From: Nitrospirota bacterium
GTDB lineage: Bacteria; Nitrospirota; Nitrospiria; Nitrospirales; Nitrospiraceae
Assembly (NCBI GenBank): GCA_963703955.1
Contig: CAVPGK010000017.1
Coordinates: 322,858 to 386,857, forward strand
Direction: 5' to 3'
DNA length: 64,000 nucleotides
Both the position numbers and the translations under genes were made by a program. Below the pieces are notes generated by a model. The model did no database searches and was not told the origin of the DNA. It was given only the letters and a program-made list of their open reading frames with translations. Positions 1 to 64,000 of the stretch are shown piece by piece; the first letter of the stretch is position 1, and every line of letters starts with the position of its first letter.

Positions 1-1
1 G

Positions 2-796
2 GGTTTCCTGCCCGGTGAGTGGAACGAATACGGAAATTATTATCGGGTCCGTCAGCGAGACGCCCATGCCTGGGTTGAAGTCTTTTTCCCCCAGTCGGGG
101 TGGATTACCTTTGATCCAACCCCAACTGTCGGCACAGGCGTCCCCGATCCGATATGGCGAAAGCTCGGCAGCCTCATTGATTCAGTCCGACTGAAATGGG
201 ACCGGTTCGTCATTCAATACAGCTTTCGGGATCAGATCGCGATTGTCCAAGCGATTCGTGAACGAAGTGAACGGGTGCGCGCAAACGGCGCGCATCTCCT
301 GGAAACTGTCCGCCGCTGGGCAAGCACGTCGACGGCGTGGTTTGCCCACCAGGCCCGCCCGCTCGTCGGGCTGTTCGTCATCGTGGCTGTCCTTGGACTC
401 AGCGCGTTCGTCGCACTCGCCATCAAGATGTACAAAGGCCGTCGGGCTGCTGCCCTCCATGCGGTCCGAGAGCAAGTTGCTGTGAAGATGTACGCTCGCA
501 TGCTGCGACTTCTGTCATCGCGAGGCCTGAGAAAGGCCGGAGGATGCACGCCGTTGGAGTTTTCACGGCGGATTGCCGAGGAGTGGGCGGACGCCGGTCC
601 TTTTGTGACGCCACTAACCGAACTCTACTGTCGGGTTCGGTACGGCCATGAACCCTTCGAAGATCATGACCGGCAGCGGGCAGAGGAGCTGCTTCAAGGT
701 CTTCGCGCCGCGGCTCCGTCTGTTCAGAGGCGGAAACGACTGGCTCTCACGAACCTCAGAGAAAAGTGGAAGATGTTCACAAAGCGAGAGGTCTGA
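2..796 (+). CDS. Transglutaminase-like TgpA family protein (C-terminal DUF4129-like region), 5'-truncated by window
   Basis: Frame 2 reads GFLPGEWNEYGNYYRVRQRDAHAWVEVFFPQSGWITFDPTP (HAWVE..W..FDPT core), then a TM helix and a TPLEF...LYCRVRYG tail; in frame with ORF 275..796. Confidence 0.85.
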   Translation, partial: GFLPGEWNEYGNYYRVRQRDAHAWVEVFFPQSGWITFDPTPTVGTGVPDPIWRKLGSLIDSVRLKWDRFVIQYSFRDQIAIVQAIRERSERVRANGAHLLETVRRWASTSTAWFAHQARPLVGLFVIVAVLGLSAFVALAIKMYKGRRAAALHAVREQVAVKMYARMLRLLSSRGLRKAGGCTPLEFSRRIAEEWADAGPFVTPLTELYCRVRYGHEPFEDHDRQRAEELLQGLRAAAPSVQRRKRLALTNLREKWKMFTKREV

Positions 797-839
797 TCCT
801 ATCGGAAAGGAGCAGGTTTCAGGAGAGATTTTAAGAGGT

Positions 840-914
840 TGGAGCGGGAAATGGGATTTGAACCCACGACCCTCGCCTTGGCAAGGCGATGCTCTACCAC
901 TGAGCTATTCCCGC
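840..914 (-). tRNA. tRNA-Gly(GCC)
   Basis: Reverse complement GCGGGAATAGCTCAGTGGTAGAGCATCGCCTTGCCAAGGCGAGGGTCGTGGGTTCAAATCCCATTTCCCGCTCCA: cloverleaf, GCC anticodon, encoded CCA. Confidence 0.97.
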
Positions 915-1329
915 TCACGATTTCTTTTCAAAGGGTTATGTCACTGTATCCTTTTGCTGTACCATCGAGTGGCAGTGAAAGTGGCACTTGCGACCAATAA
1001 CCAGCCAGTTTATCGAGTGCCTGACATAGCCTTCTATCATACTCCGGTGTGTCATGACTATACGTTTCTACAACGGACGATCCGGATCGTGAAGAGCCGC
1101 GGGAGCGCGCACGATCAGCATGAACACCTGCTCACCATCTCGAAGAAGGGAGTTGCCGTGGGCAAGCCCAGATCGGGCAAGCGTGGTCAGAACTCGCCAA
1201 AGAAATAGGGTTCGGTTCACATTTTCGGATCGCAGTCAAGTAACTGGTTTCGGATTGTGGATCAGCAGTGACTCCGCAGCACAGTCGAGCTAAGCTGTGA
1301 CGAATGAACGATCTGCGGCTTAGGAATTG

Positions 1330-1440
1330 TTGACCAGCATACGAGGGAGGCGGAAGCCAGATGAGGTTGAAGCGTCCTTCCCGGATACGAGCGGCTTGTT
1401 GCCTCACAATCTGGTACCAACGCTTCTTACCATGATTCGC
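1330..1440 (-). pseudogene. Alpha-amylase (GH13) N-terminal fragment
   Basis: Reads NHGKKRWYQIVRQQAARIREGRFNLIWLPPPSYAG, resembling the GH13 W.....A..l...G...IWLPPP motif; no continuation. Confidence 0.5.
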
Positions 1441-1679
1441 AAACTGCTGGGGGTGACCTGTGGCGGTAGGATTCCTAGTAGAATCGGGCGGCCAAAAGAA
1501 GCGTCTCTACCGCTTTGCATCCCTCCCGCGTGTCTCCCGAGACGAATTGTTGAATTAGGGTTTCCATGTACCGGCAGAATTCTGACCGATGCAGGAAATG
1601 TTGGAAGCCGATGAGACTATGCTCGTCGAAGAATAGTAAGCGGGTATTACGTGATCTAAAAGACCAATCTTCCTCAATG

Positions 1680-2591
1680 TTAATATGAGGACTGTCGCAT
1701 CAATCGATCTAACTTGCCATCCAAGGCGGCAAAGTCTTCCACGATCTCAATCTTAGATTTCGCGAAGAGATCCCGCATGGCGAGCGCGCCATCTCCGCCG
1801 ACAGTCAGATTGGAAACGGGGCTCACTTCATGAGCAAGGGCGTAGACCAGCTCCGCGGCCTTGGCCTCGGAAAGTGCGAGAGGAAAGGAAATGATCGTCA
1901 GGTCTGGCTCAACCTTGCTGCAGAGGTTGGTCACAGAAGCAATGGGCACGTTGGCTCCCAAATAGTAGACACGGCAGCCGCGAACACGACATCGATACGC
2001 AACCGCCAACGCGGCAATGTCGTGTTCCTCACCGGGTGGGCAAGCTACGACCACTTTAGCGCCGAACTCAGCCACAGGGAGCTGATTCATGGCCGCGAAA
2101 ATCCTTTGCTGGATTTGCTTCGTGACGTAATGTTCGATGGCAATGTTTACATGACCCTCGTGCCACAGCCGTCCTACCTGTTCCTGGAGTGGGAGCAGGA
2201 TCCCATGAAGCGCTTCTTCAAATGGAACTACTGCAACGGCCCCGTTTAAGCGTTTCTCGAACGTCACACGATCGAAGGGATCGAGTGAGGACAGAAGTTC
2301 CCGCAGGAGCCGGCTGAATGTATTGTCGACGAATGACACTTGAGGCGCACTGGCTCGGGCTCGTCTCAACAACTCCTCACGCCCCAATTTCGACAGCTCT
2401 CCTATCGAACCTCCAGCATCAAGCTGTCCTTTGAGATATCTCAGCAGCGCAACATCCTCATCAGAATAATTGCGATAACGATTGGCTCCACGGGTCGGTT
2501 TTACGAGGCCAAACCGGCGCTCCCATATCCGAATGACGTCTCGTGAGAGCCCAGTTAGTTTTGCAACCCTATGAATTCTATGCGTATTCAT
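1680..2591 (-). CDS. MerR-family cobalamin-binding transcriptional regulator (CarH/LitR-like)
   Basis: N-terminal MerR HTH (IRIWERRFGLVKPTRGANRYRNYS), W-x9-EH motif (WHEGHVNIAIEH), GEEHD B12-binding His, YLGANVP, VGG. Confidence 0.88.
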   Translation of the reverse strand: MNTHRIHRVAKLTGLSRDVIRIWERRFGLVKPTRGANRYRNYSDEDVALLRYLKGQLDAGGSIGELSKLGREELLRRARASAPQVSFVDNTFSRLLRELLSSLDPFDRVTFEKRLNGAVAVVPFEEALHGILLPLQEQVGRLWHEGHVNIAIEHYVTKQIQQRIFAAMNQLPVAEFGAKVVVACPPGEEHDIAALAVAYRCRVRGCRVYYLGANVPIASVTNLCSKVEPDLTIISFPLALSEAKAAELVYALAHEVSPVSNLTVGGDGALAMRDLFAKSKIEIVEDFAALDGKLDRLMRQSSY

Positions 2592-2622
2592 TCTTTGTGG
2601 CTGATTATTGATTATATTGAAA

Positions 2623-2716
2623 TGTCAAATGTTTGTCAAATATTATTTATAATAACACTTGACACATTGGACAATGTAGTTTATACATTAGACATACTTG
2701 CTACAAACATTGAACA
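2623..2716. promoter_or_regulatory. Divergent promoter region with TnnACA repeats (candidate CarH operator)
   Basis: TTGACA 2659-64, 17 bp, TATACA 2682-87 on +; minus-strand TTGACA twice at 11-bp spacing (2623, 2634); further TGGACA, TAGACA, TGAACA. Confidence 0.6.
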
Positions 2717-2736
2717 ACAAACCTATGGAGGTGATC

Positions 2737-3033
2737 ATGGCAACAGCGTCGGCGGACAGAACGAGAGTGGATCAGCTACGGAACCGCGCAATCTCTTCTG
2801 CTGTCTCGCATGACTCGATGTGCACGAGGTGCGGCGGACTCATGGTGAGTGACTTCAGCATGGATCTATTGAACAGCACCGGCGAGCCGGAGTTGGCCGC
2901 GAAACGTTGCGTGCAATGTGGAGAAGTCGTCGATGCGGTCATCCAGCGCAATCGGCAGCTCCGGCAAGAATCGATCACAGTTAGGCAAACAGAGAGGATG
3001 TTCCCAGAGATGATGAGCAAACAGAATCTCTAA
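2737..3033 (+). CDS. Small zinc-ribbon protein (CxRCGG...RCxxCGE)
   Basis: GGAGG RBS; CTRCGG and RCVQCGEVVD motifs; paralogs at 7226 and 36309. Confidence 0.75.
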   Translation: MATASADRTRVDQLRNRAISSAVSHDSMCTRCGGLMVSDFSMDLLNSTGEPELAAKRCVQCGEVVDAVIQRNRQLRQESITVRQTERMFPEMMSKQNL

Positions 3034-3052
3034 CCGGGAAGGAGTAGACGCC

Positions 3053-3406
3053 ATGAGAGCAAGAGCATTGATATATGGGCTCACCATAGTTGTCGCGGCA
3101 ACGATGGCGGGATGTGCAGCCGATGGAGGATCCCGAATGAACGTGGCCTCCGGGGAGGCCGTGAAACCCGTGACTGCGCGAGAGGCAGTGGATCGAGCCT
3201 TCGAGTATGGCCAGCAGGTGGCCGTGTTGCGTGATGAGGCCAGAAGGCTGGAACTCGAAGGCCGGGTGGCCATGCACCGGGCGGCTGAGAAGGAAGAGGC
3301 CACGCGTATCCTGGAGAAGGCTCGAGCCATGTGGACGGCGGCCGACACGGCCGAGGACACGGCCCGGGAATATCGGCGCCAGGTGCCACATAATCAAGTG
3401 AACTGA
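3053..3406 (+). CDS. Hypothetical helical lipoprotein
   Basis: AGGAG RBS; lipobox-like MAGC after a hydrophobic stretch. Confidence 0.7.
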   Translation: MRARALIYGLTIVVAATMAGCAADGGSRMNVASGEAVKPVTAREAVDRAFEYGQQVAVLRDEARRLELEGRVAMHRAAEKEEATRILEKARAMWTAADTAEDTAREYRRQVPHNQVN

Positions 3407-3484
3407 CTATGTCACGGAAGGTCTTTAGGAATGTTTTCAACCAACCAGGGTCGTCCTGGTGTTCCCAAACCAAGGAGGTTTCCA

Positions 3485-4450
3485 ATGCGGAGTCAAACGG
3501 TTCTTCAGGTCGGATTGGGAGTGGTGTTGATGGCAGGAGCCATCTCCATCGCAACAGCGGCAGATCAGCCGAGTAGCGACAAGGACATGGTGCTGATCCC
3601 CAAAGGTGAGTTCACCATGGGGAGCAACGAGCATTGGGATGAAGCGAAGCATCAGGTTGTGCTCGATGCGTATCTCATCGACAAGTATGAGACGTCGAAC
3701 GCGCGGTACAAGGAATTTATGAAAGCCACCGGTCATCCGGCTCCGGCCTATTGGGACGATCCTCGGCTCAGCAAGGCTAATCAGCCGGTCGTCGGCGTGA
3801 GCTGGACTGACGCGGGTGCCTTCTGCAAGTGGGAAGGCAAGCGGCTTCCGACGGAAGGGGAATGGGAGCGCGCGGCCAAAGGTCCGGAAGGCGACAATCA
3901 TTACCCATGGGGTCACAAGCTTGATCCCAAGAAAGCCAACTATGGGCAGAATGTTGGCCATACCACGCCGGTGGATTCCTACCCCGAAGGAGTGAGCGGG
4001 TTCGGGGTCTACAACATGGCAGGGAACGTTTTTGAATGGGTCGAGGATTGGTATGACCCGAAACACTATAAGGAGAGCCTTGCCCTGAATCCACGCGGTG
4101 CCGAGAAAGGCTACAACTTTGCCAATCAGGGCCCGGTCAAGGTGCTGCGCGGTGGGTCCTGGCTCGCTCCGGAAACTTCGTTGCACACAAGTCACCGGTT
4201 CTGGAATCAGCCGGACAATAACTCCTATGGGGTCGGGCTCGGATTCCGTTGCGCGAAGTCTGCGCAGACGATTTCTGACGAAGCCATGCAAGCAGGACGC
4301 GATGCATTCATTGCAGCGTTAGTCGCGATGGGAGCGGAAAAGAACGCCGATGCGATGGCCTCCATCGAGAAGGCGCTGGCTGCGGAGCCGGCCAACAAGG
4401 AATACCTGGCCACCCGCGACCTGATCAAGAAGAGCATGAAGAAGAAATAG
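3485..4450 (+). CDS. Secreted FGE-sulfatase (SUMF1/EgtB/PvdO) fold protein 1
   Basis: Signal peptide; F.MGS, RLPTEGEWERAA, NMAGNVFEWV, RGGSW, GFRC motifs; AGGAGG RBS. Confidence 0.9.
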   Translation: MRSQTVLQVGLGVVLMAGAISIATAADQPSSDKDMVLIPKGEFTMGSNEHWDEAKHQVVLDAYLIDKYETSNARYKEFMKATGHPAPAYWDDPRLSKANQPVVGVSWTDAGAFCKWEGKRLPTEGEWERAAKGPEGDNHYPWGHKLDPKKANYGQNVGHTTPVDSYPEGVSGFGVYNMAGNVFEWVEDWYDPKHYKESLALNPRGAEKGYNFANQGPVKVLRGGSWLAPETSLHTSHRFWNQPDNNSYGVGLGFRCAKSAQTISDEAMQAGRDAFIAALVAMGAEKNADAMASIEKALAAEPANKEYLATRDLIKKSMKKK

Positions 4451-4519
4451 CCGACAGACCGGTTGGGGGGCGGTGATCCCGTCCCCCTCCGGGTCAGACT
4501 TTGGGACGGGAGGATTGTG

Positions 4520-5578
4520 ATGAATGTGTCTAAAACCATAATGCTGGTGGTCCTGGTGATGGGCATGACGATGCTGACCGGAACAAGCCATGCGGAGGAA
4601 TCATTGATTCCCAAAGAGATGGTGTACATCGGGCATGGGCCGTCGGTGATGGGGATTGATAAGGAAGCGCCTGCGGACTCAGGCAAAAAGCCGACGGCGT
4701 ACGAGCGACGGATGAAGACGCCCTGGTCGGCCGACGCGTTGAACGACGAGGGTCCGGCACATATGGTGTTTCTGGATTCGTACCTCATGGATAAGTACGA
4801 AGTCTCGAACAAAGATTATGGCGAGTTCATCAGAGCAAAAGGTCATGCGGCCCCAGCCTATTGGGATGATCCTCGCTTAAATAAGCCCGAAGACCCGGTG
4901 GTCGGAGTGAACTGGGAGGACGCCAAAACCTTCTGTGAATATCGCGGGAAGCGCCTTCCAACGGAAGCTGAATGGGAAAAAGCGGCTCGTGGTCCCAAGG
5001 CCAACCTCTACCCCTGGGGCAATTACTTTGATCCAGCCAAAGCGAACTACGGCAAGAATCACGACGCGACTATGCCGGTGGATTCCTATCCAGAGGGCGC
5101 GAGTTACTATGGCGTCTACAACATGGCGGGTAATGTCTTCGAGTGGGTCTCTGATTGGTATGACCCCCGTTACTATGGACGGCTTGAAACGATGGTGAAT
5201 CCAACCGGTCCGGCAAAACCCATATGGATGGGCGGAACCGGCACCTATGTTGACCGGCTGACGGTCGGGGAAAAGCGAGTCATTCGTGGAGGATCGTGGA
5301 TCGCACCGGAAGGCACAGTCAGGGCAACCCACCGGTTCTGGAATCACCCGCTTAACAACAGTTATGGCGTGGGCCTGGGCTTCCGTTGCGCCAAGACCGC
5401 CCCGCCCGAGATCGAACAGCAGATCAGGGACAGCTACATTTCTGCCTTAGTGGGGATGGGCAGAGAACGATTTGCGGACGCTCAACAGGCGGTGGCTCGT
5501 GGCCTGGCCATTGATCCCAAGAACGTTGAACTGTTGGAGCTCCACCCGCTGATTGAGCAGTCGATGAAGAAGCTGTGA
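4520..5578 (+). CDS. Secreted FGE-sulfatase fold protein 2
   Basis: Signal peptide; RLPTEAEWEKAARG, NMAGNVFEWV, RGGSW, GFRC; C-terminal TPR-like helices. Confidence 0.9.
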   Translation: MNVSKTIMLVVLVMGMTMLTGTSHAEESLIPKEMVYIGHGPSVMGIDKEAPADSGKKPTAYERRMKTPWSADALNDEGPAHMVFLDSYLMDKYEVSNKDYGEFIRAKGHAAPAYWDDPRLNKPEDPVVGVNWEDAKTFCEYRGKRLPTEAEWEKAARGPKANLYPWGNYFDPAKANYGKNHDATMPVDSYPEGASYYGVYNMAGNVFEWVSDWYDPRYYGRLETMVNPTGPAKPIWMGGTGTYVDRLTVGEKRVIRGGSWIAPEGTVRATHRFWNHPLNNSYGVGLGFRCAKTAPPEIEQQIRDSYISALVGMGRERFADAQQAVARGLAIDPKNVELLELHPLIEQSMKKL

Positions 5579-5631
5579 GGGAATCTTGCACCGTTCTTAT
5601 GAACGGTGTGATCGTGATGGAGGCGTTACCG

Positions 5632-6000
5632 ATGAAACGTTACACAACTCTTGTATTCGGGATTTCATTCAGCGCGCTCCTGGGGATTACCGCCGTCCTG
5701 GCTGGACCCATAGATCCGGCCGGCCATCCGCATCCGGAGCACGGCAAGGCGGTCCATGAGGCCGAACATGACGTGGATCATGCGTGGGAGGTCTATCATC
5801 GCGCGGCGTTAGGGGGAACCGTCGCCGCCCCTGCTCTGCAGGCCGACATCGAGCAGCACCTGCACGAAGCCAGAACCCTCATTGATCAGGCGCAGGAGGC
5901 AGCCGAGCGGGGGGACAAGCGTCAGGTGCAGCGTCTTGTTGGTCAAATCAAAATCCATACGTCCCATGCCATCGAAGGGAGCAAGGAGCAGAAGAAATGA
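5632..6000 (+). CDS. His-rich secreted small helical protein (SmbP-like composition)
   Basis: Signal peptide; many periodic His (GHPHPEH..VHEAEHDVDH); stop overlaps next ATG (ATGA). Confidence 0.7.
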   Translation: MKRYTTLVFGISFSALLGITAVLAGPIDPAGHPHPEHGKAVHEAEHDVDHAWEVYHRAALGGTVAAPALQADIEQHLHEARTLIDQAQEAAERGDKRQVQRLVGQIKIHTSHAIEGSKEQKK

Positions 6001-6842
6001 CACTAGGTCTGCGGAGGAGAACAACTCGCTGGAGAATGATTGCGGCGATTGTAGTGGCAGTCTGTGCCGTCGCGCAGTCGCCGGTTGTGGTGGCGGTGCC
6101 GGTTTCGAAGGAGCTTGCCCCGGTTCCTATGGTGACGATTCCAGCAGGAGAATTCTTGATGGGCAATCCAGAAGGAAAAGGCCGGGCCGACGAGTGGCCA
6201 CAGCGATCCGTCTACCTCGATGCATTCGCGATCGATCAAGTCGAGGTGACGAATGAACGATATATGAGGTTCGTCATGTCCACCGGCCATCGAAATCCTC
6301 CCAATCCGTATGGCACCGGCCCGCTCCTGTCCGTGAAAGGGATTGAGCAACTCCCTGTCGCGCAGACGACGTGGTACGACGCCAAGGCTTATTGCAGTTG
6401 GGCCAAGAAGCGGCTGCCGACGGAAGCGGAATGGGAAAAGGCCGCTCGCGGCACGGATGGTCGCCTGTTTCCCTGGGGCAATGAACCAGCGACATTGAAG
6501 CGGGCGAACTTTGACCGCGAATGGGAGGACGAAAAGACGTTATACCCGGTCGGGTCATTGCCTGGTGGAGACTCACCCTATGGGGTGAAGGACATGGCCG
6601 GCAATGCCAGGGAGTGGGTCTCTGACTGGTACGACCCGGAGTACTACAAGCATGCGCCGGATCGGAATCCGCAGGGTCCTGACAAAAAAGGAGTGGTCCG
6701 ATCGATTCGCGGCGGGTCATGGCATAGCCCGGTGGCCGATATCACGACATCAGCAAGAGGTCGCGGCGGGTTTGCCCTGCAGACTCACGGCACCGGGTTC
6801 CGCTGTGCCCGTGGTCTCGAGGGGGAGATTCAGCAGAAGTAG
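5997..6842 (+). CDS. Secreted FGE-sulfatase fold protein 3
   Basis: GEFLMG, RLPTEAEWEKAARG, DMAGNAREWV, RGGSW, GFRC. Confidence 0.9.
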   Translation: MTLGLRRRTTRWRMIAAIVVAVCAVAQSPVVVAVPVSKELAPVPMVTIPAGEFLMGNPEGKGRADEWPQRSVYLDAFAIDQVEVTNERYMRFVMSTGHRNPPNPYGTGPLLSVKGIEQLPVAQTTWYDAKAYCSWAKKRLPTEAEWEKAARGTDGRLFPWGNEPATLKRANFDREWEDEKTLYPVGSLPGGDSPYGVKDMAGNAREWVSDWYDPEYYKHAPDRNPQGPDKKGVVRSIRGGSWHSPVADITTSARGRGGFALQTHGTGFRCARGLEGEIQQK

Positions 6843-7058
6843 CGGGCCGAGGTGGGATGTGAGGGAACTCAATAACAACGGCAGAAATCCGGAGGTCGGT
6901 TCTCTTTTACCGACCAGGTGGCGCCGCGACTCCGCACGGCGTCTTCCGCTGAGGCAGACGGGTCTCTCCCTCGGGAGGACCTCGTCCCCTCGGTGGGCAA
7001 CTGGAGCGGCTCATATAAAGGTAGGCGCAGTACTGTCGGCAATCACGAGGAGGACAGC

Positions 7059-7184
7059 ATGACCACGTTAATTGTGTTGGCAATGGTGGTGGCGGCTTTG
7101 AGCTGTTTGACGAGTGCTGCGCAATGGAGACCCGCTGTCGCGTTGCCGCGGCAGGCCGGATTGAGCAGCCCTTGTGTCAAGTAA
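7059..7184 (+). CDS. Small hydrophobic peptide (41 aa)
   Basis: GAGGAGGA RBS then MTTLIVLAMVVAALSCL. Confidence 0.4.
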   Translation: MTTLIVLAMVVAALSCLTSAAQWRPAVALPRQAGLSSPCVK

Positions 7185-7225
7185 GGAGGTTCGGTTGTCC
7201 TTCTTTATAGCCGTCGAGGGTTCCC

Positions 7226-7467
7226 GTGGAATCAAATGGGAGACCAGACAATCCTGCTGTCTCTGCCCCGCACATCGACGACATCTGCGCGCGTTGTGGT
7301 GGACTGATGGTTTTGGCGCACTACATGGATCTGCAGGACGATACAGGTCAGATCGGGATGACGGCGTACGATGCACGAGTTGCGGAGAGGTCGTCGACCC
7401 GGTCATTCTTCAGAACCGAGTCAAGCCGGCGCCGAATCTCTTGTACGGCACAAAGCAGCGCAAGTAG
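7226..7467 (+). pseudogene. Frameshifted zinc-ribbon paralog of 2737..3033
   Basis: CARCGGLMV...DL in one frame and RCTSCGEVVDPVILQNR in another; shift near 7365. Confidence 0.7.
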
Positions 7468-7596
7468 GTACAGCGAGTGGATGACGGTGAGTCGGATGGT
7501 TCAGTCAATCTGGACAGCAATGGCAGCGGAGAGGGCCATGGCCATAGTTGACCAGGCCAGTGCCGCGTCGTAGCTCTCTGATAAGGAGATAACGCC

Positions 7597-8514
7597 ATGC
7601 ACATCGTCGTGACCGGAGGGACGGGGTTCATCGGTCGGGCCCTGTGCGCTTCGTTGTTCCAGGATGGCCACCGAGTCACCATCCTCACGAGAGATGCGAG
7701 AGAAGCATCGCAGCTGTTGGGGGCGATCGTGACGGCGATCGAGTGGAATGGCCGAGAGGCGGGAGCCTGGGAGCAGTGTCTCGAAGGTGCCGATGCCGTC
7801 ATCAACCTCGCTGGTGCGCCGATTGCCGATGCTCGCTGGACCAATGCGAGGAAGCGACTCCTCACCGAGAGTCGAGTACTTACCACTCGCCTACTCGTCG
7901 AGGCCATGTCCAGCCGGTCGTCGAAACCTCGGACACTCATCAGCGCTTCCGGCATCGGCTACTACGGGGCCAGTGACGATCATGTGCTCGATGAGGGCGC
8001 GGCGCGCGGTCAGGGTTTTCTTGCCGACCTGTGCCTCGCATGGGAAGCAGACGCGCTGCGGGCGGCGGAGTTCGGTACGCGTGTCGTGCTGGTACGAACC
8101 GGAATGGTGCTCGAACATGATGGCGGCGCGCTGCCGAAGATGCTGTTGCCGTTTAGGCTTTTCGCGGGCGGCCCGATCATGCCGGGAACTCAGTGGGTCT
8201 CCTGGATCCATCGGCGCGATCACATCGGGTTGATTCAGTGGGCGATTACGACTCCCAACGTCTCCGGTCCCGTCAATGCCGTGGCACCTGGTCCTGTGAC
8301 GATGAACACGTTCTGTGAAGATCTCGGGCGCGTCCTCCACCGGCCCTCCTGGCTTCCGGTACCGGGTTTGGCGCTGAAAGTTGTGCTGGGGGAACTGGGA
8401 ACGCTCATGACGACCGGTCAACGGGTCAATCCTACGAAGGCGCTGGCCGGCGGCTATGTCTTTCGGTATCCGACGCTGGAACCCGCACTACGAGCAATTC
8501 TCACGAAAGGATAG
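7597..8514 (+). CDS. TIGR01777 family NAD-dependent epimerase/oxidoreductase (YfcH-like)
   Basis: VTGGTGFIG, INLAGAPI...RW, SASGIGYYG, SWIH..D, GPVNAVAP. Confidence 0.92.
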   Translation: MHIVVTGGTGFIGRALCASLFQDGHRVTILTRDAREASQLLGAIVTAIEWNGREAGAWEQCLEGADAVINLAGAPIADARWTNARKRLLTESRVLTTRLLVEAMSSRSSKPRTLISASGIGYYGASDDHVLDEGAARGQGFLADLCLAWEADALRAAEFGTRVVLVRTGMVLEHDGGALPKMLLPFRLFAGGPIMPGTQWVSWIHRRDHIGLIQWAITTPNVSGPVNAVAPGPVTMNTFCEDLGRVLHRPSWLPVPGLALKVVLGELGTLMTTGQRVNPTKALAGGYVFRYPTLEPALRAILTKG

Positions 8515-8527
8515 AGGAGCGTCTGAA

Positions 8528-8998
8528 ATGGTGTCGCTGATCGAATATCTTCACTTGCTGGCCGCCGCCGTTCTTGTCGGCAAGGTCGTGCTCTTGTCTT
8601 TCGTGGTGGCGCCTATTCTTGCGAAGAATCTGGAGCGAGAGCCGTTCGGCAAAGTCGTGCGCCAACTGTTTCCGGCTTATTATGCATTGGGAATGGGGAC
8701 GGCGATGGTGGGACTAATCTCCGTGGCAGGGCTGGGGCTGATCCGCGGCATGAGTGGGGCTCTGCTTGTCGCCGGTGGGACTTGGCTCCTCATTTTCGTG
8801 GCCGAAGCCTATTGCCGATGGCCGCTGACGCCGCAGAGTAATGCGATGAGGGATCGGCTCAAGGAGCAGGAATCACGGGGAGCTGTCGATCCCGCTTTGC
8901 AGGCCGCGTGGAATCAATTGCATCAACGGTCAGTCTATCTGAACTCACTCGTGCTACTCGCGGGACTGTGTTTACTCGGTCTGGCAAGTCGATTGTAG
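8528..8998 (+). CDS. DUF4149 / TMEM205-like membrane protein
   Basis: Four TM segments; FVVAP..F....FG......FP.Y and LHQRSVYLN motifs. Confidence 0.75.
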   Translation: MVSLIEYLHLLAAAVLVGKVVLLSFVVAPILAKNLEREPFGKVVRQLFPAYYALGMGTAMVGLISVAGLGLIRGMSGALLVAGGTWLLIFVAEAYCRWPLTPQSNAMRDRLKEQESRGAVDPALQAAWNQLHQRSVYLNSLVLLAGLCLLGLASRL

Positions 8999-9051
8999 GT
9001 CACAAGGAGGAACGCACATGAGGATCAAGGGAATCCATATCGGCGGCAGGT

Positions 9052-9471
9052 GTGATGATGGGCCTTCTGTTGACCGGTGCGGCCGGGGCTGCTGACCAGC
9101 CCGTGAGCCTGGCTCCGTATGCGAATGGAGATGATGCCAAGCTGCCGATCGGCGTGATCGGCGTGTCGCTCCAGGTCGGGGCTGAGCGTATCGGTGATCC
9201 AGCGGTGCTGTATGTCGGGATGGTGCATCCGGAGGGACCAGCTCACCAAGCAGGGCTCAGACATGGAGATGAGGTCGTGACCGTGGATGGGACGACGGTG
9301 ACGGGGAAGAGTTATGAGCAGGTGGTCAAGATGATCCGGGGAGAAGCGGGAACCATCGTGAAGTTGGGGGTCAAAGGTGACGGAGGAAATCGGGAACTTT
9401 CCATCACACGTGTGGCCAGCGATAAACTCCCGAAGGATCCGACGGGATCGCACGGTGGTCCTTCTAGATAG
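9052..9471 (+). CDS. Secreted PDZ-domain protein (true start may be out-of-frame ATG at 9018)
   Basis: GVIGVSL...GPAHQAGLRHGDEVVTVDG...IRGEAGT PDZ signature; AGGAGG precedes ATG 9018, implying an indel. Confidence 0.8.
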   Translation: MMMGLLLTGAAGAADQPVSLAPYANGDDAKLPIGVIGVSLQVGAERIGDPAVLYVGMVHPEGPAHQAGLRHGDEVVTVDGTTVTGKSYEQVVKMIRGEAGTIVKLGVKGDGGNRELSITRVASDKLPKDPTGSHGGPSR

Positions 9472-9480
9472 GAGTTCATC

Positions 9481-10215
9481 GTGGTGAGTCACATCAAAAT
9501 CGTAGCGTTGTTCGGGCTGCTCATCCTGTTGGGCGGAGGGTCGGCATTCGCTGAACCAAGCCGTCCACTGTCCGGCCAGATTCATTCGAACGTCACTAGG
9601 ATGGATCTGTATCTGGCTGCCGGCGACTACCGGCGTGCGCTCGAGACCTGCCAGCGCGAGATCGACGACGCGCCGTCGGCTGCAAGCTACATCCACCTCA
9701 CCTATGTGTATCAGGCGATCGATGCCTATTTAGAACATCTATCGCAGGAAGAGCGGTGGATGGCCGTTGAGCACCTGTATCTCAATCTTGCGTACCGCGA
9801 CACCGAAGACTTCGTCGATCCTCCGGGAGGACTTGCCCGCATGGCCAAGGAAATGATCCAGGCGAGCGGGGATATCAAATTGTTGGGCGGGTTGTTCCTG
9901 ATCGTGGGGGCCGTGGACCTCGTCATCATCGTATTGTTCCCCTTCTACGCCTTGAAACTCTTCGGGACAGCCGTGACCGGTTCTTTGTCGTTTCTGGTTA
10001 AACTTCACTCCCCCGCCGTGCATTTATTGATCGGGTACGGATTTCTTGCGTCCCTGGGCCCTGGGGCCTCAGCCTGGGGCGTATGCGGGATTCGGGATAG
10101 TGAGCGAAGCGATGAATCAACTCGCCCTCGGATTCCACATGGTCCGTTCAAAATTCATCGCGACCACCGCTTTGTTCGTCATCTATTTGTTCTGGCGCCG
10201 GCAACTCTTCACTGA
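9481..10215 (+). CDS. Hypothetical protein, probably a fusion of a secreted TPR-like protein and a membrane protein, frameshifted at the 3' end
   Basis: Abrupt switch from soluble helical to multi-TM sequence near 9865; TM sequence continues in another frame after ~10050. Confidence 0.5.
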   Translation: MVSHIKIVALFGLLILLGGGSAFAEPSRPLSGQIHSNVTRMDLYLAAGDYRRALETCQREIDDAPSAASYIHLTYVYQAIDAYLEHLSQEERWMAVEHLYLNLAYRDTEDFVDPPGGLARMAKEMIQASGDIKLLGGLFLIVGAVDLVIIVLFPFYALKLFGTAVTGSLSFLVKLHSPAVHLLIGYGFLASLGPGASAWGVCGIRDSERSDESTRPRIPHGPFKIHRDHRFVRHLFVLAPATLH

Positions 10216-10265
10216 TCAGCCGGCTATGACGACCACCAGGCCGTCTGTTCGGAAGGATCGCACTG

Positions 10266-11711
10266 ATGCACGGTATTGTGTGGCTCAGACGGGACCTCAG
10301 GCTCTCCGACCAGCCGGCCCTGACGGCGGCCTGTGAGGCATGCAGCGAAGTGATTCCTCTCTTTGTGTTCGACGAGCCGCTCTTGCAGTCCCATGTCTTC
10401 GGCTCCGCCTGCGTGAACTTCATGCTCGGCTGCCTACAAGATTTGGCTGCGTCGTTGGCCGGTCGAGGCGTCCCGCTCCAATGGCGTCGCGGAGAACCAG
10501 TGCAAGAAGTTGTTCAAGCCGCACGTGAATGGAAGGCGGACGTCGTCTATTGGAATCGCGACTACGAGCCGGGGGCGATCGAGCGAGACCGCGCGGTCCA
10601 ACACCGACTCGCAAAGATGGGCGTGGTGGTCCGCACGTTCAAGGACCACGTCGTGTTTGAAGGGGAAGAAGTCGTCGGGGTAACCGGTGATCCGATGCAG
10701 CGCTACGGCGCCTATCGCGCACGCTGGTGGGTCAAGTGGCAGGCGACGAAACCGCCGGTGCTGCCCATTCCCAAAACGTTAACGGCTGAAAAAGCTTCGT
10801 TCCTGCCCTCCCCTCGTCCAATCCCCACGGCTGGTGAGCTGGGGTACGAGCTGGTCACGCCCTGGATCGAGGCTGGCGAGCGAAGCGCCCGGAAGCGGCT
10901 GGGCTGGTTCATCGAAGGGCCGATTCATACCTATGTCAACGGCAGGAACCTGCCGGCTATCGATGGGAGTTCACAACTCTCTCCCCACTTTCGATTCGGA
11001 ACGCTTTCGCCTCGTGCCGCGATCCATGCCGCCTTGGCCGCTCTCGCGAAGGGTGGTCGGGTTTCGAGAGCCGACGTCCTGACGTGGATTGATGAACTGG
11101 TGTGGAGAGAATTCTTCCAGCAAGTATTGTCGGCGTTTCCGCGCGTCGTTGACGGTCCATTCCGTCACGTTGCAGTCCCTCCTGCCCGTGTTCCAGGGTT
11201 GGAACGGGACCGGCTGTTTCAGGCCTGGTGTGATGGGAAGACCGGCTATCCGATCGTGGATGCGGGCATGCGCCAACTCAACAGGACGGGCTGGATGCAT
11301 AACCGTGTACGAATGATCGCGGCGTCATTTCTAATCAAGGACCTTCGGATTGACTGGCAGAGCGGTGAACGCTATTTCATGCAGCACCTCATTGATGCTG
11401 ATGTCGCGGCCAACAACGGTAACTGGCAGTGGTGTGCCTCGACCGGCACGGACGCGATGCGAGGGCATCGTATTTTCAACCCGGTTCTGCAAAGCAAGAA
11501 GTTCGATCCGGACGGAATCTACATCCGTGAGTACGTGCCGGAACTGGCGAAGGTCGCGAGCAAATGGATTCATGCGCCGCATCTGATAACCCCGAACGAA
11601 CAAGTTCGATATGGTTGTCGTATCGGGGTCGACTACCCTGCGGCCATCGTGGATCATCGGCAAGCCCGCCAGGAATATTTGGATCTCGGCAAGCAACAGG
11701 TGACGAGATGA
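10266..11711 (+). CDS. phrB: Deoxyribodipyrimidine photolyase (class I CPD photolyase/cryptochrome family)
   Basis: WLRRDLRL.D, SQLSPHFRFG, ELVWREFF, GKTGYPIVDAGMRQL, WMHNRVRM, NNGNWQW. Confidence 0.95.
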   Translation: MHGIVWLRRDLRLSDQPALTAACEACSEVIPLFVFDEPLLQSHVFGSACVNFMLGCLQDLAASLAGRGVPLQWRRGEPVQEVVQAAREWKADVVYWNRDYEPGAIERDRAVQHRLAKMGVVVRTFKDHVVFEGEEVVGVTGDPMQRYGAYRARWWVKWQATKPPVLPIPKTLTAEKASFLPSPRPIPTAGELGYELVTPWIEAGERSARKRLGWFIEGPIHTYVNGRNLPAIDGSSQLSPHFRFGTLSPRAAIHAALAALAKGGRVSRADVLTWIDELVWREFFQQVLSAFPRVVDGPFRHVAVPPARVPGLERDRLFQAWCDGKTGYPIVDAGMRQLNRTGWMHNRVRMIAASFLIKDLRIDWQSGERYFMQHLIDADVAANNGNWQWCASTGTDAMRGHRIFNPVLQSKKFDPDGIYIREYVPELAKVASKWIHAPHLITPNEQVRYGCRIGVDYPAAIVDHRQARQEYLDLGKQQVTR

Positions 11712-12661
11712 CGACCGCGACGCTTCGTCTTGGGATCAGCCGTTGTCTCCTCGGAGACGAAGTCCGGTTCGACGGGGGACATAAGCGGGACAATTTTCTG
11801 ACGGACGTGTTCGGTCGCTATGTGGAATGGGTCCCCGTCTGTCCTGAAGTCGAAGCCGGACTCGGTACTCCTCGGGAAGCGATGCGGTTGGTTGGTGATC
11901 CCCGCCATCCCCGTCTCGTGACAATCAGAAGCGGAAACGATCACACGCAGGTGTTGGTGACGATGACTGCAAAGCGCATCGAAGAACTCAAGGAGCTGGA
12001 CCTCTCCGGGTATGTGTTCAAGAAGGATTCACCGAGCTGCGGCGTCGAACGAGTCCGTCTCTACAATGAGCAAGGGATGCCTAGCCGGAACGGGGTCGGG
12101 GTATTCGCGCGGGCCTTTATCGAGCAATTCCCGCTGATTCCCGTTGAGGAGGAAGGGCGGCTCTGTGATCCTCCGCTCAGGGAGAATTTTATCGAGAGGG
12201 TCTTCTGCTACCGTCGATTCCAGGGTCTTGTGCAGAACGGGATCACGAGACAGGCTGTGGTGCGGTTTCACACGATCCACAAGTATCTGCTCCTCTCCCA
12301 TAGCCAGCAGCACTACCAAGTCCTCGGGCGGCTAGTCGGTCAAGCGGAGCACCACCGTCCCAAGGAGCTGGCCTTAAGGTATGGGGAACTCTTCATGAAG
12401 ACGTTGGCCGTGAAGGCGACGGTGCGCAAGCACGTAAATGTGTTGCAGCACATTCTGGGCTACTTCAAGGACCGATTGGGCGATCAAGAGAAAGCGGAAC
12501 TGTTGGGCGTGATCGGCGATTATCATCGAGGGCTCACGCCCTTGATTGTCCCTCTCACACTGATCAAGCACTACGTTCAGGTCTTCGATGTCGGCTACAT
12601 TCGCGACCAGGTGTATCTCAATCCTCACCCGAAAGAACTCATGTTGCGAAACCATGTGTAA
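11708..12661 (+). CDS. DUF523 + DUF1722 (YbgA-like) protein
   Basis: GISRCLLG..VRFDGGH, CPEVEAGLGTPR, SPSCG, EEEGRL, H.NVLQHILGYFK, QVYLNPHP; ATGA overlap with photolyase. Confidence 0.92.
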   Translation: MTTATLRLGISRCLLGDEVRFDGGHKRDNFLTDVFGRYVEWVPVCPEVEAGLGTPREAMRLVGDPRHPRLVTIRSGNDHTQVLVTMTAKRIEELKELDLSGYVFKKDSPSCGVERVRLYNEQGMPSRNGVGVFARAFIEQFPLIPVEEEGRLCDPPLRENFIERVFCYRRFQGLVQNGITRQAVVRFHTIHKYLLLSHSQQHYQVLGRLVGQAEHHRPKELALRYGELFMKTLAVKATVRKHVNVLQHILGYFKDRLGDQEKAELLGVIGDYHRGLTPLIVPLTLIKHYVQVFDVGYIRDQVYLNPHPKELMLRNHV

Positions 12662-13064
12662 GTGTTGAAAGGAGTCGGATGATGGGGAAGGAAGTCAAAG
12701 CACAAACATCTACTCCCTCCTTGTTTGGTTATTTGGGACTCGGTGATAAGGGAGGGATAGCCAAAAGACTGCGATAGGGCAACTGAGGAAGTGGTTCCAA
12801 TGCTCGACATGTTATGGAGAGCGCGGGAGGGACAGGATCGTGTCTAGGGAGTTTCGGGCAAGCGTCGGGCTGTCGCTAAGCCAATTGCGGACCGCATCGT
12901 CTTTGTCTCCATGACCCATCGTCGGGCGGTAGAGAGCAGGACCGACGATTCAGGTGCCACTAGTGGCACTGGCTTTGTAACTACGCGATACTAAAAGGGA
13001 CGAAAAAGCACTAAAACGAGGCTGATTCTACCTAAGTGATTGATATAAAGATGCTTTTTATTGT

Positions 13065-13102
13065 CTTGGCAAGGCGATGCTCTACCACTGAGCTATTCCC
13101 GC
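13065..13102 (-). repeat. 38-bp copy of tRNA-Gly 5' half (att site)
   Basis: CTTGGCAAGGCGATGCTCTACCACTGAGCTATTCCCGC, identical to 877-914. Confidence 0.93.
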
Positions 13103-13126
13103 CCCTAAGTTCCCTGAAGAGCAGCG

Positions 13127-13155
13127 ATTCTACCGAGCGGGTCACTTCAAGTCAA
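13127..13155 (-). promoter_or_regulatory. Sigma70 promoter upstream of the tRNA 5' fragment
   Basis: Minus strand TTGACT-17 bp-TAGAAT, ending 24 bp before the fragment. Confidence 0.75.
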
Positions 13156-13660
13156 GCCGTGATGGCACTGTCTAGTCCCCCACATCAAACTTGAAGAAGA
13201 GAGCTGTTTCGTATGTACGAACCATGTATGTTTCCAGAAAGTAACAGGAGGATTCTTTTATAAGCATCGTAAATCGTTTGATAATTTCAAGAAGACCCAT
13301 TATGCACCGGGTCGTGTGGCACCTCATCTACTCAATGCCCCATTCTACAGGTTAGCGGCCTCCGAGTATCTCATCGTTTTATCTAATCCATTCAGTGTCT
13401 TACGAATATTATCCGTTACGGCTCGTTATGGTTCTCATATTGCTTCCATTTCTTGTTCTTGTACGCCGCGTTTTTGTTCGGCTCTTACAAGTCAGAAGGC
13501 ACGAGGAAGGCATAAGGATGGATGTGATGAAAGAACAGAGGCTTGGAAGGGTCGGAATCGGCAAATCCTTAGGAGCAAGGGAGGTGATAGGACACGCAGA
13601 GCGGTTGTTTCGTCAGATCGTTAGGCTGGAAAGCCGGCGTTCAACTCAGGAGGTGTCACG

Positions 13661-16600
13661 ATGTTTTTGTCACGGCGGCAATTCTTAAAGGTATCGGCGG
13701 GAACGATGGCGGCAGCGGCGATTGCCGATCAGGCATTGGCGTTGACGGCGCTGCAGCCGGTCATCGAGGTGGGCAACCCGCTCGGCGAGTACCCGGACCG
13801 GTCCTGGGAGCGGGTCTATCACGATCAGTACCGGTATGACTCGTCGTTTACGTAGTGCTGCTCGCCGAATGACACGCACGCCTGTCGCGTTCGCGCCTTT
13901 GTGCGCAACGGCGTGGTGATGCGGGTGGAGCAGAACTACGATCACCAGACGTATGAAGACCTGTACGGGAACCGCGGCACCTTCGCGTGGAATCCCGCGC
14001 ATGTGCTTGAAGGGCTACACGTTTCATCGGCGGGTGTACGGGCCGTACCGGTTGAAGGGCCCGATGATGCGGCAAGGCCTGGAAGGAGTGGGTCGATGAC
14101 GGGCTGCCGGAGCTGTCTCCGGAAGTGAAGACGCAAGTACAAGTTTGAGCCGCGGCACTGGACGACATGCTGCGGGTGTCCTGGGATACGGCGTTTACGT
14201 ACCTGGCCAAGGCGCCAGGTGAAGATCGCCGAGCGCTACAGCGGGGAAGCCGGGCGCGCGGCGGCTGCGCGAGCAGGGGTATCCGCCGGAGATGATCGAG
14301 ATCCATGAAGGGCGGCGGGCGTCCGGACGCTTCAAGTATCGGCCGGGCATGGCGGTGTTGGGCATCGTCGGCAAGATCGGGATCGGCCGCATGTCGGATG
14401 CGAATGCTCGCCCTGTTGGATGCCTAGATTCGCAAGGTTGGACCGGACCAAGCGCAGTCGGCGGCCGGTACTGGTCCAGCTATACCTGGCACGGCGATCA
14501 AGACTCCGTCGCATCCTTTCTGGAACGGGATGCAGAACTCCGACATCGACCTCGTCCGACATGCGTTTCTCCAAGCTGCACACGAGCTGGGGCAAGAACT
14601 TCGTCGAGCACAAGATGCCGGAAGCGCACTGGATGATCGAGTGCATGGAGCGCGGGGGCCGGCTCGTCGGTCATCACGCCGGAGTACAATCCGACGGCCT
14701 CGAAGGCGGACTACTGGATTCCGGTCCGGCCCGGAGTCGGATGGCGCCCTCTTCCTGGGGACCTGCAAGATCATCATCGACGAGAACTTGTACGACGCGG
14801 ACTTCTGCAAGCAGTTCACGGACATGCCGATCCTGGTCCGGACGGACACGTTGCAGTATCTGGACCCGCGGGACGTGATTAAGGACTACAAGCCTTCCGG
14901 ATCTGTCCGAAGCGCTATTCGGGAAGGTGCAGGCATCAAGCGGAGCGATTACCGCGAGCGGCTGGGCGACTTCATGGTGTGGGACACGGCGAAGAACCAG
15001 GCGGTGCCGCTGGATCGGGAGCAGGTGGGCTGGCACTATGATGAAGGCCGGGATCGATCCGGCGCTGGACGGGCACGTACCGGGTCAAGCTGCTGGATGG
15101 CAACGAAGTGGACGTGATGCCGATCTTCCAGATGTATCAAGATCCACGTGCAGGACTTCGACCTGGACACGACGCATCAGATCACGAACTCGCCGAAGGA
15201 CCTGATTGTGCGCTGGGCCCGGGATTCCGGGACGATCAAGCCGGCCGCGATTCACAACGGCGAGGGCGTCTGCCACTGGTTCCACATGACCGCGAACGGC
15301 CGCGGGGCGGCCATGGTGCTGATCATCACCGGCAATGTGGGCAAGTTCGGCCCGGCAGCCATACCTGGTCCGGCAACTACAAGACCGGAGCGCTGCATGG
15401 CGACGCCGTGGTCCGGGTACGGCATTAACGCCGTGCAACGGGCGAGGATCCGTTCGAGTTGAACCTTGATCCGAACGCGCACGGCAAGGAAATCCACACC
15501 AAGTACGTACGACTATGGCGAAGAGTCGGCGTACTGGAACCATGGCGATCACGGCGCTGATCGTGAACACCCCGAAGTACGGGCGCAAGGTGTTTACCGG
15601 CAAGACCCACATGCCGTCGCCGACGCAAGTGCCGATGGATGGTCAACGTGAACGTGCTCAACAACTCGAAGTACCACTACGACATGGTCAAGAACGTCGA
15701 CCCGAATATCGAGTGCATCGTGGTCCAGGACCTTGAGATGACGTCCGACGTGAACTATGCGGACGTGGCCTTCGCGATCAATTCCTGGATGGAGTTTACC
15801 TATCCGGAGATGACGATCACGTGCTCCAATCCCTGGGTGCAGATCTGGAAGGGCGGCATCAGGCCGCTGTACGACACCCGCAACGACCTGGATACCGCAT
15901 GCGGGCGTGGCGCAGAAGTGGACGGAGATGACCGGCGATCAAGCGGATTCAGCAGACTACTTGCAAGTTCGTGATACAGAACCAGGTGGACGTGTACGTG
16001 CAGCGGATGTTGGATGCCTCCAGCACGTTCTACGGCTACAACGCGAAGACGATGCTGAAGTCGGAGAAGGGCTGGATGGTGATGACGCGGACCTATCCGC
16101 GCGTGCCGTTCTGGGAAGAGATCAACGAGAGCAAGCCGCAGTGGACGCGATCGGGCCGGTTCGAGAATTACCGGGTCGAGCCGGAGGCGATCGAGTACGG
16201 GGAGAACTTCATCGTGCACCGGGAAGGACCGGAGGGCACGCCGTACCTGCCGAATGCGATTTTCCGACCAACCCGTACATTCGGCCGGATGACTACGGGA
16301 TTCCGATCACGGCGCAGCATCATGACGACAAGCACGTGCGCAATACTCAAGCTGCCGTGGCAGGAAATCCGGCGCACATGCCAACCCGTTGTGGGAGAAG
16401 GGGTATCAGTTCTACTGCGTGACCCCGAAGACCCGGCACCGGGTGCACAGCCAGTGGTCGGTCAACGACTGGATGCAGATGTATCGAGTCGAACTTCGGC
16501 GATCGCGTACCGGATGGACAAGCGGACGCCGGGGGTCGGCGAGCATCAGATGCATGTCAATCCGAGGCCGCGAAGGACCGGGGCATCAACGACGGCGACT

Positions 16601-17141
16601 ACGTCTATGTGGACGCCAATCCGGTCGACCGGCCGTATCGCGGGCTGGAAGCCGAGCGATCCGTTCTACAAGGTGAGCCGGTTGATGATCCGGGCAAGTA
16701 CAATCCGGCGTTCCCGTACCACGTGACGATGATGAAGCACGCGCCGTACGTGGCGACGGCGAAGTCGGTGAAGGGGCACGAGACCCGGCCGGACGGGCGG
16801 GCGATCGCGGCGGATACCGGCTATCAGAGCAACTTCCGGTACGGGGCGCAGCAGTCGTTCACGCGGTCCTGGCTGATGCCGATGCACCAGCTGGACTCGC
16901 TTGCCGGAAGAAGAACACGCCGTGGCGCTGGAAGTTCAAGTGGGGTTTCAGATCGGATCAACCACGCGCGTCAATACGACGCCGAAGTCGAATGCTTGGT
17001 CCGCATCACAGAAGGCGGAGGACGGGGGCATCGGGGCACGGGGCCGCTGGGAGCCGGTGCGGACCGGGTTCACGCCGTCGCAGGAGAATGAGTTGGATGC
17101 TCAAGTGGCTGAAGGGGGAGCACATTAAGATCAAGGTCTAA
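13661..17141 (+). pseudogene. nxrA: Nitrite oxidoreductase alpha subunit, Nitrospira type, with many frameshifts and stops (may be consensus error)
   Basis: MFLSRRQFLK Tat leader, YPDRSWERVYHDQYRYDSSFT*CCSPNDTHAC, TPKTRHRVHSQW, ends GEHIKIKV*; homology spread over all three frames. Confidence 0.9.
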
Positions 17142-17218
17142 GGACTGAGTCACGAGGACTGGCGCAGAGAGCCGCCACGGCAGCACCAGTCCTCGCATAC
17201 GGTAACGGAGGAGAAACC

Positions 17219-18517
17219 ATGCCGGAAGTCTATAACTGGCAACTCAGGCCGCAAGATGCTCTATCCCTACGAGGAGCGGCATCCGAAGTGGCAGTTTACG
17301 TTTGCGTTTAACATCAATCGGTGTCTCGCGTGTCAGACCTGTTCGATGGCGGACAAGTCGACCTGGCTGTTCTAGCAAGGGCCAGGAGTACATGTGGTGG
17401 AACAATGTGGAGACCAAGCCGTACGGCGGGTATCCGCAGTTCTACGACGTGAAGATGACGCAGTCGATGGAGCAAGTGAATCCGGGCGGGCAGGTGTGGA
17501 ACATGCGGGTGGGCCGCAAGCACCATGCGCCGTACGGGGTGTTCGAAGGGATGACGATCTTTCGATGCGGGGGCCAAGATCGGGCAGGCGGCGATCGGGT
17601 ACATCCCGACGGACCAGGAGTGGCGGTTCGTGAACATCTACGAGGATACGGCGACCCGTATGCGGGGGCTGGTGGAGGGCAACGACAAGACGGGGTTCTC
17701 GGCGGCGATGAGCCGTGGAGGAGCCAGGGCTCCAGTTCCCTGCCGGAGCACGAGACGTTCTTCTTCTACCTGCAGCGGATTTGCAATCACTGCACGTATC
17801 CGGGGTGTTTGGCGGCGTGTCCGCGCAAGGCGATCTACAAGCGGCCGGAGGACGGGATCGTGCTGATCGACCAGAACCGGTGCCGGGGGTACAAGAAGTG
17901 TGTGGAGCAGTGCCCGTATAAGAAGCCGATGTACCGGGGCACGACGCGGGTGAGCGAGAAGTGCATTGCGTGCTATCCGCGGGTGGAGGGCAAGGATCCG
18001 CTGACGGGCGGCGAGCCGATGGAGACGCGGTGCATGGCGGCGTGCGTGGGCAAGATTCGCATGCAGGGGCTGGAACAGATCGGCGACGATGGGCTGTGGG
18101 CGGAGGATCGGTGGCATCCGCTGTACTACGCGATTCGCGTGGAGCAGGTGGCCCTGCCGCTTGTACCCGCAGTGGGGGACGGAGCCCAACGGCTTCTACT
18201 TCCCGCCGCGGCATGCGCCGCGCGGCTATATCCGGCAGATGTTCGGGCCGGGGGTGGACAACGCGATCGAGAGGTACTGGTGCCGAGCCGGGAGTTGTTG
18301 GCGGTGCTGCAGTTGTGGCGGGCCAGCCAGCAGATCCTGTTCCGGTACGACGTGATTCCGGGGCCGAAGGTGTTTGAGACCCAGATTCACGGGCAGCGCT
18401 TTGAGATGTACAACGACACGGTGCTCGGGTTCAACAAGTCGGGCAAGGAGGTCGTGCGGCATCCAGGTCGAAGAGCCGATCTATATTCGGCCGGCCGAGC
18501 GGGTCAATTGGCTCTAA
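17219..18517 (+). pseudogene. nxrB: Nitrite oxidoreductase beta subunit, frameshifted
   Basis: MPEVYNWQL..., NRCLACQTCSMAD, EYMWWNNVETKPYGG, RICNHCTYPGCLAACP, CRGYKKCVEQCPY, KCIACYPR, ends ERVNWL*. Confidence 0.92.
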
Positions 18518-18526
18518 CCCTGAGGC

Positions 18527-18551
18527 GGGGGAGGGGCGGCACCCCTCCCCC
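18527..18551 (+). terminator. GC-rich hairpin after nxrB
   Basis: GGGGGAGGGG-cggca-CCCCTCCCCC; no U-tract. Confidence 0.45.
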
Positions 18552-18933
18552 AACAGGGAAGGCAGGGTCTCCCGTCGTCCCCATCTCGCGCGCGGGCTCA
18601 CGTCCGCGGGGGGAGGGCCGCGTCGGAAGGTGAACCGGCTGTCACTCCACGCCGGTTGCAGAGGAGCGGGAGAGGGGTTCTGCAGGAGGAAACTCCCTAC
18701 TCGCTCCTCTTCTCATTTCCGAGTAGCGATCTCTTCGAGAGTTCGCACAGGCAGGCTTGAAAATCCAATTTGGCCCCACCGATTGGCTAGGCTCAGACTG
18801 CGATGAGCCTCTTCATGAGCGCTTCTGTTCGCCTTCGCGCCTCCCTCATAGCAACCGCCTTCAAACGGACTACTACAGCGAGGCTTACAACGTCGCTTGG
18901 GTTCGGCTTCATGAGGCCGGAAGACCACACGAG

Positions 18934-20061
18934 CTAATGACCGGTATAGCCGGGAAGAAATGATACGGTGATAGAAACCGCAATCAGAATAATGATGATC
19001 CACTCAAGGACTTCCATTCGTCGGGTGGCGGCCCGATCCGCCATTTTCCCGTAGATGCTGTCGAGAGTGTCAAGTTTGCGGAGGATGCCGGCATCCCAGG
19101 CATCAAGATGAAAACGCTCGGACGCCATGCGGTGCACGCGGGCCAGGTATTGATCGCCGATCAGTTTAAGCGTGTTGGTCACACGTTCAAAGATGATGGC
19201 GCTGTCGACTTGGAGTTGCCCGATTCGACGCAGGTCGGCTTCGAGTGACCCCGGCGCTCTGAAGCGGCTTCCCATACGCTTGGAGAGCACTTCGTACGCC
19301 TGGTCCAAGGCGTCATCCAGTTGTTGGTCCAGATAGCGCATTTCCAACAGTTCGACGTTGGCGAACTCCAACACAGCCTGTACATCTTCCATGTCTCGTC
19401 CGACCATCAGTGAGGCATTCCAGTCGATGATCGTGGCATCATCCGTCCCGAATGAGATCCAACACGAAGTCGCTTCCTGGACCTGCTGTTTAGATAGACT
19501 GCCTTCTTCGGACCTGAGGAGACGTGCGATGTCCTCTGAGGAAAACAGAGCGTCAACCGGCAGATCAGCGTCAAATTTAAAGATGACGTAGTCCTCTACG
19601 TGGCTTGAGATCGTGGGTCTCTCAACGGCCATTCCGATCGCGACCTGCAAGTCCTCTACTCGCTGTCGAGAATCAGCTAAGAGAAGGGCGTTTTCATACA
19701 GCACCCGGCTTAACGCTAGAAGGTGAGGGAAGTCGCCTTTGAAAGGGATGCTGTACATGACGGAGACTGCGCCGAAATCGTAGACCACCACGTCAACGCT
19801 CGCACTGGTCCGAAAATCGGAGAGCGTTAACGACTCGACCCCCTGGGTCACGCGCAACGGAGCAGGCCGATAGTCGAAGTAGTTCGGGGCGCGGCGCTTA
19901 TGGTGGATGCGACTTCGTTGCTTCGTCGCAGTGATATGACGTTCAGCCTCATCCAAATTGATTGAAAGGCCGATGTCGTACGCAAACAAGGCATGACACA
20001 ATCCCGTCGTCACGCTCTGCATCGAAGTGCGCTCCATGGCTCCTGTTTCGAAGCGGATCAT
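18934..20061 (-). CDS. RMD1/DUF155-like protein with C-terminal TM helix
   Basis: VYDFGAVSV, DQYLARVHR....F.L..W...I..KLD, RMEVLEWIIIILIAV terminus. Confidence 0.65.
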   Translation of the reverse strand: MIRFETGAMERTSMQSVTTGLCHALFAYDIGLSINLDEAERHITATKQRSRIHHKRRAPNYFDYRPAPLRVTQGVESLTLSDFRTSASVDVVVYDFGAVSVMYSIPFKGDFPHLLALSRVLYENALLLADSRQRVEDLQVAIGMAVERPTISSHVEDYVIFKFDADLPVDALFSSEDIARLLRSEEGSLSKQQVQEATSCWISFGTDDATIIDWNASLMVGRDMEDVQAVLEFANVELLEMRYLDQQLDDALDQAYEVLSKRMGSRFRAPGSLEADLRRIGQLQVDSAIIFERVTNTLKLIGDQYLARVHRMASERFHLDAWDAGILRKLDTLDSIYGKMADRAATRRMEVLEWIIIILIAVSITVSFLPGYTGH

Positions 20062-20507
20062 CGTGGTTCATGATATGGGTTGAGTGACGGCCGAGACGTT
20101 TTGATCAAAATCCTTTTGAGATTGAGTGAGACGGAAGAATGTATGACTTCAATGTTATAGACGCCTAATCTCACTCAGTACGCAAAGATCGTCATAAGGC
20201 TCATTACGATAAATTAGATTCGGGACCGCGACCGACCATCTCTACATAGCTCGCTCGATACGCTCCTGGGCAGTTCTACCGGTGACTGTGATCCCTTCCC
20301 CCTACTGAGCCCTCAAGGCAAATCAAAAAACCGGCGGTGAGCATTACTGGCCCTGATCTTCATACCCCTCCGGCAAGAATCGGTTGATGTGGAGGAACGC
20401 CACCTTTCGATCACCCAACGCCGCTTGAACCTGTGCACGAACATGTGATGCATGCCGCTTGCGATCGGTCGCTACCGTACCTGCGGCGGCCCTGACATTG
20501 CAAGGGA

Positions 20508-21960
20508 TTATTGGCTTGTCGAGCGGTAGACAGAAAAGGTGTGCTCGAAGCGAATCGTTCCTTCGCCGTCGACAATGGCCAGGTGCAACGTGAGGTCAGT
20601 CACCGTGACCGTGCCGAAGTTGGAAAAGCCCCCTCGCTGTACAAGGTGGTCGGTTTCAGATCAGGGGTGGGCGGGACCGGTTGGCCATACGCGGCGGAAA
20701 GAGGTCCGCAGATGAACTCATGGAAGTCGGTGACGCCGTCTCCATCCGGATCGTACGCGTTGACCTGCGCGTAATGCACATCCCCCGCTAACCAGATCAC
20801 ATTCCGAATACGACGCTCCAGGATTCTGTTCACGATCACCCCGAGCTCGCTGCGAAATCCCGTGCCGTCCTTGCCACGGGCCCAGCTATCGTTACCGGGA
20901 ACCAGAAGCGTTCCACTTTTCTCATTCGAGAGCGGCACGCTGGTCACGATGACCTTCCACGTCGCTGTTGAGTGAGTCAATCCTTCCAGCAGCCAGTCTC
21001 GCTGCGCTGATCCCAGCATCGTCTTGTGAGGGCCGTCTTTTTCCGCATTGGCGCTCCGATACTGCCGGGTATCGAGCAGGAACACTTCGAGATTTTGGCC
21101 GCGCCGGAACTTCCGATAGAGGCGGAACGGCTCCTCCGGGGGCGTTCTGATCGGCCAATATTCAAGCAGGGCCTGGCGCCCGGCGGCCATCAACGGTTCA
21201 TGGGGGCCGGAGAAATTATTCCGCACCTCATGGTCATCCCACATGGCATAGACGGGAACTGCGGCCAAGAACCGTTGGAGCGAGGGATCCTCTCGCTGAT
21301 AGCGGTGCTTGGCCCGATACCCATCCAGCGAGGAGGCAATAAAATCACTGCCGAACAGATTGGGGGGCGAGGGACACCGATTATCGCCATAGATCAGATC
21401 TCCTAGCAGCACCGCAAACGACGGGGCTCGACGAAGCATGCGATCAAAGATCGCATACCCGGAGGCCGGACGACGACATCGTTCTTGTCCCCCAAGATCG
21501 CCGCTCCAGAGAAAGGTTTGAACCTCGGATCGGTCATCCGGCGGCGCAGTAACAAATCGACCGCTCGCAGATTCGATCGGAAGGAGGTTGCGGACATCAT
21601 CAGCACCTGTGAGGATCCGATACTGGTAGCTGGTCCCGGGAGTCAGTCCTTCTACAGCAACCGTCGCGGTGAAGTCCTGTTCCTTCGCCGTGCGCACAAT
21701 CGTCGATCGAGAGGCTTCGCCACCTTCTCCAACCCATTCGACTTGAGCCGTTGATGGCCCGGCCGTGCGAAACCAGACGGAGGTGGACTGGCTGGTCACA
21801 TCACCTGTCGCGACACCATGGAGAATGACCCTGTCGCCCGGACTCCTTCAGTTGCGAAGGGACTGCCGGGGGGAAGACCTGGTTTGGAAGTGGGCGTGCA
21901 GTGTGTCAGAGCGACGGCAAGAAGAATGATCGAAGGCCACTGACAGATTCGGATTCGCAT
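20508..21960 (-). CDS. phoD: Alkaline phosphatase D, frameshifted near both ends
   Basis: GVATGDVT, LGDLIYGD, MWDDHEV.NN, LDTRQYRS, LAGDVH; C-terminus continues NFGTVTV...* after a G-run indel; leader starts at 21960. Confidence 0.88.
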
Positions 21961-22544
21961 CTGTGGCCTTTTCCTTACCGGAAGGGAAAGGGTTCCGTCA
22001 AGTCGGTGCGATCAGATATATCTCCGTTCTGTGGCACTTGCATCTGTATGATGCGGAAACGAGCGTTTCAGTCCAATCGTGCAATGTCAAACATGACATC
22101 ATGTTTGACTATAAAGTCAAGTGTTGATGTCCTTGGAAGGACATGCCTGTCTCATTCCTCCGAGGGGGCAGTTAACCAGAAAGGCGCCGAGCGGTTGTGC
22201 ATTGATTGCGTGCCGATTTATGCATGGGATCTCCTCGTGCGTCCAGATTTGCTTCAGCTGGCTTATTAGGTCGCGTCCATAATCGGGTGCAGGAGACGAG
22301 GACGCATAGCAAACCCTAATTCCAGGACTCCGTGCACATATACACGTTCTGGATCCACGGAGACTGTCGCCGTATGACCGCAGCGTGGCCGTTCCAACAG
22401 GTCACCCGGCAGGATGCTCGTGACGGTCCATGGCCGCTCGCTTGTCAGAAAGGAGAACGCTATGATAAGAGGACTAGAGAGAAGTAGTGAATTGCGAATC
22501 TTTTCCAATGCTAAGGCTGTTCCCCTTCGCGTCTTGAGGGAAAA

Positions 22545-23111
22545 GTGAAGTGGCCCGCTAGGCTTACTCGTAGTTCCTACACTGCCTTCCTAACTCTGTC
22601 GATGGCGGCATGTGCCAACCCGATGTTCCCTTCTGCCGCAATCAAGGATCTGGACCCCAATGTGCAAATGGGAATCTTTGACTCAGAAGCCGACGTCTAC
22701 TTCAAAGGCCATTTGGCTCAGGTAGGCGGACGGATCCTTGCTGTTGAACAGGTGAAAGATTTTGAAATGGCGCACGAAGGAATGTTAGTGAAGGCGGCTG
22801 AGTTGCCGCTCAACGAGGAACGGACGGGCGTTATCGAGGACGGCAAATCAGGGGGCTGGTTTTTCTTTTCGTATCGTGGCCAGATAGACCCGACGGGGCT
22901 CCAGCATGGAAATAAGTTTATCCTGCTTGGGTTTATGGAAGGAAACCAAAGAATTGCCGTCCAGGGGGTTGAACGGGATGCTCCCTATTTGATTGCCCGG
23001 TGCCTGTATGTCTGGGAAACCGGCCGCTATCGTATCGTGGAATTCCCCAATTTGCCTGACGGATATCAGCCATTGAAACGGCAAACGTACTGTCTGCCGT
23101 CGTTCAGATAA
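22545..23111 (+). CDS. Slp-family outer-membrane lipoprotein (copy 1)
   Basis: Lipobox MAAC; GGRI, ELPL, PYL.A...YVW pattern. Confidence 0.75.
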   Translation: MKWPARLTRSSYTAFLTLSMAACANPMFPSAAIKDLDPNVQMGIFDSEADVYFKGHLAQVGGRILAVEQVKDFEMAHEGMLVKAAELPLNEERTGVIEDGKSGGWFFFSYRGQIDPTGLQHGNKFILLGFMEGNQRIAVQGVERDAPYLIARCLYVWETGRYRIVEFPNLPDGYQPLKRQTYCLPSFR

Positions 23112-23141
23112 CGCAACACAGGAGATGTATTTGATCGGTGT

Positions 23142-25340
23142 TTATGCTCGCCTGACGCTGCGCGAAGTGGATACGGGTCCTGTGACCCGCGGGATCGCCG
23201 TCTGCTCGATCCTTACCTGCTTCCACCGGTTCAAAAACCATTCCTGAGAATCAATGGCTGGGCCGTCAGGCGGGGTTTGCACGCGTTCATAAGTTCCATC
23301 TGAGCGCAGACGCCTCGCGCGCACGTTATCTTGCAATGCGATGCCTAAAATGTCGTTGATGATCAGTTCGCGCCATCGCGCATGCTGCACGGGAAAGAGC
23401 ACTTCAACCCGGCGGTCAAGGTTACGCGGCATGAGATCGGCGCTTCCCAGCAAGACCTCCTCCTGCCCGCCATTGCGAAAGTAGTAAACCCGCGCATGTT
23501 CCAAGAAACGGCCCACGATGGACGTGACGGTGATCGTCTCGCTCACCCCGGGCACACCTGGGCGCAAACAGCAGATCCCACGGATCTGCAGATCGATTCT
23601 GACGCCCGCTTGCGAAGCCCGATACAAAGCCTGAATACAGGGCTTATCGACCAAGGCGTTCATTTTGAAAGACAAATATCCATCACCCTGTTGACGGTGG
23701 CAGTCAATTTCGCGCTCAATGCGACTCAGAATTTGCTGACGCAATGCGACAGGAGCCACCAGCAATTTGCGATAGGCGCTGTGGCGTGAGTACCCTGTCA
23801 GCGCATTGAATAAGTCTGAAACATCGGCGCCGACCGCGGAGTCGCAAGTAAAATAACTTAAGTCGGTATAGATTCGACTCGTGATCACGTTGTAATTGCC
23901 GGTGCCGAGATGGATGTAGCGACGGATGCCGTCAGGGTCTCGCCGGACGACCAGACAGACTTTCGCATGAGTTTTCAGTCCCAAGACTCCATACACCACA
24001 TGCACTCCCTCATCTTCAAGCGCTCGGGCCCATGCGATGTTGTTTTCTTCATCAAAGCGGGCCTTGAGCTCGACCACCACAGCCACCTGCTTGCCGTTGA
24101 CGCGCGCTTCCATTAAGGCATCGACGATGGGAGATTTCGGGTTGACCCGATACAGCGTCTGTTTGATCGCAAGGACGTTCGGATCATTCGCAGCCTCACG
24201 CACGAAGTCGACGACCGGTATGAAGCTGTCGTACGGATGATACAGCAGATGGTCTTCCTGCCGGATGGCGTCGAACAGACCGCGTGGCGTGCTGAGCTGA
24301 TCCGGAACGGTGGGCTGAAAAGGAGGATCTTTCAGATCCGGACGATCTATCCGGGTTAGTTCCATGACGCTGGCTATTCCGATCGCTCCATCGATCGTGT
24401 AGACCTGGTGCGGAGCCAAATTCAAGTTCCGCGCGAGGATCGCCCGCAGATAGTCAGGCATGGTGCCATCGACCTCCAGGCGAACCGTCGATCCGAAGTG
24501 ACGCAAATCGACCTGCTCCTCCACGGCTGTGATGAGATCCGATGCTTCGTCTTCTTCAATGGCGAGGTCAGCATCTCGCGTCACCCGAAAGGGATGGGAT
24601 GCGATGACGTCCACTCCGGGAAAGAGTCGTTCCAAATTCGCTGCGACGATCTCTTCGCACCAGACAAAACGCTGAATCCTACGACCCGTTATCCCCTGTC
24701 GGTCCTCGACCCCATTTTCGTCATCGGGAACCGGAATAAGACGTGGAAAGCTATCAGGCAACTTGACCCGGGCGAAGCAATCCCCCCGCTGGCAATCTTT
24801 CACGATCACCGCCAAATTGAAGCTCAGATTGGAAATATGTGGAAACGGATGGGCAGGATCGAAAGCCATCGGGGTCAATGTCGGAAACATTTCTTGCAGG
24901 AAGTACGGGCGCAGGCGATCCCGCTGGGATTGCTCCAAATCGGCATAGTGCAGAATATGGATGCCGGCATCGCGCAACTTGGGCAGCACATCCTGACTCC
25001 AGCAGGCACTGTGGCGGGCCAGTTGAGCGGTCAGCTCTTGGCGGATCGCCAACACCTGATCAGACGGCGTCATGCCGTCGGGCGGTGCTTCGCCGCTTCC
25101 GCCGGCGACTTGGCGGCTCAGGCCGGATACGCGGATCATGAAGAATTCATCGAGGTTCGTGGCGAAGATGGCGAGGAATTTGACCCGTTCCAATAGCGGG
25201 TGCCGCTGATCCTCGGCTTCCTCTAGGACACGGAGGTTGAACTGTAACCAACTGAGTTCCCGATTCAGGAACAGATGCCGACTATCGAGATCCGCCACGG
25301 GCTCAGCTACCGGCTTGAGAGGCTCTCCTGAAACGATCAC
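23142..25340 (-). CDS. ppk1: Polyphosphate kinase 1
   Basis: NRELSWLQFN.RVL, NLDEFFMIRV, HPFP, HPYDSF, IKQTLYR, ARFDEENNI, KTHAK, GTGNYN, GRFLEH, SADLMPRNL. Confidence 0.97.
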   Translation of the reverse strand: MIVSGEPLKPVAEPVADLDSRHLFLNRELSWLQFNLRVLEEAEDQRHPLLERVKFLAIFATNLDEFFMIRVSGLSRQVAGGSGEAPPDGMTPSDQVLAIRQELTAQLARHSACWSQDVLPKLRDAGIHILHYADLEQSQRDRLRPYFLQEMFPTLTPMAFDPAHPFPHISNLSFNLAVIVKDCQRGDCFARVKLPDSFPRLIPVPDDENGVEDRQGITGRRIQRFVWCEEIVAANLERLFPGVDVIASHPFRVTRDADLAIEEDEASDLITAVEEQVDLRHFGSTVRLEVDGTMPDYLRAILARNLNLAPHQVYTIDGAIGIASVMELTRIDRPDLKDPPFQPTVPDQLSTPRGLFDAIRQEDHLLYHPYDSFIPVVDFVREAANDPNVLAIKQTLYRVNPKSPIVDALMEARVNGKQVAVVVELKARFDEENNIAWARALEDEGVHVVYGVLGLKTHAKVCLVVRRDPDGIRRYIHLGTGNYNVITSRIYTDLSYFTCDSAVGADVSDLFNALTGYSRHSAYRKLLVAPVALRQQILSRIEREIDCHRQQGDGYLSFKMNALVDKPCIQALYRASQAGVRIDLQIRGICCLRPGVPGVSETITVTSIVGRFLEHARVYYFRNGGQEEVLLGSADLMPRNLDRRVEVLFPVQHARWRELIINDILGIALQDNVRARRLRSDGTYERVQTPPDGPAIDSQEWFLNRWKQVRIEQTAIPRVTGPVSTSRSVRRA

Positions 25341-25356
25341 GTGTGGTCCTCCGCCT

Positions 25357-26412
25357 TCAACCCAACCAGCCCTTCCTCTTGAAATACCAATAGGGTGCGA
25401 TGCTGGCGATGACCATGAGAAGAAGCGCCAGCGGATAGCCGAAGGTCCACTTTAGTTCCGGCATAAAGTCAAAGTTCATGCCGTAGATGCTGGCGACCAG
25501 CGTCGGCGGCAGGAACACGACGGCGGCGATGGAGAAAATCTTGATGATCTTATTTTGCCCCAGTGTGATCATGCCGAGCAAGGCATCCATCAAGAAGTTG
25601 ATCTTATCGAACAGGAACGCCGTATGTCCGTTTAACGACTCCATGTCGCGGAGGATTTCCCGCACATCCTGGGTCTGAGCCGGTGACAACGTTCGAGTCC
25701 GCAGCAAAAACGACAGCGCGCGCCGGTTGTCCATTAAATCCAGTCGGACCTTTCCATTGAGGTCCTCTTGGCCGGCAATGCGCTCCAGGTTCTGTCGCAT
25801 CACCTGGTCCGTGATGTCTTCATCCCTGTTCAAGACCAAGGTGCTCACCTCATCCAGGATTCTATAGATCTCTTCCAAGACATCGGCATCCTGCTCCGCG
25901 GCCAGCGTGTAACACCACAGCACAATATCGACGGCATCGTCAACCATCCCGGTCATCGCACGGGATCTCATCCTGAACAGCCGCAAGACGGCCAAATCTT
26001 CATCGTGGATCGTGAGAAGGCGTCCTTCGTGAAGCGTGAATGAGAGCGTGACGTTGGACGCGGCTTCCGCACTACTTTGCAAGAATGTGGACTGCAGATG
26101 AATGCCCCATTCGTCTTGATAATAGCGCGCGCTGGCTTCCAGATCCTTCAATTCGTCATCGTCCGGCAACTCCAACCGAAATACAGACTGGACGAGCGTC
26201 CGCTCCTCTTCCGTGGGCAACTCAAGGTCGATCCAAATGGTGTCCTTTCGCGTCAAATCGTCTTGAGAATCCACGCGGATTTGCATCAGCCTTCCGTCGT
26301 TCAATGTAAACGCGGTCAACATCATCACTCCATGGCTGTCAGATGCACCTAGCCACGACGTCGCGAATGAATAATCACGTTTAGACAGGATTGCGCCTGC
26401 CTCGTCTCTCAT
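25357..26412 (-). CDS. corA: Magnesium/cobalt transporter CorA
   Basis: IWIDL..PT.EE, QNKIIKIFS, PPTLVASIYGMNF..MPEL.W.FGYP. Confidence 0.96.
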   Translation of the reverse strand: MRDEAGAILSKRDYSFATSWLGASDSHGVMMLTAFTLNDGRLMQIRVDSQDDLTRKDTIWIDLELPTEEERTLVQSVFRLELPDDDELKDLEASARYYQDEWGIHLQSTFLQSSAEAASNVTLSFTLHEGRLLTIHDEDLAVLRLFRMRSRAMTGMVDDAVDIVLWCYTLAAEQDADVLEEIYRILDEVSTLVLNRDEDITDQVMRQNLERIAGQEDLNGKVRLDLMDNRRALSFLLRTRTLSPAQTQDVREILRDMESLNGHTAFLFDKINFLMDALLGMITLGQNKIIKIFSIAAVVFLPPTLVASIYGMNFDFMPELKWTFGYPLALLLMVIASIAPYWYFKRKGWLG

Positions 26413-26591
26413 TGCTGTTCAGCAGCCTAAGCGGCGCGAGTCTGATTCCTGCGAGGTTATGGTGGCGTTACATCTCTGTTCCCCCAGGTGCGTCCAGAGA
26501 AAAGCAAGAGAACAGTATCATATGCACCTTTCGGTTGAGATAGCGCATCATACTCCTTTATAGTGCGTATCCCTGCCGTTTGATCTGCATG

Positions 26592-26623
26592 TTAACACGC
26601 CTGTAACATGCCTCCTGTATAAA
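26592..26623 (+). promoter_or_regulatory. Pho-box-like repeat plus -10 (pit)
   Basis: TTAACA 26592, GTAACA 26603, TATAAA 26618. Confidence 0.65.
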
Positions 26624-26683
26624 GGAAGCTTTGCAGCGGCATGTGATCGGCACCTTTCCATTGTATCTATTCTAAGAGGAAAC

Positions 26684-28273
26684 ATGAATCAGGACCACGT
26701 ACTCACACCTCGCATGATTTCAAACGGCACCCGCACATCCTTCTCGATGCTCTTTATTCTCGTGTTGAGCATCGGAATCCTGTACGCCGGCAGTGAACTC
26801 CTGAAAGATCTGGCTAACGTGCGTCTCACTTCAACGTGGCCGTATGTCCTTCTGGGAGTGGCGCTCCTCATTGCGCTCGGATTTGAATTTGTGAATGGCT
26901 TTCACGATACGGCGAACGCGGTTGCGACCGTCATCTACACCAATTCATTGAAGCCCTATCCCGCCGTCATCTGGTCAGGCGTCTGGAACCTGATTGGTGT
27001 GTTGGTCTCCACCGGAGCCGTCGCTTTTGGAATTATCGCCCTGCTTCCCGTGGAACTGATTCTCCAGGTGGGCAGCCGTGCGGGCTTTGCCATGGTCTTT
27101 GCATTGCTCTTCGCAGCCATCATTTGGAATCTCGGCACCTGGTACCTCGGTTTGCCCTCGTCAAGCTCCCACACGCTGATCGGATCGATCGTTGGGGTGG
27201 GGTTGATGAACCAGATCCTGCAGGGGGACGCCAACACCAGTGGCGTCGACTGGAGTCAAACGGCGAAAGTGGGGTATTCTCTCCTGCTCTCACCATTGAT
27301 TGGGTTTGGTTGCGCCGCGCTGCTGTTGCTGGTTGCCAAGATCATTCTCACAAACCCTTCCCTTTATCAAACACCGAAGAACGACGAGCCCCCACCGCTC
27401 TGGATCCGCGGACTGCTTATCCTGACATGCACGGGTGTGAGTTTTGCCCATGGCTCCAACGACGGCCAAAAGGGTATGGGCCTCATCATGTTGATCCTCA
27501 TCGGCACGGTGCCGACGGCCTACGCGCTCAACCGTGCAATGCCGCCTTCCCTAACGGAGAGTTTTGTGACGATCTCCCGCGACGCTTCCCAGGTACTTGG
27601 CAAGCATGTAGACGGCACGGAGTCAAAGACACTCAACCCACGTCAGGAGGTGGGACAGTTCCTGAAAACCCGTCGCCCGAGCCAGACGACAATGGGCAGT
27701 CTGAGCATGCTCACCGAGGAAATTTCTCAAGAGGTTTCTCGTTACGGTTCATATGCCAAGATGCCCGACGACCTGGTAGGTAATATTCGAAACGACATGT
27801 ACATGGTTTCCGAATCGCTCCGACACCTAGCCAAACTTAGTACCCCGGCGTTCAGCGTACAAGAGAAAGACGTCCTGAAGCGGTATAAATCCGAGCTTGA
27901 TCATGCGACCAAATACATCCCGGCATGGGTCAAGGTTGCCGTTGCGATCGCACTGGGGTTAGGCACGATGGTTGGCTGGAAGCGTATAGTCGTGACCGTG
28001 GGTGAACGAATCGGCAAGACCCATTTGACCTATGCCCAAGGCGCGTCCGCCGAATCGGTCGCGATGGCCACCATTAGCGCGGCGGATGCGTTCGGTCTTC
28101 CGGTCAGTACAACCCAGGTCTTGTCGTCGGGGGTAGCTGGGACCATGGCCGCGAACCGGTCCGGCCTCCAGTGGAGTACGGTTCGCAACATCCTCATGGC
28201 GTGGGTGTTGACGTTGCCCATGTCCATTGCGCTGGCGGGGGGACTCTATTGGTTCTTTCGACTCATGTTGTGA
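26684..28273 (+). CDS. pitA: Inorganic phosphate transporter, PiT family
   Basis: NGFHDTANAVAT, PSSSSH, HGSNDGQKGMG, PVSTT motifs. Confidence 0.95.
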   Translation: MNQDHVLTPRMISNGTRTSFSMLFILVLSIGILYAGSELLKDLANVRLTSTWPYVLLGVALLIALGFEFVNGFHDTANAVATVIYTNSLKPYPAVIWSGVWNLIGVLVSTGAVAFGIIALLPVELILQVGSRAGFAMVFALLFAAIIWNLGTWYLGLPSSSSHTLIGSIVGVGLMNQILQGDANTSGVDWSQTAKVGYSLLLSPLIGFGCAALLLLVAKIILTNPSLYQTPKNDEPPPLWIRGLLILTCTGVSFAHGSNDGQKGMGLIMLILIGTVPTAYALNRAMPPSLTESFVTISRDASQVLGKHVDGTESKTLNPRQEVGQFLKTRRPSQTTMGSLSMLTEEISQEVSRYGSYAKMPDDLVGNIRNDMYMVSESLRHLAKLSTPAFSVQEKDVLKRYKSELDHATKYIPAWVKVAVAIALGLGTMVGWKRIVVTVGERIGKTHLTYAQGASAESVAMATISAADAFGLPVSTTQVLSSGVAGTMAANRSGLQWSTVRNILMAWVLTLPMSIALAGGLYWFFRLML

Positions 28274-28760
28274 CGCCGAAATTGATCACTATCTCTATCG
28301 ATTGAGCCCATCTCTCAGGACGATCCCAAGACGAACGGCCGGTGGCGTTGAAGGCGACGACACCGATAATGACGCTTTAAGAATCGGAACAGATACCGGC
28401 ATGTATCCGCAAGTCCACGATATGTGCCGGGGACTGGCCTTCTTTAAATGCGTTATCGATCCTTTGATTGTCTTCCCAGTTGGGTGTCCAGACGCGGTCC
28501 TGCCAGAGTGGTGCAAACATCCGACACACTGCTGCTGCCGCGATGAGCCCCACGTCTCCCCGGAACTAAATCATAACGAATTTGTCGGTAATTTACGCAT
28601 CCTTAACAGCCCAATTAGAAGACGATAATACTTCATTCCTATACTCATGGCCGGTTTATTGCCCCTAAGTGAACCATGCGCTGAAACATGGCTCAGGCCC
28701 TGGAAAGCGTTCAGCTCAGTCGGTTCAAGAGCTTCGTTTCGAGGGTCAAAGCATTCATTC

Positions 28761-29078
28761 ATGAAACAATCAAAAATTGTCGTCGGACCGCTGGTGATTG
28801 ATAGACTACGCCGGTTGGTCCAGGTAGGAGGTCGCTCCATTCACCTAACGCCTAAAGAATTTGCTTTGCTGGTTGCCTTATCAACCCAGCCAGGGAAGCT
28901 CTACCGACGTGAGGAACTGTTACGCAGGGTCTGGGGGGAAGGAGTCTTTGTGGACGTGCGAACCGTAGACGTTCATATGTCAAAGTTGCGGCACAAACTG
29001 CGGAAGAACAAAGACGAGCCCATTCTAGCAGAAACAGTCTGGGGTATTGGTTATCGCCTGCGAGATTCTTCCACTTGA
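28761..29078 (+). CDS. Stand-alone OmpR/PhoB-type winged-helix DNA-binding protein (no receiver domain)
   Basis: LTPKEFALL, REELLRRVWG, RTVDVHMSKLRHKL, TVWGIGYR. Confidence 0.85.
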   Translation: MKQSKIVVGPLVIDRLRRLVQVGGRSIHLTPKEFALLVALSTQPGKLYRREELLRRVWGEGVFVDVRTVDVHMSKLRHKLRKNKDEPILAETVWGIGYRLRDSST

Positions 29079-29306
29079 ATTCTTCCACTGAACTTGCCTC
29101 ATCACTTGCGCGGCGGCCCTCCAGACGATGTGCTGAATTAATCCACCAAGCCATCCTTAAACGAGCTATCGGAGCCAGTCGTCATTACTCCCTTGAGCTT
29201 TGATTGCGGTCGTCTGTGACGTCGACGGGTCCGCTCATTCCCTCATGAATGTCCCGTTCGAACGTTTTTGCTAGAAGGTTGCTCACTCGCCGGCATCTTC
29301 ACAAAT

Positions 29307-29360
29307 TTAACGACTTCATAACAAGAACCTCAAAATGCCGTTACAGGAATACCCTATATC
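29307..29360 (+). promoter_or_regulatory. Pho-box-like array plus -10 (porin)
   Basis: TTAACG 29307, ATAACA 29318, CTCAAA 29329, GTTACA 29340, TATATC 29355. Confidence 0.65.
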
Positions 29361-29452
29361 AGGACGCGGACTGTGCCTCCCCAATGCTATGGCCAACGAT
29401 CCCAAGAGCTCTAACCCAGCAATAAACCTGCTCCGCGAAGAGGAGGTGTTCC

Positions 29453-30928
29453 ATGCAGAGGCGTGTGATCGTCCTAGCACTATCCATGCTGATCTTGGTA
29501 TTTGCGCTCTTTCTCAGTACACAGGCCGCAGCAGTCGAACCTACCCAGGAAAGCCAAGCGCCGGTAGGGGCGGTTCAAGGGCCAGAGCCAGCTTCGCCAT
29601 CTGCCCCAATGATGCAGGGTCCCCTGCCACCTGCGCCACCTACGCCGGTTGCAGACCCGAATGCGAATCTTGAGAAGCGCCTCAGTATCGTTGAGGAGTG
29701 GAAAGCCAAGATCGAGAAGTTACCATCGCTGAGCGGTAAGTTCAACGCCGGGATGAACGCCTTGCAGATCTTGTATACGCATCAATACGCGGACGTGCCT
29801 GAAGGTAAGAGCCAAGACAACATCTCAGTTCGGCGGTCAGAGATCCTGTTTTATGGCAAGATCAATGAATATATACCAAAATGGCACGCTCTGTTCGAAT
29901 TTCAGTCCATCAGTTTGACAGCCAACACACCAGGTTGCAATCCAGGGACTAATTGTACTGACCGAGTAACGAATCCTTTTGGATTGCCCACCTCCGCTAC
30001 CTACTTCCGCGAGTCGTACATCGATTTCAGACCGTTTCCGGATTTCGCGCCGACTCTCAACTTCATTCGGATGGGGATTTTCCGCATGCCCTGGGGCATT
30101 TTCACAGAAACTTCCGGCGGTCTCCGAGATGTGATCAGCTCCCCATATCTGACTTCGGTCGGCAGCGGCGCATTCACGAGAAATGGCACCGGCGGCACGA
30201 TCGAGTTCCTTCATGAGCGTGACTATTTTGCCGATGTAAGAGGAACGCTCTTCAATCGATTGGAGTATGTCGGCGGGATCGAGGACAACAATAATTTCCA
30301 AGGCAATGCCGTGGGGGCGAATGGACCAAAGGTGGGCTACGGACGCCTCCGTTTCCTAACGACAGACATCTCTTGGGTCAGCTTTACGATCCTGGCCGGG
30401 GAAAGTAACAACACCGGAACTCAGATCAACGGCCGCGGCAAGGGAGCGTTTGACCGGTATGGAGCCGACTTCCGGTACACCTCTCGATTCCTTCCAGGTC
30501 TCATGGTGCAAGGTGAGTACTGGCAAGGGCACGATGGCGCTAACCAGACCCTTGTTGGCACCCCGGCCCAGGGAGCCTGTCAAGTCCAATCTATCTGCGG
30601 CGGATCCGGCGCCCCCGGCGTTCAACGGCGAACCTGGTACGTCCTTGCCAAGTATTTGCTCACCGATGGATTCCTACGCAATTGGGAGCCAACCGTCATG
30701 TATGAACAGTTTGATCCCGCTACGAGCGTAACCAACGATCTGTTCACGCGCTTAATCCTGGGAGTGACGTATTACTTCGAGAACCTGCCACCGAAAATCC
30801 AGAGCAAAGTGCAGTTCAACTATGAATTTCGCCATCATCAAGGGACCGGTCCCGGAACCAGCGTCCCCAGTACTGATGCCTTCGCGCAGAATGTTATCTT
30901 GTTTCAGTGGCAGGTCCGCTACCAGTAG
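29453..30928 (+). CDS. Outer-membrane porin, probably phosphate-selective (OprO/P-like)
   Basis: Signal peptide, Pro-rich linker, short coil, VRRSEI...G, GIFRMPWG, amphipathic beta strands, C-terminal FQWQVRYQ; phosphate context. Confidence 0.7.
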   Translation: MQRRVIVLALSMLILVFALFLSTQAAAVEPTQESQAPVGAVQGPEPASPSAPMMQGPLPPAPPTPVADPNANLEKRLSIVEEWKAKIEKLPSLSGKFNAGMNALQILYTHQYADVPEGKSQDNISVRRSEILFYGKINEYIPKWHALFEFQSISLTANTPGCNPGTNCTDRVTNPFGLPTSATYFRESYIDFRPFPDFAPTLNFIRMGIFRMPWGIFTETSGGLRDVISSPYLTSVGSGAFTRNGTGGTIEFLHERDYFADVRGTLFNRLEYVGGIEDNNNFQGNAVGANGPKVGYGRLRFLTTDISWVSFTILAGESNNTGTQINGRGKGAFDRYGADFRYTSRFLPGLMVQGEYWQGHDGANQTLVGTPAQGACQVQSICGGSGAPGVQRRTWYVLAKYLLTDGFLRNWEPTVMYEQFDPATSVTNDLFTRLILGVTYYFENLPPKIQSKVQFNYEFRHHQGTGPGTSVPSTDAFAQNVILFQWQVRYQ

Positions 30929-31139
30929 TCTATGCAGATTACCTGCGCCGGCCGGACCATCCGACTATCAATGGGTTACAGGTGGCGCACGTAGGGATGA
31001 AGATGGTCCAGGACCGTCCATGCCTGAAAATTCCATTGGAGTGGGTTGGGAAGGCACAGATCTGTGGCGCACCGAAGCCAAACTATTTATAATGTCTTCT
31101 TGTGCCTTATCCGGACGACGGAAGGGCGTGAGGAGACAC

Positions 31140-31532
31140 ATGTCAACCGTTAGAGTCTGTAGTGAAGCCGTAGGTTTTAACGACGGTCTAGCTTTTGACG
31201 CATGTTTGAGAACATCGTGTCCGCTGGCAGTGTTGATCTTCTCGTTAGCTTTCGCAGGCTGTGCCCCACATGCTAGGATCGTGAACGAGACTCCTACAGG
31301 GGGAACGGTTATCTATACGTATGTCAAGGAACAAGATGTTGTGAGCTCGCCGAGCCGGAAAGACGCGCTTCGCCTGCTTGATGAAAAGTGCCCAAGCGGT
31401 TACCGCGTGTCTCGCGAAGGCAGGTCTCCTAGCGTCACGCAAGCGATCGACAACGCATGGAAAGGGCAAGTGTCTAGGGATGGCCAAGTGTCTTTGGAGA
31501 ACCACTGGGCTATCCAGTTTTCATGCAAGTAG
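31140..31532 (+). CDS. Hypothetical lipoprotein
   Basis: AGGAG RBS; lipobox FAGC; Cys pair (CPSGY...FSCK). Confidence 0.65.
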   Translation: MSTVRVCSEAVGFNDGLAFDACLRTSCPLAVLIFSLAFAGCAPHARIVNETPTGGTVIYTYVKEQDVVSSPSRKDALRLLDEKCPSGYRVSREGRSPSVTQAIDNAWKGQVSRDGQVSLENHWAIQFSCK

Positions 31533-31644
31533 ACGCGGAAGATCTCGCACAATCTAGAGTGGTTATATTACCTCTCAGAGGCATTGATCATTACGTGAGA
31601 ATCTTGCAACCGAACGTTCCTCGACCTTTTCCTTTTTCACCCTC

Positions 31645-32706
31645 ATGGCTCACCTGGCAAGCGCGGTATTTGTGAACCACTCTACCATCGCGGGGTCTTT
31701 CCTATTTAGTGTGTATTGTATGCTCTGGCTGACCGCTTGTACCGGCTCTCTTCAGCAGCGAGAACTCTATCGTAACAAAGGGATCGCGGTTGGCGTTGAG
31801 ACCGATCTGTCAACGGACGAACATGCCTCGCCCCCGATCATCAACAGGCACCCTGCTCAGTTCACCCCGTCAGAACTTCGCATCCTCCTCGACTCACTCG
31901 AGGTATCAGGTTATAGCGGGACTGTGCTGGGTATGTTCATGACACCAACGCCGAGGCCGGTATTCACAGATGTGGAGATTGCGGCTCTCCTGGAACCTTT
32001 CGCTACAGCGTTCCGCAAGGTGACACCCCGCGAACGCGTCTACTTTTCGCTCCAGAATCCAGCCGCACCTTATGACACAGATCGGACATCGGGGAGTCTC
32101 TTTCTTCGGGATGATTATTTGCATGTGCTCCTCACAGATCACTACGCCTTTTTGAAGGCTGACCCCGGAGGGGGAGAGACCCGAGATCCCCGTGATCATA
32201 AGGGCATGAAACTTTGGGTCACCGCCCCTGCCAAAGCCGCTACCGTGCCGGGTAGAAAGGAGCCAAACTGGGACTCGTTCGAAAAGGTCCACATCTCTCT
32301 CAAGCCTTCCGAGGTGGTGGCCGCGCTTGCGGAGCCTCGAGGAGCACCATCTGGAACATCTCCTGTTGGCGCCACACCTCCAGTGGCAGATCAATCAACA
32401 GGTCGATCGTCTGACAAAGCTCAGCCGTCCGGTTCAAAAACGGCCGACCCCGGCGACGACTCTCGCCTGCAAATCAAGGAACTCACCAGTGCCAATCTGG
32501 ATCTGCGTTCTCGGCTGAAAGAGCAAACAGCAGAAATCAAGGAACTCACCAGTGCCAATCTGGATCTGCGCTCTCGGCTGAAAGAGCAGACAGAAGAGAT
32601 CGAGAAGCTAAAGGATGAACTCGAACGTCTCCGCAGTGAGATAAAGGGAACCTATTCCAAGCCTCCTTCCGAGCGAAAGTCCCCACGCAAGCAATCCACG
32701 CAGTAA
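31645..32706 (+). CDS. Hypothetical lipoprotein with C-terminal coiled coil
   Basis: LTAC lipobox; 353-aa ORF; duplicated 21-aa heptad block. Confidence 0.75.
   Translation: MAHLASAVFVNHSTIAGSFLFSVYCMLWLTACTGSLQQRELYRNKGIAVGVETDLSTDEHASPPIINRHPAQFTPSELRILLDSLEVSGYSGTVLGMFMTPTPRPVFTDVEIAALLEPFATAFRKVTPRERVYFSLQNPAAPYDTDRTSGSLFLRDDYLHVLLTDHYAFLKADPGGGETRDPRDHKGMKLWVTAPAKAATVPGRKEPNWDSFEKVHISLKPSEVVAALAEPRGAPSGTSPVGATPPVADQSTGRSSDKAQPSGSKTADPGDDSRLQIKELTSANLDLRSRLKEQTAEIKELTSANLDLRSRLKEQTEEIEKLKDELERLRSEIKGTYSKPPSERKSPRKQSTQ
32471..32597 (+). repeat. 63-bp in-frame tandem duplication
   Basis: AAATCAAGGAACTCACCAGTGCCAATCTGGATCTGCG... at 32471 and 32534 (IKELTSANLDLRSRLKEQT x2). Confidence 0.92.
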
Positions 32707-32710
32707 GGAG

Positions 32711-32764
32711 TTTACAAATCCTTAACAATCTGTTGTCCGGGGGGTAACATCAGCCCTTTACCCT
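32711..32764 (+). promoter_or_regulatory. Pho-box-like array plus -10 (TPR gene)
   Basis: TTTACA 32711, TTAACA 32722, TTGTCC 32733, GTAACA 32744, TACCCT 32759. Confidence 0.65.
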
Positions 32765-32814
32765 AGCGGCGCGTTATACGGGGAAATTCACCAACAAAAG
32801 AAGGAGAGAAGAGA

Positions 32815-33684
32815 ATGGGTGTAATCGGGCAACGGCTTCTATGGTCTCTCGGTCTGTGCTACATAGCGGTGCTATGCGGGTGTACCACCCCATTACTGCC
32901 TGCACGTGCACAGGATTCGCACGCTAACTTGTTGGCAAGGGCTGAACTGGAATTTCGCCAAGGTAAAGCTGATCAGGCCCTCGCAACCACGGCGGCCGCA
33001 ATCAGAGCCACACCCGGTCGACCAGACGCGTGGAACGCTCGAGGATTCATTTATGCTTCCCAAGGGCACAGTGATGAGGCGATCAAGGACTTTACTGAGG
33101 CCATCCGACTGAACGGAACCCATGCCATTTACCGGAGCAACCTTGGTGTCGCATATTTGGAATCAGGCAAACCCGCCCTAGCGCTCGAGGCCTTCAATGA
33201 AGGTCTGCGGTTAGACCCAAAATCCTCTCTTTTGTTGAACCATCGGGGGAAGGCCTACCGATATATGGGAAGGTTGGACGATGCCCTGCATGACTTCGAT
33301 GCAGCGGCAGACCTGAATGGTGATGATGCAACGATCTATGCAAACCGTGCAGTTACTCATGCGCTTCGCCAGGAGTACGCAGAGGCCAAGCGTGACCTCG
33401 ATGTTGCGGAGGGCTTAAACGACGCTTTACCAGAGGTCTACCAAAGTCGTGGACTGATTGAAATGCTCACCGGTCGCTTCGACAAAGCGGAAGGTGATTT
33501 TTCCAAGGCTTTGGCCCTAGGCGCTGGCGATAACTTACTCTATTACAACCGTGCAGTCGCCCGGTCCATGCTCGGCGATTCGGCCGGTGCACAACAGGAC
33601 TACACGTTTTCCTGCCGAAGGGGCTATGTGTCGGCCTGCGGGTTCAGCCGGATCATCTCCCGGCACGGTACTCCTGCCCTTTAG
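32815..33684 (+). CDS. Tetratricopeptide-repeat lipoprotein
   Basis: LCGC lipobox; repeated NxRG...A..DF..A TPR units. Confidence 0.88.
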   Translation: MGVIGQRLLWSLGLCYIAVLCGCTTPLLPARAQDSHANLLARAELEFRQGKADQALATTAAAIRATPGRPDAWNARGFIYASQGHSDEAIKDFTEAIRLNGTHAIYRSNLGVAYLESGKPALALEAFNEGLRLDPKSSLLLNHRGKAYRYMGRLDDALHDFDAAADLNGDDATIYANRAVTHALRQEYAEAKRDLDVAEGLNDALPEVYQSRGLIEMLTGRFDKAEGDFSKALALGAGDNLLYYNRAVARSMLGDSAGAQQDYTFSCRRGYVSACGFSRIISRHGTPAL

Positions 33685-33817
33685 AGATTAGAGGGAGCTC
33701 TCGCGCATTCACGAAGGCTGCGGGATCGATAACCACGCAGATGGGTAGGTGGTGGACCCCGACGGGGTGCAGATCATACTGACAAGAATTTGGTCTCTAC
33801 CCCGTCGGAGAGCCGAG

Positions 33818-34357
33818 TTAGCTCGTGCAATAGGTTTGACGCTCTAATGGATAATAACCATCGGTGGTATTTGGGAAATCCTCGATCCTATACGATCCAT
33901 ATTCTCCGGTCTTCCAGACGTGCATGCACCGTGCAACAACATAGGGGATCGTGCGGGTAGTCTCGTCCAAAAAGGCAAAGCGCTGGGCGCCTTGAGCCAC
34001 TGCGACTATTACAAACTTATTGCCATACCAGAGCCCGGCTGGATCGACCTTGCCGCTGTACAAGATTGCAAACTCACTCATTGGCTGGACCATTTCTGCC
34101 GGTCCGTACACGGGATGTTCGTTAATGGGAAGTTCTTGGGCACGAATCAGAATACCATTCGGTGATTCCTGTACGCCGATAATGCGTCCGGCAAGTTGGA
34201 CGACACGCCCCGTGAAGACGTCAGGTTTGGCATGTAGGACACCAAATTCCAGTTGGTCCAGGTTGCCAGTGGCATCCGGTGGAAATAGCGAGGGGGCTGA
34301 ACATCCCACGGACGCGATCAAACTCATTCCGACTGTGAGATTGAAGATGGGATTCAT
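33818..34357 (-). CDS. Slp-family lipoprotein (copy 2)
   Basis: SVGC lipobox; LAGRI, QELPI, PYVVARCMHVW. Confidence 0.8.
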   Translation of the reverse strand: MNPIFNLTVGMSLIASVGCSAPSLFPPDATGNLDQLEFGVLHAKPDVFTGRVVQLAGRIIGVQESPNGILIRAQELPINEHPVYGPAEMVQPMSEFAILYSGKVDPAGLWYGNKFVIVAVAQGAQRFAFLDETTRTIPYVVARCMHVWKTGEYGSYRIEDFPNTTDGYYPLERQTYCTS

Positions 34358-34392
34358 CCTTCACCTCCTACCTGTGGATAGCAGGTTGCCGC

Positions 34393-34442
34393 GTAACACA
34401 TTCTTAATAAGTCGATAACATTTTTGTAACATAAAACTGACG
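34393..34442 (+). promoter_or_regulatory. Five-unit Pho-box-like array between divergent slp genes
   Basis: GTAACA 34393, TTAATA 34404, ATAACA 34415, GTAACA 34426, CTGACG 34437. Confidence 0.7.
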
Positions 34443-34553
34443 GGCCCGCAATGGTTGCATTTATGAAGTTTTTATGAAGATTGAACACCTTAACCTTAAT
34501 ACCTCTGCCGTAAGTGTAAGTCAATAGCAAACCGATCGACAAGGAGGGCTAAA

Positions 34554-35120
34554 ATGAAGCCTTGGTTTCTCAAGATGAATCTTGCGGCCACTTGTGCGTT
34601 GTTATCGGCGTGTGCATCGAACTCTCCATTTCCTCCTGGTGTCGAGGAAAATGTCTCCCCAACTTTTCATTTTGAGGCATGGCGGGACGCTGGTCCATCG
34701 AATCCTTCCGGGAAATCCGATGCGGGCATTAAGGTAGAGTTGGGAGGACGGATTGTGCAGGCGATACAGAATGACAAGGGTGTAACTATTGTCGCCGAAG
34801 AACTCCCCATCGTGAAACACCCAGTCTATGGACCAACGGAAAATATCAAGAGAGTAGGTGACTATGAGTTTGCATTTCTCTATCCAGGGCAACTTGAGCA
34901 GAAGGCTCTGAGAAGCGGCAACCGCTTTATTGTTGTGGGGACCACGGGTAGCAGAAAACCAGTCATGGTGAACGGGACGCCCAAGAGTGAGCCTTTTCTT
35001 GTCGCCGACTGTATCCACGTCTGGCAGACGGGACGGACCGAAATCGCCGAGTTTAAGGAAGACCCAGGAGGAGGCTATTCGCCGCTGCCAGAAAAGACCT
35101 ACTGTGTCAGTAAGAAATAG
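34554..35120 (+). CDS. Slp-family lipoprotein (copy 3)
   Basis: LSAC lipobox; LGGRI, EELPI, PFLVADCIHVW. Confidence 0.8.
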   Translation: MKPWFLKMNLAATCALLSACASNSPFPPGVEENVSPTFHFEAWRDAGPSNPSGKSDAGIKVELGGRIVQAIQNDKGVTIVAEELPIVKHPVYGPTENIKRVGDYEFAFLYPGQLEQKALRSGNRFIVVGTTGSRKPVMVNGTPKSEPFLVADCIHVWQTGRTEIAEFKEDPGGGYSPLPEKTYCVSKK

Positions 35121-35524
35121 ACCAGACCGGGCTTATGGTGTCAGTCCTTTGAGAGTGAGATCGGAGAGAAAATCTTTCACTGGAATTTGAATCCTCCAGC
35201 ACCGGAGTGTAGTCCACGACGATTGCACAGCTTGTTGATGAAGCTGTTGCTTGAGCGCCCGCGCTGCAACCATTTGTATTGGCTTGAGTAATCCTATTCC
35301 TCTAGCTTGGTCGTGCGCCATGCGGGCTTTCCTCCTGGCGTCTAAGTTCGTTTGACGTCGAAGGTTCTGCCGATCCCTCACCTCACCGCTGAAGTAACCC
35401 ACCCTTTCGAGAATTCTTCGTTAAGCTTCGCAAAGATTTAACAAAAGACGACCGTGATCTGCCGCGTCGGGATCACGTAATGCCCTGGTCAGTGCCCTTT
35501 GCCATCAGATGCCTCTCTATATAG

Positions 35525-35578
35525 TTAACCTCAGCGTGACATGACCTTTATCTGGAGGCAACACATACCACGTACCAT
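35525..35578 (+). promoter_or_regulatory. Pho-box-like array plus -10 (udk-like gene)
   Basis: TTAACC 35525, GTGACA 35536, TTTATC 35547, GCAACA 35558, TACCAT 35573. Confidence 0.6.
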
Positions 35579-35687
35579 CCGACCGTCGGTTCCACTTGGT
35601 ATTCCAACTATGAAAAAAGGTTTGGAGATGGGTCTGAACCATCATGAATGTTCAGCAGGACGTAGGAGGCTACTGGGTCGGACGGAC

Positions 35688-36296
35688 ATGCATCAGCGCA
35701 TCAACCCGTTTCTCATCGGAGTGAGCGGAGGGACTGGGGCCGGGAAAACCACATTTTCGCGGAAACTGGCGAAGACTCTGTCGACGACACGAACAGTGAC
35801 CGTGGTCGATCTTGATTCCTATCACAAGGATCTCAGTGTTTTGCCTGTGTCTGAAAGACGGCGCATGAACATTGATGCGCCGGAGTCACTCGACTTCGAT
35901 CGATTGCATGACGACCTGTACCGATTAAAACACGCGTCGTTGGTGGATCCTGCAGAAATCGTCATTGCAGAAGGATCGATGGTTTTTATGGATGACAACA
36001 TCCGGGAGCTGTTTGACCTCAAAGTATTCATCGACACGCCACCGGATATTCGACTCCGAAGACGGCTGGAACGAGATGTGAGGGAGAGAGGATGCCTTCT
36101 CGCGGATGCCATTGAACACTACATAGCTTTCGTCCTGCCGATATATGATCATTTTATTCAGCCGGGCAAACACTGTTGCGATTTGATCATAGACGGTTGC
36201 AACGATGCGGACGTCTCATTCGGGGATCTTGCATTACTCGTGTGGCGAAGTATCAAGAATGAAGAGAATTTGGGACGGGTTCACAGCATCCACTAG
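35688..36296 (+). CDS. udk: Uridine kinase-like protein (appears internally shortened)
   Basis: IGVSGGTGAGKTT, DSYHKD, DLKVFID...DIRLRRRLERDVRERG, FIQP.K. Confidence 0.8.
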   Translation: MHQRINPFLIGVSGGTGAGKTTFSRKLAKTLSTTRTVTVVDLDSYHKDLSVLPVSERRRMNIDAPESLDFDRLHDDLYRLKHASLVDPAEIVIAEGSMVFMDDNIRELFDLKVFIDTPPDIRLRRRLERDVRERGCLLADAIEHYIAFVLPIYDHFIQPGKHCCDLIIDGCNDADVSFGDLALLVWRSIKNEENLGRVHSIH

Positions 36297-36308
36297 TTGA
36301 GGAGAGTG

Positions 36309-36563
36309 ATGAACATATGCACGCGCTGTGGCGGCTTTACAGTACCGGACCCAACGTGGGATGGACGCATTGTTACCCAGGGGTGGCGATGCATTATTTG
36401 CGGAGAGTTTGTTGACGAGGTGGTTCTGCGCAATCGCATCTTCCCTCGTTTTCGGCGGCGCGAACCGAGGACACCGCCGCGCAAAATGTTGCGTACAAAG
36501 TCTCTGGCGCCGGTGATCCACTGGAGTCTTCGGTCCTGTCGGCGGAAAAAGACGCTGCCGTGA
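36309..36563 (+). CDS. Small zinc-ribbon protein (third family member)
   Basis: GAGGAG RBS; CTRCGG...WRCIICGEFVDEVVLRNR. Confidence 0.7.
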   Translation: MNICTRCGGFTVPDPTWDGRIVTQGWRCIICGEFVDEVVLRNRIFPRFRRREPRTPPRKMLRTKSLAPVIHWSLRSCRRKKTLP

Positions 36564-36568
36564 CCTAG

Positions 36569-38166
36569 TCACGACCGACCGGCGGCTGAAAAGCGAATCC
36601 GACCTTCGACAGATCCGACCAAAGCCTGGTCTTGCAGCGCCTCAAGCAAGATGTCACGGATCGGGATCTGACGCTCGATGCGTCGTTCGGCATTCGTGAA
36701 GATCGTGTACCCGTCCCCGCCGTCGGCCAAGAACAGATCGGTGGTCACCGAATATCGCCGCGTTCTGTCCAGTGGTCGCCCACCCACCGATAGCTCCTGA
36801 ACCCGCGAGCCGGGTGGGGACGACACGTCGTAGGTGACCGTGAGTCCCGATACCTGAAGAAAACGGCCTGCTGTGCCGGGTAGCATGCTGGCGCTGTTTT
36901 CCAAGGCCTGTAGAAGTTGCTGCCCTGTCATGAAGAACGTCACGGTCGAGGAATCAAACGGCAGCACCTTCTGCACGTGTTCCATGGTGACGGGGCCGGC
37001 AGGAATGCTATCTCGGATCTGACCGCTGTTAATCAAGGCGATATCCGTATGGAACTTGGCGCGCAACAGATCAGCCAGCAGGTTGCCCAGATTGGTCTCA
37101 CCCGACCTGATGCGGCCATGTTCTCCATCGAGAGCCACGAGAGACGTCCCCACGATCATCGCCGACTCTCTTTCAAGCCTTCTACTATAGCCGGCGATGA
37201 GAGCAGCGATGGACGGGTCCGGAGGACGATCATCCGTCACTGGGAGGTTTCGAGCTTTCGCGGACACAACTTTGGCACGGCCGGAGACCCCGTCCCCTTT
37301 GACAATCACCAAGTCGAGTCGCCCGACCGTGCGCCCCAGACGGTGGGTTTTCACAAGCACAGGTCCTGGGTCGGCTAATTCCTCGACCGGCGTCGGAATT
37401 GTCGCGGGTCTCAATCCGTCGAACCCCTCGGTGTGTCCGCCAATGACGATATCGACTTCCTGAAGCTGAGTGAGCAGCGCGACATCCTCGTCCGTCTGCT
37501 CATGGGTAATCGCAGCGACCAAGTCAGCCCCTGCTTCCGTCTTCAGTGCGTGTGCAAGAGCGCGCGCGGTCTCGACGGGATCGCGGAGCTCGAGAAACTT
37601 GGCCGCCTCCCGATTGAACGTGTCGGGAAATTGCTTCTTCCGAGGAGACCGATCAACCCTATCGACAAGTCGCCGACACGGACGACGACTGAGGCGCGAC
37701 AGGGAAGTTCCACCGACCGGCCCACTACGTTCGAGCAGAGTATTGGAAACTCGGCAAGCTCATTGAGACGACGGAAATGATCCAGTCCAAAATCAAACTC
37801 ATGATTGCCGGCACCCATCGCCTGATACCCCATCTGGTTCATGGCTTTGATGTCCGGCTCACCCCGGAAAGCTGAAGACAGCGCTGTTCCGATCAAGATA
37901 TCTCCGGAGTCAACGAGCAGCACGCGCTCGGTTTCGCGGCGCACCGTGGCGATCAGCGCAGCCCGCGCCGCCATCCCTCCGACGTTATGCCCACCCGATT
38001 CAACGGGCAAGGCCGCCCCATGATGTTCGCTGGTATGGAGGATGGTCAGGGTCTGCTCGGCGTCCGATGCGGAGACATCCGCGCGCGCAAAGAGACCGCA
38101 GAGCAGAAAAATGAGGTGCAACACGACCGGCTTCATGTTTTCCATGGCTAAACAGTGAGGCCCCAT
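36569..38166 (-). CDS. Bifunctional UDP-sugar hydrolase/5'-nucleotidase (UshA-like), frameshifted near 37620
   Basis: ILHTSEHHG, DSGD, GNHEFDFG in ORF 37543..38166; GGHTE, ETNLGNLLAD, NSGQIR, FLQVSG, GGDGY in ORF 36569..37522. Confidence 0.88.
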
Positions 38167-38501
38167 GTTTGGCTTCGCGGAAGTTTCACCCGGACACGAG
38201 TGGTTCTTTCTGACAGGATCAATCTCAACTCTTATCCCTTCAGTCGGTGCCAGAATTGCTCTCCTTGGCGTTCACCAGTGTCATAAAATCAAAAATGTAC
38301 GGTTCATATACGCCGGATTTATTCAGGTGCTTTACCTGCGGCTGCGTTTGTGTGCTCTGCTATGAGGATGAGAAGTTAGAGCACGTCCGCATCCTGCTGA
38401 TAGGCCATAATACCGTAGTGCTTGATCAGAGTGCCCTCGACGCCTTTCATGATCTTTCGGTGAGCAATTGGTTGTCCCTGGGAGTAGCATTTGGATGCCC
38501 A

Positions 38502-38981
38502 TCACCCCGTTGCATTCCACTTGGTATACGGATGCTCAACTAATCTGGCATTCGTGTATCGAAAATCTTTGGTTACTTCTTTTCCTATCCACTCCGGTTT
38601 GGCGAATGGTTCGTTCTCTTCTTTGAGTTCAATTTCAGCAACAACTAAGCCTTTGTTCTCGCCATGGAACTCATCGATCTCCCAGAGGTGGCCCTTGTGG
38701 TGGATCTTGTATCGGGTCTTCTCAATGAGTGGACGCTGGCACAACTGGTCGAGGAGCTTCATGGCATCTTCCAATGGAATTGGATATTCGAATTCGGGAG
38801 CTGTGTCGCCAAGTCTTTCTCCTTTGATGGTAAGAATTGCATTTTCACCGACCACGCGGATTCGCACCGTTCGCTTCGGATCGATCGAAAGGTATCCTTG
38901 CCGATACAGTTCGCCCGCAGCTCCGTGTTTCCAGGCAGATGAGGTTAACAAAAACTTCTTCTCTATTTCTTCGTTCTTCAT
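38502..38981 (-). CDS. CYTH-domain protein (triphosphate tunnel metalloenzyme)
   Basis: EIEKKFL (ExExK), QGYL, VRIR, LTIKG, EFEY, EKTRY, WEIDEF, AEIEL. Confidence 0.93.
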   Translation of the reverse strand: MKNEEIEKKFLLTSSAWKHGAAGELYRQGYLSIDPKRTVRIRVVGENAILTIKGERLGDTAPEFEYPIPLEDAMKLLDQLCQRPLIEKTRYKIHHKGHLWEIDEFHGENKGLVVAEIELKEENEPFAKPEWIGKEVTKDFRYTNARLVEHPYTKWNATG

Positions 38982-39556
38982 TCCTTCCTCCTTACAGATA
39001 AGGTACAGAAGGATACAGCGTCAGCGTAAAGTTATGAACCAAATTCGTTGAAAATTTGAAAAAGCCATAAAGGCAGCACGATCCAAAGGCCGAAAACTCG
39101 CCGGAGCCCTAGTGCGTCAGCCCGCCCTTTCACAATGAGTAGCTTCATCCTTTCTTCATTCGGCTCAGTCTTCGCGCGTTGTCAGTCGCTCGCTTATGCA
39201 CCGGAGTCAGTCCTTTCTCGATTACCTTCGCCATGGAGCGTTGCAACCGACTTTGAGGTCGCGCTGGATCCAAAACCTTGCAGCGGCCAGAATGGGACCA
39301 TCCAAGCGGCTATCGTGAGCTCGGCGGCCTTTACGATTGCCCTTTTTTGACGTATCACGCGCATGGATTCCTTTCGTGCGGGTCGACGGCTATTCCCTTA
39401 GAAGCCAGACGATCCGTAGTAAGGTGGGGGCGGCGTGGCCGACCGTCATTTCCTTCGCGAAGCGTATGGGTTCAAAGCAGCGCATAAATCACAGTGGTGA
39501 CCGCGTTGGCCTTCCTGCCTACTCGCCGTCGTTGTCGTGTCCACCCGAGCGCCGAA

Positions 39557-40762
39557 CTACTTGGCAATAGTGATGCTGGGGACTCCGACGCGAGGCACCT
39601 CGCTGATGGTCATTTGGAATAACAGGTACAACAATTGGAACGCCTGGCGATTCCAGCGTGCCAGCGGTCCCTTGCTGTTCACGGAGTAATACTTTCCGTG
39701 GAACTGAATCGACAGGTCGGCTACCGAGGGTGGTCCATCTGAAACCACGAGATCCATCGTGTGCACGGGGTTCTCCGCGACCAGTGGTGTCCGCGGATCC
39801 GGGTCGACGTGGTATTCGGGGTCTTCTTCCAGCGATCGGCCCAGAAAGTTGAGAATGGTATTGAAGCTCCGCAACCGGAAATCTCCCTTGAGGGGGTATT
39901 CCCCTCCGACGTGCCCCGGACGGATGTCGAAGGAAACATCGTTGAAGTTCCCTTCCTCCGTTTCGTCGACCAACCGGGCCAGTTCCTCGGTTGAGAGCGT
40001 GTCGGGGTCATAGTTGGTGATGAGAATCCGGCCCGTGACTTGTTTGATAAGGGTATAGGTGTTGTCTTTCTGGTTATAGGTCACGAGATACTCTTTCTCG
40101 AACGCCTGGAAGCCTTCGGCTGTGACCGAGCTAGCGGGAATGGTCCAGGTCCGATCGAAGACGAGCGGTTCGGCATAGAGCTGGTTCCGGTCCTGAATGG
40201 CTGACAGGTGCGTCACGACCTGACGGAACAGCTCGTAGCCCGCCCGGTCTTCCGGCGTATTGCGGTAGGCGATATCCTGACCATTCCGTTTGATCCGCAG
40301 TTCCTGCGCCATCAGCCTGAGCAGCAGATCGATGTCGAACCGCTGCCGGAGCAGGAGCGTGAACTTGGTTTCTTCAAAGGGCCTCAAGAGCCGCTTGGTG
40401 AACTCTTCCCCTTCGATAGGCGCGATACTGATGGTGGGGTTCTCCGCCACGCTGCCGCCGAAGATCGGCATGAGCAGCGCGCCGACGTCTCCGGTGAGTG
40501 CCGGCGTGGCCCCGGCAGTGACGCGAAAATCGAAGGTCGCGGCGATGTTCGACACACCGGTGAAGTGAATCGGCTCATGGTGCTGCGCCCGCGCGATGTT
40601 GATCAGGAGCTGCTTCGACAGCGAGTCCGTGACGGCATCGTCGTAGGCGATGACGGCTCGGTTCAACGTGATCGGCGAGAGGCATCCTGACAGGGCCAAA
40701 ACGCACAAGATTCCTGCCAGGGCGAGTGGCACGAAGGATTGTGAACGTTGCCCCATCATCAT
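39557..40762 (-). CDS. Hypothetical lipoprotein
   Basis: LSGC lipobox; long clean ORF; QLLINIAR...EP.HF, ENPTISIAP. Confidence 0.75.
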   Translation of the reverse strand: MMMGQRSQSFVPLALAGILCVLALSGCLSPITLNRAVIAYDDAVTDSLSKQLLINIARAQHHEPIHFTGVSNIAATFDFRVTAGATPALTGDVGALLMPIFGGSVAENPTISIAPIEGEEFTKRLLRPFEETKFTLLLRQRFDIDLLLRLMAQELRIKRNGQDIAYRNTPEDRAGYELFRQVVTHLSAIQDRNQLYAEPLVFDRTWTIPASSVTAEGFQAFEKEYLVTYNQKDNTYTLIKQVTGRILITNYDPDTLSTEELARLVDETEEGNFNDVSFDIRPGHVGGEYPLKGDFRLRSFNTILNFLGRSLEEDPEYHVDPDPRTPLVAENPVHTMDLVVSDGPPSVADLSIQFHGKYYSVNSKGPLARWNRQAFQLLYLLFQMTISEVPRVGVPSITIAK

Positions 40763-40997
40763 GTACCCTCCTTCGATCGCGTACGACGATCCTGAGACGA
40801 GTTTGTAGCATATCGGGCGCGAGATGCCTAGCATTGAAGGGGGCCCTATTCATAGAATCTCCTCTGATGCGACGAGTTGTGCCATACACGGACATTGTCT
40901 CTTGCTGTCAATCGAGCGGGTGAATCTGCGCGAAGCGGCATGATAAGGCCACCGCCGCTGAGCGCCGTTTGTTAGGCTGAGCTTCTTTTGAGTGGAA

Positions 40998-42133
40998 TCA
41001 CTGGTTCACATGCACGACCTTGGCCGGCGGGAAGCCGTTGAAGAAGGTGCTGCTGGCGGCGCAGTAGGCACCCATGTTCTCGGAGTAGACCAATTCGCCC
41101 AGGTCCATGTCGGGCAGCTGCTCGGCCAGGCTGATGGTGTCGAGGGCGTCGCATGTGGGGCCGAAGACGGCGCAGAGCTGCGTGGGGCCTTTCCTGAAGC
41201 TTTTCAGGTGGTACTGGCAGTGGTCGAAGATCACGCCGCTGTAGGTGTGATAGACGCCGTCATCGAGATAGTAGCAGAGCTTGCCGCCACGGACGGCCTT
41301 GCCGATGATCTGGGCGACGGCGGTGGCGGCGGAGGCGACCAGGAACCGCCCCGGCTCGGCGAGAATCTCGATCGGCTTGGGAAAAAGGCGGTCCAGTTCG
41401 GCGTTGATCGTTTTGGCCAGGCTCTTGAAGGCAGGGACGGTGTCGTCGTAGTGGGCGGGGAAGCCGCCACCGATGTCGAGCAGCTTGAGATCGAAGCCGC
41501 GCGTCTTGGCCTCGGAGAAGATGCTCGACGGCCAGGTGCAGAGCCTGGATGTAGTTTTGCACGTTCGTGCACTGGCTGCCGACGTGGAAGCTCAGCCCCT
41601 CGACCTCGAGCTTGTTGTTGTGAGCGAAGGCGATCAGGTCCACGGCCTCGCCCGGCAACGCGCCGAACTTGCTCGACAGCTCCACCATCGACCCGGTGTT
41701 GGGCACGCGCAACCGCAACACCAGGCCCGAGTGCGGGGCGTAGCGCGCGATCTTGAGCACCTCCTCGTGGTTGTCGTAGGTGACCAACGGCTTGTATTGA
41801 TCCAACTGCTTGAGCGTCTCGATCGCCTTGATCGGGTTGGCGTAGATGATGCGATCCCAAATGAAGTCCTGCCGCTGCTTGCGCCGGCAGATCCTTGATC
41901 TTCTCGTGCACGATCAAAAACTCGGCCATGCTGGCGACGTCGAAGCTGGCCCCCACGTCGTAGAACGTCTGCACGATGGCCGGGTCGCTGTTGGCCTTGA
42001 CCGCGTAGTAGACCTGCACGCGCGGCAGGTGCTTTCGGAACTGCTCGTAGTTCTCCCGCAGCACTTTATGGTCCACCACGACCAGCGGCGTGCCGTGCAT
42101 CTTGGCCAGTTGAAGCAGCGTCTTTTGGTCCAT
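40998..42133 (-). CDS. Ornithine decarboxylase (type III PLP-dependent), frameshifted twice
   Basis: YYAVKAN, FDVAS, SKFG, SFHVGSQC, DIGGGFP, EPGR, GPTCD, MGAY spread over three frames. Confidence 0.9.
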
Positions 42134-42207
42134 TGATTCTCCTTTGAGTTAATCACACGATCATGACGGGCGCAGGCTGTCGGTCTTTCCCTCTCGTGTG
42201 GGCCAAT

Positions 42208-43668
42208 TCAGTCTCCTTCCGTGATCAGAAAATTCTTGAACTGCCACGGGTCGGACGTGTCGAGTTGGGGCTGGTTGTAGCCGCGGAAGAAGTTGGAGTA
42301 GTGCTTCAGCGGGTTCCAGTCCGAGGCCATGGAGATGAACTTGCCCAGGTAGGGCTTGCTGACGTCCAGCACATAGTCGTGGGGCAGGTCGTCGGGCACG
42401 CACAGCCCCCGGCGCGGGTTCTCGAGCATCCACATGCAGGCAGCAACGACGGAGATGGCCACCTGCATGGTGGTGGCGTTCTGGTGCGGCACCAGGCGAC
42501 GCGACTCCTCGATGTCCAGGTCGGAGCCGCACCACCACGACTGATACGGATGCCCCATCACCAGGGCGCCCAGAATGTCGGCCCCGCTGATGATTTCGTC
42601 GGTCATGATGCGGATGCGCGGTTGCAGCCTGTAGTCGTAGCCGCGCAGCTCGTGGAGCGAGGCGATGGCGCAATCGCACGGGCAATACGCGTAGTGGACC
42701 GTGGGCCGGTAGATCGCCTTGCCGCCTTCCCAAACGGTAAGCTTCTCGGTAATGCTGAACGCCTCGCCGTGGCGGACGACCATGCCGACGATATTGTGGT
42801 CTGGCGGCACCCAACTCGCCACGAACGTGTTCATGCCCATCCGCGCCAGGCAGATCTGGCTCTTGGGGCCGTCTGGGTGCTCGAAGGCGAAGGCGGGCAG
42901 CTGTTTTTCATGGGTGCCCCAGCCCATCTCAGCCGTGGTCGTCCCCTCTTCGCGGAAGCCCTCGACGCTCCAGGTGTTGACGAACTCGTTCACCTGTTTG
43001 GGCTGATCGGTGATCTGCGTGTCGCGCTCGCTGCAATGAATGACCTTGACGCCGAGCTGGTGGGCCAGGTGGTTGAACTCCTGCGCCTTGGCGTGGTGCG
43101 CGATCTTCTCCGCCTGAGCGCCGCTGAACTTCTTGTCCGCCAGGGCCTGCCGAGCGATGTCCAAAAGAGCGTGCTTGGTGAAATGGCTGATCAGACCCGG
43201 GTTCGCCCCGTGTTCGAGCACCGCCGTCGGTCCCGGCTCGCTCCACTGGGCGATCATCCGCCGCAGGTTCATGTGCCGCCAGTAGAGTGTCCGCTCGGTC
43301 GGGTGCTTGTCGTCTGCCCCGCCGTAGGGGTCCCAGAGCTCCACCGACGTGTTGACATACAGCACGCCTCGGTCGTGGCACCACTGGACGATTTCGCAGC
43401 AATCGATGTTCCACGCCAGGTCGATGAGGAGGTCTCCGGCCGAGACGTACTGGCCCAGCAGCGTACCCAGGTTCTCCGGCGTGACGCGATCCTTGACGAA
43501 GGTCATGCCCTGCTCGATCCAGGGCTGCAGAGCCGCCTCGTTTGGCTCAAAGTCCATGATGGTAATGTGTTTGGGATCGATGCTGATGTGCTTCAGCAAA
43601 ATGGGCAGCGTGCACCGGGCGACGGCCCCAAAACCGACGAACAAGATGCGATTCGGAAATACCAGCAT
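42208..43668 (-). CDS. hss: Homospermidine synthase
   Basis: GFGAV, GANPGLISHF, IHCSERDTQ, NTWSVEGF.EE, WGTHE, YRPTVHYAY.P, QNATTMQV. Confidence 0.93.
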   Translation of the reverse strand: MLVFPNRILFVGFGAVARCTLPILLKHISIDPKHITIMDFEPNEAALQPWIEQGMTFVKDRVTPENLGTLLGQYVSAGDLLIDLAWNIDCCEIVQWCHDRGVLYVNTSVELWDPYGGADDKHPTERTLYWRHMNLRRMIAQWSEPGPTAVLEHGANPGLISHFTKHALLDIARQALADKKFSGAQAEKIAHHAKAQEFNHLAHQLGVKVIHCSERDTQITDQPKQVNEFVNTWSVEGFREEGTTTAEMGWGTHEKQLPAFAFEHPDGPKSQICLARMGMNTFVASWVPPDHNIVGMVVRHGEAFSITEKLTVWEGGKAIYRPTVHYAYCPCDCAIASLHELRGYDYRLQPRIRIMTDEIISGADILGALVMGHPYQSWWCGSDLDIEESRRLVPHQNATTMQVAISVVAACMWMLENPRRGLCVPDDLPHDYVLDVSKPYLGKFISMASDWNPLKHYSNFFRGYNQPQLDTSDPWQFKNFLITEGD

Positions 43669-43751
43669 CTGTTAGCTCTCCCAGTCGTGATGACCAGACG
43701 AGGCGTTGATACTGTCACCTTGTGTTTGACGCTTACGGCCAGGGGAGTCTA

Positions 43752-44216
43752 CTAGATTCGATTACCACCATCAACGACAACCCTCGTGTCGGTCGCCAGT
43801 ATCTCCCGAATGTCTCCGATGAGGCCGATAAATATTCCTAGTGTCTCGCTGAGTTGACTCTCAACGCACTCCAGCCGGTCTTCCAGCACGCGGGCCACCG
43901 AGCCAAGGTCTTCAGGATTCACCGGCTCATGCTGACCTTTCGTGGCTGAGAGAGTAGCAAGCACGCCGCACAGCCCCTTCAGTCTGGCAATCTCCGCCTG
44001 ACTACTAGCGACGCTGTCGCGCCAGGCCTCCAAGGTATCCAGATGGAGCAATCTCTCAAGCCAGACAGACTTAGCTGTCTGCTTCTGACGGGCTTCGGGG
44101 ACTGAGACAGTAGGATGAATCGGGCGCACATCATTGAGCACGGTAGCCTCCTCAATTGATAGGTGATGACATCCGCGCAGTGTCTCATAACCTTGCCCTC
44201 GATTTACACCTGTCAA
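43752..44216 (-). CDS. Hypothetical helical protein
   Basis: ORF with amphipathic helical pattern upstream of hss; start uncertain. Confidence 0.35.
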   Translation of the reverse strand: MTGVNRGQGYETLRGCHHLSIEEATVLNDVRPIHPTVSVPEARQKQTAKSVWLERLLHLDTLEAWRDSVASSQAEIARLKGLCGVLATLSATKGQHEPVNPEDLGSVARVLEDRLECVESQLSETLGIFIGLIGDIREILATDTRVVVDGGNRI

Positions 44217-45127
44217 AAAAGGAGGCCTTCCTTTTCCAGCATCGGAGTTGTTTGAGTTGGACGAACTGAAACGTCAGCCACCTCCGCGGCCTTCTGCTCA
44301 AGGCGTCTCGCAGGCCTGCCCCTGGAATTCCGACTCGTCAATCAATTGGAGTTTGGTCACGATAAATTCAAATCCCGATAGTCACTCCTCCTTGCCTGGA
44401 CTGAAAATCCCGGGACGTCACGTGGAACGCTCGGTTAAAGACAAGGAGGCGGTTATCCTCCGCCGTGCAAGGTCAGGTCCTCCTCCCGGTCTGGGACACG
44501 ATTTTGGCCGGGTGCTGAAATTTTCGACTGTATTCCTCGTAGCTTTTCACCGGCTGACCGAACGCGCAATCGGTATGCAGGCACCACGCGGCCTTTCTCA
44601 CCTCGCTAAACTCCAGACTATTCCTGTTACATTCTGCACAAGTCGCCATGGTCTATTCCTCCTCTCTGGCTAGGGAAGATGGAAATCGCGCTCGTTGTGA
44701 TGGCAGATAGCCACTGAAGGTACGTTCATATGCTCTCGCTCTGCACCCGCGAACATCTCTCTAGAGCTATTTTGGGAATCTCATTAAGGAATTGGTCAGC
44801 CAGGGCAGGGCTCAATGCAGACAGCTTTCTTCGTTCAATGGCCCGCACTGGCTGACCTTTCGGTTCCTGAGTGTCGTAAGTCCGCTCAAACTGACTCTAC
44901 GCAACCCTATCGAGGATGTCGGGCACCTGGGGCGCGGTCCGGCGCGACTGTCTCGATTACTTTGCGCCGGATCGTTAAGCCGCAGTATTCTTCCTGTCAT
45001 GACAAATCAGCACTCCGCTCACAACGCCGCTCCACACTCACCACAATCAGTCGTAGCAGGCAAAGCAAATGTCATGGTGCGGGAGGAGTTTTGATTGGGT
45101 GGAGGAAGCTCTTAGTCAAGTCGTCAT

Positions 45128-46120
45128 TCAACACTCGGTCCGTTGTTTGATCTTTCCTAGCTCCACCTGCACCAGTGCTCCATCCAGCGGAAAATACCCA
45201 TGCTCGAGCACCTCGCCTTGGCCATCGCGACTGTATACGTACGTGAGGAATTCTTGGATCAAAGGAGTGAGCGGTTTGCCCGGCACTTGGTTGACGTAAA
45301 TGTAGAGGTGGCGCGTGAGTGGATAGGTGCCCTTTTTCGCCCTTTCCAGAGTCGGTTCCACGAAGGGCCCCTTCGTGGTTTCGGCAAGGGCCAGCACGCG
45401 GACCCCCGATGTGGAATAAGCGATTCCACTGTAGCCTAGGCCGTATCGATCTTCGGTAATGCCTTGCACCACCGAAGCTGAGCCCGGCTGCTCCTTGACT
45501 TCATCCTTGAAGTCGCCGTTCTTGAGCGCGCGTTCTTTGAAGAAGCTATAAGTACCCGAGGCAGAGTTCCTGCCGTAGAGGCTGATCGGCGACGAACCCC
45601 ACGCTGCGCCTAGGCCGAGTTGGCTCCACTTCGTCATCGCTTCTTTCGCGCCGAGCCGCCGGCTCTTTGAAAAGATGGCATCGACCTGCTCCATGGTGAG
45701 CCGCTTGAGCGGATTGTCTTTGTTGACGTAGAGAGCAACCGCGTCGATCGCAACCAGGAGGCAGACCGGTTGGTATCCGAATTTGGCTTCAAATTTGTTG
45801 ATCTCGCTTTCCTTCATCCTGCGCGACATCGGACCAAGCTGGGCGGTCCCTTCGATCAAGGCCGGAGGGGCGGTGCTCGAACCTTTGCCCTCCACTTGAA
45901 TCTTCACGTTCGGATACTGCCGGCGGAATCCTTCCGCCCAAAGGGTCATGAGATTATTCAGCGTGTCGGAGCCAATGCTGTTCAGGGTGCCGGACACGCC
46001 GCTCACTTTCTTGTACGGTTTCAGAGTCGGATCGAGCCCCGAGCGCTCCTCGGGCGAGCCGGGGACCGGCATGACCAATCCGAACCACAGAATCAACAAG
46101 CCAATAACCCGATAAGGCAT
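45128..46120 (-). CDS. pstS: Phosphate ABC transporter substrate-binding protein (copy 1, orphan)
   Basis: GSDT, GKGSSTAPPAL, MSR, GRNSASGTY, YSGI.Y, YPL.R.LYIY. Confidence 0.95.
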   Translation of the reverse strand: MPYRVIGLLILWFGLVMPVPGSPEERSGLDPTLKPYKKVSGVSGTLNSIGSDTLNNLMTLWAEGFRRQYPNVKIQVEGKGSSTAPPALIEGTAQLGPMSRRMKESEINKFEAKFGYQPVCLLVAIDAVALYVNKDNPLKRLTMEQVDAIFSKSRRLGAKEAMTKWSQLGLGAAWGSSPISLYGRNSASGTYSFFKERALKNGDFKDEVKEQPGSASVVQGITEDRYGLGYSGIAYSTSGVRVLALAETTKGPFVEPTLERAKKGTYPLTRHLYIYVNQVPGKPLTPLIQEFLTYVYSRDGQGEVLEHGYFPLDGALVQVELGKIKQRTEC

Positions 46121-46589
46121 GATATTGCCAATGGGTTGTGGATCAGCCAGCGAGGCAGTCTAAGAGAACCTGATTGCCGAGGGATTCACAGAATGTTAAG
46201 AAACCGTTAATCATGATTAAGCGGGTGGGTTCCTTGTAAGCGCATGAAATTCCGGCTCGGACTTACACGGTAAAGAGGTACCCATATTCCATCGCTGACA
46301 CCGAGTCGTGCCAAGTGATAACAGGAGTGAACCGATTTCCCGCTGGAAGTTTAAGGCGGGGTTCAGCAAGGTCAAAGGAACAGAGACGGATACGGGCGGT
46401 ATCTCGATGAATCGAACTCATTGGTGATTGACCTGCCGCGATTGGACGAAGCGTCTAAGACCATATCTTCACGACGGAGCATCGTTGAGCCTCATCGGAT
46501 TGCACTCCTGACCTGCCACCAATGCCGCCAGTCCGGCAACTCTCAGCAGTGATCATAGCCGCTTCGACCATCATCCTCCTCAAAAGGCC

Positions 46590-46712
46590 TTAAAAGGCCT
46601 TGGCGAACCAGAAGTAGAGGGGAATGCCGAGCGTGATGTTGAAAGGGAACGTAATCCCTAACGACGCGGTGAGGTAGAGCGACGGGTTGGCTTCAGGCAA
46701 GGAGATGCGCAT
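46590..46712 (-). pseudogene. sbtA: C-terminal fragment of sodium-dependent bicarbonate transporter SbtA
   Basis: MRISLPEANPSLYLTASLGITFPFNITLGIPLY matches the SbtA C-terminal signature; rest absent. Confidence 0.75.
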
Positions 46713-46732
46713 CGAGCTCGTGGAGGCTGATC

Positions 46733-46748
46733 TGGCATTCCTGTTGCA
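46733..46748 (+). promoter_or_regulatory. Sigma54-type -24/-12 promoter (apparently orphaned)
   Basis: TGGCAT-TCCTG-TTGCA; only a 28-codon ORF follows at 46810. Confidence 0.4.
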
Positions 46749-47400
46749 TAGCCAACTGAGCAGAAGAGAGTCGTAAGCTCATTTGGGTTATGAAAGCGGG
46801 TGAGAGGACCATGAAGTTCGTACCGTTCATATGGACATGGTTGCTTGTACTGCCATTGCGGCATGAATTGGCACAACGGCTATATGCCCTACTGTGAAAG
46901 TGCGATGGCCACCCAGGTAGCCTCATAAGCATGCGATCCTACTCCCCGCATGTTGTCCAAGGCGTCAACCCATTACGTTCCCACGCTTCCTTGTGGATGA
47001 AGCCGTGGCGGTGTACCTCGCTGAGCGCTGACGCGGTGGTGCTGATTGGCATCGCGAGGTTTTTGTACCAAGCCGGTTTAGCTCCTCTCGATGTCACGTT
47101 TAGTGTGAGGCTCAGTCGCATGCGCCCGACCCAACGCGCCGATCCCTCGGCACCGCGCCGTTCCTTCGGCGCGGACACTTGGTCACACCCTGACACTATC
47201 GCAAGCAGAACCTGCATTCGATTCGTCATAACCCCTCTTCTGTTCGTCACTTGTCAGGTCCGTGGTGGATCGGCCCATTGCTGGAACGGTCTATGCCTTA
47301 CCTTAGCGTCAAGAGCCAGTCATCGACAGATGACTGTTGAGTAGACGCGGGGAATGGCGACGAGAGGCGCGATGAACAACTCATAGAGGAGGACATTGCC

Positions 47401-47850
47401 ATGGCGATCAAACCCGTTCCCGATGGTTATCACACCGTGACGCCGGTCCTCACTGTGCAGGGCGCGGCAAAATTGATTGGGTTCCTCAAACAGGCCTTCG
47501 ATGCGAAGGAGACGTACCGCCTGGATGGACCCAGCGGTAGCATACTGCACGCTGAAATCAGAATCGGTGACTCTATGGTCATGTTGGGAGAAGCGAGCGA
47601 GCAATGCAAGTCGATGCCGGCGACGATGGCTCTCTATGTCGAAAATACGGATGCCTGGTACGAACGCGCCTTGAAGGCCGGCGCCACTTCTGTCAGAGAA
47701 CCTTCCGATCAGTTCTACGGCGACCGCAGCGCAGGCGTCAAAGATTTCGCGGGCAATCAATGGTGGATCCATACGCACATTGAGGATGTCCCGCACGAGG
47801 AGATTAAGAAACGTGCCGAGGTCTGGATGAAGGAACAGAGGTGCGGCTAA
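47401..47850 (+). CDS. VOC/glyoxalase family protein (PhnB-like)
   Basis: PDGYHTVTP.L, HAEIRIGDS, DQFYGDR...VKD..GN.W. Confidence 0.9.
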   Translation: MAIKPVPDGYHTVTPVLTVQGAAKLIGFLKQAFDAKETYRLDGPSGSILHAEIRIGDSMVMLGEASEQCKSMPATMALYVENTDAWYERALKAGATSVREPSDQFYGDRSAGVKDFAGNQWWIHTHIEDVPHEEIKKRAEVWMKEQRCG

Positions 47851-47920
47851 CCCACTTTGGTCCGAGGTCATGGAGCTGTGCGGGCTATTCGGAACGCAAT
47901 CAACCCTCAAGGAGGCAACC

Positions 47921-48520
47921 ATGCGTCTCACACTCATTACGCTTACCAGTCTCTGTCTTGTCGTGTCCGCGTCGCTCGCGGTGGCAAAAGAAAAGAAACA
48001 ACAGGAGCAGACGGACCCGCAGGTGATGATGGAAGAGTACAAAAAGCTCTCGACGCCCGGAGAGCCGCATAAACTCTATGCGAGTCTCGCCGGGAACTGG
48101 ACCACAACAACCAAAGAGTGGATGGATCCCAACAAGTCTCCCACGGAATCAACCGGCTCCGTGGAAATGAAGATGCTGCTGAATGGACGCTTTCTCCAGG
48201 AGGAGTTCACCGGCAATATGATGGGACAACCCTACTCCGCGGTTGGGGTCCACGGATACGACAACCTCCGCAAGAAATATGTCACGACATGGATCGATAG
48301 CATGGGTACGGGCATCTTTACGATGGAAGGCACGGCAAGCGCGGATGGCAAGACCATCACGCTCAAGGGACGGCATGATGAACTGGGCGGAGGCTACATG
48401 ACGCATCGCGGAGTCTGGAAGATTCCCGACAACAACACTCAGACGTTTGAGATGTATGGGGCTCACAACGGCGGCAAAGAAACGAAGATGATGGAGATCA
48501 CCTACACCCGCAAACAGTGA
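47921..48520 (+). CDS. DUF1579 family secreted protein
   Basis: Signal peptide; PGEPH..L..L.G.W, GYDN..KKYV.TWIDSMGT, MEITYTRK. Confidence 0.85.
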   Translation: MRLTLITLTSLCLVVSASLAVAKEKKQQEQTDPQVMMEEYKKLSTPGEPHKLYASLAGNWTTTTKEWMDPNKSPTESTGSVEMKMLLNGRFLQEEFTGNMMGQPYSAVGVHGYDNLRKKYVTTWIDSMGTGIFTMEGTASADGKTITLKGRHDELGGGYMTHRGVWKIPDNNTQTFEMYGAHNGGKETKMMEITYTRKQ

Positions 48521-48622
48521 TAAAGGGATGCCGGCCATCACCGCAGCGATGACAAAGAGGGTTCACTTACCCCTCGGAATACTGGCAACGCTGACAATCG
48601 TGACGTTGTGTCGACCGCGGGT

Positions 48623-48679
48623 ATCTAACCCGTCGTGCAGCGGACCGGCTTGCAGCCGCTGAACACTATACCGTTGGGC
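48623..48679 (+). other. attC-like integron recombination site
   Basis: ATCTAAC (RYYYAAC) ... GCAGCGG/CCGCTG inner arms ... GTTGGGC (GTTRRRY), 57 bp. Confidence 0.6.
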
Positions 48680-48716
48680 GAAGCAGCATCGCGCTGCCAA
48701 GCGTTAATGGAGGAGA

Positions 48717-48860
48717 GTGATGGCAGTCACCATCGTTTGGGATACGTGGTTGAAGCCTGGCACCGAAACGGAAGGGCTCCGGCTTACGCGGCAGGTCTGG
48801 TCGGACATGCGGAGCTTTGAAGGCTACCTGTCGCATCGGATTCTCATCGATCAGGATACC
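48717..48860 (+). pseudogene. Antibiotic-biosynthesis-monooxygenase-like N-terminal fragment
   Basis: GGAGGAG RBS; LKPG.E......MRSFEGYLS.RIL pattern, running in frame into the next gene. Confidence 0.5.
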
Positions 48861-48878
48861 CAAGTGCGAGGAGACACG

Positions 48879-49205
48879 ATGTCCATGCATCTCCCAAAAG
48901 CAATTGCTCTCTATTTTACAGCAGAAAACTCCGATAACCCCGGCGACCTGGCTGCGTGCTTTGCAGCCGACGCGACTGTTCTGGATGAAGGCCGCAGCTT
49001 CGAAGGTCTGGCTGCCATCAAGGAATGGAAAGCCGAGACCAAGAAGAGATACAACCACAGGGTCGAAGCGCTCGAGGCCGAAGAGCGTGATGGCAAGACC
49101 GTCGTCACGAGCAAAGTCTCCGGCAACTTCCCCGGCAGCCCCGTTATTCTCGAGTTCAGCTTCGAGCTCGAAGGCGAGAAGATCGCATCCTTGGAGATCC
49201 ACTGA
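48879..49205 (+). CDS. SnoaL-like / NTF2 family protein
   Basis: Own GAGGAG RBS; CFAADATVLDEG, VSGNFPGSP, KIASLEI. Confidence 0.85.
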   Translation: MSMHLPKAIALYFTAENSDNPGDLAACFAADATVLDEGRSFEGLAAIKEWKAETKKRYNHRVEALEAEERDGKTVVTSKVSGNFPGSPVILEFSFELEGEKIASLEIH

Positions 49206-49365
49206 TGAGCGACAACCTGGAACTGAATGGTCCCGAGCGCTCGTCACGAGCGGCACCAAAGGGATCGGTGAAGCGGTCGCAGCGCGGCTGCCGACGATGC
49301 TCGGCTCCGGCGTGATCATCCATATCAGCTCGATTACAGCCGCCTATTCTCACAACCTGTCGTGA
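49205..49365 (+). pseudogene. Short-chain dehydrogenase remnant
   Basis: RALVTSGTKGIGEAV joined directly to GVIIHISS; most of the gene deleted. Confidence 0.7.
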
Positions 49366-49499
49366 CCTAAACGTCCTCTCAAAGTTGACGATACCTTTTG
49401 AACACGGTGTTGGGTATCGGATACTGTCGAACTCTCGCCCAGGCTCCTGACACCCTCGAAGCTTGTCAAAACCCCTCTTCTATTCATCCTGAGAAACAC

Positions 49500-49553
49500 T
49501 TAAACAACTTTTAATTCACACTTAACCGCCGCGTAACAAGCTCCCTATATGGT
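49500..49553 (+). promoter_or_regulatory. Pho-box-like array plus -10 (NarL-type regulator)
   Basis: TTAAAC 49500, TTAATT 49511, TTAACC 49522, GTAACA 49533, TATGGT 49548. Confidence 0.65.
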
Positions 49554-49628
49554 AGCACAGTGACGCCGACCAAGAAGGCATTTCTGTGTTCTATCTGTCT
49601 CCAATTGGTGTGATCCAAGGTGAGGACT

Positions 49629-50339
49629 ATGGAGAAAGTAACCGATCAGCCCGGCAAGGTCTTAATCGTGAGCGGCAACCAGATGATCGGTGCGGGGATC
49701 CGGATGATCCTCGAGACTCAGCCCAACATGCTCGTCATTGGCGAGGTGGCCACGGCCCACAGAGCCGTCGAAGTCGCAGGCCATGAGCAGCCGCGGGTCG
49801 TTCTGATTGACCTCGATCGTTCCGCAATTGATGTTGTGCGTCTCATTCGAGACTTACAAAAGGCTGCTGAACAATCACTGGCGCTGATCTTAAGTAGCTT
49901 AGGGGACGGCGACTTGACTCGTATGGCGTTATGCTCGGGGGCGGTAGGAGTTGTGTTGAAAGTCCAGCCTCCGGCCGTCCTGATCGCAGCCGTTGCCGGT
50001 CTTTGCGATGGCGACCTTCAGATTGAGCGCCAACGCATGCCCCCTGCCCCATACGTGCTCAATGACCAACGCCCGGTAAAACAAGCGGACCACGAGAGAG
50101 CACGAATAGATGACCTGACGACCCGCGAGCGAGAAGTAATAGGCCTCATCGGTGAAGGCTTAAAGAACAAAGATATCGCCGATCGACTGTGCATCAGTGA
50201 GATCACGGTGCGACACCATCTCACGAACATCTATGGCAAGCTGGATGTCTCTAACCGACTGAAGTTGCTCATTCTCGCTCACCAGCATGGACTCGTCGAG
50301 CCGGTCAGTTCTCGCGCCACATGGCCGACAAGCGCCTGA
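49629..50339 (+). CDS. NarL/LuxR-family response regulator
   Basis: Receiver-like domain plus LTTREREV...G.KNKDIADRL.ISE.TVRHHLTNIYGKL HTH. Confidence 0.92.
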   Translation: MEKVTDQPGKVLIVSGNQMIGAGIRMILETQPNMLVIGEVATAHRAVEVAGHEQPRVVLIDLDRSAIDVVRLIRDLQKAAEQSLALILSSLGDGDLTRMALCSGAVGVVLKVQPPAVLIAAVAGLCDGDLQIERQRMPPAPYVLNDQRPVKQADHERARIDDLTTREREVIGLIGEGLKNKDIADRLCISEITVRHHLTNIYGKLDVSNRLKLLILAHQHGLVEPVSSRATWPTSA

Positions 50340-50800
50340 TTACGATCTGTTCGTTGCGAACCAGACATTGCAGAGGAAGTCAAACTGCCGGCATACATTA
50401 TTCTCTAATGGGTAACCTGGGCTTCTCTCGCTAACACCTATATGACACTAACCATCGGCACCCTTTCTTTCACTAGCGAGGTGTTGGGCAGGCACAGGTA
50501 GGGTATAGAGGCGTACAGTGTCACGCTAAAAGTCATGGGGGGTTCGATAACAAAAATTTTTTCGAAATTGCAAGAAGGCGAATCAGGGACAGAGGGCTTT
50601 TCACGTCGGAGCGAGGTGGAGGATGAAGCCGATCGAGTGACCAAAGCGCGCAAGATTGGAACGACACTCCGAGAGAAACAGGCCCCAAAGCTACCTGCTC
50701 ATATCGCAGTGGTCTTCCTTATCCTTTGGCAACCAGAGCGTATCATTCAGGAATAGGTTGCACCCTCTCTTGTTCAGCAATTCTAAGTCGACCCCGTTTT

Positions 50801-50856
50801 GTAACACTGCCGATACACTCTCTTAACAAACAGGCAACCAACCTCCGATATACAGT
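50801..50856 (+). promoter_or_regulatory. Pho-box-like array plus -10 (pit remnant)
   Basis: GTAACA 50801, GATACA 50812, TTAACA 50823, GCAACC 50834, TATACA 50849. Confidence 0.6.
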
Positions 50857-50890
50857 CTCATCCGGTCACTGCGCTGATCTGGAGGGACCG

Positions 50891-51450
50891 ATGCCTGCTG
50901 TAAACCCCATCTCACCTACTGCGGCGTACTCAACGAGTCGCCCGACTCTACTGTTCATCGCGGCCGTCCTGGGCGCTGGTCTTGCGTATGCCGCCCATGA
51001 ATTATGTTTTGATCTATCCTCCATCCGTCTGCGCACTGAACGGCCCCATGTCCTCTTGGGAATCGCCCTGCTCATCGCCCTGGGATTTCAATTTATCAAC
51101 GGGTTTCATGATACGGCGAATGCCGTAGCCACGGTCATTTACACCTATTCGCTACCGCCGCACACCGCCGTTGTGTGGTGCGGTGCCTGGAATTTCCTTG
51201 GGGTCCTGGCTTCAAGTGGTGGGGCGGCCTTCGCTCCCTTCCAGTGGAGTTGATTCTCTAGGTAGGAAGCGATGCTGGTATCGCCATGGTGTTCGCGCTC
51301 TTGGTCGCGGCAATTTTCTGGGATCTGGGAACATGGTATCTAGGGTTACCAGCCTCCAGCCCCCATACCTAGATCGGGTCCATCATTGGTATCGGCTTGG
51401 CCAATCAACTCATGCAGCAGGCCGTGCAACTAACGGTGTGGAATGGAGTC
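50891..51450 (+). pseudogene. Truncated PiT phosphate transporter paralog
   Basis: NGFHDTANAVATVIYT, then stop/frameshifts; homology ends at NGVEWSQ. Confidence 0.85.
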
Positions 51451-51520
51451 AGGAAAGGAGAATGCAACTATGGCTGTTCCTCTTCGCGTCTTGAGGTCTA
51501 GGAGAACTCTATTGGGAAAA

Positions 51521-52075
51521 GTGAAGTGGCCCGTTAGGCTTACTTGCAGTTCCTACACTGCCTTCCTAATTCTGTCGATCGCGGCATGTGCCAACCCGAG
51601 CCCGATGTTCCCCCCTGCCGCAGTAAAGGATCTGGATCCCGATAAGCAAATGGGAATCTTTGCTCCAGAAGCCGACGCCTACTTCAAAGGCCATTTGGCT
51701 CAGGTAGGCGGACGGATCGTTGCTGTTGAACAGGCGCAAGATGGAGTGTTAGTGAAAGCTGCCGAGTTGCCGCTCAACGAGGAACGGACGGGCGTTATCG
51801 AGGCCGGCAAATCAGGGGGCTGGTTTCTCTTTTCGTATCATGGTCAAATAGAGCCTGCGGAGCTCCAGAAAGGAAACAAGTTTATTCTGCTGGGACTTAT
51901 GGAAGGAAGACAAAGAACTATCTTCCAGGAGGTTGAACGGGATGCTCCCTATTTAGTTGCCCGCTGCCTGCACATCTGGGAAACCGGCCGCTATCGTATC
52001 GAGGAATTCCCCAATTTGCCTGACGGATATCATCCATTGAAACAGCAAACTTACTGTCTGCCATCGTTCAGATAA
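51521..52075 (+). CDS. Slp-family lipoprotein (copy 4, near-duplicate of 22545..23111)
   Basis: IAAC lipobox; long DNA stretches identical to copy 1. Confidence 0.8.
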   Translation: MKWPVRLTCSSYTAFLILSIAACANPSPMFPPAAVKDLDPDKQMGIFAPEADAYFKGHLAQVGGRIVAVEQAQDGVLVKAAELPLNEERTGVIEAGKSGGWFLFSYHGQIEPAELQKGNKFILLGLMEGRQRTIFQEVERDAPYLVARCLHIWETGRYRIEEFPNLPDGYHPLKQQTYCLPSFR

Positions 52076-52149
52076 CGCAACGAGAGCCAAATGTATAACC
52101 TGGTAAGAGCACGTGCCCCCCTCTTTTTGGTTCTGCGATGGCGCGTCTA

Positions 52150-52870
52150 CTACTCGAGGACTTTAGCCACGGCGGCTCGCGAGGTCAGCGGATTTGGGGT
52201 TCTCGACGCTGTGCTCGACCAGGATATCCGTAGGCCGCACGTCCTTCCCGTAGTAGGCCGCATTGGAACCATCCGACACGGCGACCAACGCCCCATCCAG
52301 CTGCATACCCACATAGATCCCCTTGCTCTTGGCATACGAGAGAAGGTCGGCCGTCACCCCGGTGATCGCTCCGCCCCCGCCGATAGGGCCCGCCGAGACG
52401 CCCGCGTCGAGGCCCAGTTTGAAGTCGTGCCGATAAAACTGTTCGAGACCTCGTGTTGTCCTGATCAGGAACACCAGTTGCGACGCATCCCCCCCGGCTT
52501 GCAAGCCGAAACTCACCGAGCCCATCGTGTAAAAGGCCGGCTGCGACCAGGCTCCCGTCTTCTCATTGCGGACGAGAAGGACGCCGCTTCCGCCCCTGCC
52601 ACCGAAGATAAATGCGCCCCTCAGCAACTGCGGGACGATAAAGATACCTTTGGGATCTGGGACGTCCCTCGGGAGCGCCGTTTTCAGGTTCGGATCGGCG
52701 CCAAAGGCTTCCATGGTCAGCTTCGCCTTATCGATGAGCTGTTGCTGTTCGGAAAAGTCTGCCGTGATTGCCGGTGTTGCCGGAAGGGCAACCAGCGCAG
52801 AAACCCATACGGTGGTGAGAATCAAGAATGCGAGTATCGAACGTATTTTCCGCCTTGTTCTACCATTCAT
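52150..52870 (-). CDS. Lipid-binding SYLF (Ysc84-like) domain secreted protein
   Basis: GG.GGSGVL, WSQPAF, S.GLQAG, AGP.G, SYAKSKG.YVG, N.AYYG; probable indel near the 3' end. Confidence 0.88.
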
Positions 52871-53183
52871 GTGCTTGCCTCCTTGGGAATTGCTCGGCCG
52901 CGTAGCACGGCCCTCTTGGTGAATTGGTCGGCCGTGCATAGCACTACCCTCTTGTGTCACGTATCTACGAGTTGGTGGTTCTTGCGGTGGTAAGAATGGG
53001 GTGCATTGGCTGCCGTCAACCCTATACTCGCGGTCGCTCGAAAACAACTGGCAATTTGGACTGTTCTTCTGCCCTTCCGTATGAGGAAGTCCAGGTATTG
53101 GGGGAATGATCCGTTCAATCCTAGGAGAGAAGTGAGAGAGGCTAGAGTATTGAAGCGTGTTGAACAATGCTGATGCGGGAATG

Positions 53184-53212
53184 GGCCATAGGTTCGACCC
53201 CTACACCGCCCA
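53184..53212 (+). other. Degenerate tRNA 3'-end fragment (Val-like)
   Basis: ATAGG-TTCGACC-CCTAC-ACCGCCCA: T-arm plus acceptor 3' strand with no 5' half. Confidence 0.5.
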
Positions 53213-53559
53213 TCTCTTCAAACGCGCCTGAAACAGCCGCTTCAACATCCAAGTTCGCACGTACCTCAAAGGTCTTTTTTTAGTTCCAAAAAACCCTTGC
53301 TATCGAGACAAGGTGTTAGTCATGAGCTACGATGCCAGCATCATCCGACCACCAATGCCACGAAAACAAGAATGCCGCCCGGCACCCCTTCATGCCATGT
53401 TTGCTCGTTCAGAAAAGCGTCCACTACGGAATGCGAGGAATTACAGGGAACTGATAGGGATCAACATTGAGAACAAAAGTGTAGCAGCCGCAGTATTCAT
53501 ATTGATTTGGGGCGATTCCCAAGGAATTTTGAACAGCTCCGAAGTGCTCGAGTTAGGGT

Positions 53560-54252
53560 TTACGAATCTGCTTTCAGCTTGTACCCAACCCCGCGCACTG
53601 TCGTGATAAACCGAGGGTGCGCGGGGTCGCGTTCGATCTTCTGCCGAAGCGAGTGAATGTGCACGTCCAGGGTGTGCTCTTCCAACTCACAGCCTTCTCC
53701 CCAAACTTGATTCAACAATTCGTCTCGCGAGAACACGCGGGAGGGATGAGACACCAACTGCAGGAGAATCCGGAATTCCTTCGGCGTCAGGTCAATGAGG
53801 CGTCCGTCAACCGTGACTTCATGCCGATCCACGTCCACGCGCAAGGTGCCGACATCATAGCTAGGCTTCGGCATCGTCGCCAAACGCTCCCGGCGCAACA
53901 CCGCTCTGATTCTTGCAATGACCTCGCGGTACCCTTGATTGCACAGAACCATGTCTGCATCCCCGTCAAGGTCCTGCAAAGAGTGCTCTTCGTTGCAGGT
54001 ATGTCCGGGCGGGTGCAGCGCAATGACCGGAACTTTGTTGAGGTCATGTTCGCGCCGTAAGTGGTCGATATGGCGTTGCCGTCGATCCACCAGCATCATG
54101 GCGGGCATCGTTTGGCGCGCTCTCGCCACCCCACCAGCCACCGTACCGACGATCGTGACGCGATAACCGTTGTCGCCGAGCTGTTTCTCCATGGTTCGCG
54201 CAAAGAGTTCATCCGATGTCACCAACAAAATCTGCTCAAGCCCGTCGCCCAT
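53560..54252 (-). CDS. OmpR/PhoB-family response regulator with atypical receiver
   Basis: ARIRAVLRR, LTPKEF, SRDELLNQVWG, TLDVHI.SLRQKIE, TVRGVGYK. Confidence 0.9.
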   Translation of the reverse strand: MGDGLEQILLVTSDELFARTMEKQLGDNGYRVTIVGTVAGGVARARQTMPAMMLVDRRQRHIDHLRREHDLNKVPVIALHPPGHTCNEEHSLQDLDGDADMVLCNQGYREVIARIRAVLRRERLATMPKPSYDVGTLRVDVDRHEVTVDGRLIDLTPKEFRILLQLVSHPSRVFSRDELLNQVWGEGCELEEHTLDVHIHSLRQKIERDPAHPRFITTVRGVGYKLKADS

Positions 54253-54284
54253 TCTTGGCCCCCACCTCCGAGATAGCCTCGCAC

Positions 54285-54338
54285 AGGATAGGGGTCTGCT
54301 ATTTCGCGGATGTGTCCCCCACGTTACAGGCGTGTAAA
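54285..54338 (-). promoter_or_regulatory. Pho-box-like array plus -10 (regulator; possible autoregulation)
   Basis: Minus strand TTTACA (54333-38), GTAACG, GACACA, GAAATA at 11-bp steps, then TATCCT (54285-90). Confidence 0.6.
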
Positions 54339-54466
54339 TTCTAAGTGTTCATGACCCCGACAGCACGTTTAACAGGCGTCAGCCCGTCTGTATTAAGCTT
54401 GTGTAAATTCTTCGTGAACCCTGCCCTCCCGATTGAGTCCTTCCTCTCTCCTGGAAGTCTAAAAAG

Positions 54467-54520
54467 TTAACAGAGTCATGACCTTCCGTTGAAGGTGATG
54501 GAACAGACGGACACTACCAT
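54467..54520 (+). promoter_or_regulatory. Pho-box-like array plus -10 (CBS-psiE)
   Basis: TTAACA 54467, ATGACC 54478, TTGAAG 54489, GGAACA 54500, TACCAT 54515. Confidence 0.6.
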
Positions 54521-54605
54521 GGCGCATGGGTGTAGACAGTTTGAGAGTCAGCCCAGCAATTCAAGAGCGGAAATCTAAAACGGATTCTTTCAAAGGAGGA
54601 ATGAA

Positions 54606-54989
54606 ATGGTGACCGCTCAAAAGCTCATGAAGCAAGACCTGGCGAAAGTGCACGTCTCCGCGTCGGTGTCTGAGGCAGCCAAGCTGATGCGAGAGCGGAA
54701 AATCGGCAGCGTGTTTGTCGAGCAGAATGATCGCATCATCGGAATCGTCACCGAGACGGATATCGTGCGGCGAATCGTGGGCCGAGACCAGATGCCCGGC
54801 TTCGTGCCGGTCGCCAGCATCATGAGCAGTCCGATCATCGGCATTGACGCGACCCGGCCCATCACGGAAGCCGCCGATCTGATGGAGCGCAACCAGACCC
54901 GCCATCTGGCGGTCATGAAATCCGGGAACATCGTGGGAGTTCTGTCGGTCAGGGATCTCCTGCATCCGGTGTCGATCGATGAATTTTAA
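54606..54989 (+). CDS. CBS-domain protein
   Basis: Two CBS motifs (GIVTETDI; GVLSVRDL); AGGAGG RBS. Confidence 0.92.
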   Translation: MVTAQKLMKQDLAKVHVSASVSEAAKLMRERKIGSVFVEQNDRIIGIVTETDIVRRIVGRDQMPGFVPVASIMSSPIIGIDATRPITEAADLMERNQTRHLAVMKSGNIVGVLSVRDLLHPVSIDEF

Positions 54990-55152
54990 GGGGGTCTGCG
55001 ATGAAGGATTCTGTGTCTGATATCTGGTTCTCTTTCTTTCCTCGACCGGGATGGCTCAGCCGAACCGCGGACAAGGAAGAAGAGGCCCGTCCCCGGGAAA
55101 AGAGTCGGTCCGGCCGGCTGGGGCGGGTGGGTGAAAAGAAGGAAAGCCGGTC

Positions 55153-55698
55153 GTGGCCGGGTTCCAGTGGATGGGTAAAAACACTGAAGACCCTGTCTTG
55201 GCGGGCTCAGAGATGGGCGGATGGAAACGCGCCTGGGGCGGATGGGTGACATCGGACCTGACCAGTCTCTGGATGAGAGGGATCAAGATTGTTCTAAGCC
55301 TTCTGATTGTCACCATCCTGGCGGCACTCGCCGGCGGGGTGGCCAAGACATTTCTTGATCTGCAGCTCTTGCTCCACAGCCCGTTGGAGGTGGCGCTGCG
55401 GCACGTGATCATCGATACGCTGATTCTGCTGGCGGTGGTCGAAGTCTTCAAAACCACGCTGACCTATTTTTCCGAAGGACGGGTCAAGGTGACCTTTATC
55501 GTGGATACCATCCTCGTCGTCATGCTGACGGAAATTATCTCCCATTGGTTCAAAGGGGGCGATCTGGTCCAGTTCGGAGTGCTCGGCGCCATCTTGCTGG
55601 TGCTCGCAGGGATGCGCGTCCTCGCCGTCCGATTTTCACCCGCGCAAGAAGACGGACTCCATCACTCATCGGACTATGCCCAACGGCTGAGGCCGTGA
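55153..55698 (+). CDS. Phosphate-starvation-inducible PsiE family membrane protein (start uncertain)
   Basis: Four TMs; L.LL.VVEVFKT...YF.EGRV.V.FIVD..LV..L.EII. Confidence 0.75.
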   Translation: MAGFQWMGKNTEDPVLAGSEMGGWKRAWGGWVTSDLTSLWMRGIKIVLSLLIVTILAALAGGVAKTFLDLQLLLHSPLEVALRHVIIDTLILLAVVEVFKTTLTYFSEGRVKVTFIVDTILVVMLTEIISHWFKGGDLVQFGVLGAILLVLAGMRVLAVRFSPAQEDGLHHSSDYAQRLRP

Positions 55699-55805
55699 GA
55701 ATTTACACTCTTCTAACCTTTCCATGATGAAGGTGACATCGCACCCAGGTACTCTATACGATCAGGAAGTCTGGCGTTCCGCGAAAGAATGGAGGTGAGT
55801 CGCGA

Positions 55806-56006
55806 ATGAAATGCCCGCACTTTGTCGAGGAGCATCGCAACATGAGTGCCTTGTGCCTCGGTGTTGCGGTTCCATTTGAACCCAGTCGGGTCGATCAGCT
55901 CAACTTTTGCCGGACGGGCTACCACCGGCATTGTCCGCTGTATCGGAATGCCGTTGACGATCTATCGCTGGAGATCCACCAGGAAGTGGCCCGCGCCATC
56001 GGGTAA
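55806..56006 (+). CDS. Small Cys-rich protein
   Basis: GGAGG RBS; CP...C...PS......FC......CP.Y pattern. Confidence 0.65.
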   Translation: MKCPHFVEEHRNMSALCLGVAVPFEPSRVDQLNFCRTGYHRHCPLYRNAVDDLSLEIHQEVARAIG

Positions 56007-56036
56007 TCCCCAGATGCGGGCAGGGAAAACAGGCGC

Positions 56037-56480
56037 ATGAATATGACGGCACCAAATATCGGTGACCCATCCCTCTCTCAGACAGACAGACTGAAAACCG
56101 AAGGGACCGGGATTCTGGTTCTGGTCTCACCACTGCGGATTGTCTATGCGAACGCAGCGGCCAGGGTTGTGACCTCCCACCTCAAACAACTCATGTTCGA
56201 CGAGAAGCCGGGACCCGGATTACCAGATGAGATTCTCGACTTCTGTGAGAAGGTGATGAGCCTCTTAGAAGATCAAGAGAGTGACCACCGCGCTCAGACC
56301 CAGCCCTTTGAGCTTTGCCGAGAGATTCATGTGGCGAGCGAGCGCATTCTGCTTCGAGGGATAGGATTGCCGAGGCCGGAAGGCGGGGTGGACTCACGAG
56401 CCTGCATCCTGATGGACATAGTCCGTCCTGGAGTCGATCGGTCTGATGGGCCACTCAGAAGGAGCACGTGTTATGCCTAA
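56037..56480 (+). CDS. Hypothetical protein (PAS-like)
   Basis: GILVL....RIVYAN.AA resembles a PAS N-terminus. Confidence 0.5.
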   Translation: MNMTAPNIGDPSLSQTDRLKTEGTGILVLVSPLRIVYANAAARVVTSHLKQLMFDEKPGPGLPDEILDFCEKVMSLLEDQESDHRAQTQPFELCREIHVASERILLRGIGLPRPEGGVDSRACILMDIVRPGVDRSDGPLRRSTCYA

Positions 56481-56715
56481 TCCACATTCTCCACAAGAGG
56501 ATTTGATCTTGGACGTGCTGTCGTCGGGAGAAGTATTGACTCTGGAGCAGCTGATCGCAGAGGTACCGGAGTTGAGCTGGAGCCAGCTATTTCACGCCGT
56601 GGACGCACTCAGCCGGCACGGCGACATCGCGCTGCGACGCCGGGGGTTCCAGTACGAGCTGTCGTTGCGCATTCAACGTCACGCGATGGACTGTCTGGCA
56701 TCTTCATCGGCCTGA
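56473..56715 (+). CDS. Small hypothetical protein (winged-helix-like)
   Basis: AGGAG RBS; TLEQL....PELSWSQLF.AVD.LSR.G.I.LRR. Confidence 0.55.
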   Translation: MPNPHSPQEDLILDVLSSGEVLTLEQLIAEVPELSWSQLFHAVDALSRHGDIALRRRGFQYELSLRIQRHAMDCLASSSA

Positions 56716-56761
56716 ATCCGAACAGCAATTCCATGTATTTACAGGTACCACTTGAATCAGC

Positions 56762-56826
56762 TTGACCATGATTTAACCGTTTCTTAACATTCCGGCAATT
56801 GTCCGGCAATCCGGTTCGTTTAGGCT
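56762..56826 (+). promoter_or_regulatory. Five-unit Pho-box-like array plus -10 (pstSCAB)
   Basis: TTGACC 56762, TTAACC 56773, TTAACA 56784, GCAATT 56795, GCAATC 56806, TAGGCT 56821; similar layout upstream of the other pstS (46157-46220, minus). Confidence 0.75.
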
Positions 56827-56862
56827 ACCTCCCTGTCTAATCCTCAACCCAGGCGGAATGTC

Positions 56863-57840
56863 ATGCCTTATCGAATTATTGCCTTGTTGATTCTATGGTT
56901 CGGATTAGTTATGCCCCCGCTCGTGTCGCCCGAGGAGCGATCCGAGCTCGATCCGGCTCTGAAGCCGTACAGGAAAGTGAGCGGCGTGTCTGGTACCCTG
57001 AACAGCATCGGGTCCGACACGCTGAATAATCTCATGACCCTTTGGGCGGAAGGATTTCGCCGGCAGTATCCCAACGTGAAGATTCAAGTGGAGGGGAAAG
57101 GCTCGAGCACTGCCCCTCCGGCCTTGATCGAAGGGACCGCCCAGCTTGGTCCGATGTCGCGCACGATGAAGGAAAGCGAGATTGACAAATTTGAAGCCAA
57201 ATTTGGATACAAACCGGTCGGCTTCCCGGTTGCGATTGACGCGCTTGCCCTCTACGTCAATAAAGACAATCCGCTCAAGCAGCTCACCATGGAGCAGGTC
57301 GATGCCATCTTTTCCAAGAGCCGTCGGCTCGGAGCGAAAGAAGCGATTACGAAGTGGGGCCAACTCGGCCTAGAGGGGGCCTGGGGTTCGTCGCCGATCA
57401 GCCTCTATGGCCGGAATTCCGCCTCGGGCACCTATGGCTTCTTCAAAGAGCATGCGCTCAAGAACGGCGACTTCAAAGACGAAGTCAAGGAGCAACCGGG
57501 CTCGGCTTCGGTGGTACAAGGTATTACCGAGGATCGATACGGCCTAGGCTACAGTGGGATTGGCTATTCCACATCAGGGGTACACATGCTGGCCCTTGCC
57601 GAAACCGCGAAAGGCCCCTTCGTGGAACCGACACAGCAAGAGGCGAAGAAGGGCACCTATCCGCTCAGGCGCCATCTGTACATTTACATCAATCAAGCGC
57701 CGGGCAAACCGTTGAGCCCTTTGGTCAAAGAATTCCTCACGTATGTATACAGCCGCGATGGCCAAGCCGATGTGCTCAAGGATGGGTATTTTCCGGTTGA
57801 CGGAACACTGGTGGAGGCGGAGCTGGAGAAAATCAAGTGA
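56863..57840 (+). CDS. pstS: Phosphate ABC transporter substrate-binding protein (copy 2)
   Basis: Same PstS motifs; first gene of the pst operon. Confidence 0.96.
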   Translation: MPYRIIALLILWFGLVMPPLVSPEERSELDPALKPYRKVSGVSGTLNSIGSDTLNNLMTLWAEGFRRQYPNVKIQVEGKGSSTAPPALIEGTAQLGPMSRTMKESEIDKFEAKFGYKPVGFPVAIDALALYVNKDNPLKQLTMEQVDAIFSKSRRLGAKEAITKWGQLGLEGAWGSSPISLYGRNSASGTYGFFKEHALKNGDFKDEVKEQPGSASVVQGITEDRYGLGYSGIGYSTSGVHMLALAETAKGPFVEPTQQEAKKGTYPLRRHLYIYINQAPGKPLSPLVKEFLTYVYSRDGQADVLKDGYFPVDGTLVEAELEKIK

Positions 57841-57877
57841 GCGGATCTGTCTCGTCGCCGTTCACACAGAGCGTTGA

Positions 57878-60218
57878 ATGACCGAACTGACTACAAACTT
57901 CCCCGGCCCCCCGATCGAAGCACCTCCCACGCCATCTGATGCAGTCGGAACCACAACGTCCGGATCGGGTTCTCTTCCCCCCACGTCATTAACTGTTGGC
58001 CGCTTCATGAGTCTCCGCCCGCTCGTCGATCGGCTGGCTCGTTGGACGATCAGCTTCGGGGGTATCGCGGTCATTCTGAGTATCCTTTCAATCTTTGTTT
58101 TTCTCGTGATGGAAGTACTTCCGCTGTTTCAAGCGCCAACGGCCACACGTATCACGCAGCTCACCGTGCCACCTTCCCTCTCGGGCAGTGATGCTATTGT
58201 CGGCGTTGATGAACAGCAGGAGATCACCTACTGCCATCCAACCGAATGGGATCGTCTTTGCCTCGCTCTCGACCGGTCAGACGATCCCGGTTGATATTCC
58301 GCCCGCGCTACGGAACGCGCGCATGACCGCGATTGCCTCCGGCAGCGGAAAATCCCTCCGCTACTTGGTGGGGACAGCCGAGGGTCTGGTGATTCCCACG
58401 AAGATCACGTTTGCAACTAAGTTCGAGTCCGGTTCGCGGACGATACGTCCTTCAATCGTAGCCTCCACCCCGATCAAAGTGTCGGATGAGAGTATCCGGT
58501 CACTCGCATTCCGCTGGGGAGACGCCGGCGTCGGCATGGCCGCCCTCACTGAATCGGGTCGGCTCGTCTTCGTGCGCCTGAACCAGGAAGAGATCACAGA
58601 AGCACAGGAGTCAGCGGCGCGTCCGGTGCCCCTGGGTCCAACCGAACTGCCGCTCCCTCCGGGGCGCGTGACCGCTATGGCGCTGGACACCCCACTGGTC
58701 AATCTCTATGTCGGGACCAATGACGGGCGGGTCCATCACATCAGTCTCGGGGTCCCCGACCGCCCGGAGCTGGTGGGCTCCTATGCCACCGAAGGGGCGC
58801 CAGCTCCCATTACGAAACTGGGACTTTTGCTTGGCGACCGCTCGCTGGTGGTGATGACCGGCGCCGGTCGCGTTTCCACTTGGATTCAGGTACGCACTCC
58901 TGAGCAGCCTGATCGGTGGCTGCTCAGGCAGAATCACGTGTTGCCGTCCCATTCATCAGCAGTCACGGCGTTCGCGCCATCTCAACGTGACAAGGGGTTT
59001 GTGACCGGCGATGCGAGCGGGAATGTCTTCGTGCAGTACGCCACATCGGAGCAGACGGTGCTCCGTCTCCAAGGGGATGGGACCCCGTTGCGCGCGGTGG
59101 CTTTTGCACCGAAGGCAAACGGTGTGCTGGCCTACGATCAAAACGGCCAATTGCGCGTGTATGCGCTTCACAATCCGCACCCAGAAGTGACATGGAAGAC
59201 CTTGTTTCTCCCTGTTTGGTACGAAGGCTACGATCGCCCGGCACACGTATGGCAATCTTCTTCGGGCTCCGATGATTTCGAGGCCAAGCTGGGGTTGGCG
59301 CCGCTGGCCTTTGGGACGTTGAAAGGCACCCTTTACGCGCTGCTGTTCGCAATTCCAATTGCGATTCTGGGGGCCATCTTCACGTCTCAATTCATGCATC
59401 CAAACTTGCGCGCGAAGATCAAGCCGATCATCGAAGTGATGGCAGCCCTGCCGACAGTCGTCCTGGGCTTTTTAGCGGGTCTCTGGATGGCGCCGTTGCT
59501 CGACCGAATTTTCCCCGCTCTGGTCGGCATGACTGTCGCGATTCCGGTCATTGTGGTTGCCGCTTCTTTCGTCTGGCGCTTTGCTCCAGGAGGGTTCCGT
59601 CATCGCTTTCGTAGCGGCACCGAAGCTCTTCTGCTGCTTCCGCTGATTGTCGCCGGCATGGTGGCGTGCCTCTGGGCCAACGCAGGCATCGAGCAACTCC
59701 TCTTTGGAGGGAACTTCAAGGAGTGGTTGTCATACGCCTACGGTCTCCGATACGACCAGCGCAACGCGGTAGTCGTGGGAATCGTCATGGGGTTTGCGAT
59801 CATCCCTATTATTTACAGTATCTCCGAGGAGGCCCTGTCCAATGTACCGAAGAATCTGATTGCTGGATCATTAGCGTTGGGAGCGACACGTTGGCAGACG
59901 GTTACTCAGATGGTGCTGTTGGCCGCGAGCCCTGGTATCTTTTCCGCCATCATGATTGGATTTGGCCGAGCCATCGGGGAAACCATGATCGTGCTGATGG
60001 CCACCGGCAACACCCCCATCATGGATTGGAATTGGTTTAACGGTTTTCGAACCCTCTCCGCCAACATCGCCGTGGAGATTCCTGAAGCGCCTCATGGCGG
60101 AACCCTGTATCGCACCCTGTTTCTGGCCGCGCTCCTACTGTTTGGCCTTACGTTCACCATCAATACGGCTGCGGAACTGGTCCGACAGCGGCTCCGACGA
60201 AAGCACGGTACTCTGTGA
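57878..60218 (+). CDS. pstC: Phosphate ABC permease PstC, long form with beta-propeller-like domain; frameshift near 58230
   Basis: N-terminal TM in ORF 57878; WQSSSG.DDFEAK, GTLK, AALPTVVLGF, GRAIGETMIVLMATGN in ORF 58188. Confidence 0.92.
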
Positions 60219-60235
60219 GCGAGTAGAAGTAGCAC

Positions 60236-61927
60236 ATGGCGAATAGCACAGCCCAAGTCCGAAAACTTACTCAGAACCGTTGGCGCCCAGCTGCTTCCTA
60301 CCTGCTACGATTTTGGCGGAGCGGCGAGCCCTTCGTCTGGCTCACCGCGTCGGCTGTCACCGTCAGTCTCTTGATGATCGGCGGCCTGCTGGTGCTCATC
60401 ATGGTCAAAGGACTCGGGGAGTTTTGGCCCTCTGATATTGTGGAGCTTCGACTGACTGATGGCCGAATGGTGATCGGCCAGGCGATCAATGAAGAACACA
60501 TCCCCTATTCGGAGACCACGGAGTCTCCCGAGGGCAAGCGTCGCCTCCGGCTTCGTGTGGGCAATCGAGACGTGTTCAATTCGGATTTCAAGTGGGTGGA
60601 TAATGACACCATTGCCGCCCGGGACACACCGGCGGACCTGGTCATATTCGAACGCCGTGAATGGGGACCTTTACTTGGACGCCTGAAAGCCGTCGCTGAG
60701 GGGGACTCGACGATCGCGGAAGGACCGGCCGCCTGGACCGCCCTCTTGCCGCTCATCGACCGTGCGAACCAACTCCATCAGCAGATTCAGCGCGTCGAAA
60801 AAGACGAGATCGGAGACATCAACTATCAACTCGAGACGCTTCGCTTGGCGCAGCGCGCAAAGAACCGGGGCCGTGGCACGGTGAACGAGACCGTTCTTGA
60901 CCAAGAGCATCTGCAAGCCGTCAAGACTTTGGAAGCGGCGTACCAACGAGCTACCGAGAGGCTGGAATCCCTGTACCGAGAATCCGCGCTGTACCGGTTG
61001 GCCGTGACGCTAGCCGATGGCCAAGAATGGAGGATCCCACTGTCGCAGGTCATCACGGCTCACCGACCGAACGAGATGAGCTGGGGAGCCAAGATTATGG
61101 TGTACCTGGCCAACCTATGGCAGTTTGTGTCCGGCGAGCCCCGGGAAGCCAACACGGAGGGGGGAATCTTTCCGGCCATCTTCGGCACCGTGATGATGGT
61201 GCTGATCATGACCGTGGCAGTGATGCCGTTCGGCGTCATGGCGGCCCTTTATCTCCGCGAGTATGCCCGACAAGGGTCTGTGGTTCGACTGGTCCGCATC
61301 GCCGTCAATAATCTGGCCGGAGTTCCGTCCATTGTCTTTGGCGTCTTTGGGTTGGGATTCTTTGTCTACGCCGCCGGCGGAGCGATCGACAAGGTGTTTT
61401 TTTCTGAAGCCCTGCCCACTCCCACGTTTGGCACCGGGGGCATATTGTGGACGTCCCTGACACTCGCTCTGTTAACCGTCCCTGTTGTCATTGTCGCCAC
61501 AGAAGAAGGGCTGTCAGCCGTGCCTCGAGAGTTCAGAGAAGGCTCCATTGCGCTCGGCGCCACGAAATTCGAGACCATTTGGCACGTGGTGCTACCATGC
61601 GCGCTTCCCGGCATACTGACGGGATTGATTCTTGCGATAGCGCGCGCTGCCGGCGAGGTCGCGCCCTTGATGCTTACCGGTGTCGTCAAGCTGGCCCCGT
61701 CCCTTCCCTGGGATTGGCATGTGCCATTTCTTCACCTTGAGCGGAAGTTTATGCATCTGGGCTTTCACATTTACGATGTGGGTTTTCAATCGCCCAACGT
61801 AGAGGCCGCCAAACCCATGGTCTACATGACCACGCTGACCCTCATTGTCGTCGTCGTCTGTTTGAACCTGCTCGCGATCACGATTCGAAATCGCTTGCGA
61901 AAACGCTATGCCGGATCGGCCATTTGA
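60236..61927 (+). CDS. pstA: Phosphate ABC permease PstA, long form
   Basis: PREANTEGGIFPAIFGT, NLAGVPSIVFG, ARAAGEVAPL, HLGFHIYD. Confidence 0.95.
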   Translation: MANSTAQVRKLTQNRWRPAASYLLRFWRSGEPFVWLTASAVTVSLLMIGGLLVLIMVKGLGEFWPSDIVELRLTDGRMVIGQAINEEHIPYSETTESPEGKRRLRLRVGNRDVFNSDFKWVDNDTIAARDTPADLVIFERREWGPLLGRLKAVAEGDSTIAEGPAAWTALLPLIDRANQLHQQIQRVEKDEIGDINYQLETLRLAQRAKNRGRGTVNETVLDQEHLQAVKTLEAAYQRATERLESLYRESALYRLAVTLADGQEWRIPLSQVITAHRPNEMSWGAKIMVYLANLWQFVSGEPREANTEGGIFPAIFGTVMMVLIMTVAVMPFGVMAALYLREYARQGSVVRLVRIAVNNLAGVPSIVFGVFGLGFFVYAAGGAIDKVFFSEALPTPTFGTGGILWTSLTLALLTVPVVIVATEEGLSAVPREFREGSIALGATKFETIWHVVLPCALPGILTGLILAIARAAGEVAPLMLTGVVKLAPSLPWDWHVPFLHLERKFMHLGFHIYDVGFQSPNVEAAKPMVYMTTLTLIVVVVCLNLLAITIRNRLRKRYAGSAI

Positions 61928-61938
61928 GGATAAAAACT

Positions 61939-62089
61939 ATGCAGAGCCAGGAATTGGCGTCATTCATTCCCGACAAGCTGCGGCCCGTCCATGCATTCCC
62001 TCCTTCGGGTCATTCACAGAAATCCGACGAGCAGAGTGACCAAACGCCGGCGGCTGAGCCTGCGGTGAAAATTACCATCGCCGACCTGA
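61939..62089 (+). pseudogene. pstB: PstB N-terminal stub, truncated before the ABC domain
   Basis: Position after pstA with RBS; ends ...VKITIADL where the ABC first strand begins; no Walker A follows. Confidence 0.6.
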
Positions 62090-62824
62090 TGGTTCCGGAG
62101 CCGCCAGGCGCACTCAGAGCATTTATTCCGTTGTGGAGCCTCGTGCTGTCATTAGTAAGGGATACAATTACGTTGCCCTTCCCCCAGTAGTTGGATAGTC
62201 GTCAAAGTCCACGCAGCCGCCAGAGGTGCTGGTGTGATAACACCCTTGGAAAGGCACCATAGTCATAAGTGTCGTGGAGGAACCGCTGGCCGGAAGCAAT
62301 GCGTTGACTAATGCATTAGCCCCGATCTTGGCATTAGCTATCTTGGCTCCAGCCATGGAGCCCGTGTTGTCCAGGTTTACGGCGAGATCCACGAGACCCC
62401 CGGTAGCCGCGACGGCGGTGGCCTGCACATTTATGACATCACAATTCCCGCAGCCCATGAGATTTCCTAGGCGGATGAAAATCGTCGGCGTCGAAGCGGT
62501 CCCGGTAACCTGCACGGCATCTTTCGGATGTCCAGCCGCGTCGTTGACGGTCACCTGCGTAACCACGAGGTTAGAGCAGTTAGTTACACCGTTCATTCTT
62601 GCGGAGTCGCAGGCTGCATCTTCCGCACCGGAGAGACCGCCAGTGGTGATACGCGATGCGGCGGCGATGGCCGCCGCATCAACTGTCCTGGTAAGTTCGG
62701 ATTTTAGGAGAAACCCGCGCCCTCCGTCTGTCGCCATACCGACGAAAAATCCCAAGACAACGAAGCCCAGCGTGGTAAAAATGATTACTTGACCTTTCTC
62801 ATTCAATTTCTTTTTCATACTCAT
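62090..62824 (-). CDS. TadG-like pilus assembly protein with vWA domain, frameshifted and 3'-truncated
   Basis: EKGQ + TM, D.GR......L...VDAAAIAAA, LDNTGSM (MIDAS-like); after a G-run shift continues LTNDSTRLHNGINALSAPGGSGT to ~62090. Confidence 0.8.
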
Positions 62825-63528
62825 GCTCCTTGTTTCAGGATCCCTGTATTTGATGCCCGATCATCCTACTACGTCCATAAAAACCGATTGCCGATGGAAG
62901 ATTCCGGGCGCCAATACGCCGATAAAGTTTTGCACTGGAGTCAGTTTGGCGGGGCCGTAGTCATAAAAGACTTCAACAATGTGGAGGACGATCCCAGACG
63001 TTCGACAAATTCTTCACCTCCGGCAGCGTAAGATGGGCGCAGGTGCCATCGGCGCCGACTTGGCTCGCCTGTCCCAGCGAGCCGTACTCCCACGTAACAG
63101 TGCTGCTAGGCCATCCCGCGCTGGTTCGCCTGATCCTACTAGTTATCGGCTGCGCCGCTGGCAATTGGGCCACCGCCACAGGCACCGGCAGCGGGATTCC
63201 ATTCGACGATCGAATAGTAAACTTTAAACTGGTTCGGCCCCGTCGGTCCTGTTCCCGTTAGGTGTATGGTAGGGCTGGCTGCGGTTATCGCCTGGTTGAA
63301 ACCATTGTTAATGTTAGTTGACCACTGCGTACTACCCTTGATTCCCGGTTGGCGCGACGCCAGGTTCGCCCCTTCACGGGTCAGGTGGGTCATGACGAGA
63401 TAGGAGTTGATCATGTTGCCGACCTCAACCACCCCGAGCCCCAAGGCGATCAGCATGGGTATCATTAAGGTCAGCTCGACCAAAGCTTGGGCACGCTTCG
63501 AACGGATAACTGTTCCTATTGCCGACAT
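62821..63528 (-). CDS. TadE/TadG family protein, frameshifted near 63140
   Basis: RAQALVELTLMIP.L..L.LGVVEVG...TREGA; coding continues in ORF 62973..63185; 3' end approximate. Confidence 0.75.
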
Positions 63529-63546
63529 ACCTTCCCCCTTCTCTCC

Positions 63547-64000
63547 CTACATGTACAATTCGTTTACCCAGGTCGTGCTTGCCGTGAGCGTAACCGGGAC
63601 CGGCAGCAAATGGTTAAAAAGGCCAGTGAACCATGGTTTTGTATAGGTAGCCGTCAACGTGACGGTTTGCCCCGGTCCTCCTGCGGGCTGTGCACATCCG
63701 CCTGTTCCTGCGCAGGTAACGGTCATGTGGGAAGCTAGATTGGCGCACGAAAGACCGGTGGCGATGAGATTTTCGCAGAACTTATTTTGTATTGTTCCCA
63801 ATCTTGCATTTGGATTGGTGCCGGAAAGATCAAGCCCCTGGCCGGTTACCATGTATCTGCCGGCTTCCGATAGAGCGTGTTGCATGTTCACCTTGGTGTA
63901 AAAAAGATGGGAGAACTCGACGATTCCAAAGAACACCATCATGAAAAGGAGAAAGCTAAAGGTCGTCTCCACGACAGCCTGGCCACGCTCGCATTTTATC
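63547..64000 (-). CDS. TadE family pseudopilin, 5'-truncated by window
   Basis: ERGQAVVETT..F.....GIVEFS......A..EAGR. Confidence 0.85.
   Translation of the reverse strand, partial: IKCERGQAVVETTFSFLLFMMVFFGIVEFSHLFYTKVNMQHALSEAGRYMVTGQGLDLSGTNPNARLGTIQNKFCENLIATGLSCANLASHMTVTCAGTGGCAQPAGGPGQTVTLTATYTKPWFTGLFNHLLPVPVTLTASTTWVNELYM

Follow-up and report, generated by a model that had tools for sequence, protein, structure and literature searches.

Tandem 11-bp arrays in a Nitrospirota phosphate island as probable PhoB boxes

The core binding site of Bacillus subtilis PhoP lies at positions −60 to −22. In E. coli, the last of the GTCAY units before phoA, pstS and phoB ends 9 bp 5′ of the −10 (in this register, GTCATA corresponds to GTAACA). 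Four TT(A/T/C)ACA-like units with an 11-bp period make up the B. subtilis PhoP site and the PHO box of Lacticaseibacillus paracasei pstS, according to an excerpt of PMC11870197 (citing Eder 1999). In the available parts of further reports, E. coli phoBR itself belongs to the Pho regulon (PMC10294691), the cyanobacterial SphR box is CTTAACCT in three or more repeats (PMC1906773), the box of Desulfovibrio PhoB DVU1083 is (c/t)GT(n)AC (PMC3333781), and actinobacterial GlnR (PDB 8HIH) binds four gTnAc/GaAAC sites around the −35 (PMC10235972).

We analyzed a 64,000-nt stretch of a Nitrospirota genome (the window), which carries a 44-kb island with phosphate genes. The 11-bp arrays found there are real and not due to chance. 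The conserved box is TTAACA-N5-GTAACA-N5-nTnAY-N6-GnAAY-N10-TAnnnT, and the standard array has four units, the third degenerate, rather than the two to five units of the initial annotation. We consider it likely (probability about 0.86), judging from sequence, that the arrays are conserved promoter boxes, probably bound by the phosphorylated PhoB encoded on contig C21, which would switch on uptake and scavenging when phosphate is short. This would be a known kind of switch, since the 9-bp gap is the E. coli register and the four TTAACA-like units are those of Bacillus PhoP. PhoB-type switches are already well known, and a description of these boxes for Nitrospira was not found in the literature.

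As in Bacillus and L. paracasei, so far as the excerpt describes them, four TTAACA-like units recur every 11 bp. Unlike in Bacillus PhoP sites, the units of the Nitrospira family are position-specific (TTAACA, GTAACA, nTnAY, GnAAY), the helix of the C21 regulator keeps PhoB-type arginines, and the Nitrospiraceae phoB operon is unboxed. With the E. coli pho box, the arrays share 11-bp units over the −35 position and the 9-bp register, which does not support the view that gap or box sets them apart from E. coli; E. coli pstS also has four units. However, the upstream units are TTAACA/GTAACA instead of CTGTCAT, four units are the rule in the Nitrospira family, and the core phoB lacks the box, in contrast to E. 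coli phoBR. The SphR and DVU1083 boxes share this type of core hexamer and the tandem arrangement upstream of pstS, whereas regulator clades, unit number and polarity differ, as far as the excerpts go. The GlnR complex, as partly described, has a near-identical recognition helix, gTnAc/GaAAC units and four protomers around the −35, and this activation complex (8HIH) is, by analogy, the best structural model for these promoters. Unlike GlnR, an orphan nitrogen regulator, the C21 regulator is paired with a cognate kinase, and its receiver is canonical.

Arrays in the island and their statistical support

Sites were scored with a model trained on 24 pstS promoters of relatives, with a threshold of at least 16 bits. 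The training promoters were anchored with a unit matrix derived from this window, which leaves units 1 and 2 of the model partly dependent on it. The sites and genes at the phosphate-uptake loci and island ends were:

20600..26412, − strand: left island end, with the phosphate genes phoD-like phosphatase, ppk1 and corA
26444..26482, − strand: corA-ppk1 array, GGAACA/GTAACG/ATAACC/GGAATC, no −10 in register; 16.0 bits
26592..26623, + strand: pit box, two units (TTAACA-N5-GTAACA), 9 bp, TATAAA
46157..46221, − strand: box of an orphan pstS copy (45128-46120), five units and TAGACT; 30.9 bits
50801..50854, + strand: box of a pit remnant and slp, four units and TATACA; 24.0 bits
56762..56826, + strand: pstS-pstC-pstA box, five units and TAGGCT; 28.2 bits
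56863..61927, + strand: pstS, pstC (5′ part in another frame) and pstA; Pfam PBP_like_2 and BPD_transp_1
61916..62089, + strand: 5′ piece of pstB, 94.8% identical to C11:1-173

Contig C11 starts with an intact pstB-phoU-ppx operon, according to Pfam matches of its genes. The orphan pstS is a duplicate of the main pstS, gene and promoter (87% identical), the region of the pit remnant and slp at 50801 duplicates the pit and slp modules, and several island genes are frameshifted. No box was found at phoD. Of the array initially annotated at pit, the two downstream units and TATAAA stood, but a full array did not (the full model gives at most 12.1 bits, its downstream half 16.1); no other exact KTAACA-N5-KTAACA pair exists in this genome.

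Sites at other island genes were:

28592..28645, + strand: wHTH gene box, four units and TATACT (28640-28645); 23.7 bits
29307..29360, + strand: porin-like box, four units and TATATC; 17.4 bits
29453-30928, + strand: putative outer-membrane barrel, 491 aa
32711..32764, + strand: box of a TPR protein (32815-33684), four units and TACCCT; 29.7 bits
34393..34431, + strand: slp array, four strong units between divergent slp genes, no −10 in register; 20.0 bits
35525..35578, + strand: box of a uridine-kinase-like (udk-like) gene (ends 36296), four units and TACCAT; 32.0 bits
39010..39030, − strand: CYTH candidate site, single unit TTTACG, 9 bp, TATCCT; −4.9 bits
49500..49553, + strand: box of a NarL-type regulator (49629-50339), four units and TATGGT; 26.9 bits
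54391..54407, − strand: remnant of two units, TTTACA-N5-TTAATA, not in phase with the box at 54338
54467..54520, + strand: box of CBS (54606-54989) and psiE (55153-55698), four units and TACCAT; 21.4 bits
55702..55755, + strand: box of a Cys-rich gene, four units and TACTCT; 22.3 bits

The udk-like box has the best score in the genome. A clear −10 had been denied to corA-ppk1, slp and the wHTH gene; this holds for the first two, but the wHTH site is a full promoter because it has a clean TATACT at standard spacing. The last T of the TAnnnT-like −10 is missing at pit, the porin-like gene and the pit remnant. For the 491-aa protein, Pfam gave nothing even at E ≤ 1, and ‘porin’ is an inferred label. 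The NarL-type regulator lacks the acidic pair. Downstream of the 55702 box lie genes for a 66-aa four-cysteine protein (55806-56006) that belongs to no Pfam or NCBIfam family, for a protein of 147 aa and for an HTH-like one of 80 aa. Boxes also precede gene fragments at C6:172131 and C13:214210, the latter an intact box resembled by the 54391 remnant, and an operon of ligase-fold, PSD and Lgt genes.

In 20,001-62,200, 14 pairs of hexamers with at most one mismatch to TTAACA/GTAACA (the consensus of the initial annotation) stood 11 bp apart, whereas 100 local shuffles averaged 3.1 such pairs and never exceeded 8. The 7 pairs seen there at 22 bp are not a significant excess (shuffles: mean 3.5, maximum 9), and the rest of the genome showed no preference for 11 bp, with 127 pairs at this distance and 73-139 at others. 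TAnnnT stood in the phase of the 9-bp gap in 6 of 14 mechanically defined island chains and in at most one in any other phase; outside the island, it did so in 8 of 221 chains. All arrays named in the initial annotation lay where it had placed them, and 13 of its 15 sites reached at least 16 bits. The genome-wide scan against shuffles that it had proposed yielded 21 matches of at least 16 bits, 20 of them distinct, compared with 1.5 per shuffled genome; 13 lay in the 44-kb island and one on its continuation in C11. Such a site occurred within 400 nt of 15 of the 52 island genes vs 2 of the 3,201 other called genes.

That the pattern merely reflects AT-rich intergenic DNA and selection by eye has a negligible probability. 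Intergenic DNA is indeed AT-richer, units 3 and 4 are degenerate, and the CYTH site is at chance level, but the shuffles kept local composition (3.1 pairs against 14; 1.5 model matches against 21) and the spacing is fixed in relatives. Such an artefact is ruled out for 13 of the 15 sites. CYTH had been listed with one clear unit at this spacing; one unit, 9 bp and TAnnnT occur 24 times in the genome and 17-34 times with other gaps, and the site is at chance level because this layout is no commoner at 9 bp. CYTH was not found in 40 relatives.

Conservation in relatives

The layout of four 11-bp units, 9 bp and TAnnnT was present in 34 of 41 genomes, and a pattern search over them gave 140 matches, vs 11 with the reversed pattern. 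When 29 pstS loci of relatives were anchored on the strong unit pair alone, the pair was found in 25, and TAnnnT lay exactly at +48 in 20 of these 25, which, with the phase excess in the island, bears out the fixed 9-bp gap. This pstS layout recurs across the order; in 23 genomes, pstS homologues are preceded by 43 sites in all. One 716-kb scan covered DNA chosen for having matches. A TTGACA-like −35 is absent (146 of 159 sites differ from TTGACA in at least 3 positions).

Conservation before orthologues, another proposed check, held for CBS (boxed homologues in 15 genomes), psiE (6), the porin-like gene (8, of which 6 also have a −10 lacking the last T), the four-cysteine miniprotein (8), TPR (G011 and G016), slp (arrays in G011, with no −10, and G016, with TACAAC), the udk-like gene (G006) and the OmpR-type gene. 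Boxes also precede Porin_O_P, CHAD and phosphatase genes. Conservation failed for the NarL-type regulator (box before 0 of 9 homologues, best 3.0 bits) and for ppk1 (no site of at least 16 bits in 7 upstream stretches, best 14.1). Three close pit orthologues have in-phase arrays (12.5, 18.4 and 7.6 bits) but lack TAnnnT in the usual position, and a distant one has no array.

We see even odds that part of these PhoB sites are debris, that is, duplicated or captured promoters before genes without a role in phosphate starvation; candidates are the NarL-type regulator, the pit remnant, the second pstS and the C6 and C13 remnants. The missing NarL site in 9 of 9 homologues, the duplicated pstS, pit and slp modules, the fragments behind boxes and the frameshifted genes fit this reading, while the boxed CBS, psiE, porin-like, TPR, slp, udk-like, Cys-rich and OmpR-type genes of other genomes speak against it. 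It is compatible with the PhoB-box explanation and trims only the gene list.

Candidate binder and island regulators

A canonical PhoB-PhoR pair, whose regulator keeps ED, D, T and K, is encoded outside the window at C21:70874-73451. Of 32 relatives in which this regulator has a close orthologue, 31 carried the motif, vs 2 of the 8 in which it has none. This co-occurrence rests on few independent events because the genomes with neither fall into about three lineages. Exceptions were G014 (76% complete; 3 motif matches, no PhoB match), G039 (one one-mismatch match, no PhoB) and G022 (84%; PhoB present, no motif match). The C21-type kinase was found in G026 and G037, adjoining pst genes, and was not found in G027, G036 and G029 (96-99% complete). 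In families f2 and f3, the regulator pair adjoins or sits inside the pst operon. The initially proposed single Pho regulon is well supported by a pstS layout that spans the order and tracks PhoB/PhoR and by about ten gene families, but not by CYTH or NarL conservation.

The best NCBIfam model for the C21 regulator is TIGR02154 PhoB (230.5 bits vs a curated cut-off of 296.2); it falls below the curated cut-off of every PhoB model, the YycF model scores almost as high, and only 2 of 14 reference genomes used as a control pass the TIGR02154 cut-off. WalK and PnpS models score best for the kinase. The recognition helix of the regulator, GTTRTVDVHIRRLKQK, nearly equals that of GlnR in PDB 8HIH. Autoregulation was not apparent, with 0 of 22 Nitrospiraceae core phoB copies boxed (best 3.3 bits); phoB copies scored 0.9-18.9 bits in f2 and lie behind phoU inside a boxed pst operon in f3, and G001 has a second phoB copy with a box.

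The YycF and WalK scores, and units resembling GlnR gTnAc/GaAAC sites (in the excerpt of PMC10235972), could suggest that the arrays serve another signal of the OmpR family, through a GlnR-like nitrogen or WalR-like envelope regulator. We regard this as very improbable: the boxes stand before pstS, psiE, pit and genes for phosphate porins, CHAD proteins and phosphatases, the regulator pair stands at pst operons in two families, and 0 of 17 glnA/amt loci in 5 relatives were boxed (best 6.3 bits). In the genome's own assembly (82% complete), neither glnA nor amtB was found.

Two OmpR-type regulators encoded in the island, and the box of one of them, are:

28761..29078, + strand: stand-alone OmpR-type DNA-binding domain, 105 aa, Trans_reg_C, receiver-less; helix DVRTVDVHMSKLRHK
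53560..54252, − strand: OmpR-family atypical response regulator; helix EEHTLDVHIHSLRQK
54285..54338, − strand: box of the 53560 regulator, four units and TATCCT; 31.8 bits

Under the definition in the available part of PMC12632262, a receiver that misses any of the five catalytic residues (DD, D, T and K) is atypical; 53560 is such a pseudo-receiver, having kept D56 and lost the acidic pair, Thr and Lys. In its family (611 homologues at E ≤ 1e-40), the first acidic position is T/L/M/I, T is replaced by Q/E/H and K by G/N/S/T, and D is kept in 101 of 120 and is E in 19. Three cysteines, C86, C91 and C104, are conserved (C91 is Ser in this copy). A model of homologue P0005 (pLDDT 83.7) has a receiver and a winged-helix OmpR fold, with MtrA, RpaA and KdpE as best matches. 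As far as the sources describe them, CmrT of C. difficile (PMC12548384), ChxR and redox-sensing RitR (PMC12632262) likewise lack receiver catalytic residues and keep the DNA-binding domain intact; unlike them, 53560 stands behind a Pho box and has its cysteines in beta4-alpha4-beta5, a different place from the redox-sensor cysteine at alpha1-beta2 reported in the excerpt of PMC12632262. A recent origin by PhoB duplication was not supported: a 39-row tree groups 17 atypical proteins in a single clade (100/100), apart from the PhoB clade (98/97). The branch that divides them, together with the regulators of G026 and of the C11 type, from PhoB, KdpE-like and another OmpR-type protein has 94/89.

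The initial annotation had proposed binding assays with 53560 and 28761; as main binders, one or the other would make the arrays an autoregulated island regulon. Both lie in the island behind boxes, and the 53560 family, present in 9 of 24 family genomes, is mostly near pstS where it occurs, with a nearly invariant DNA-binding domain; 12 of 15 copies in relatives have a box of at least 16 bits. However, 23 of 30 relatives without a detected 53560 family, including all 6 of f2, carry boxes (one by a single one-mismatch match), the three PhoB-helix arginines are H, H and S in 53560, and close 28761 relatives were found in few of 60 genomes; short 28761-like proteins occur in G011 (58%, site 14.4 bits) and G007 (40%, site 22.9 bits). 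These proteins are thus improbable main binders, since boxes persist where they are not found, and the C21 PhoB-PhoR pair is the likely one.

Proposed mechanism and meaning for the family

By analogy with the OmpR/PhoB family, four DNA-binding domains of PhoB (two dimers) would line up head to tail on one DNA face from about −60 to −22. The upstream pair would occupy the two strong units, and the downstream pair the two weaker units flanking the −35 position, where it would hold sigma-70 region 4, with the −10 presumably read normally. Arrays without an in-register −10 (slp, corA-ppk1) are likely bound, and the one at corA-ppk1 may serve either activation or repression. The 53560 pseudo-receiver, the 28761 wHTH protein and the C11 regulator would be second-tier targets and not the master. 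Of 6 boxed C11-type regulator genes, 5 have their start codon 6-8 nt 3′ of the −10, as would be expected of leaderless transcripts.

A wider reading, which we hold to be possible though doubtful, is that the Nitrospiraceae Pho system is rewired: PhoB would not be autoregulated and would induce second-tier regulators. The chief one would be the OmpR-family protein defective in phosphorylation, in which three conserved cysteines flanking the dead active site would sense metal, arsenite or redox state, and the same regulon would drive an uncharacterised operon (glutamate-cysteine-ligase-fold, phosphatidylserine-decarboxylase-like and Lgt-like) that builds a phosphorus-free membrane lipid. Judged by their promoters, the boxes would place several unstudied genes, including the cysteine-bearing regulator, in the phosphate response. 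If the rewiring is true, phosphate starvation would be coupled to a thiol signal in this family.

Tandem arrays and a box model from relatives

The window (C17:322858-386857) comes from an assembly of 3.3 Mb that is 82% complete and whose named relatives are Nitrospiraceae; from about 18.9 to 62 kb the window carries a phosphate island.

Gene content of the island and of its continuation on contig C11
Window, left part: phoD-like gene, slp, ppk1, corA, pit, a lone OmpR-type DNA-binding domain (wHTH), a putative barrel, TPR gene
Window, middle: a further slp, uridine-kinase-like (udk-like) gene, split 5'-nucleotidase gene, CYTH gene, orphan pstS
Window, right part: NarL-type regulator, pit remnant, OmpR-type regulator (53560-54252, minus strand), CBS gene, psiE, pstS-pstC-pstA
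C11, 1-9100: pstB, phoU, ppx, then two thymidylate-kinase-like genes and a sixA-like gene

We found 11-bp-periodic hexamer arrays at the positions where the initial annotation had placed 15 sites of a candidate Nitrospira Pho regulon. Within the island, 14 pairs of TTAACA/GTAACA hexamers (at most one mismatch each) stood 11 bp apart, where 100 local shuffles gave 3.1 such pairs (maximum 8). Outside it the genome had no such peak, and the island's excess of pairs at 22 bp was not significant. Of 14 chains defined mechanically, 6 had a TAnnnT in the 9-bp phase, and no other phase had more than one.

As a test outside the window, 29 pstS loci of relatives were anchored solely on the best adjacent-unit pair; a strong pair was present in 25, and TAnnnT stood exactly 48 bases past the first unit in 20 of the 25. 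The consensus, TTAACA-N5-GTAACA-N5-nTnAY-N6-GnAAY-N10-TAnnnT, contains two further units (3 and 4) that emerged unprompted; the matrix used for anchoring derives from this window, which makes units 1-2 only partly independent of it, while units 3-4 and the -10 are independent. The scoring model was trained on 24 pstS promoters, excluding locus L039 (family f4; a 12.6-bit pair with no downstream units). At 16 bits or more it returned 21 matches in the genome (20 distinct), compared with 1.5 per shuffled genome (4 shuffles); the island accounted for 13 sites, and one more lay where it continues on C11. The box pattern was matched 140 times in 34 of 41 genomes, against 11 times for a reversed-pattern control. 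Weak cross-matches to the pattern come from a related 11-bp array that ends in CTCATC (G000:C17:114185 in this assembly, and G007:C13:291987 and G013:C1:619961 in relatives).

The original observation is confirmed with three corrections. Of its sites, 13 of 15 pass the 16-bit threshold, and slp and corA-ppk1 do have arrays with no -10 in register. At pit the downstream unit pair held, and the rest of a four-unit box did not. The CYTH site scored -4.9 bits, its one-unit pattern occurring at a 9-bp gap no more often than at other gaps, and the wHTH site, described as having no clear -10, carries a clean TATACT that had been overlooked. Outside the island, a TTGACA-N5-TTGACA pair upstream of a MerR/B12-binding regulator gene (2623-2639, minus strand) is probably a different operator.

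The island itself is imperfect. In the stretch 61916-64000, pstB is truncated at 62089 after about 55 codons and tad/Flp pilus genes follow on the opposite strand, and an intact pstB-phoU-ppx operon with arsenic genes begins C11; the break is either an insertion or an assembly chimera. Reading frames are split in the 5'-nucleotidase (36569-38166), a PLP-dependent decarboxylase (40575-42133) and pstC (57878-60218), and these, with frameshifts on contigs C10 and C11, may be assembly errors. A search of 40 relatives did not find the CYTH gene (38502-38981), which stands in front of the 5'-nucleotidase and was therefore likely acquired recently. Short repeats flanking the second pstS and the NarL module (44480-44789, 46732-47334, 48683-48861 and 50421-50560) have copies on other contigs at 75-90% identity and are possible miniature mobile elements. 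Two island proteins (18934-20061 and 39557-40834, minus strand) have no Pfam/NCBIfam family and no box.

Conservation, geometry and the likely binder

Boxes recur upstream of homologues in relatives. Counted by direct homology, 43 sites in 23 genomes stand before pstS; others stand before homologues of CBS in 15 genomes, of the barrel and of the four-cysteine miniprotein in 8 each, of psiE in 6, of TPR and of slp in 2 each, and of the udk-like gene in 1. The relatives' DNA (716 kb, 159 sites of at least 15 bits) was picked around pst genes and pattern matches and is a non-random sample. Barrel counts were redone in this way because a single 27-site "porin" cluster had merged unrelated barrels, the window barrel being no clear homologue of the Porin_O_P protein L113; further sites precede Porin_O_P, CHAD, HAD and metallophosphatase genes. 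No box was found for phoD or in nine NarL-type regulator homologues, and seven stretches upstream of relatives' ppk1 had no site of at least 16 bits. Three close pit orthologues have arrays and lack a standard -10. Some box sites are likely evolutionary debris.

The Bacillus PhoP box covers positions -60 to -22. The Nitrospirales geometry is canonical, because E. coli, Bacillus and other Pho boxes share the layout. In E. coli phoA, pstS and phoB, read in the register GTCATA = GTAACA, the last unit ends 9 bp before TATAGT, TATTTT and CATAAT, respectively; pstS likewise has four units, and many Nitrospirales units 3-4 read GTCAY outright. The Bacillus box comprises four TT(A/T/C)ACA-like units at an 11-bp period (PMC11870197), and further variants occur for cyanobacterial SphR (PMC1906773), Desulfovibrio PhoB (PMC3333781) and Streptomyces PhoP (PMC2275107, PMC4415409). 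The open literature searched gave no account of such boxes for Nitrospira; subscription journals, regulon databases or supplements could hold a prediction.

Our register assumes a transcript start about 7 nt downstream of the -10, whereby the units would cover -60 to -22 and unit 3 would overlap the -35 position, where a TTGACA-like word is missing in 146 of the 159 sites. Two phosphorylated dimers would sit head to tail on the box, substituting for the -35 contact. The -10 assignment is supported by boxed genes for the C11-type regulator (an OmpR-family protein), where the start codon lies 6-8 nt past the -10 in 5 of 6, as in leaderless messages. Among the sequencing runs listed for window 52,900-61,900 none was RNA, and all 20 DNA entries contained a small share of it. 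Box binding, start sites and induction are all predictions.

We consider the boxes to be Pho boxes of a Nitrospirales PhoB-PhoR system, with a probability of roughly 0.86. The initial annotation suggested the 53560 and 28761 proteins as binders. The 53560 protein is disfavored, as 23 of 30 relatives without its family have boxes; the family occurs in 9 of 24 family genomes, with a canonical relative in G026. The alternative is a canonical regulator-kinase pair on contig C21 (70874-73451), adjoining pit and what we take to be a DUF47-like gene. Of 40 relatives, 32 have an orthologue of this regulator, which in families f2 and f3 sits at the pst operon. The motif occurs in 31 of the 32 and in 2 of the 8 without it, an association that is suggestive rather than statistical because the absences span about three lineages. 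The exceptions are G022 (84% complete, pstS not found there), G014 (76% complete, three matches) and G039 (one match, with one mismatch). The C21-type kinase is present in G026 and G037 and was not found in G027, G036 and G029. The C21 protein falls under the curated PhoB cut-off and YycF scores nearly as well; we call it PhoB on synteny and co-occurrence.

The recognition helix of the C21 protein is nearly identical to GlnR's in PDB 8HIH; three of its arginines are replaced by H, H and S in the 53560 protein. GlnR occupies four sites around -35 (PMC10235972), and their words, gTnAc/GaAAC, correspond to units 2 and 4 of the Nitrospirales box. A nitrogen regulon as the owner of the boxes is ruled out by 17 glnA/amt loci with no box.

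The 53560 regulator and the unboxed core phoB

The core phoB of Nitrospiraceae is boxed in none of 22 copies. Elsewhere, f3 copies lie within a boxed pst operon, one of four f2 copies has an 18.9-bit box, and a second copy in G001 is boxed. The 53560 gene is boxed in 12 of 15 relatives' copies. By the definition in PMC12632262, its product is an atypical regulator with a pseudo-receiver: a set of 120 homologues has lost the acidic pair, Thr and Lys, Asp is retained in 101 of them, and the DNA-binding domain is almost invariant. It retains W184, G185, L190, E191 and E192, a motif match to the sigma-contact residues that PMC3348028 lists for E. coli PhoB. Cys is conserved at three positions, in 112, 109 and 118 of the 120 homologues respectively; this genome has Ser at the second. 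A structure model of the homologue P0005 has the OmpR fold, and alignment places the cysteines in the beta4-alpha4 loop, alpha4 and beta5, the family's dimer face, where they may cluster and bind metal or arsenite or form a disulfide.

The tree puts the 53560 protein in a group with the G026 regulator and the C11-type ones and separates this group from PhoB (94/89), so it is not a recent PhoB duplicate. No second motif, specific to the atypical regulator, came out of Gibbs sampling on 18 masked upstream regions; the words were purine/pyrimidine-rich and ribosome-site-like, scoring near shuffled sequence (10.1 vs 9.0-9.2; 12.3 vs 10.6-11.3). The C11-type regulator (9 copies in 8 genomes, 6 boxed) is no fixed partner: both occur in 5 genomes, the atypical one alone in 5 and the C11-type alone in 3. 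This genome's copy (C11:8505-9184) is boxed, apparently leaderless and frameshifted, with a canonical receiver and a degraded recognition helix, and adjoins arsR-arsM-acr3-arsC. Contig C13 contains, at 208129-214263, a fragment of a second atypical regulator (54% over 79 aa) and a 24.0-bit box that is intact and precedes a small ORF with CxxC-CxxC; small zinc-finger-like ORFs of this kind lie downstream of boxes in G005, G015 and G040. C. difficile CmrR/CmrT (PMC12548384) is a loose analogue of the 53560 regulator.

Boxed operons outside the window and their meaning

Two boxed operons lie on other contigs.

C10:237779-243111 (L191): ligase-fold operon, 31.9-bit box; orthologue at L212:1054-3474
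C21:104381-110650 (L192): polyhydroxyalkanoate operon, 23.8-bit box with TAGAAT, 345 nt upstream

The first encodes a ~810-aa protein without family (frameshifted here), a phosphatidylserine-decarboxylase-like (PSD-like) protein, an Lgt-like protein and a TPR protein; of 5 relatives, 4 have a box of at least 20 bits before it. The ~810-aa family has 2,961 homologues, many in Geobacteraceae. Its model (pLDDT 88) matched glutamate-cysteine ligases and PafA weakly in Foldseek (best E 0.02, probability 0.98, TM 0.30/0.45), tentatively suggesting a glutamate-cysteine-ligase fold; a sequence search against PDB gave no match, the literature searched contained nothing relevant to the operon, and the Atlas gave just unnamed clusters for the 665-aa fragment and the four-cysteine miniprotein. 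The ligase-fold, PSD-like and Lgt-like genes would make a candidate pathway for a phosphorus-free lipid. The second operon encodes thiolase, reductase, PhaE and PhaC, and its long leader could hold a small RNA.

For a specialist, the Pho switch itself would be no surprise; the lack of autoregulation and the proposed second-tier regulator with its cysteines might be. That regulator and the candidate lipid operon, whose proposed roles are unlikely both to prove correct, are the parts most deserving bench work. Members of the Nitrospira family are dominant nitrite oxidizers and comammox organisms, difficult to culture and genetically intractable. A phosphate-starvation role is likely for unannotated families, namely the CBS-only protein, the four-cysteine miniprotein, the Pfam-less barrel and the pseudo-receiver regulator, and likewise for the ligase-fold operon common to Geobacter-type bacteria. 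With a precise box and predicted start sites, metatranscriptomes could be read for phosphate stress through a ready set of markers, and a few promoters could be shortlisted for in vitro work.
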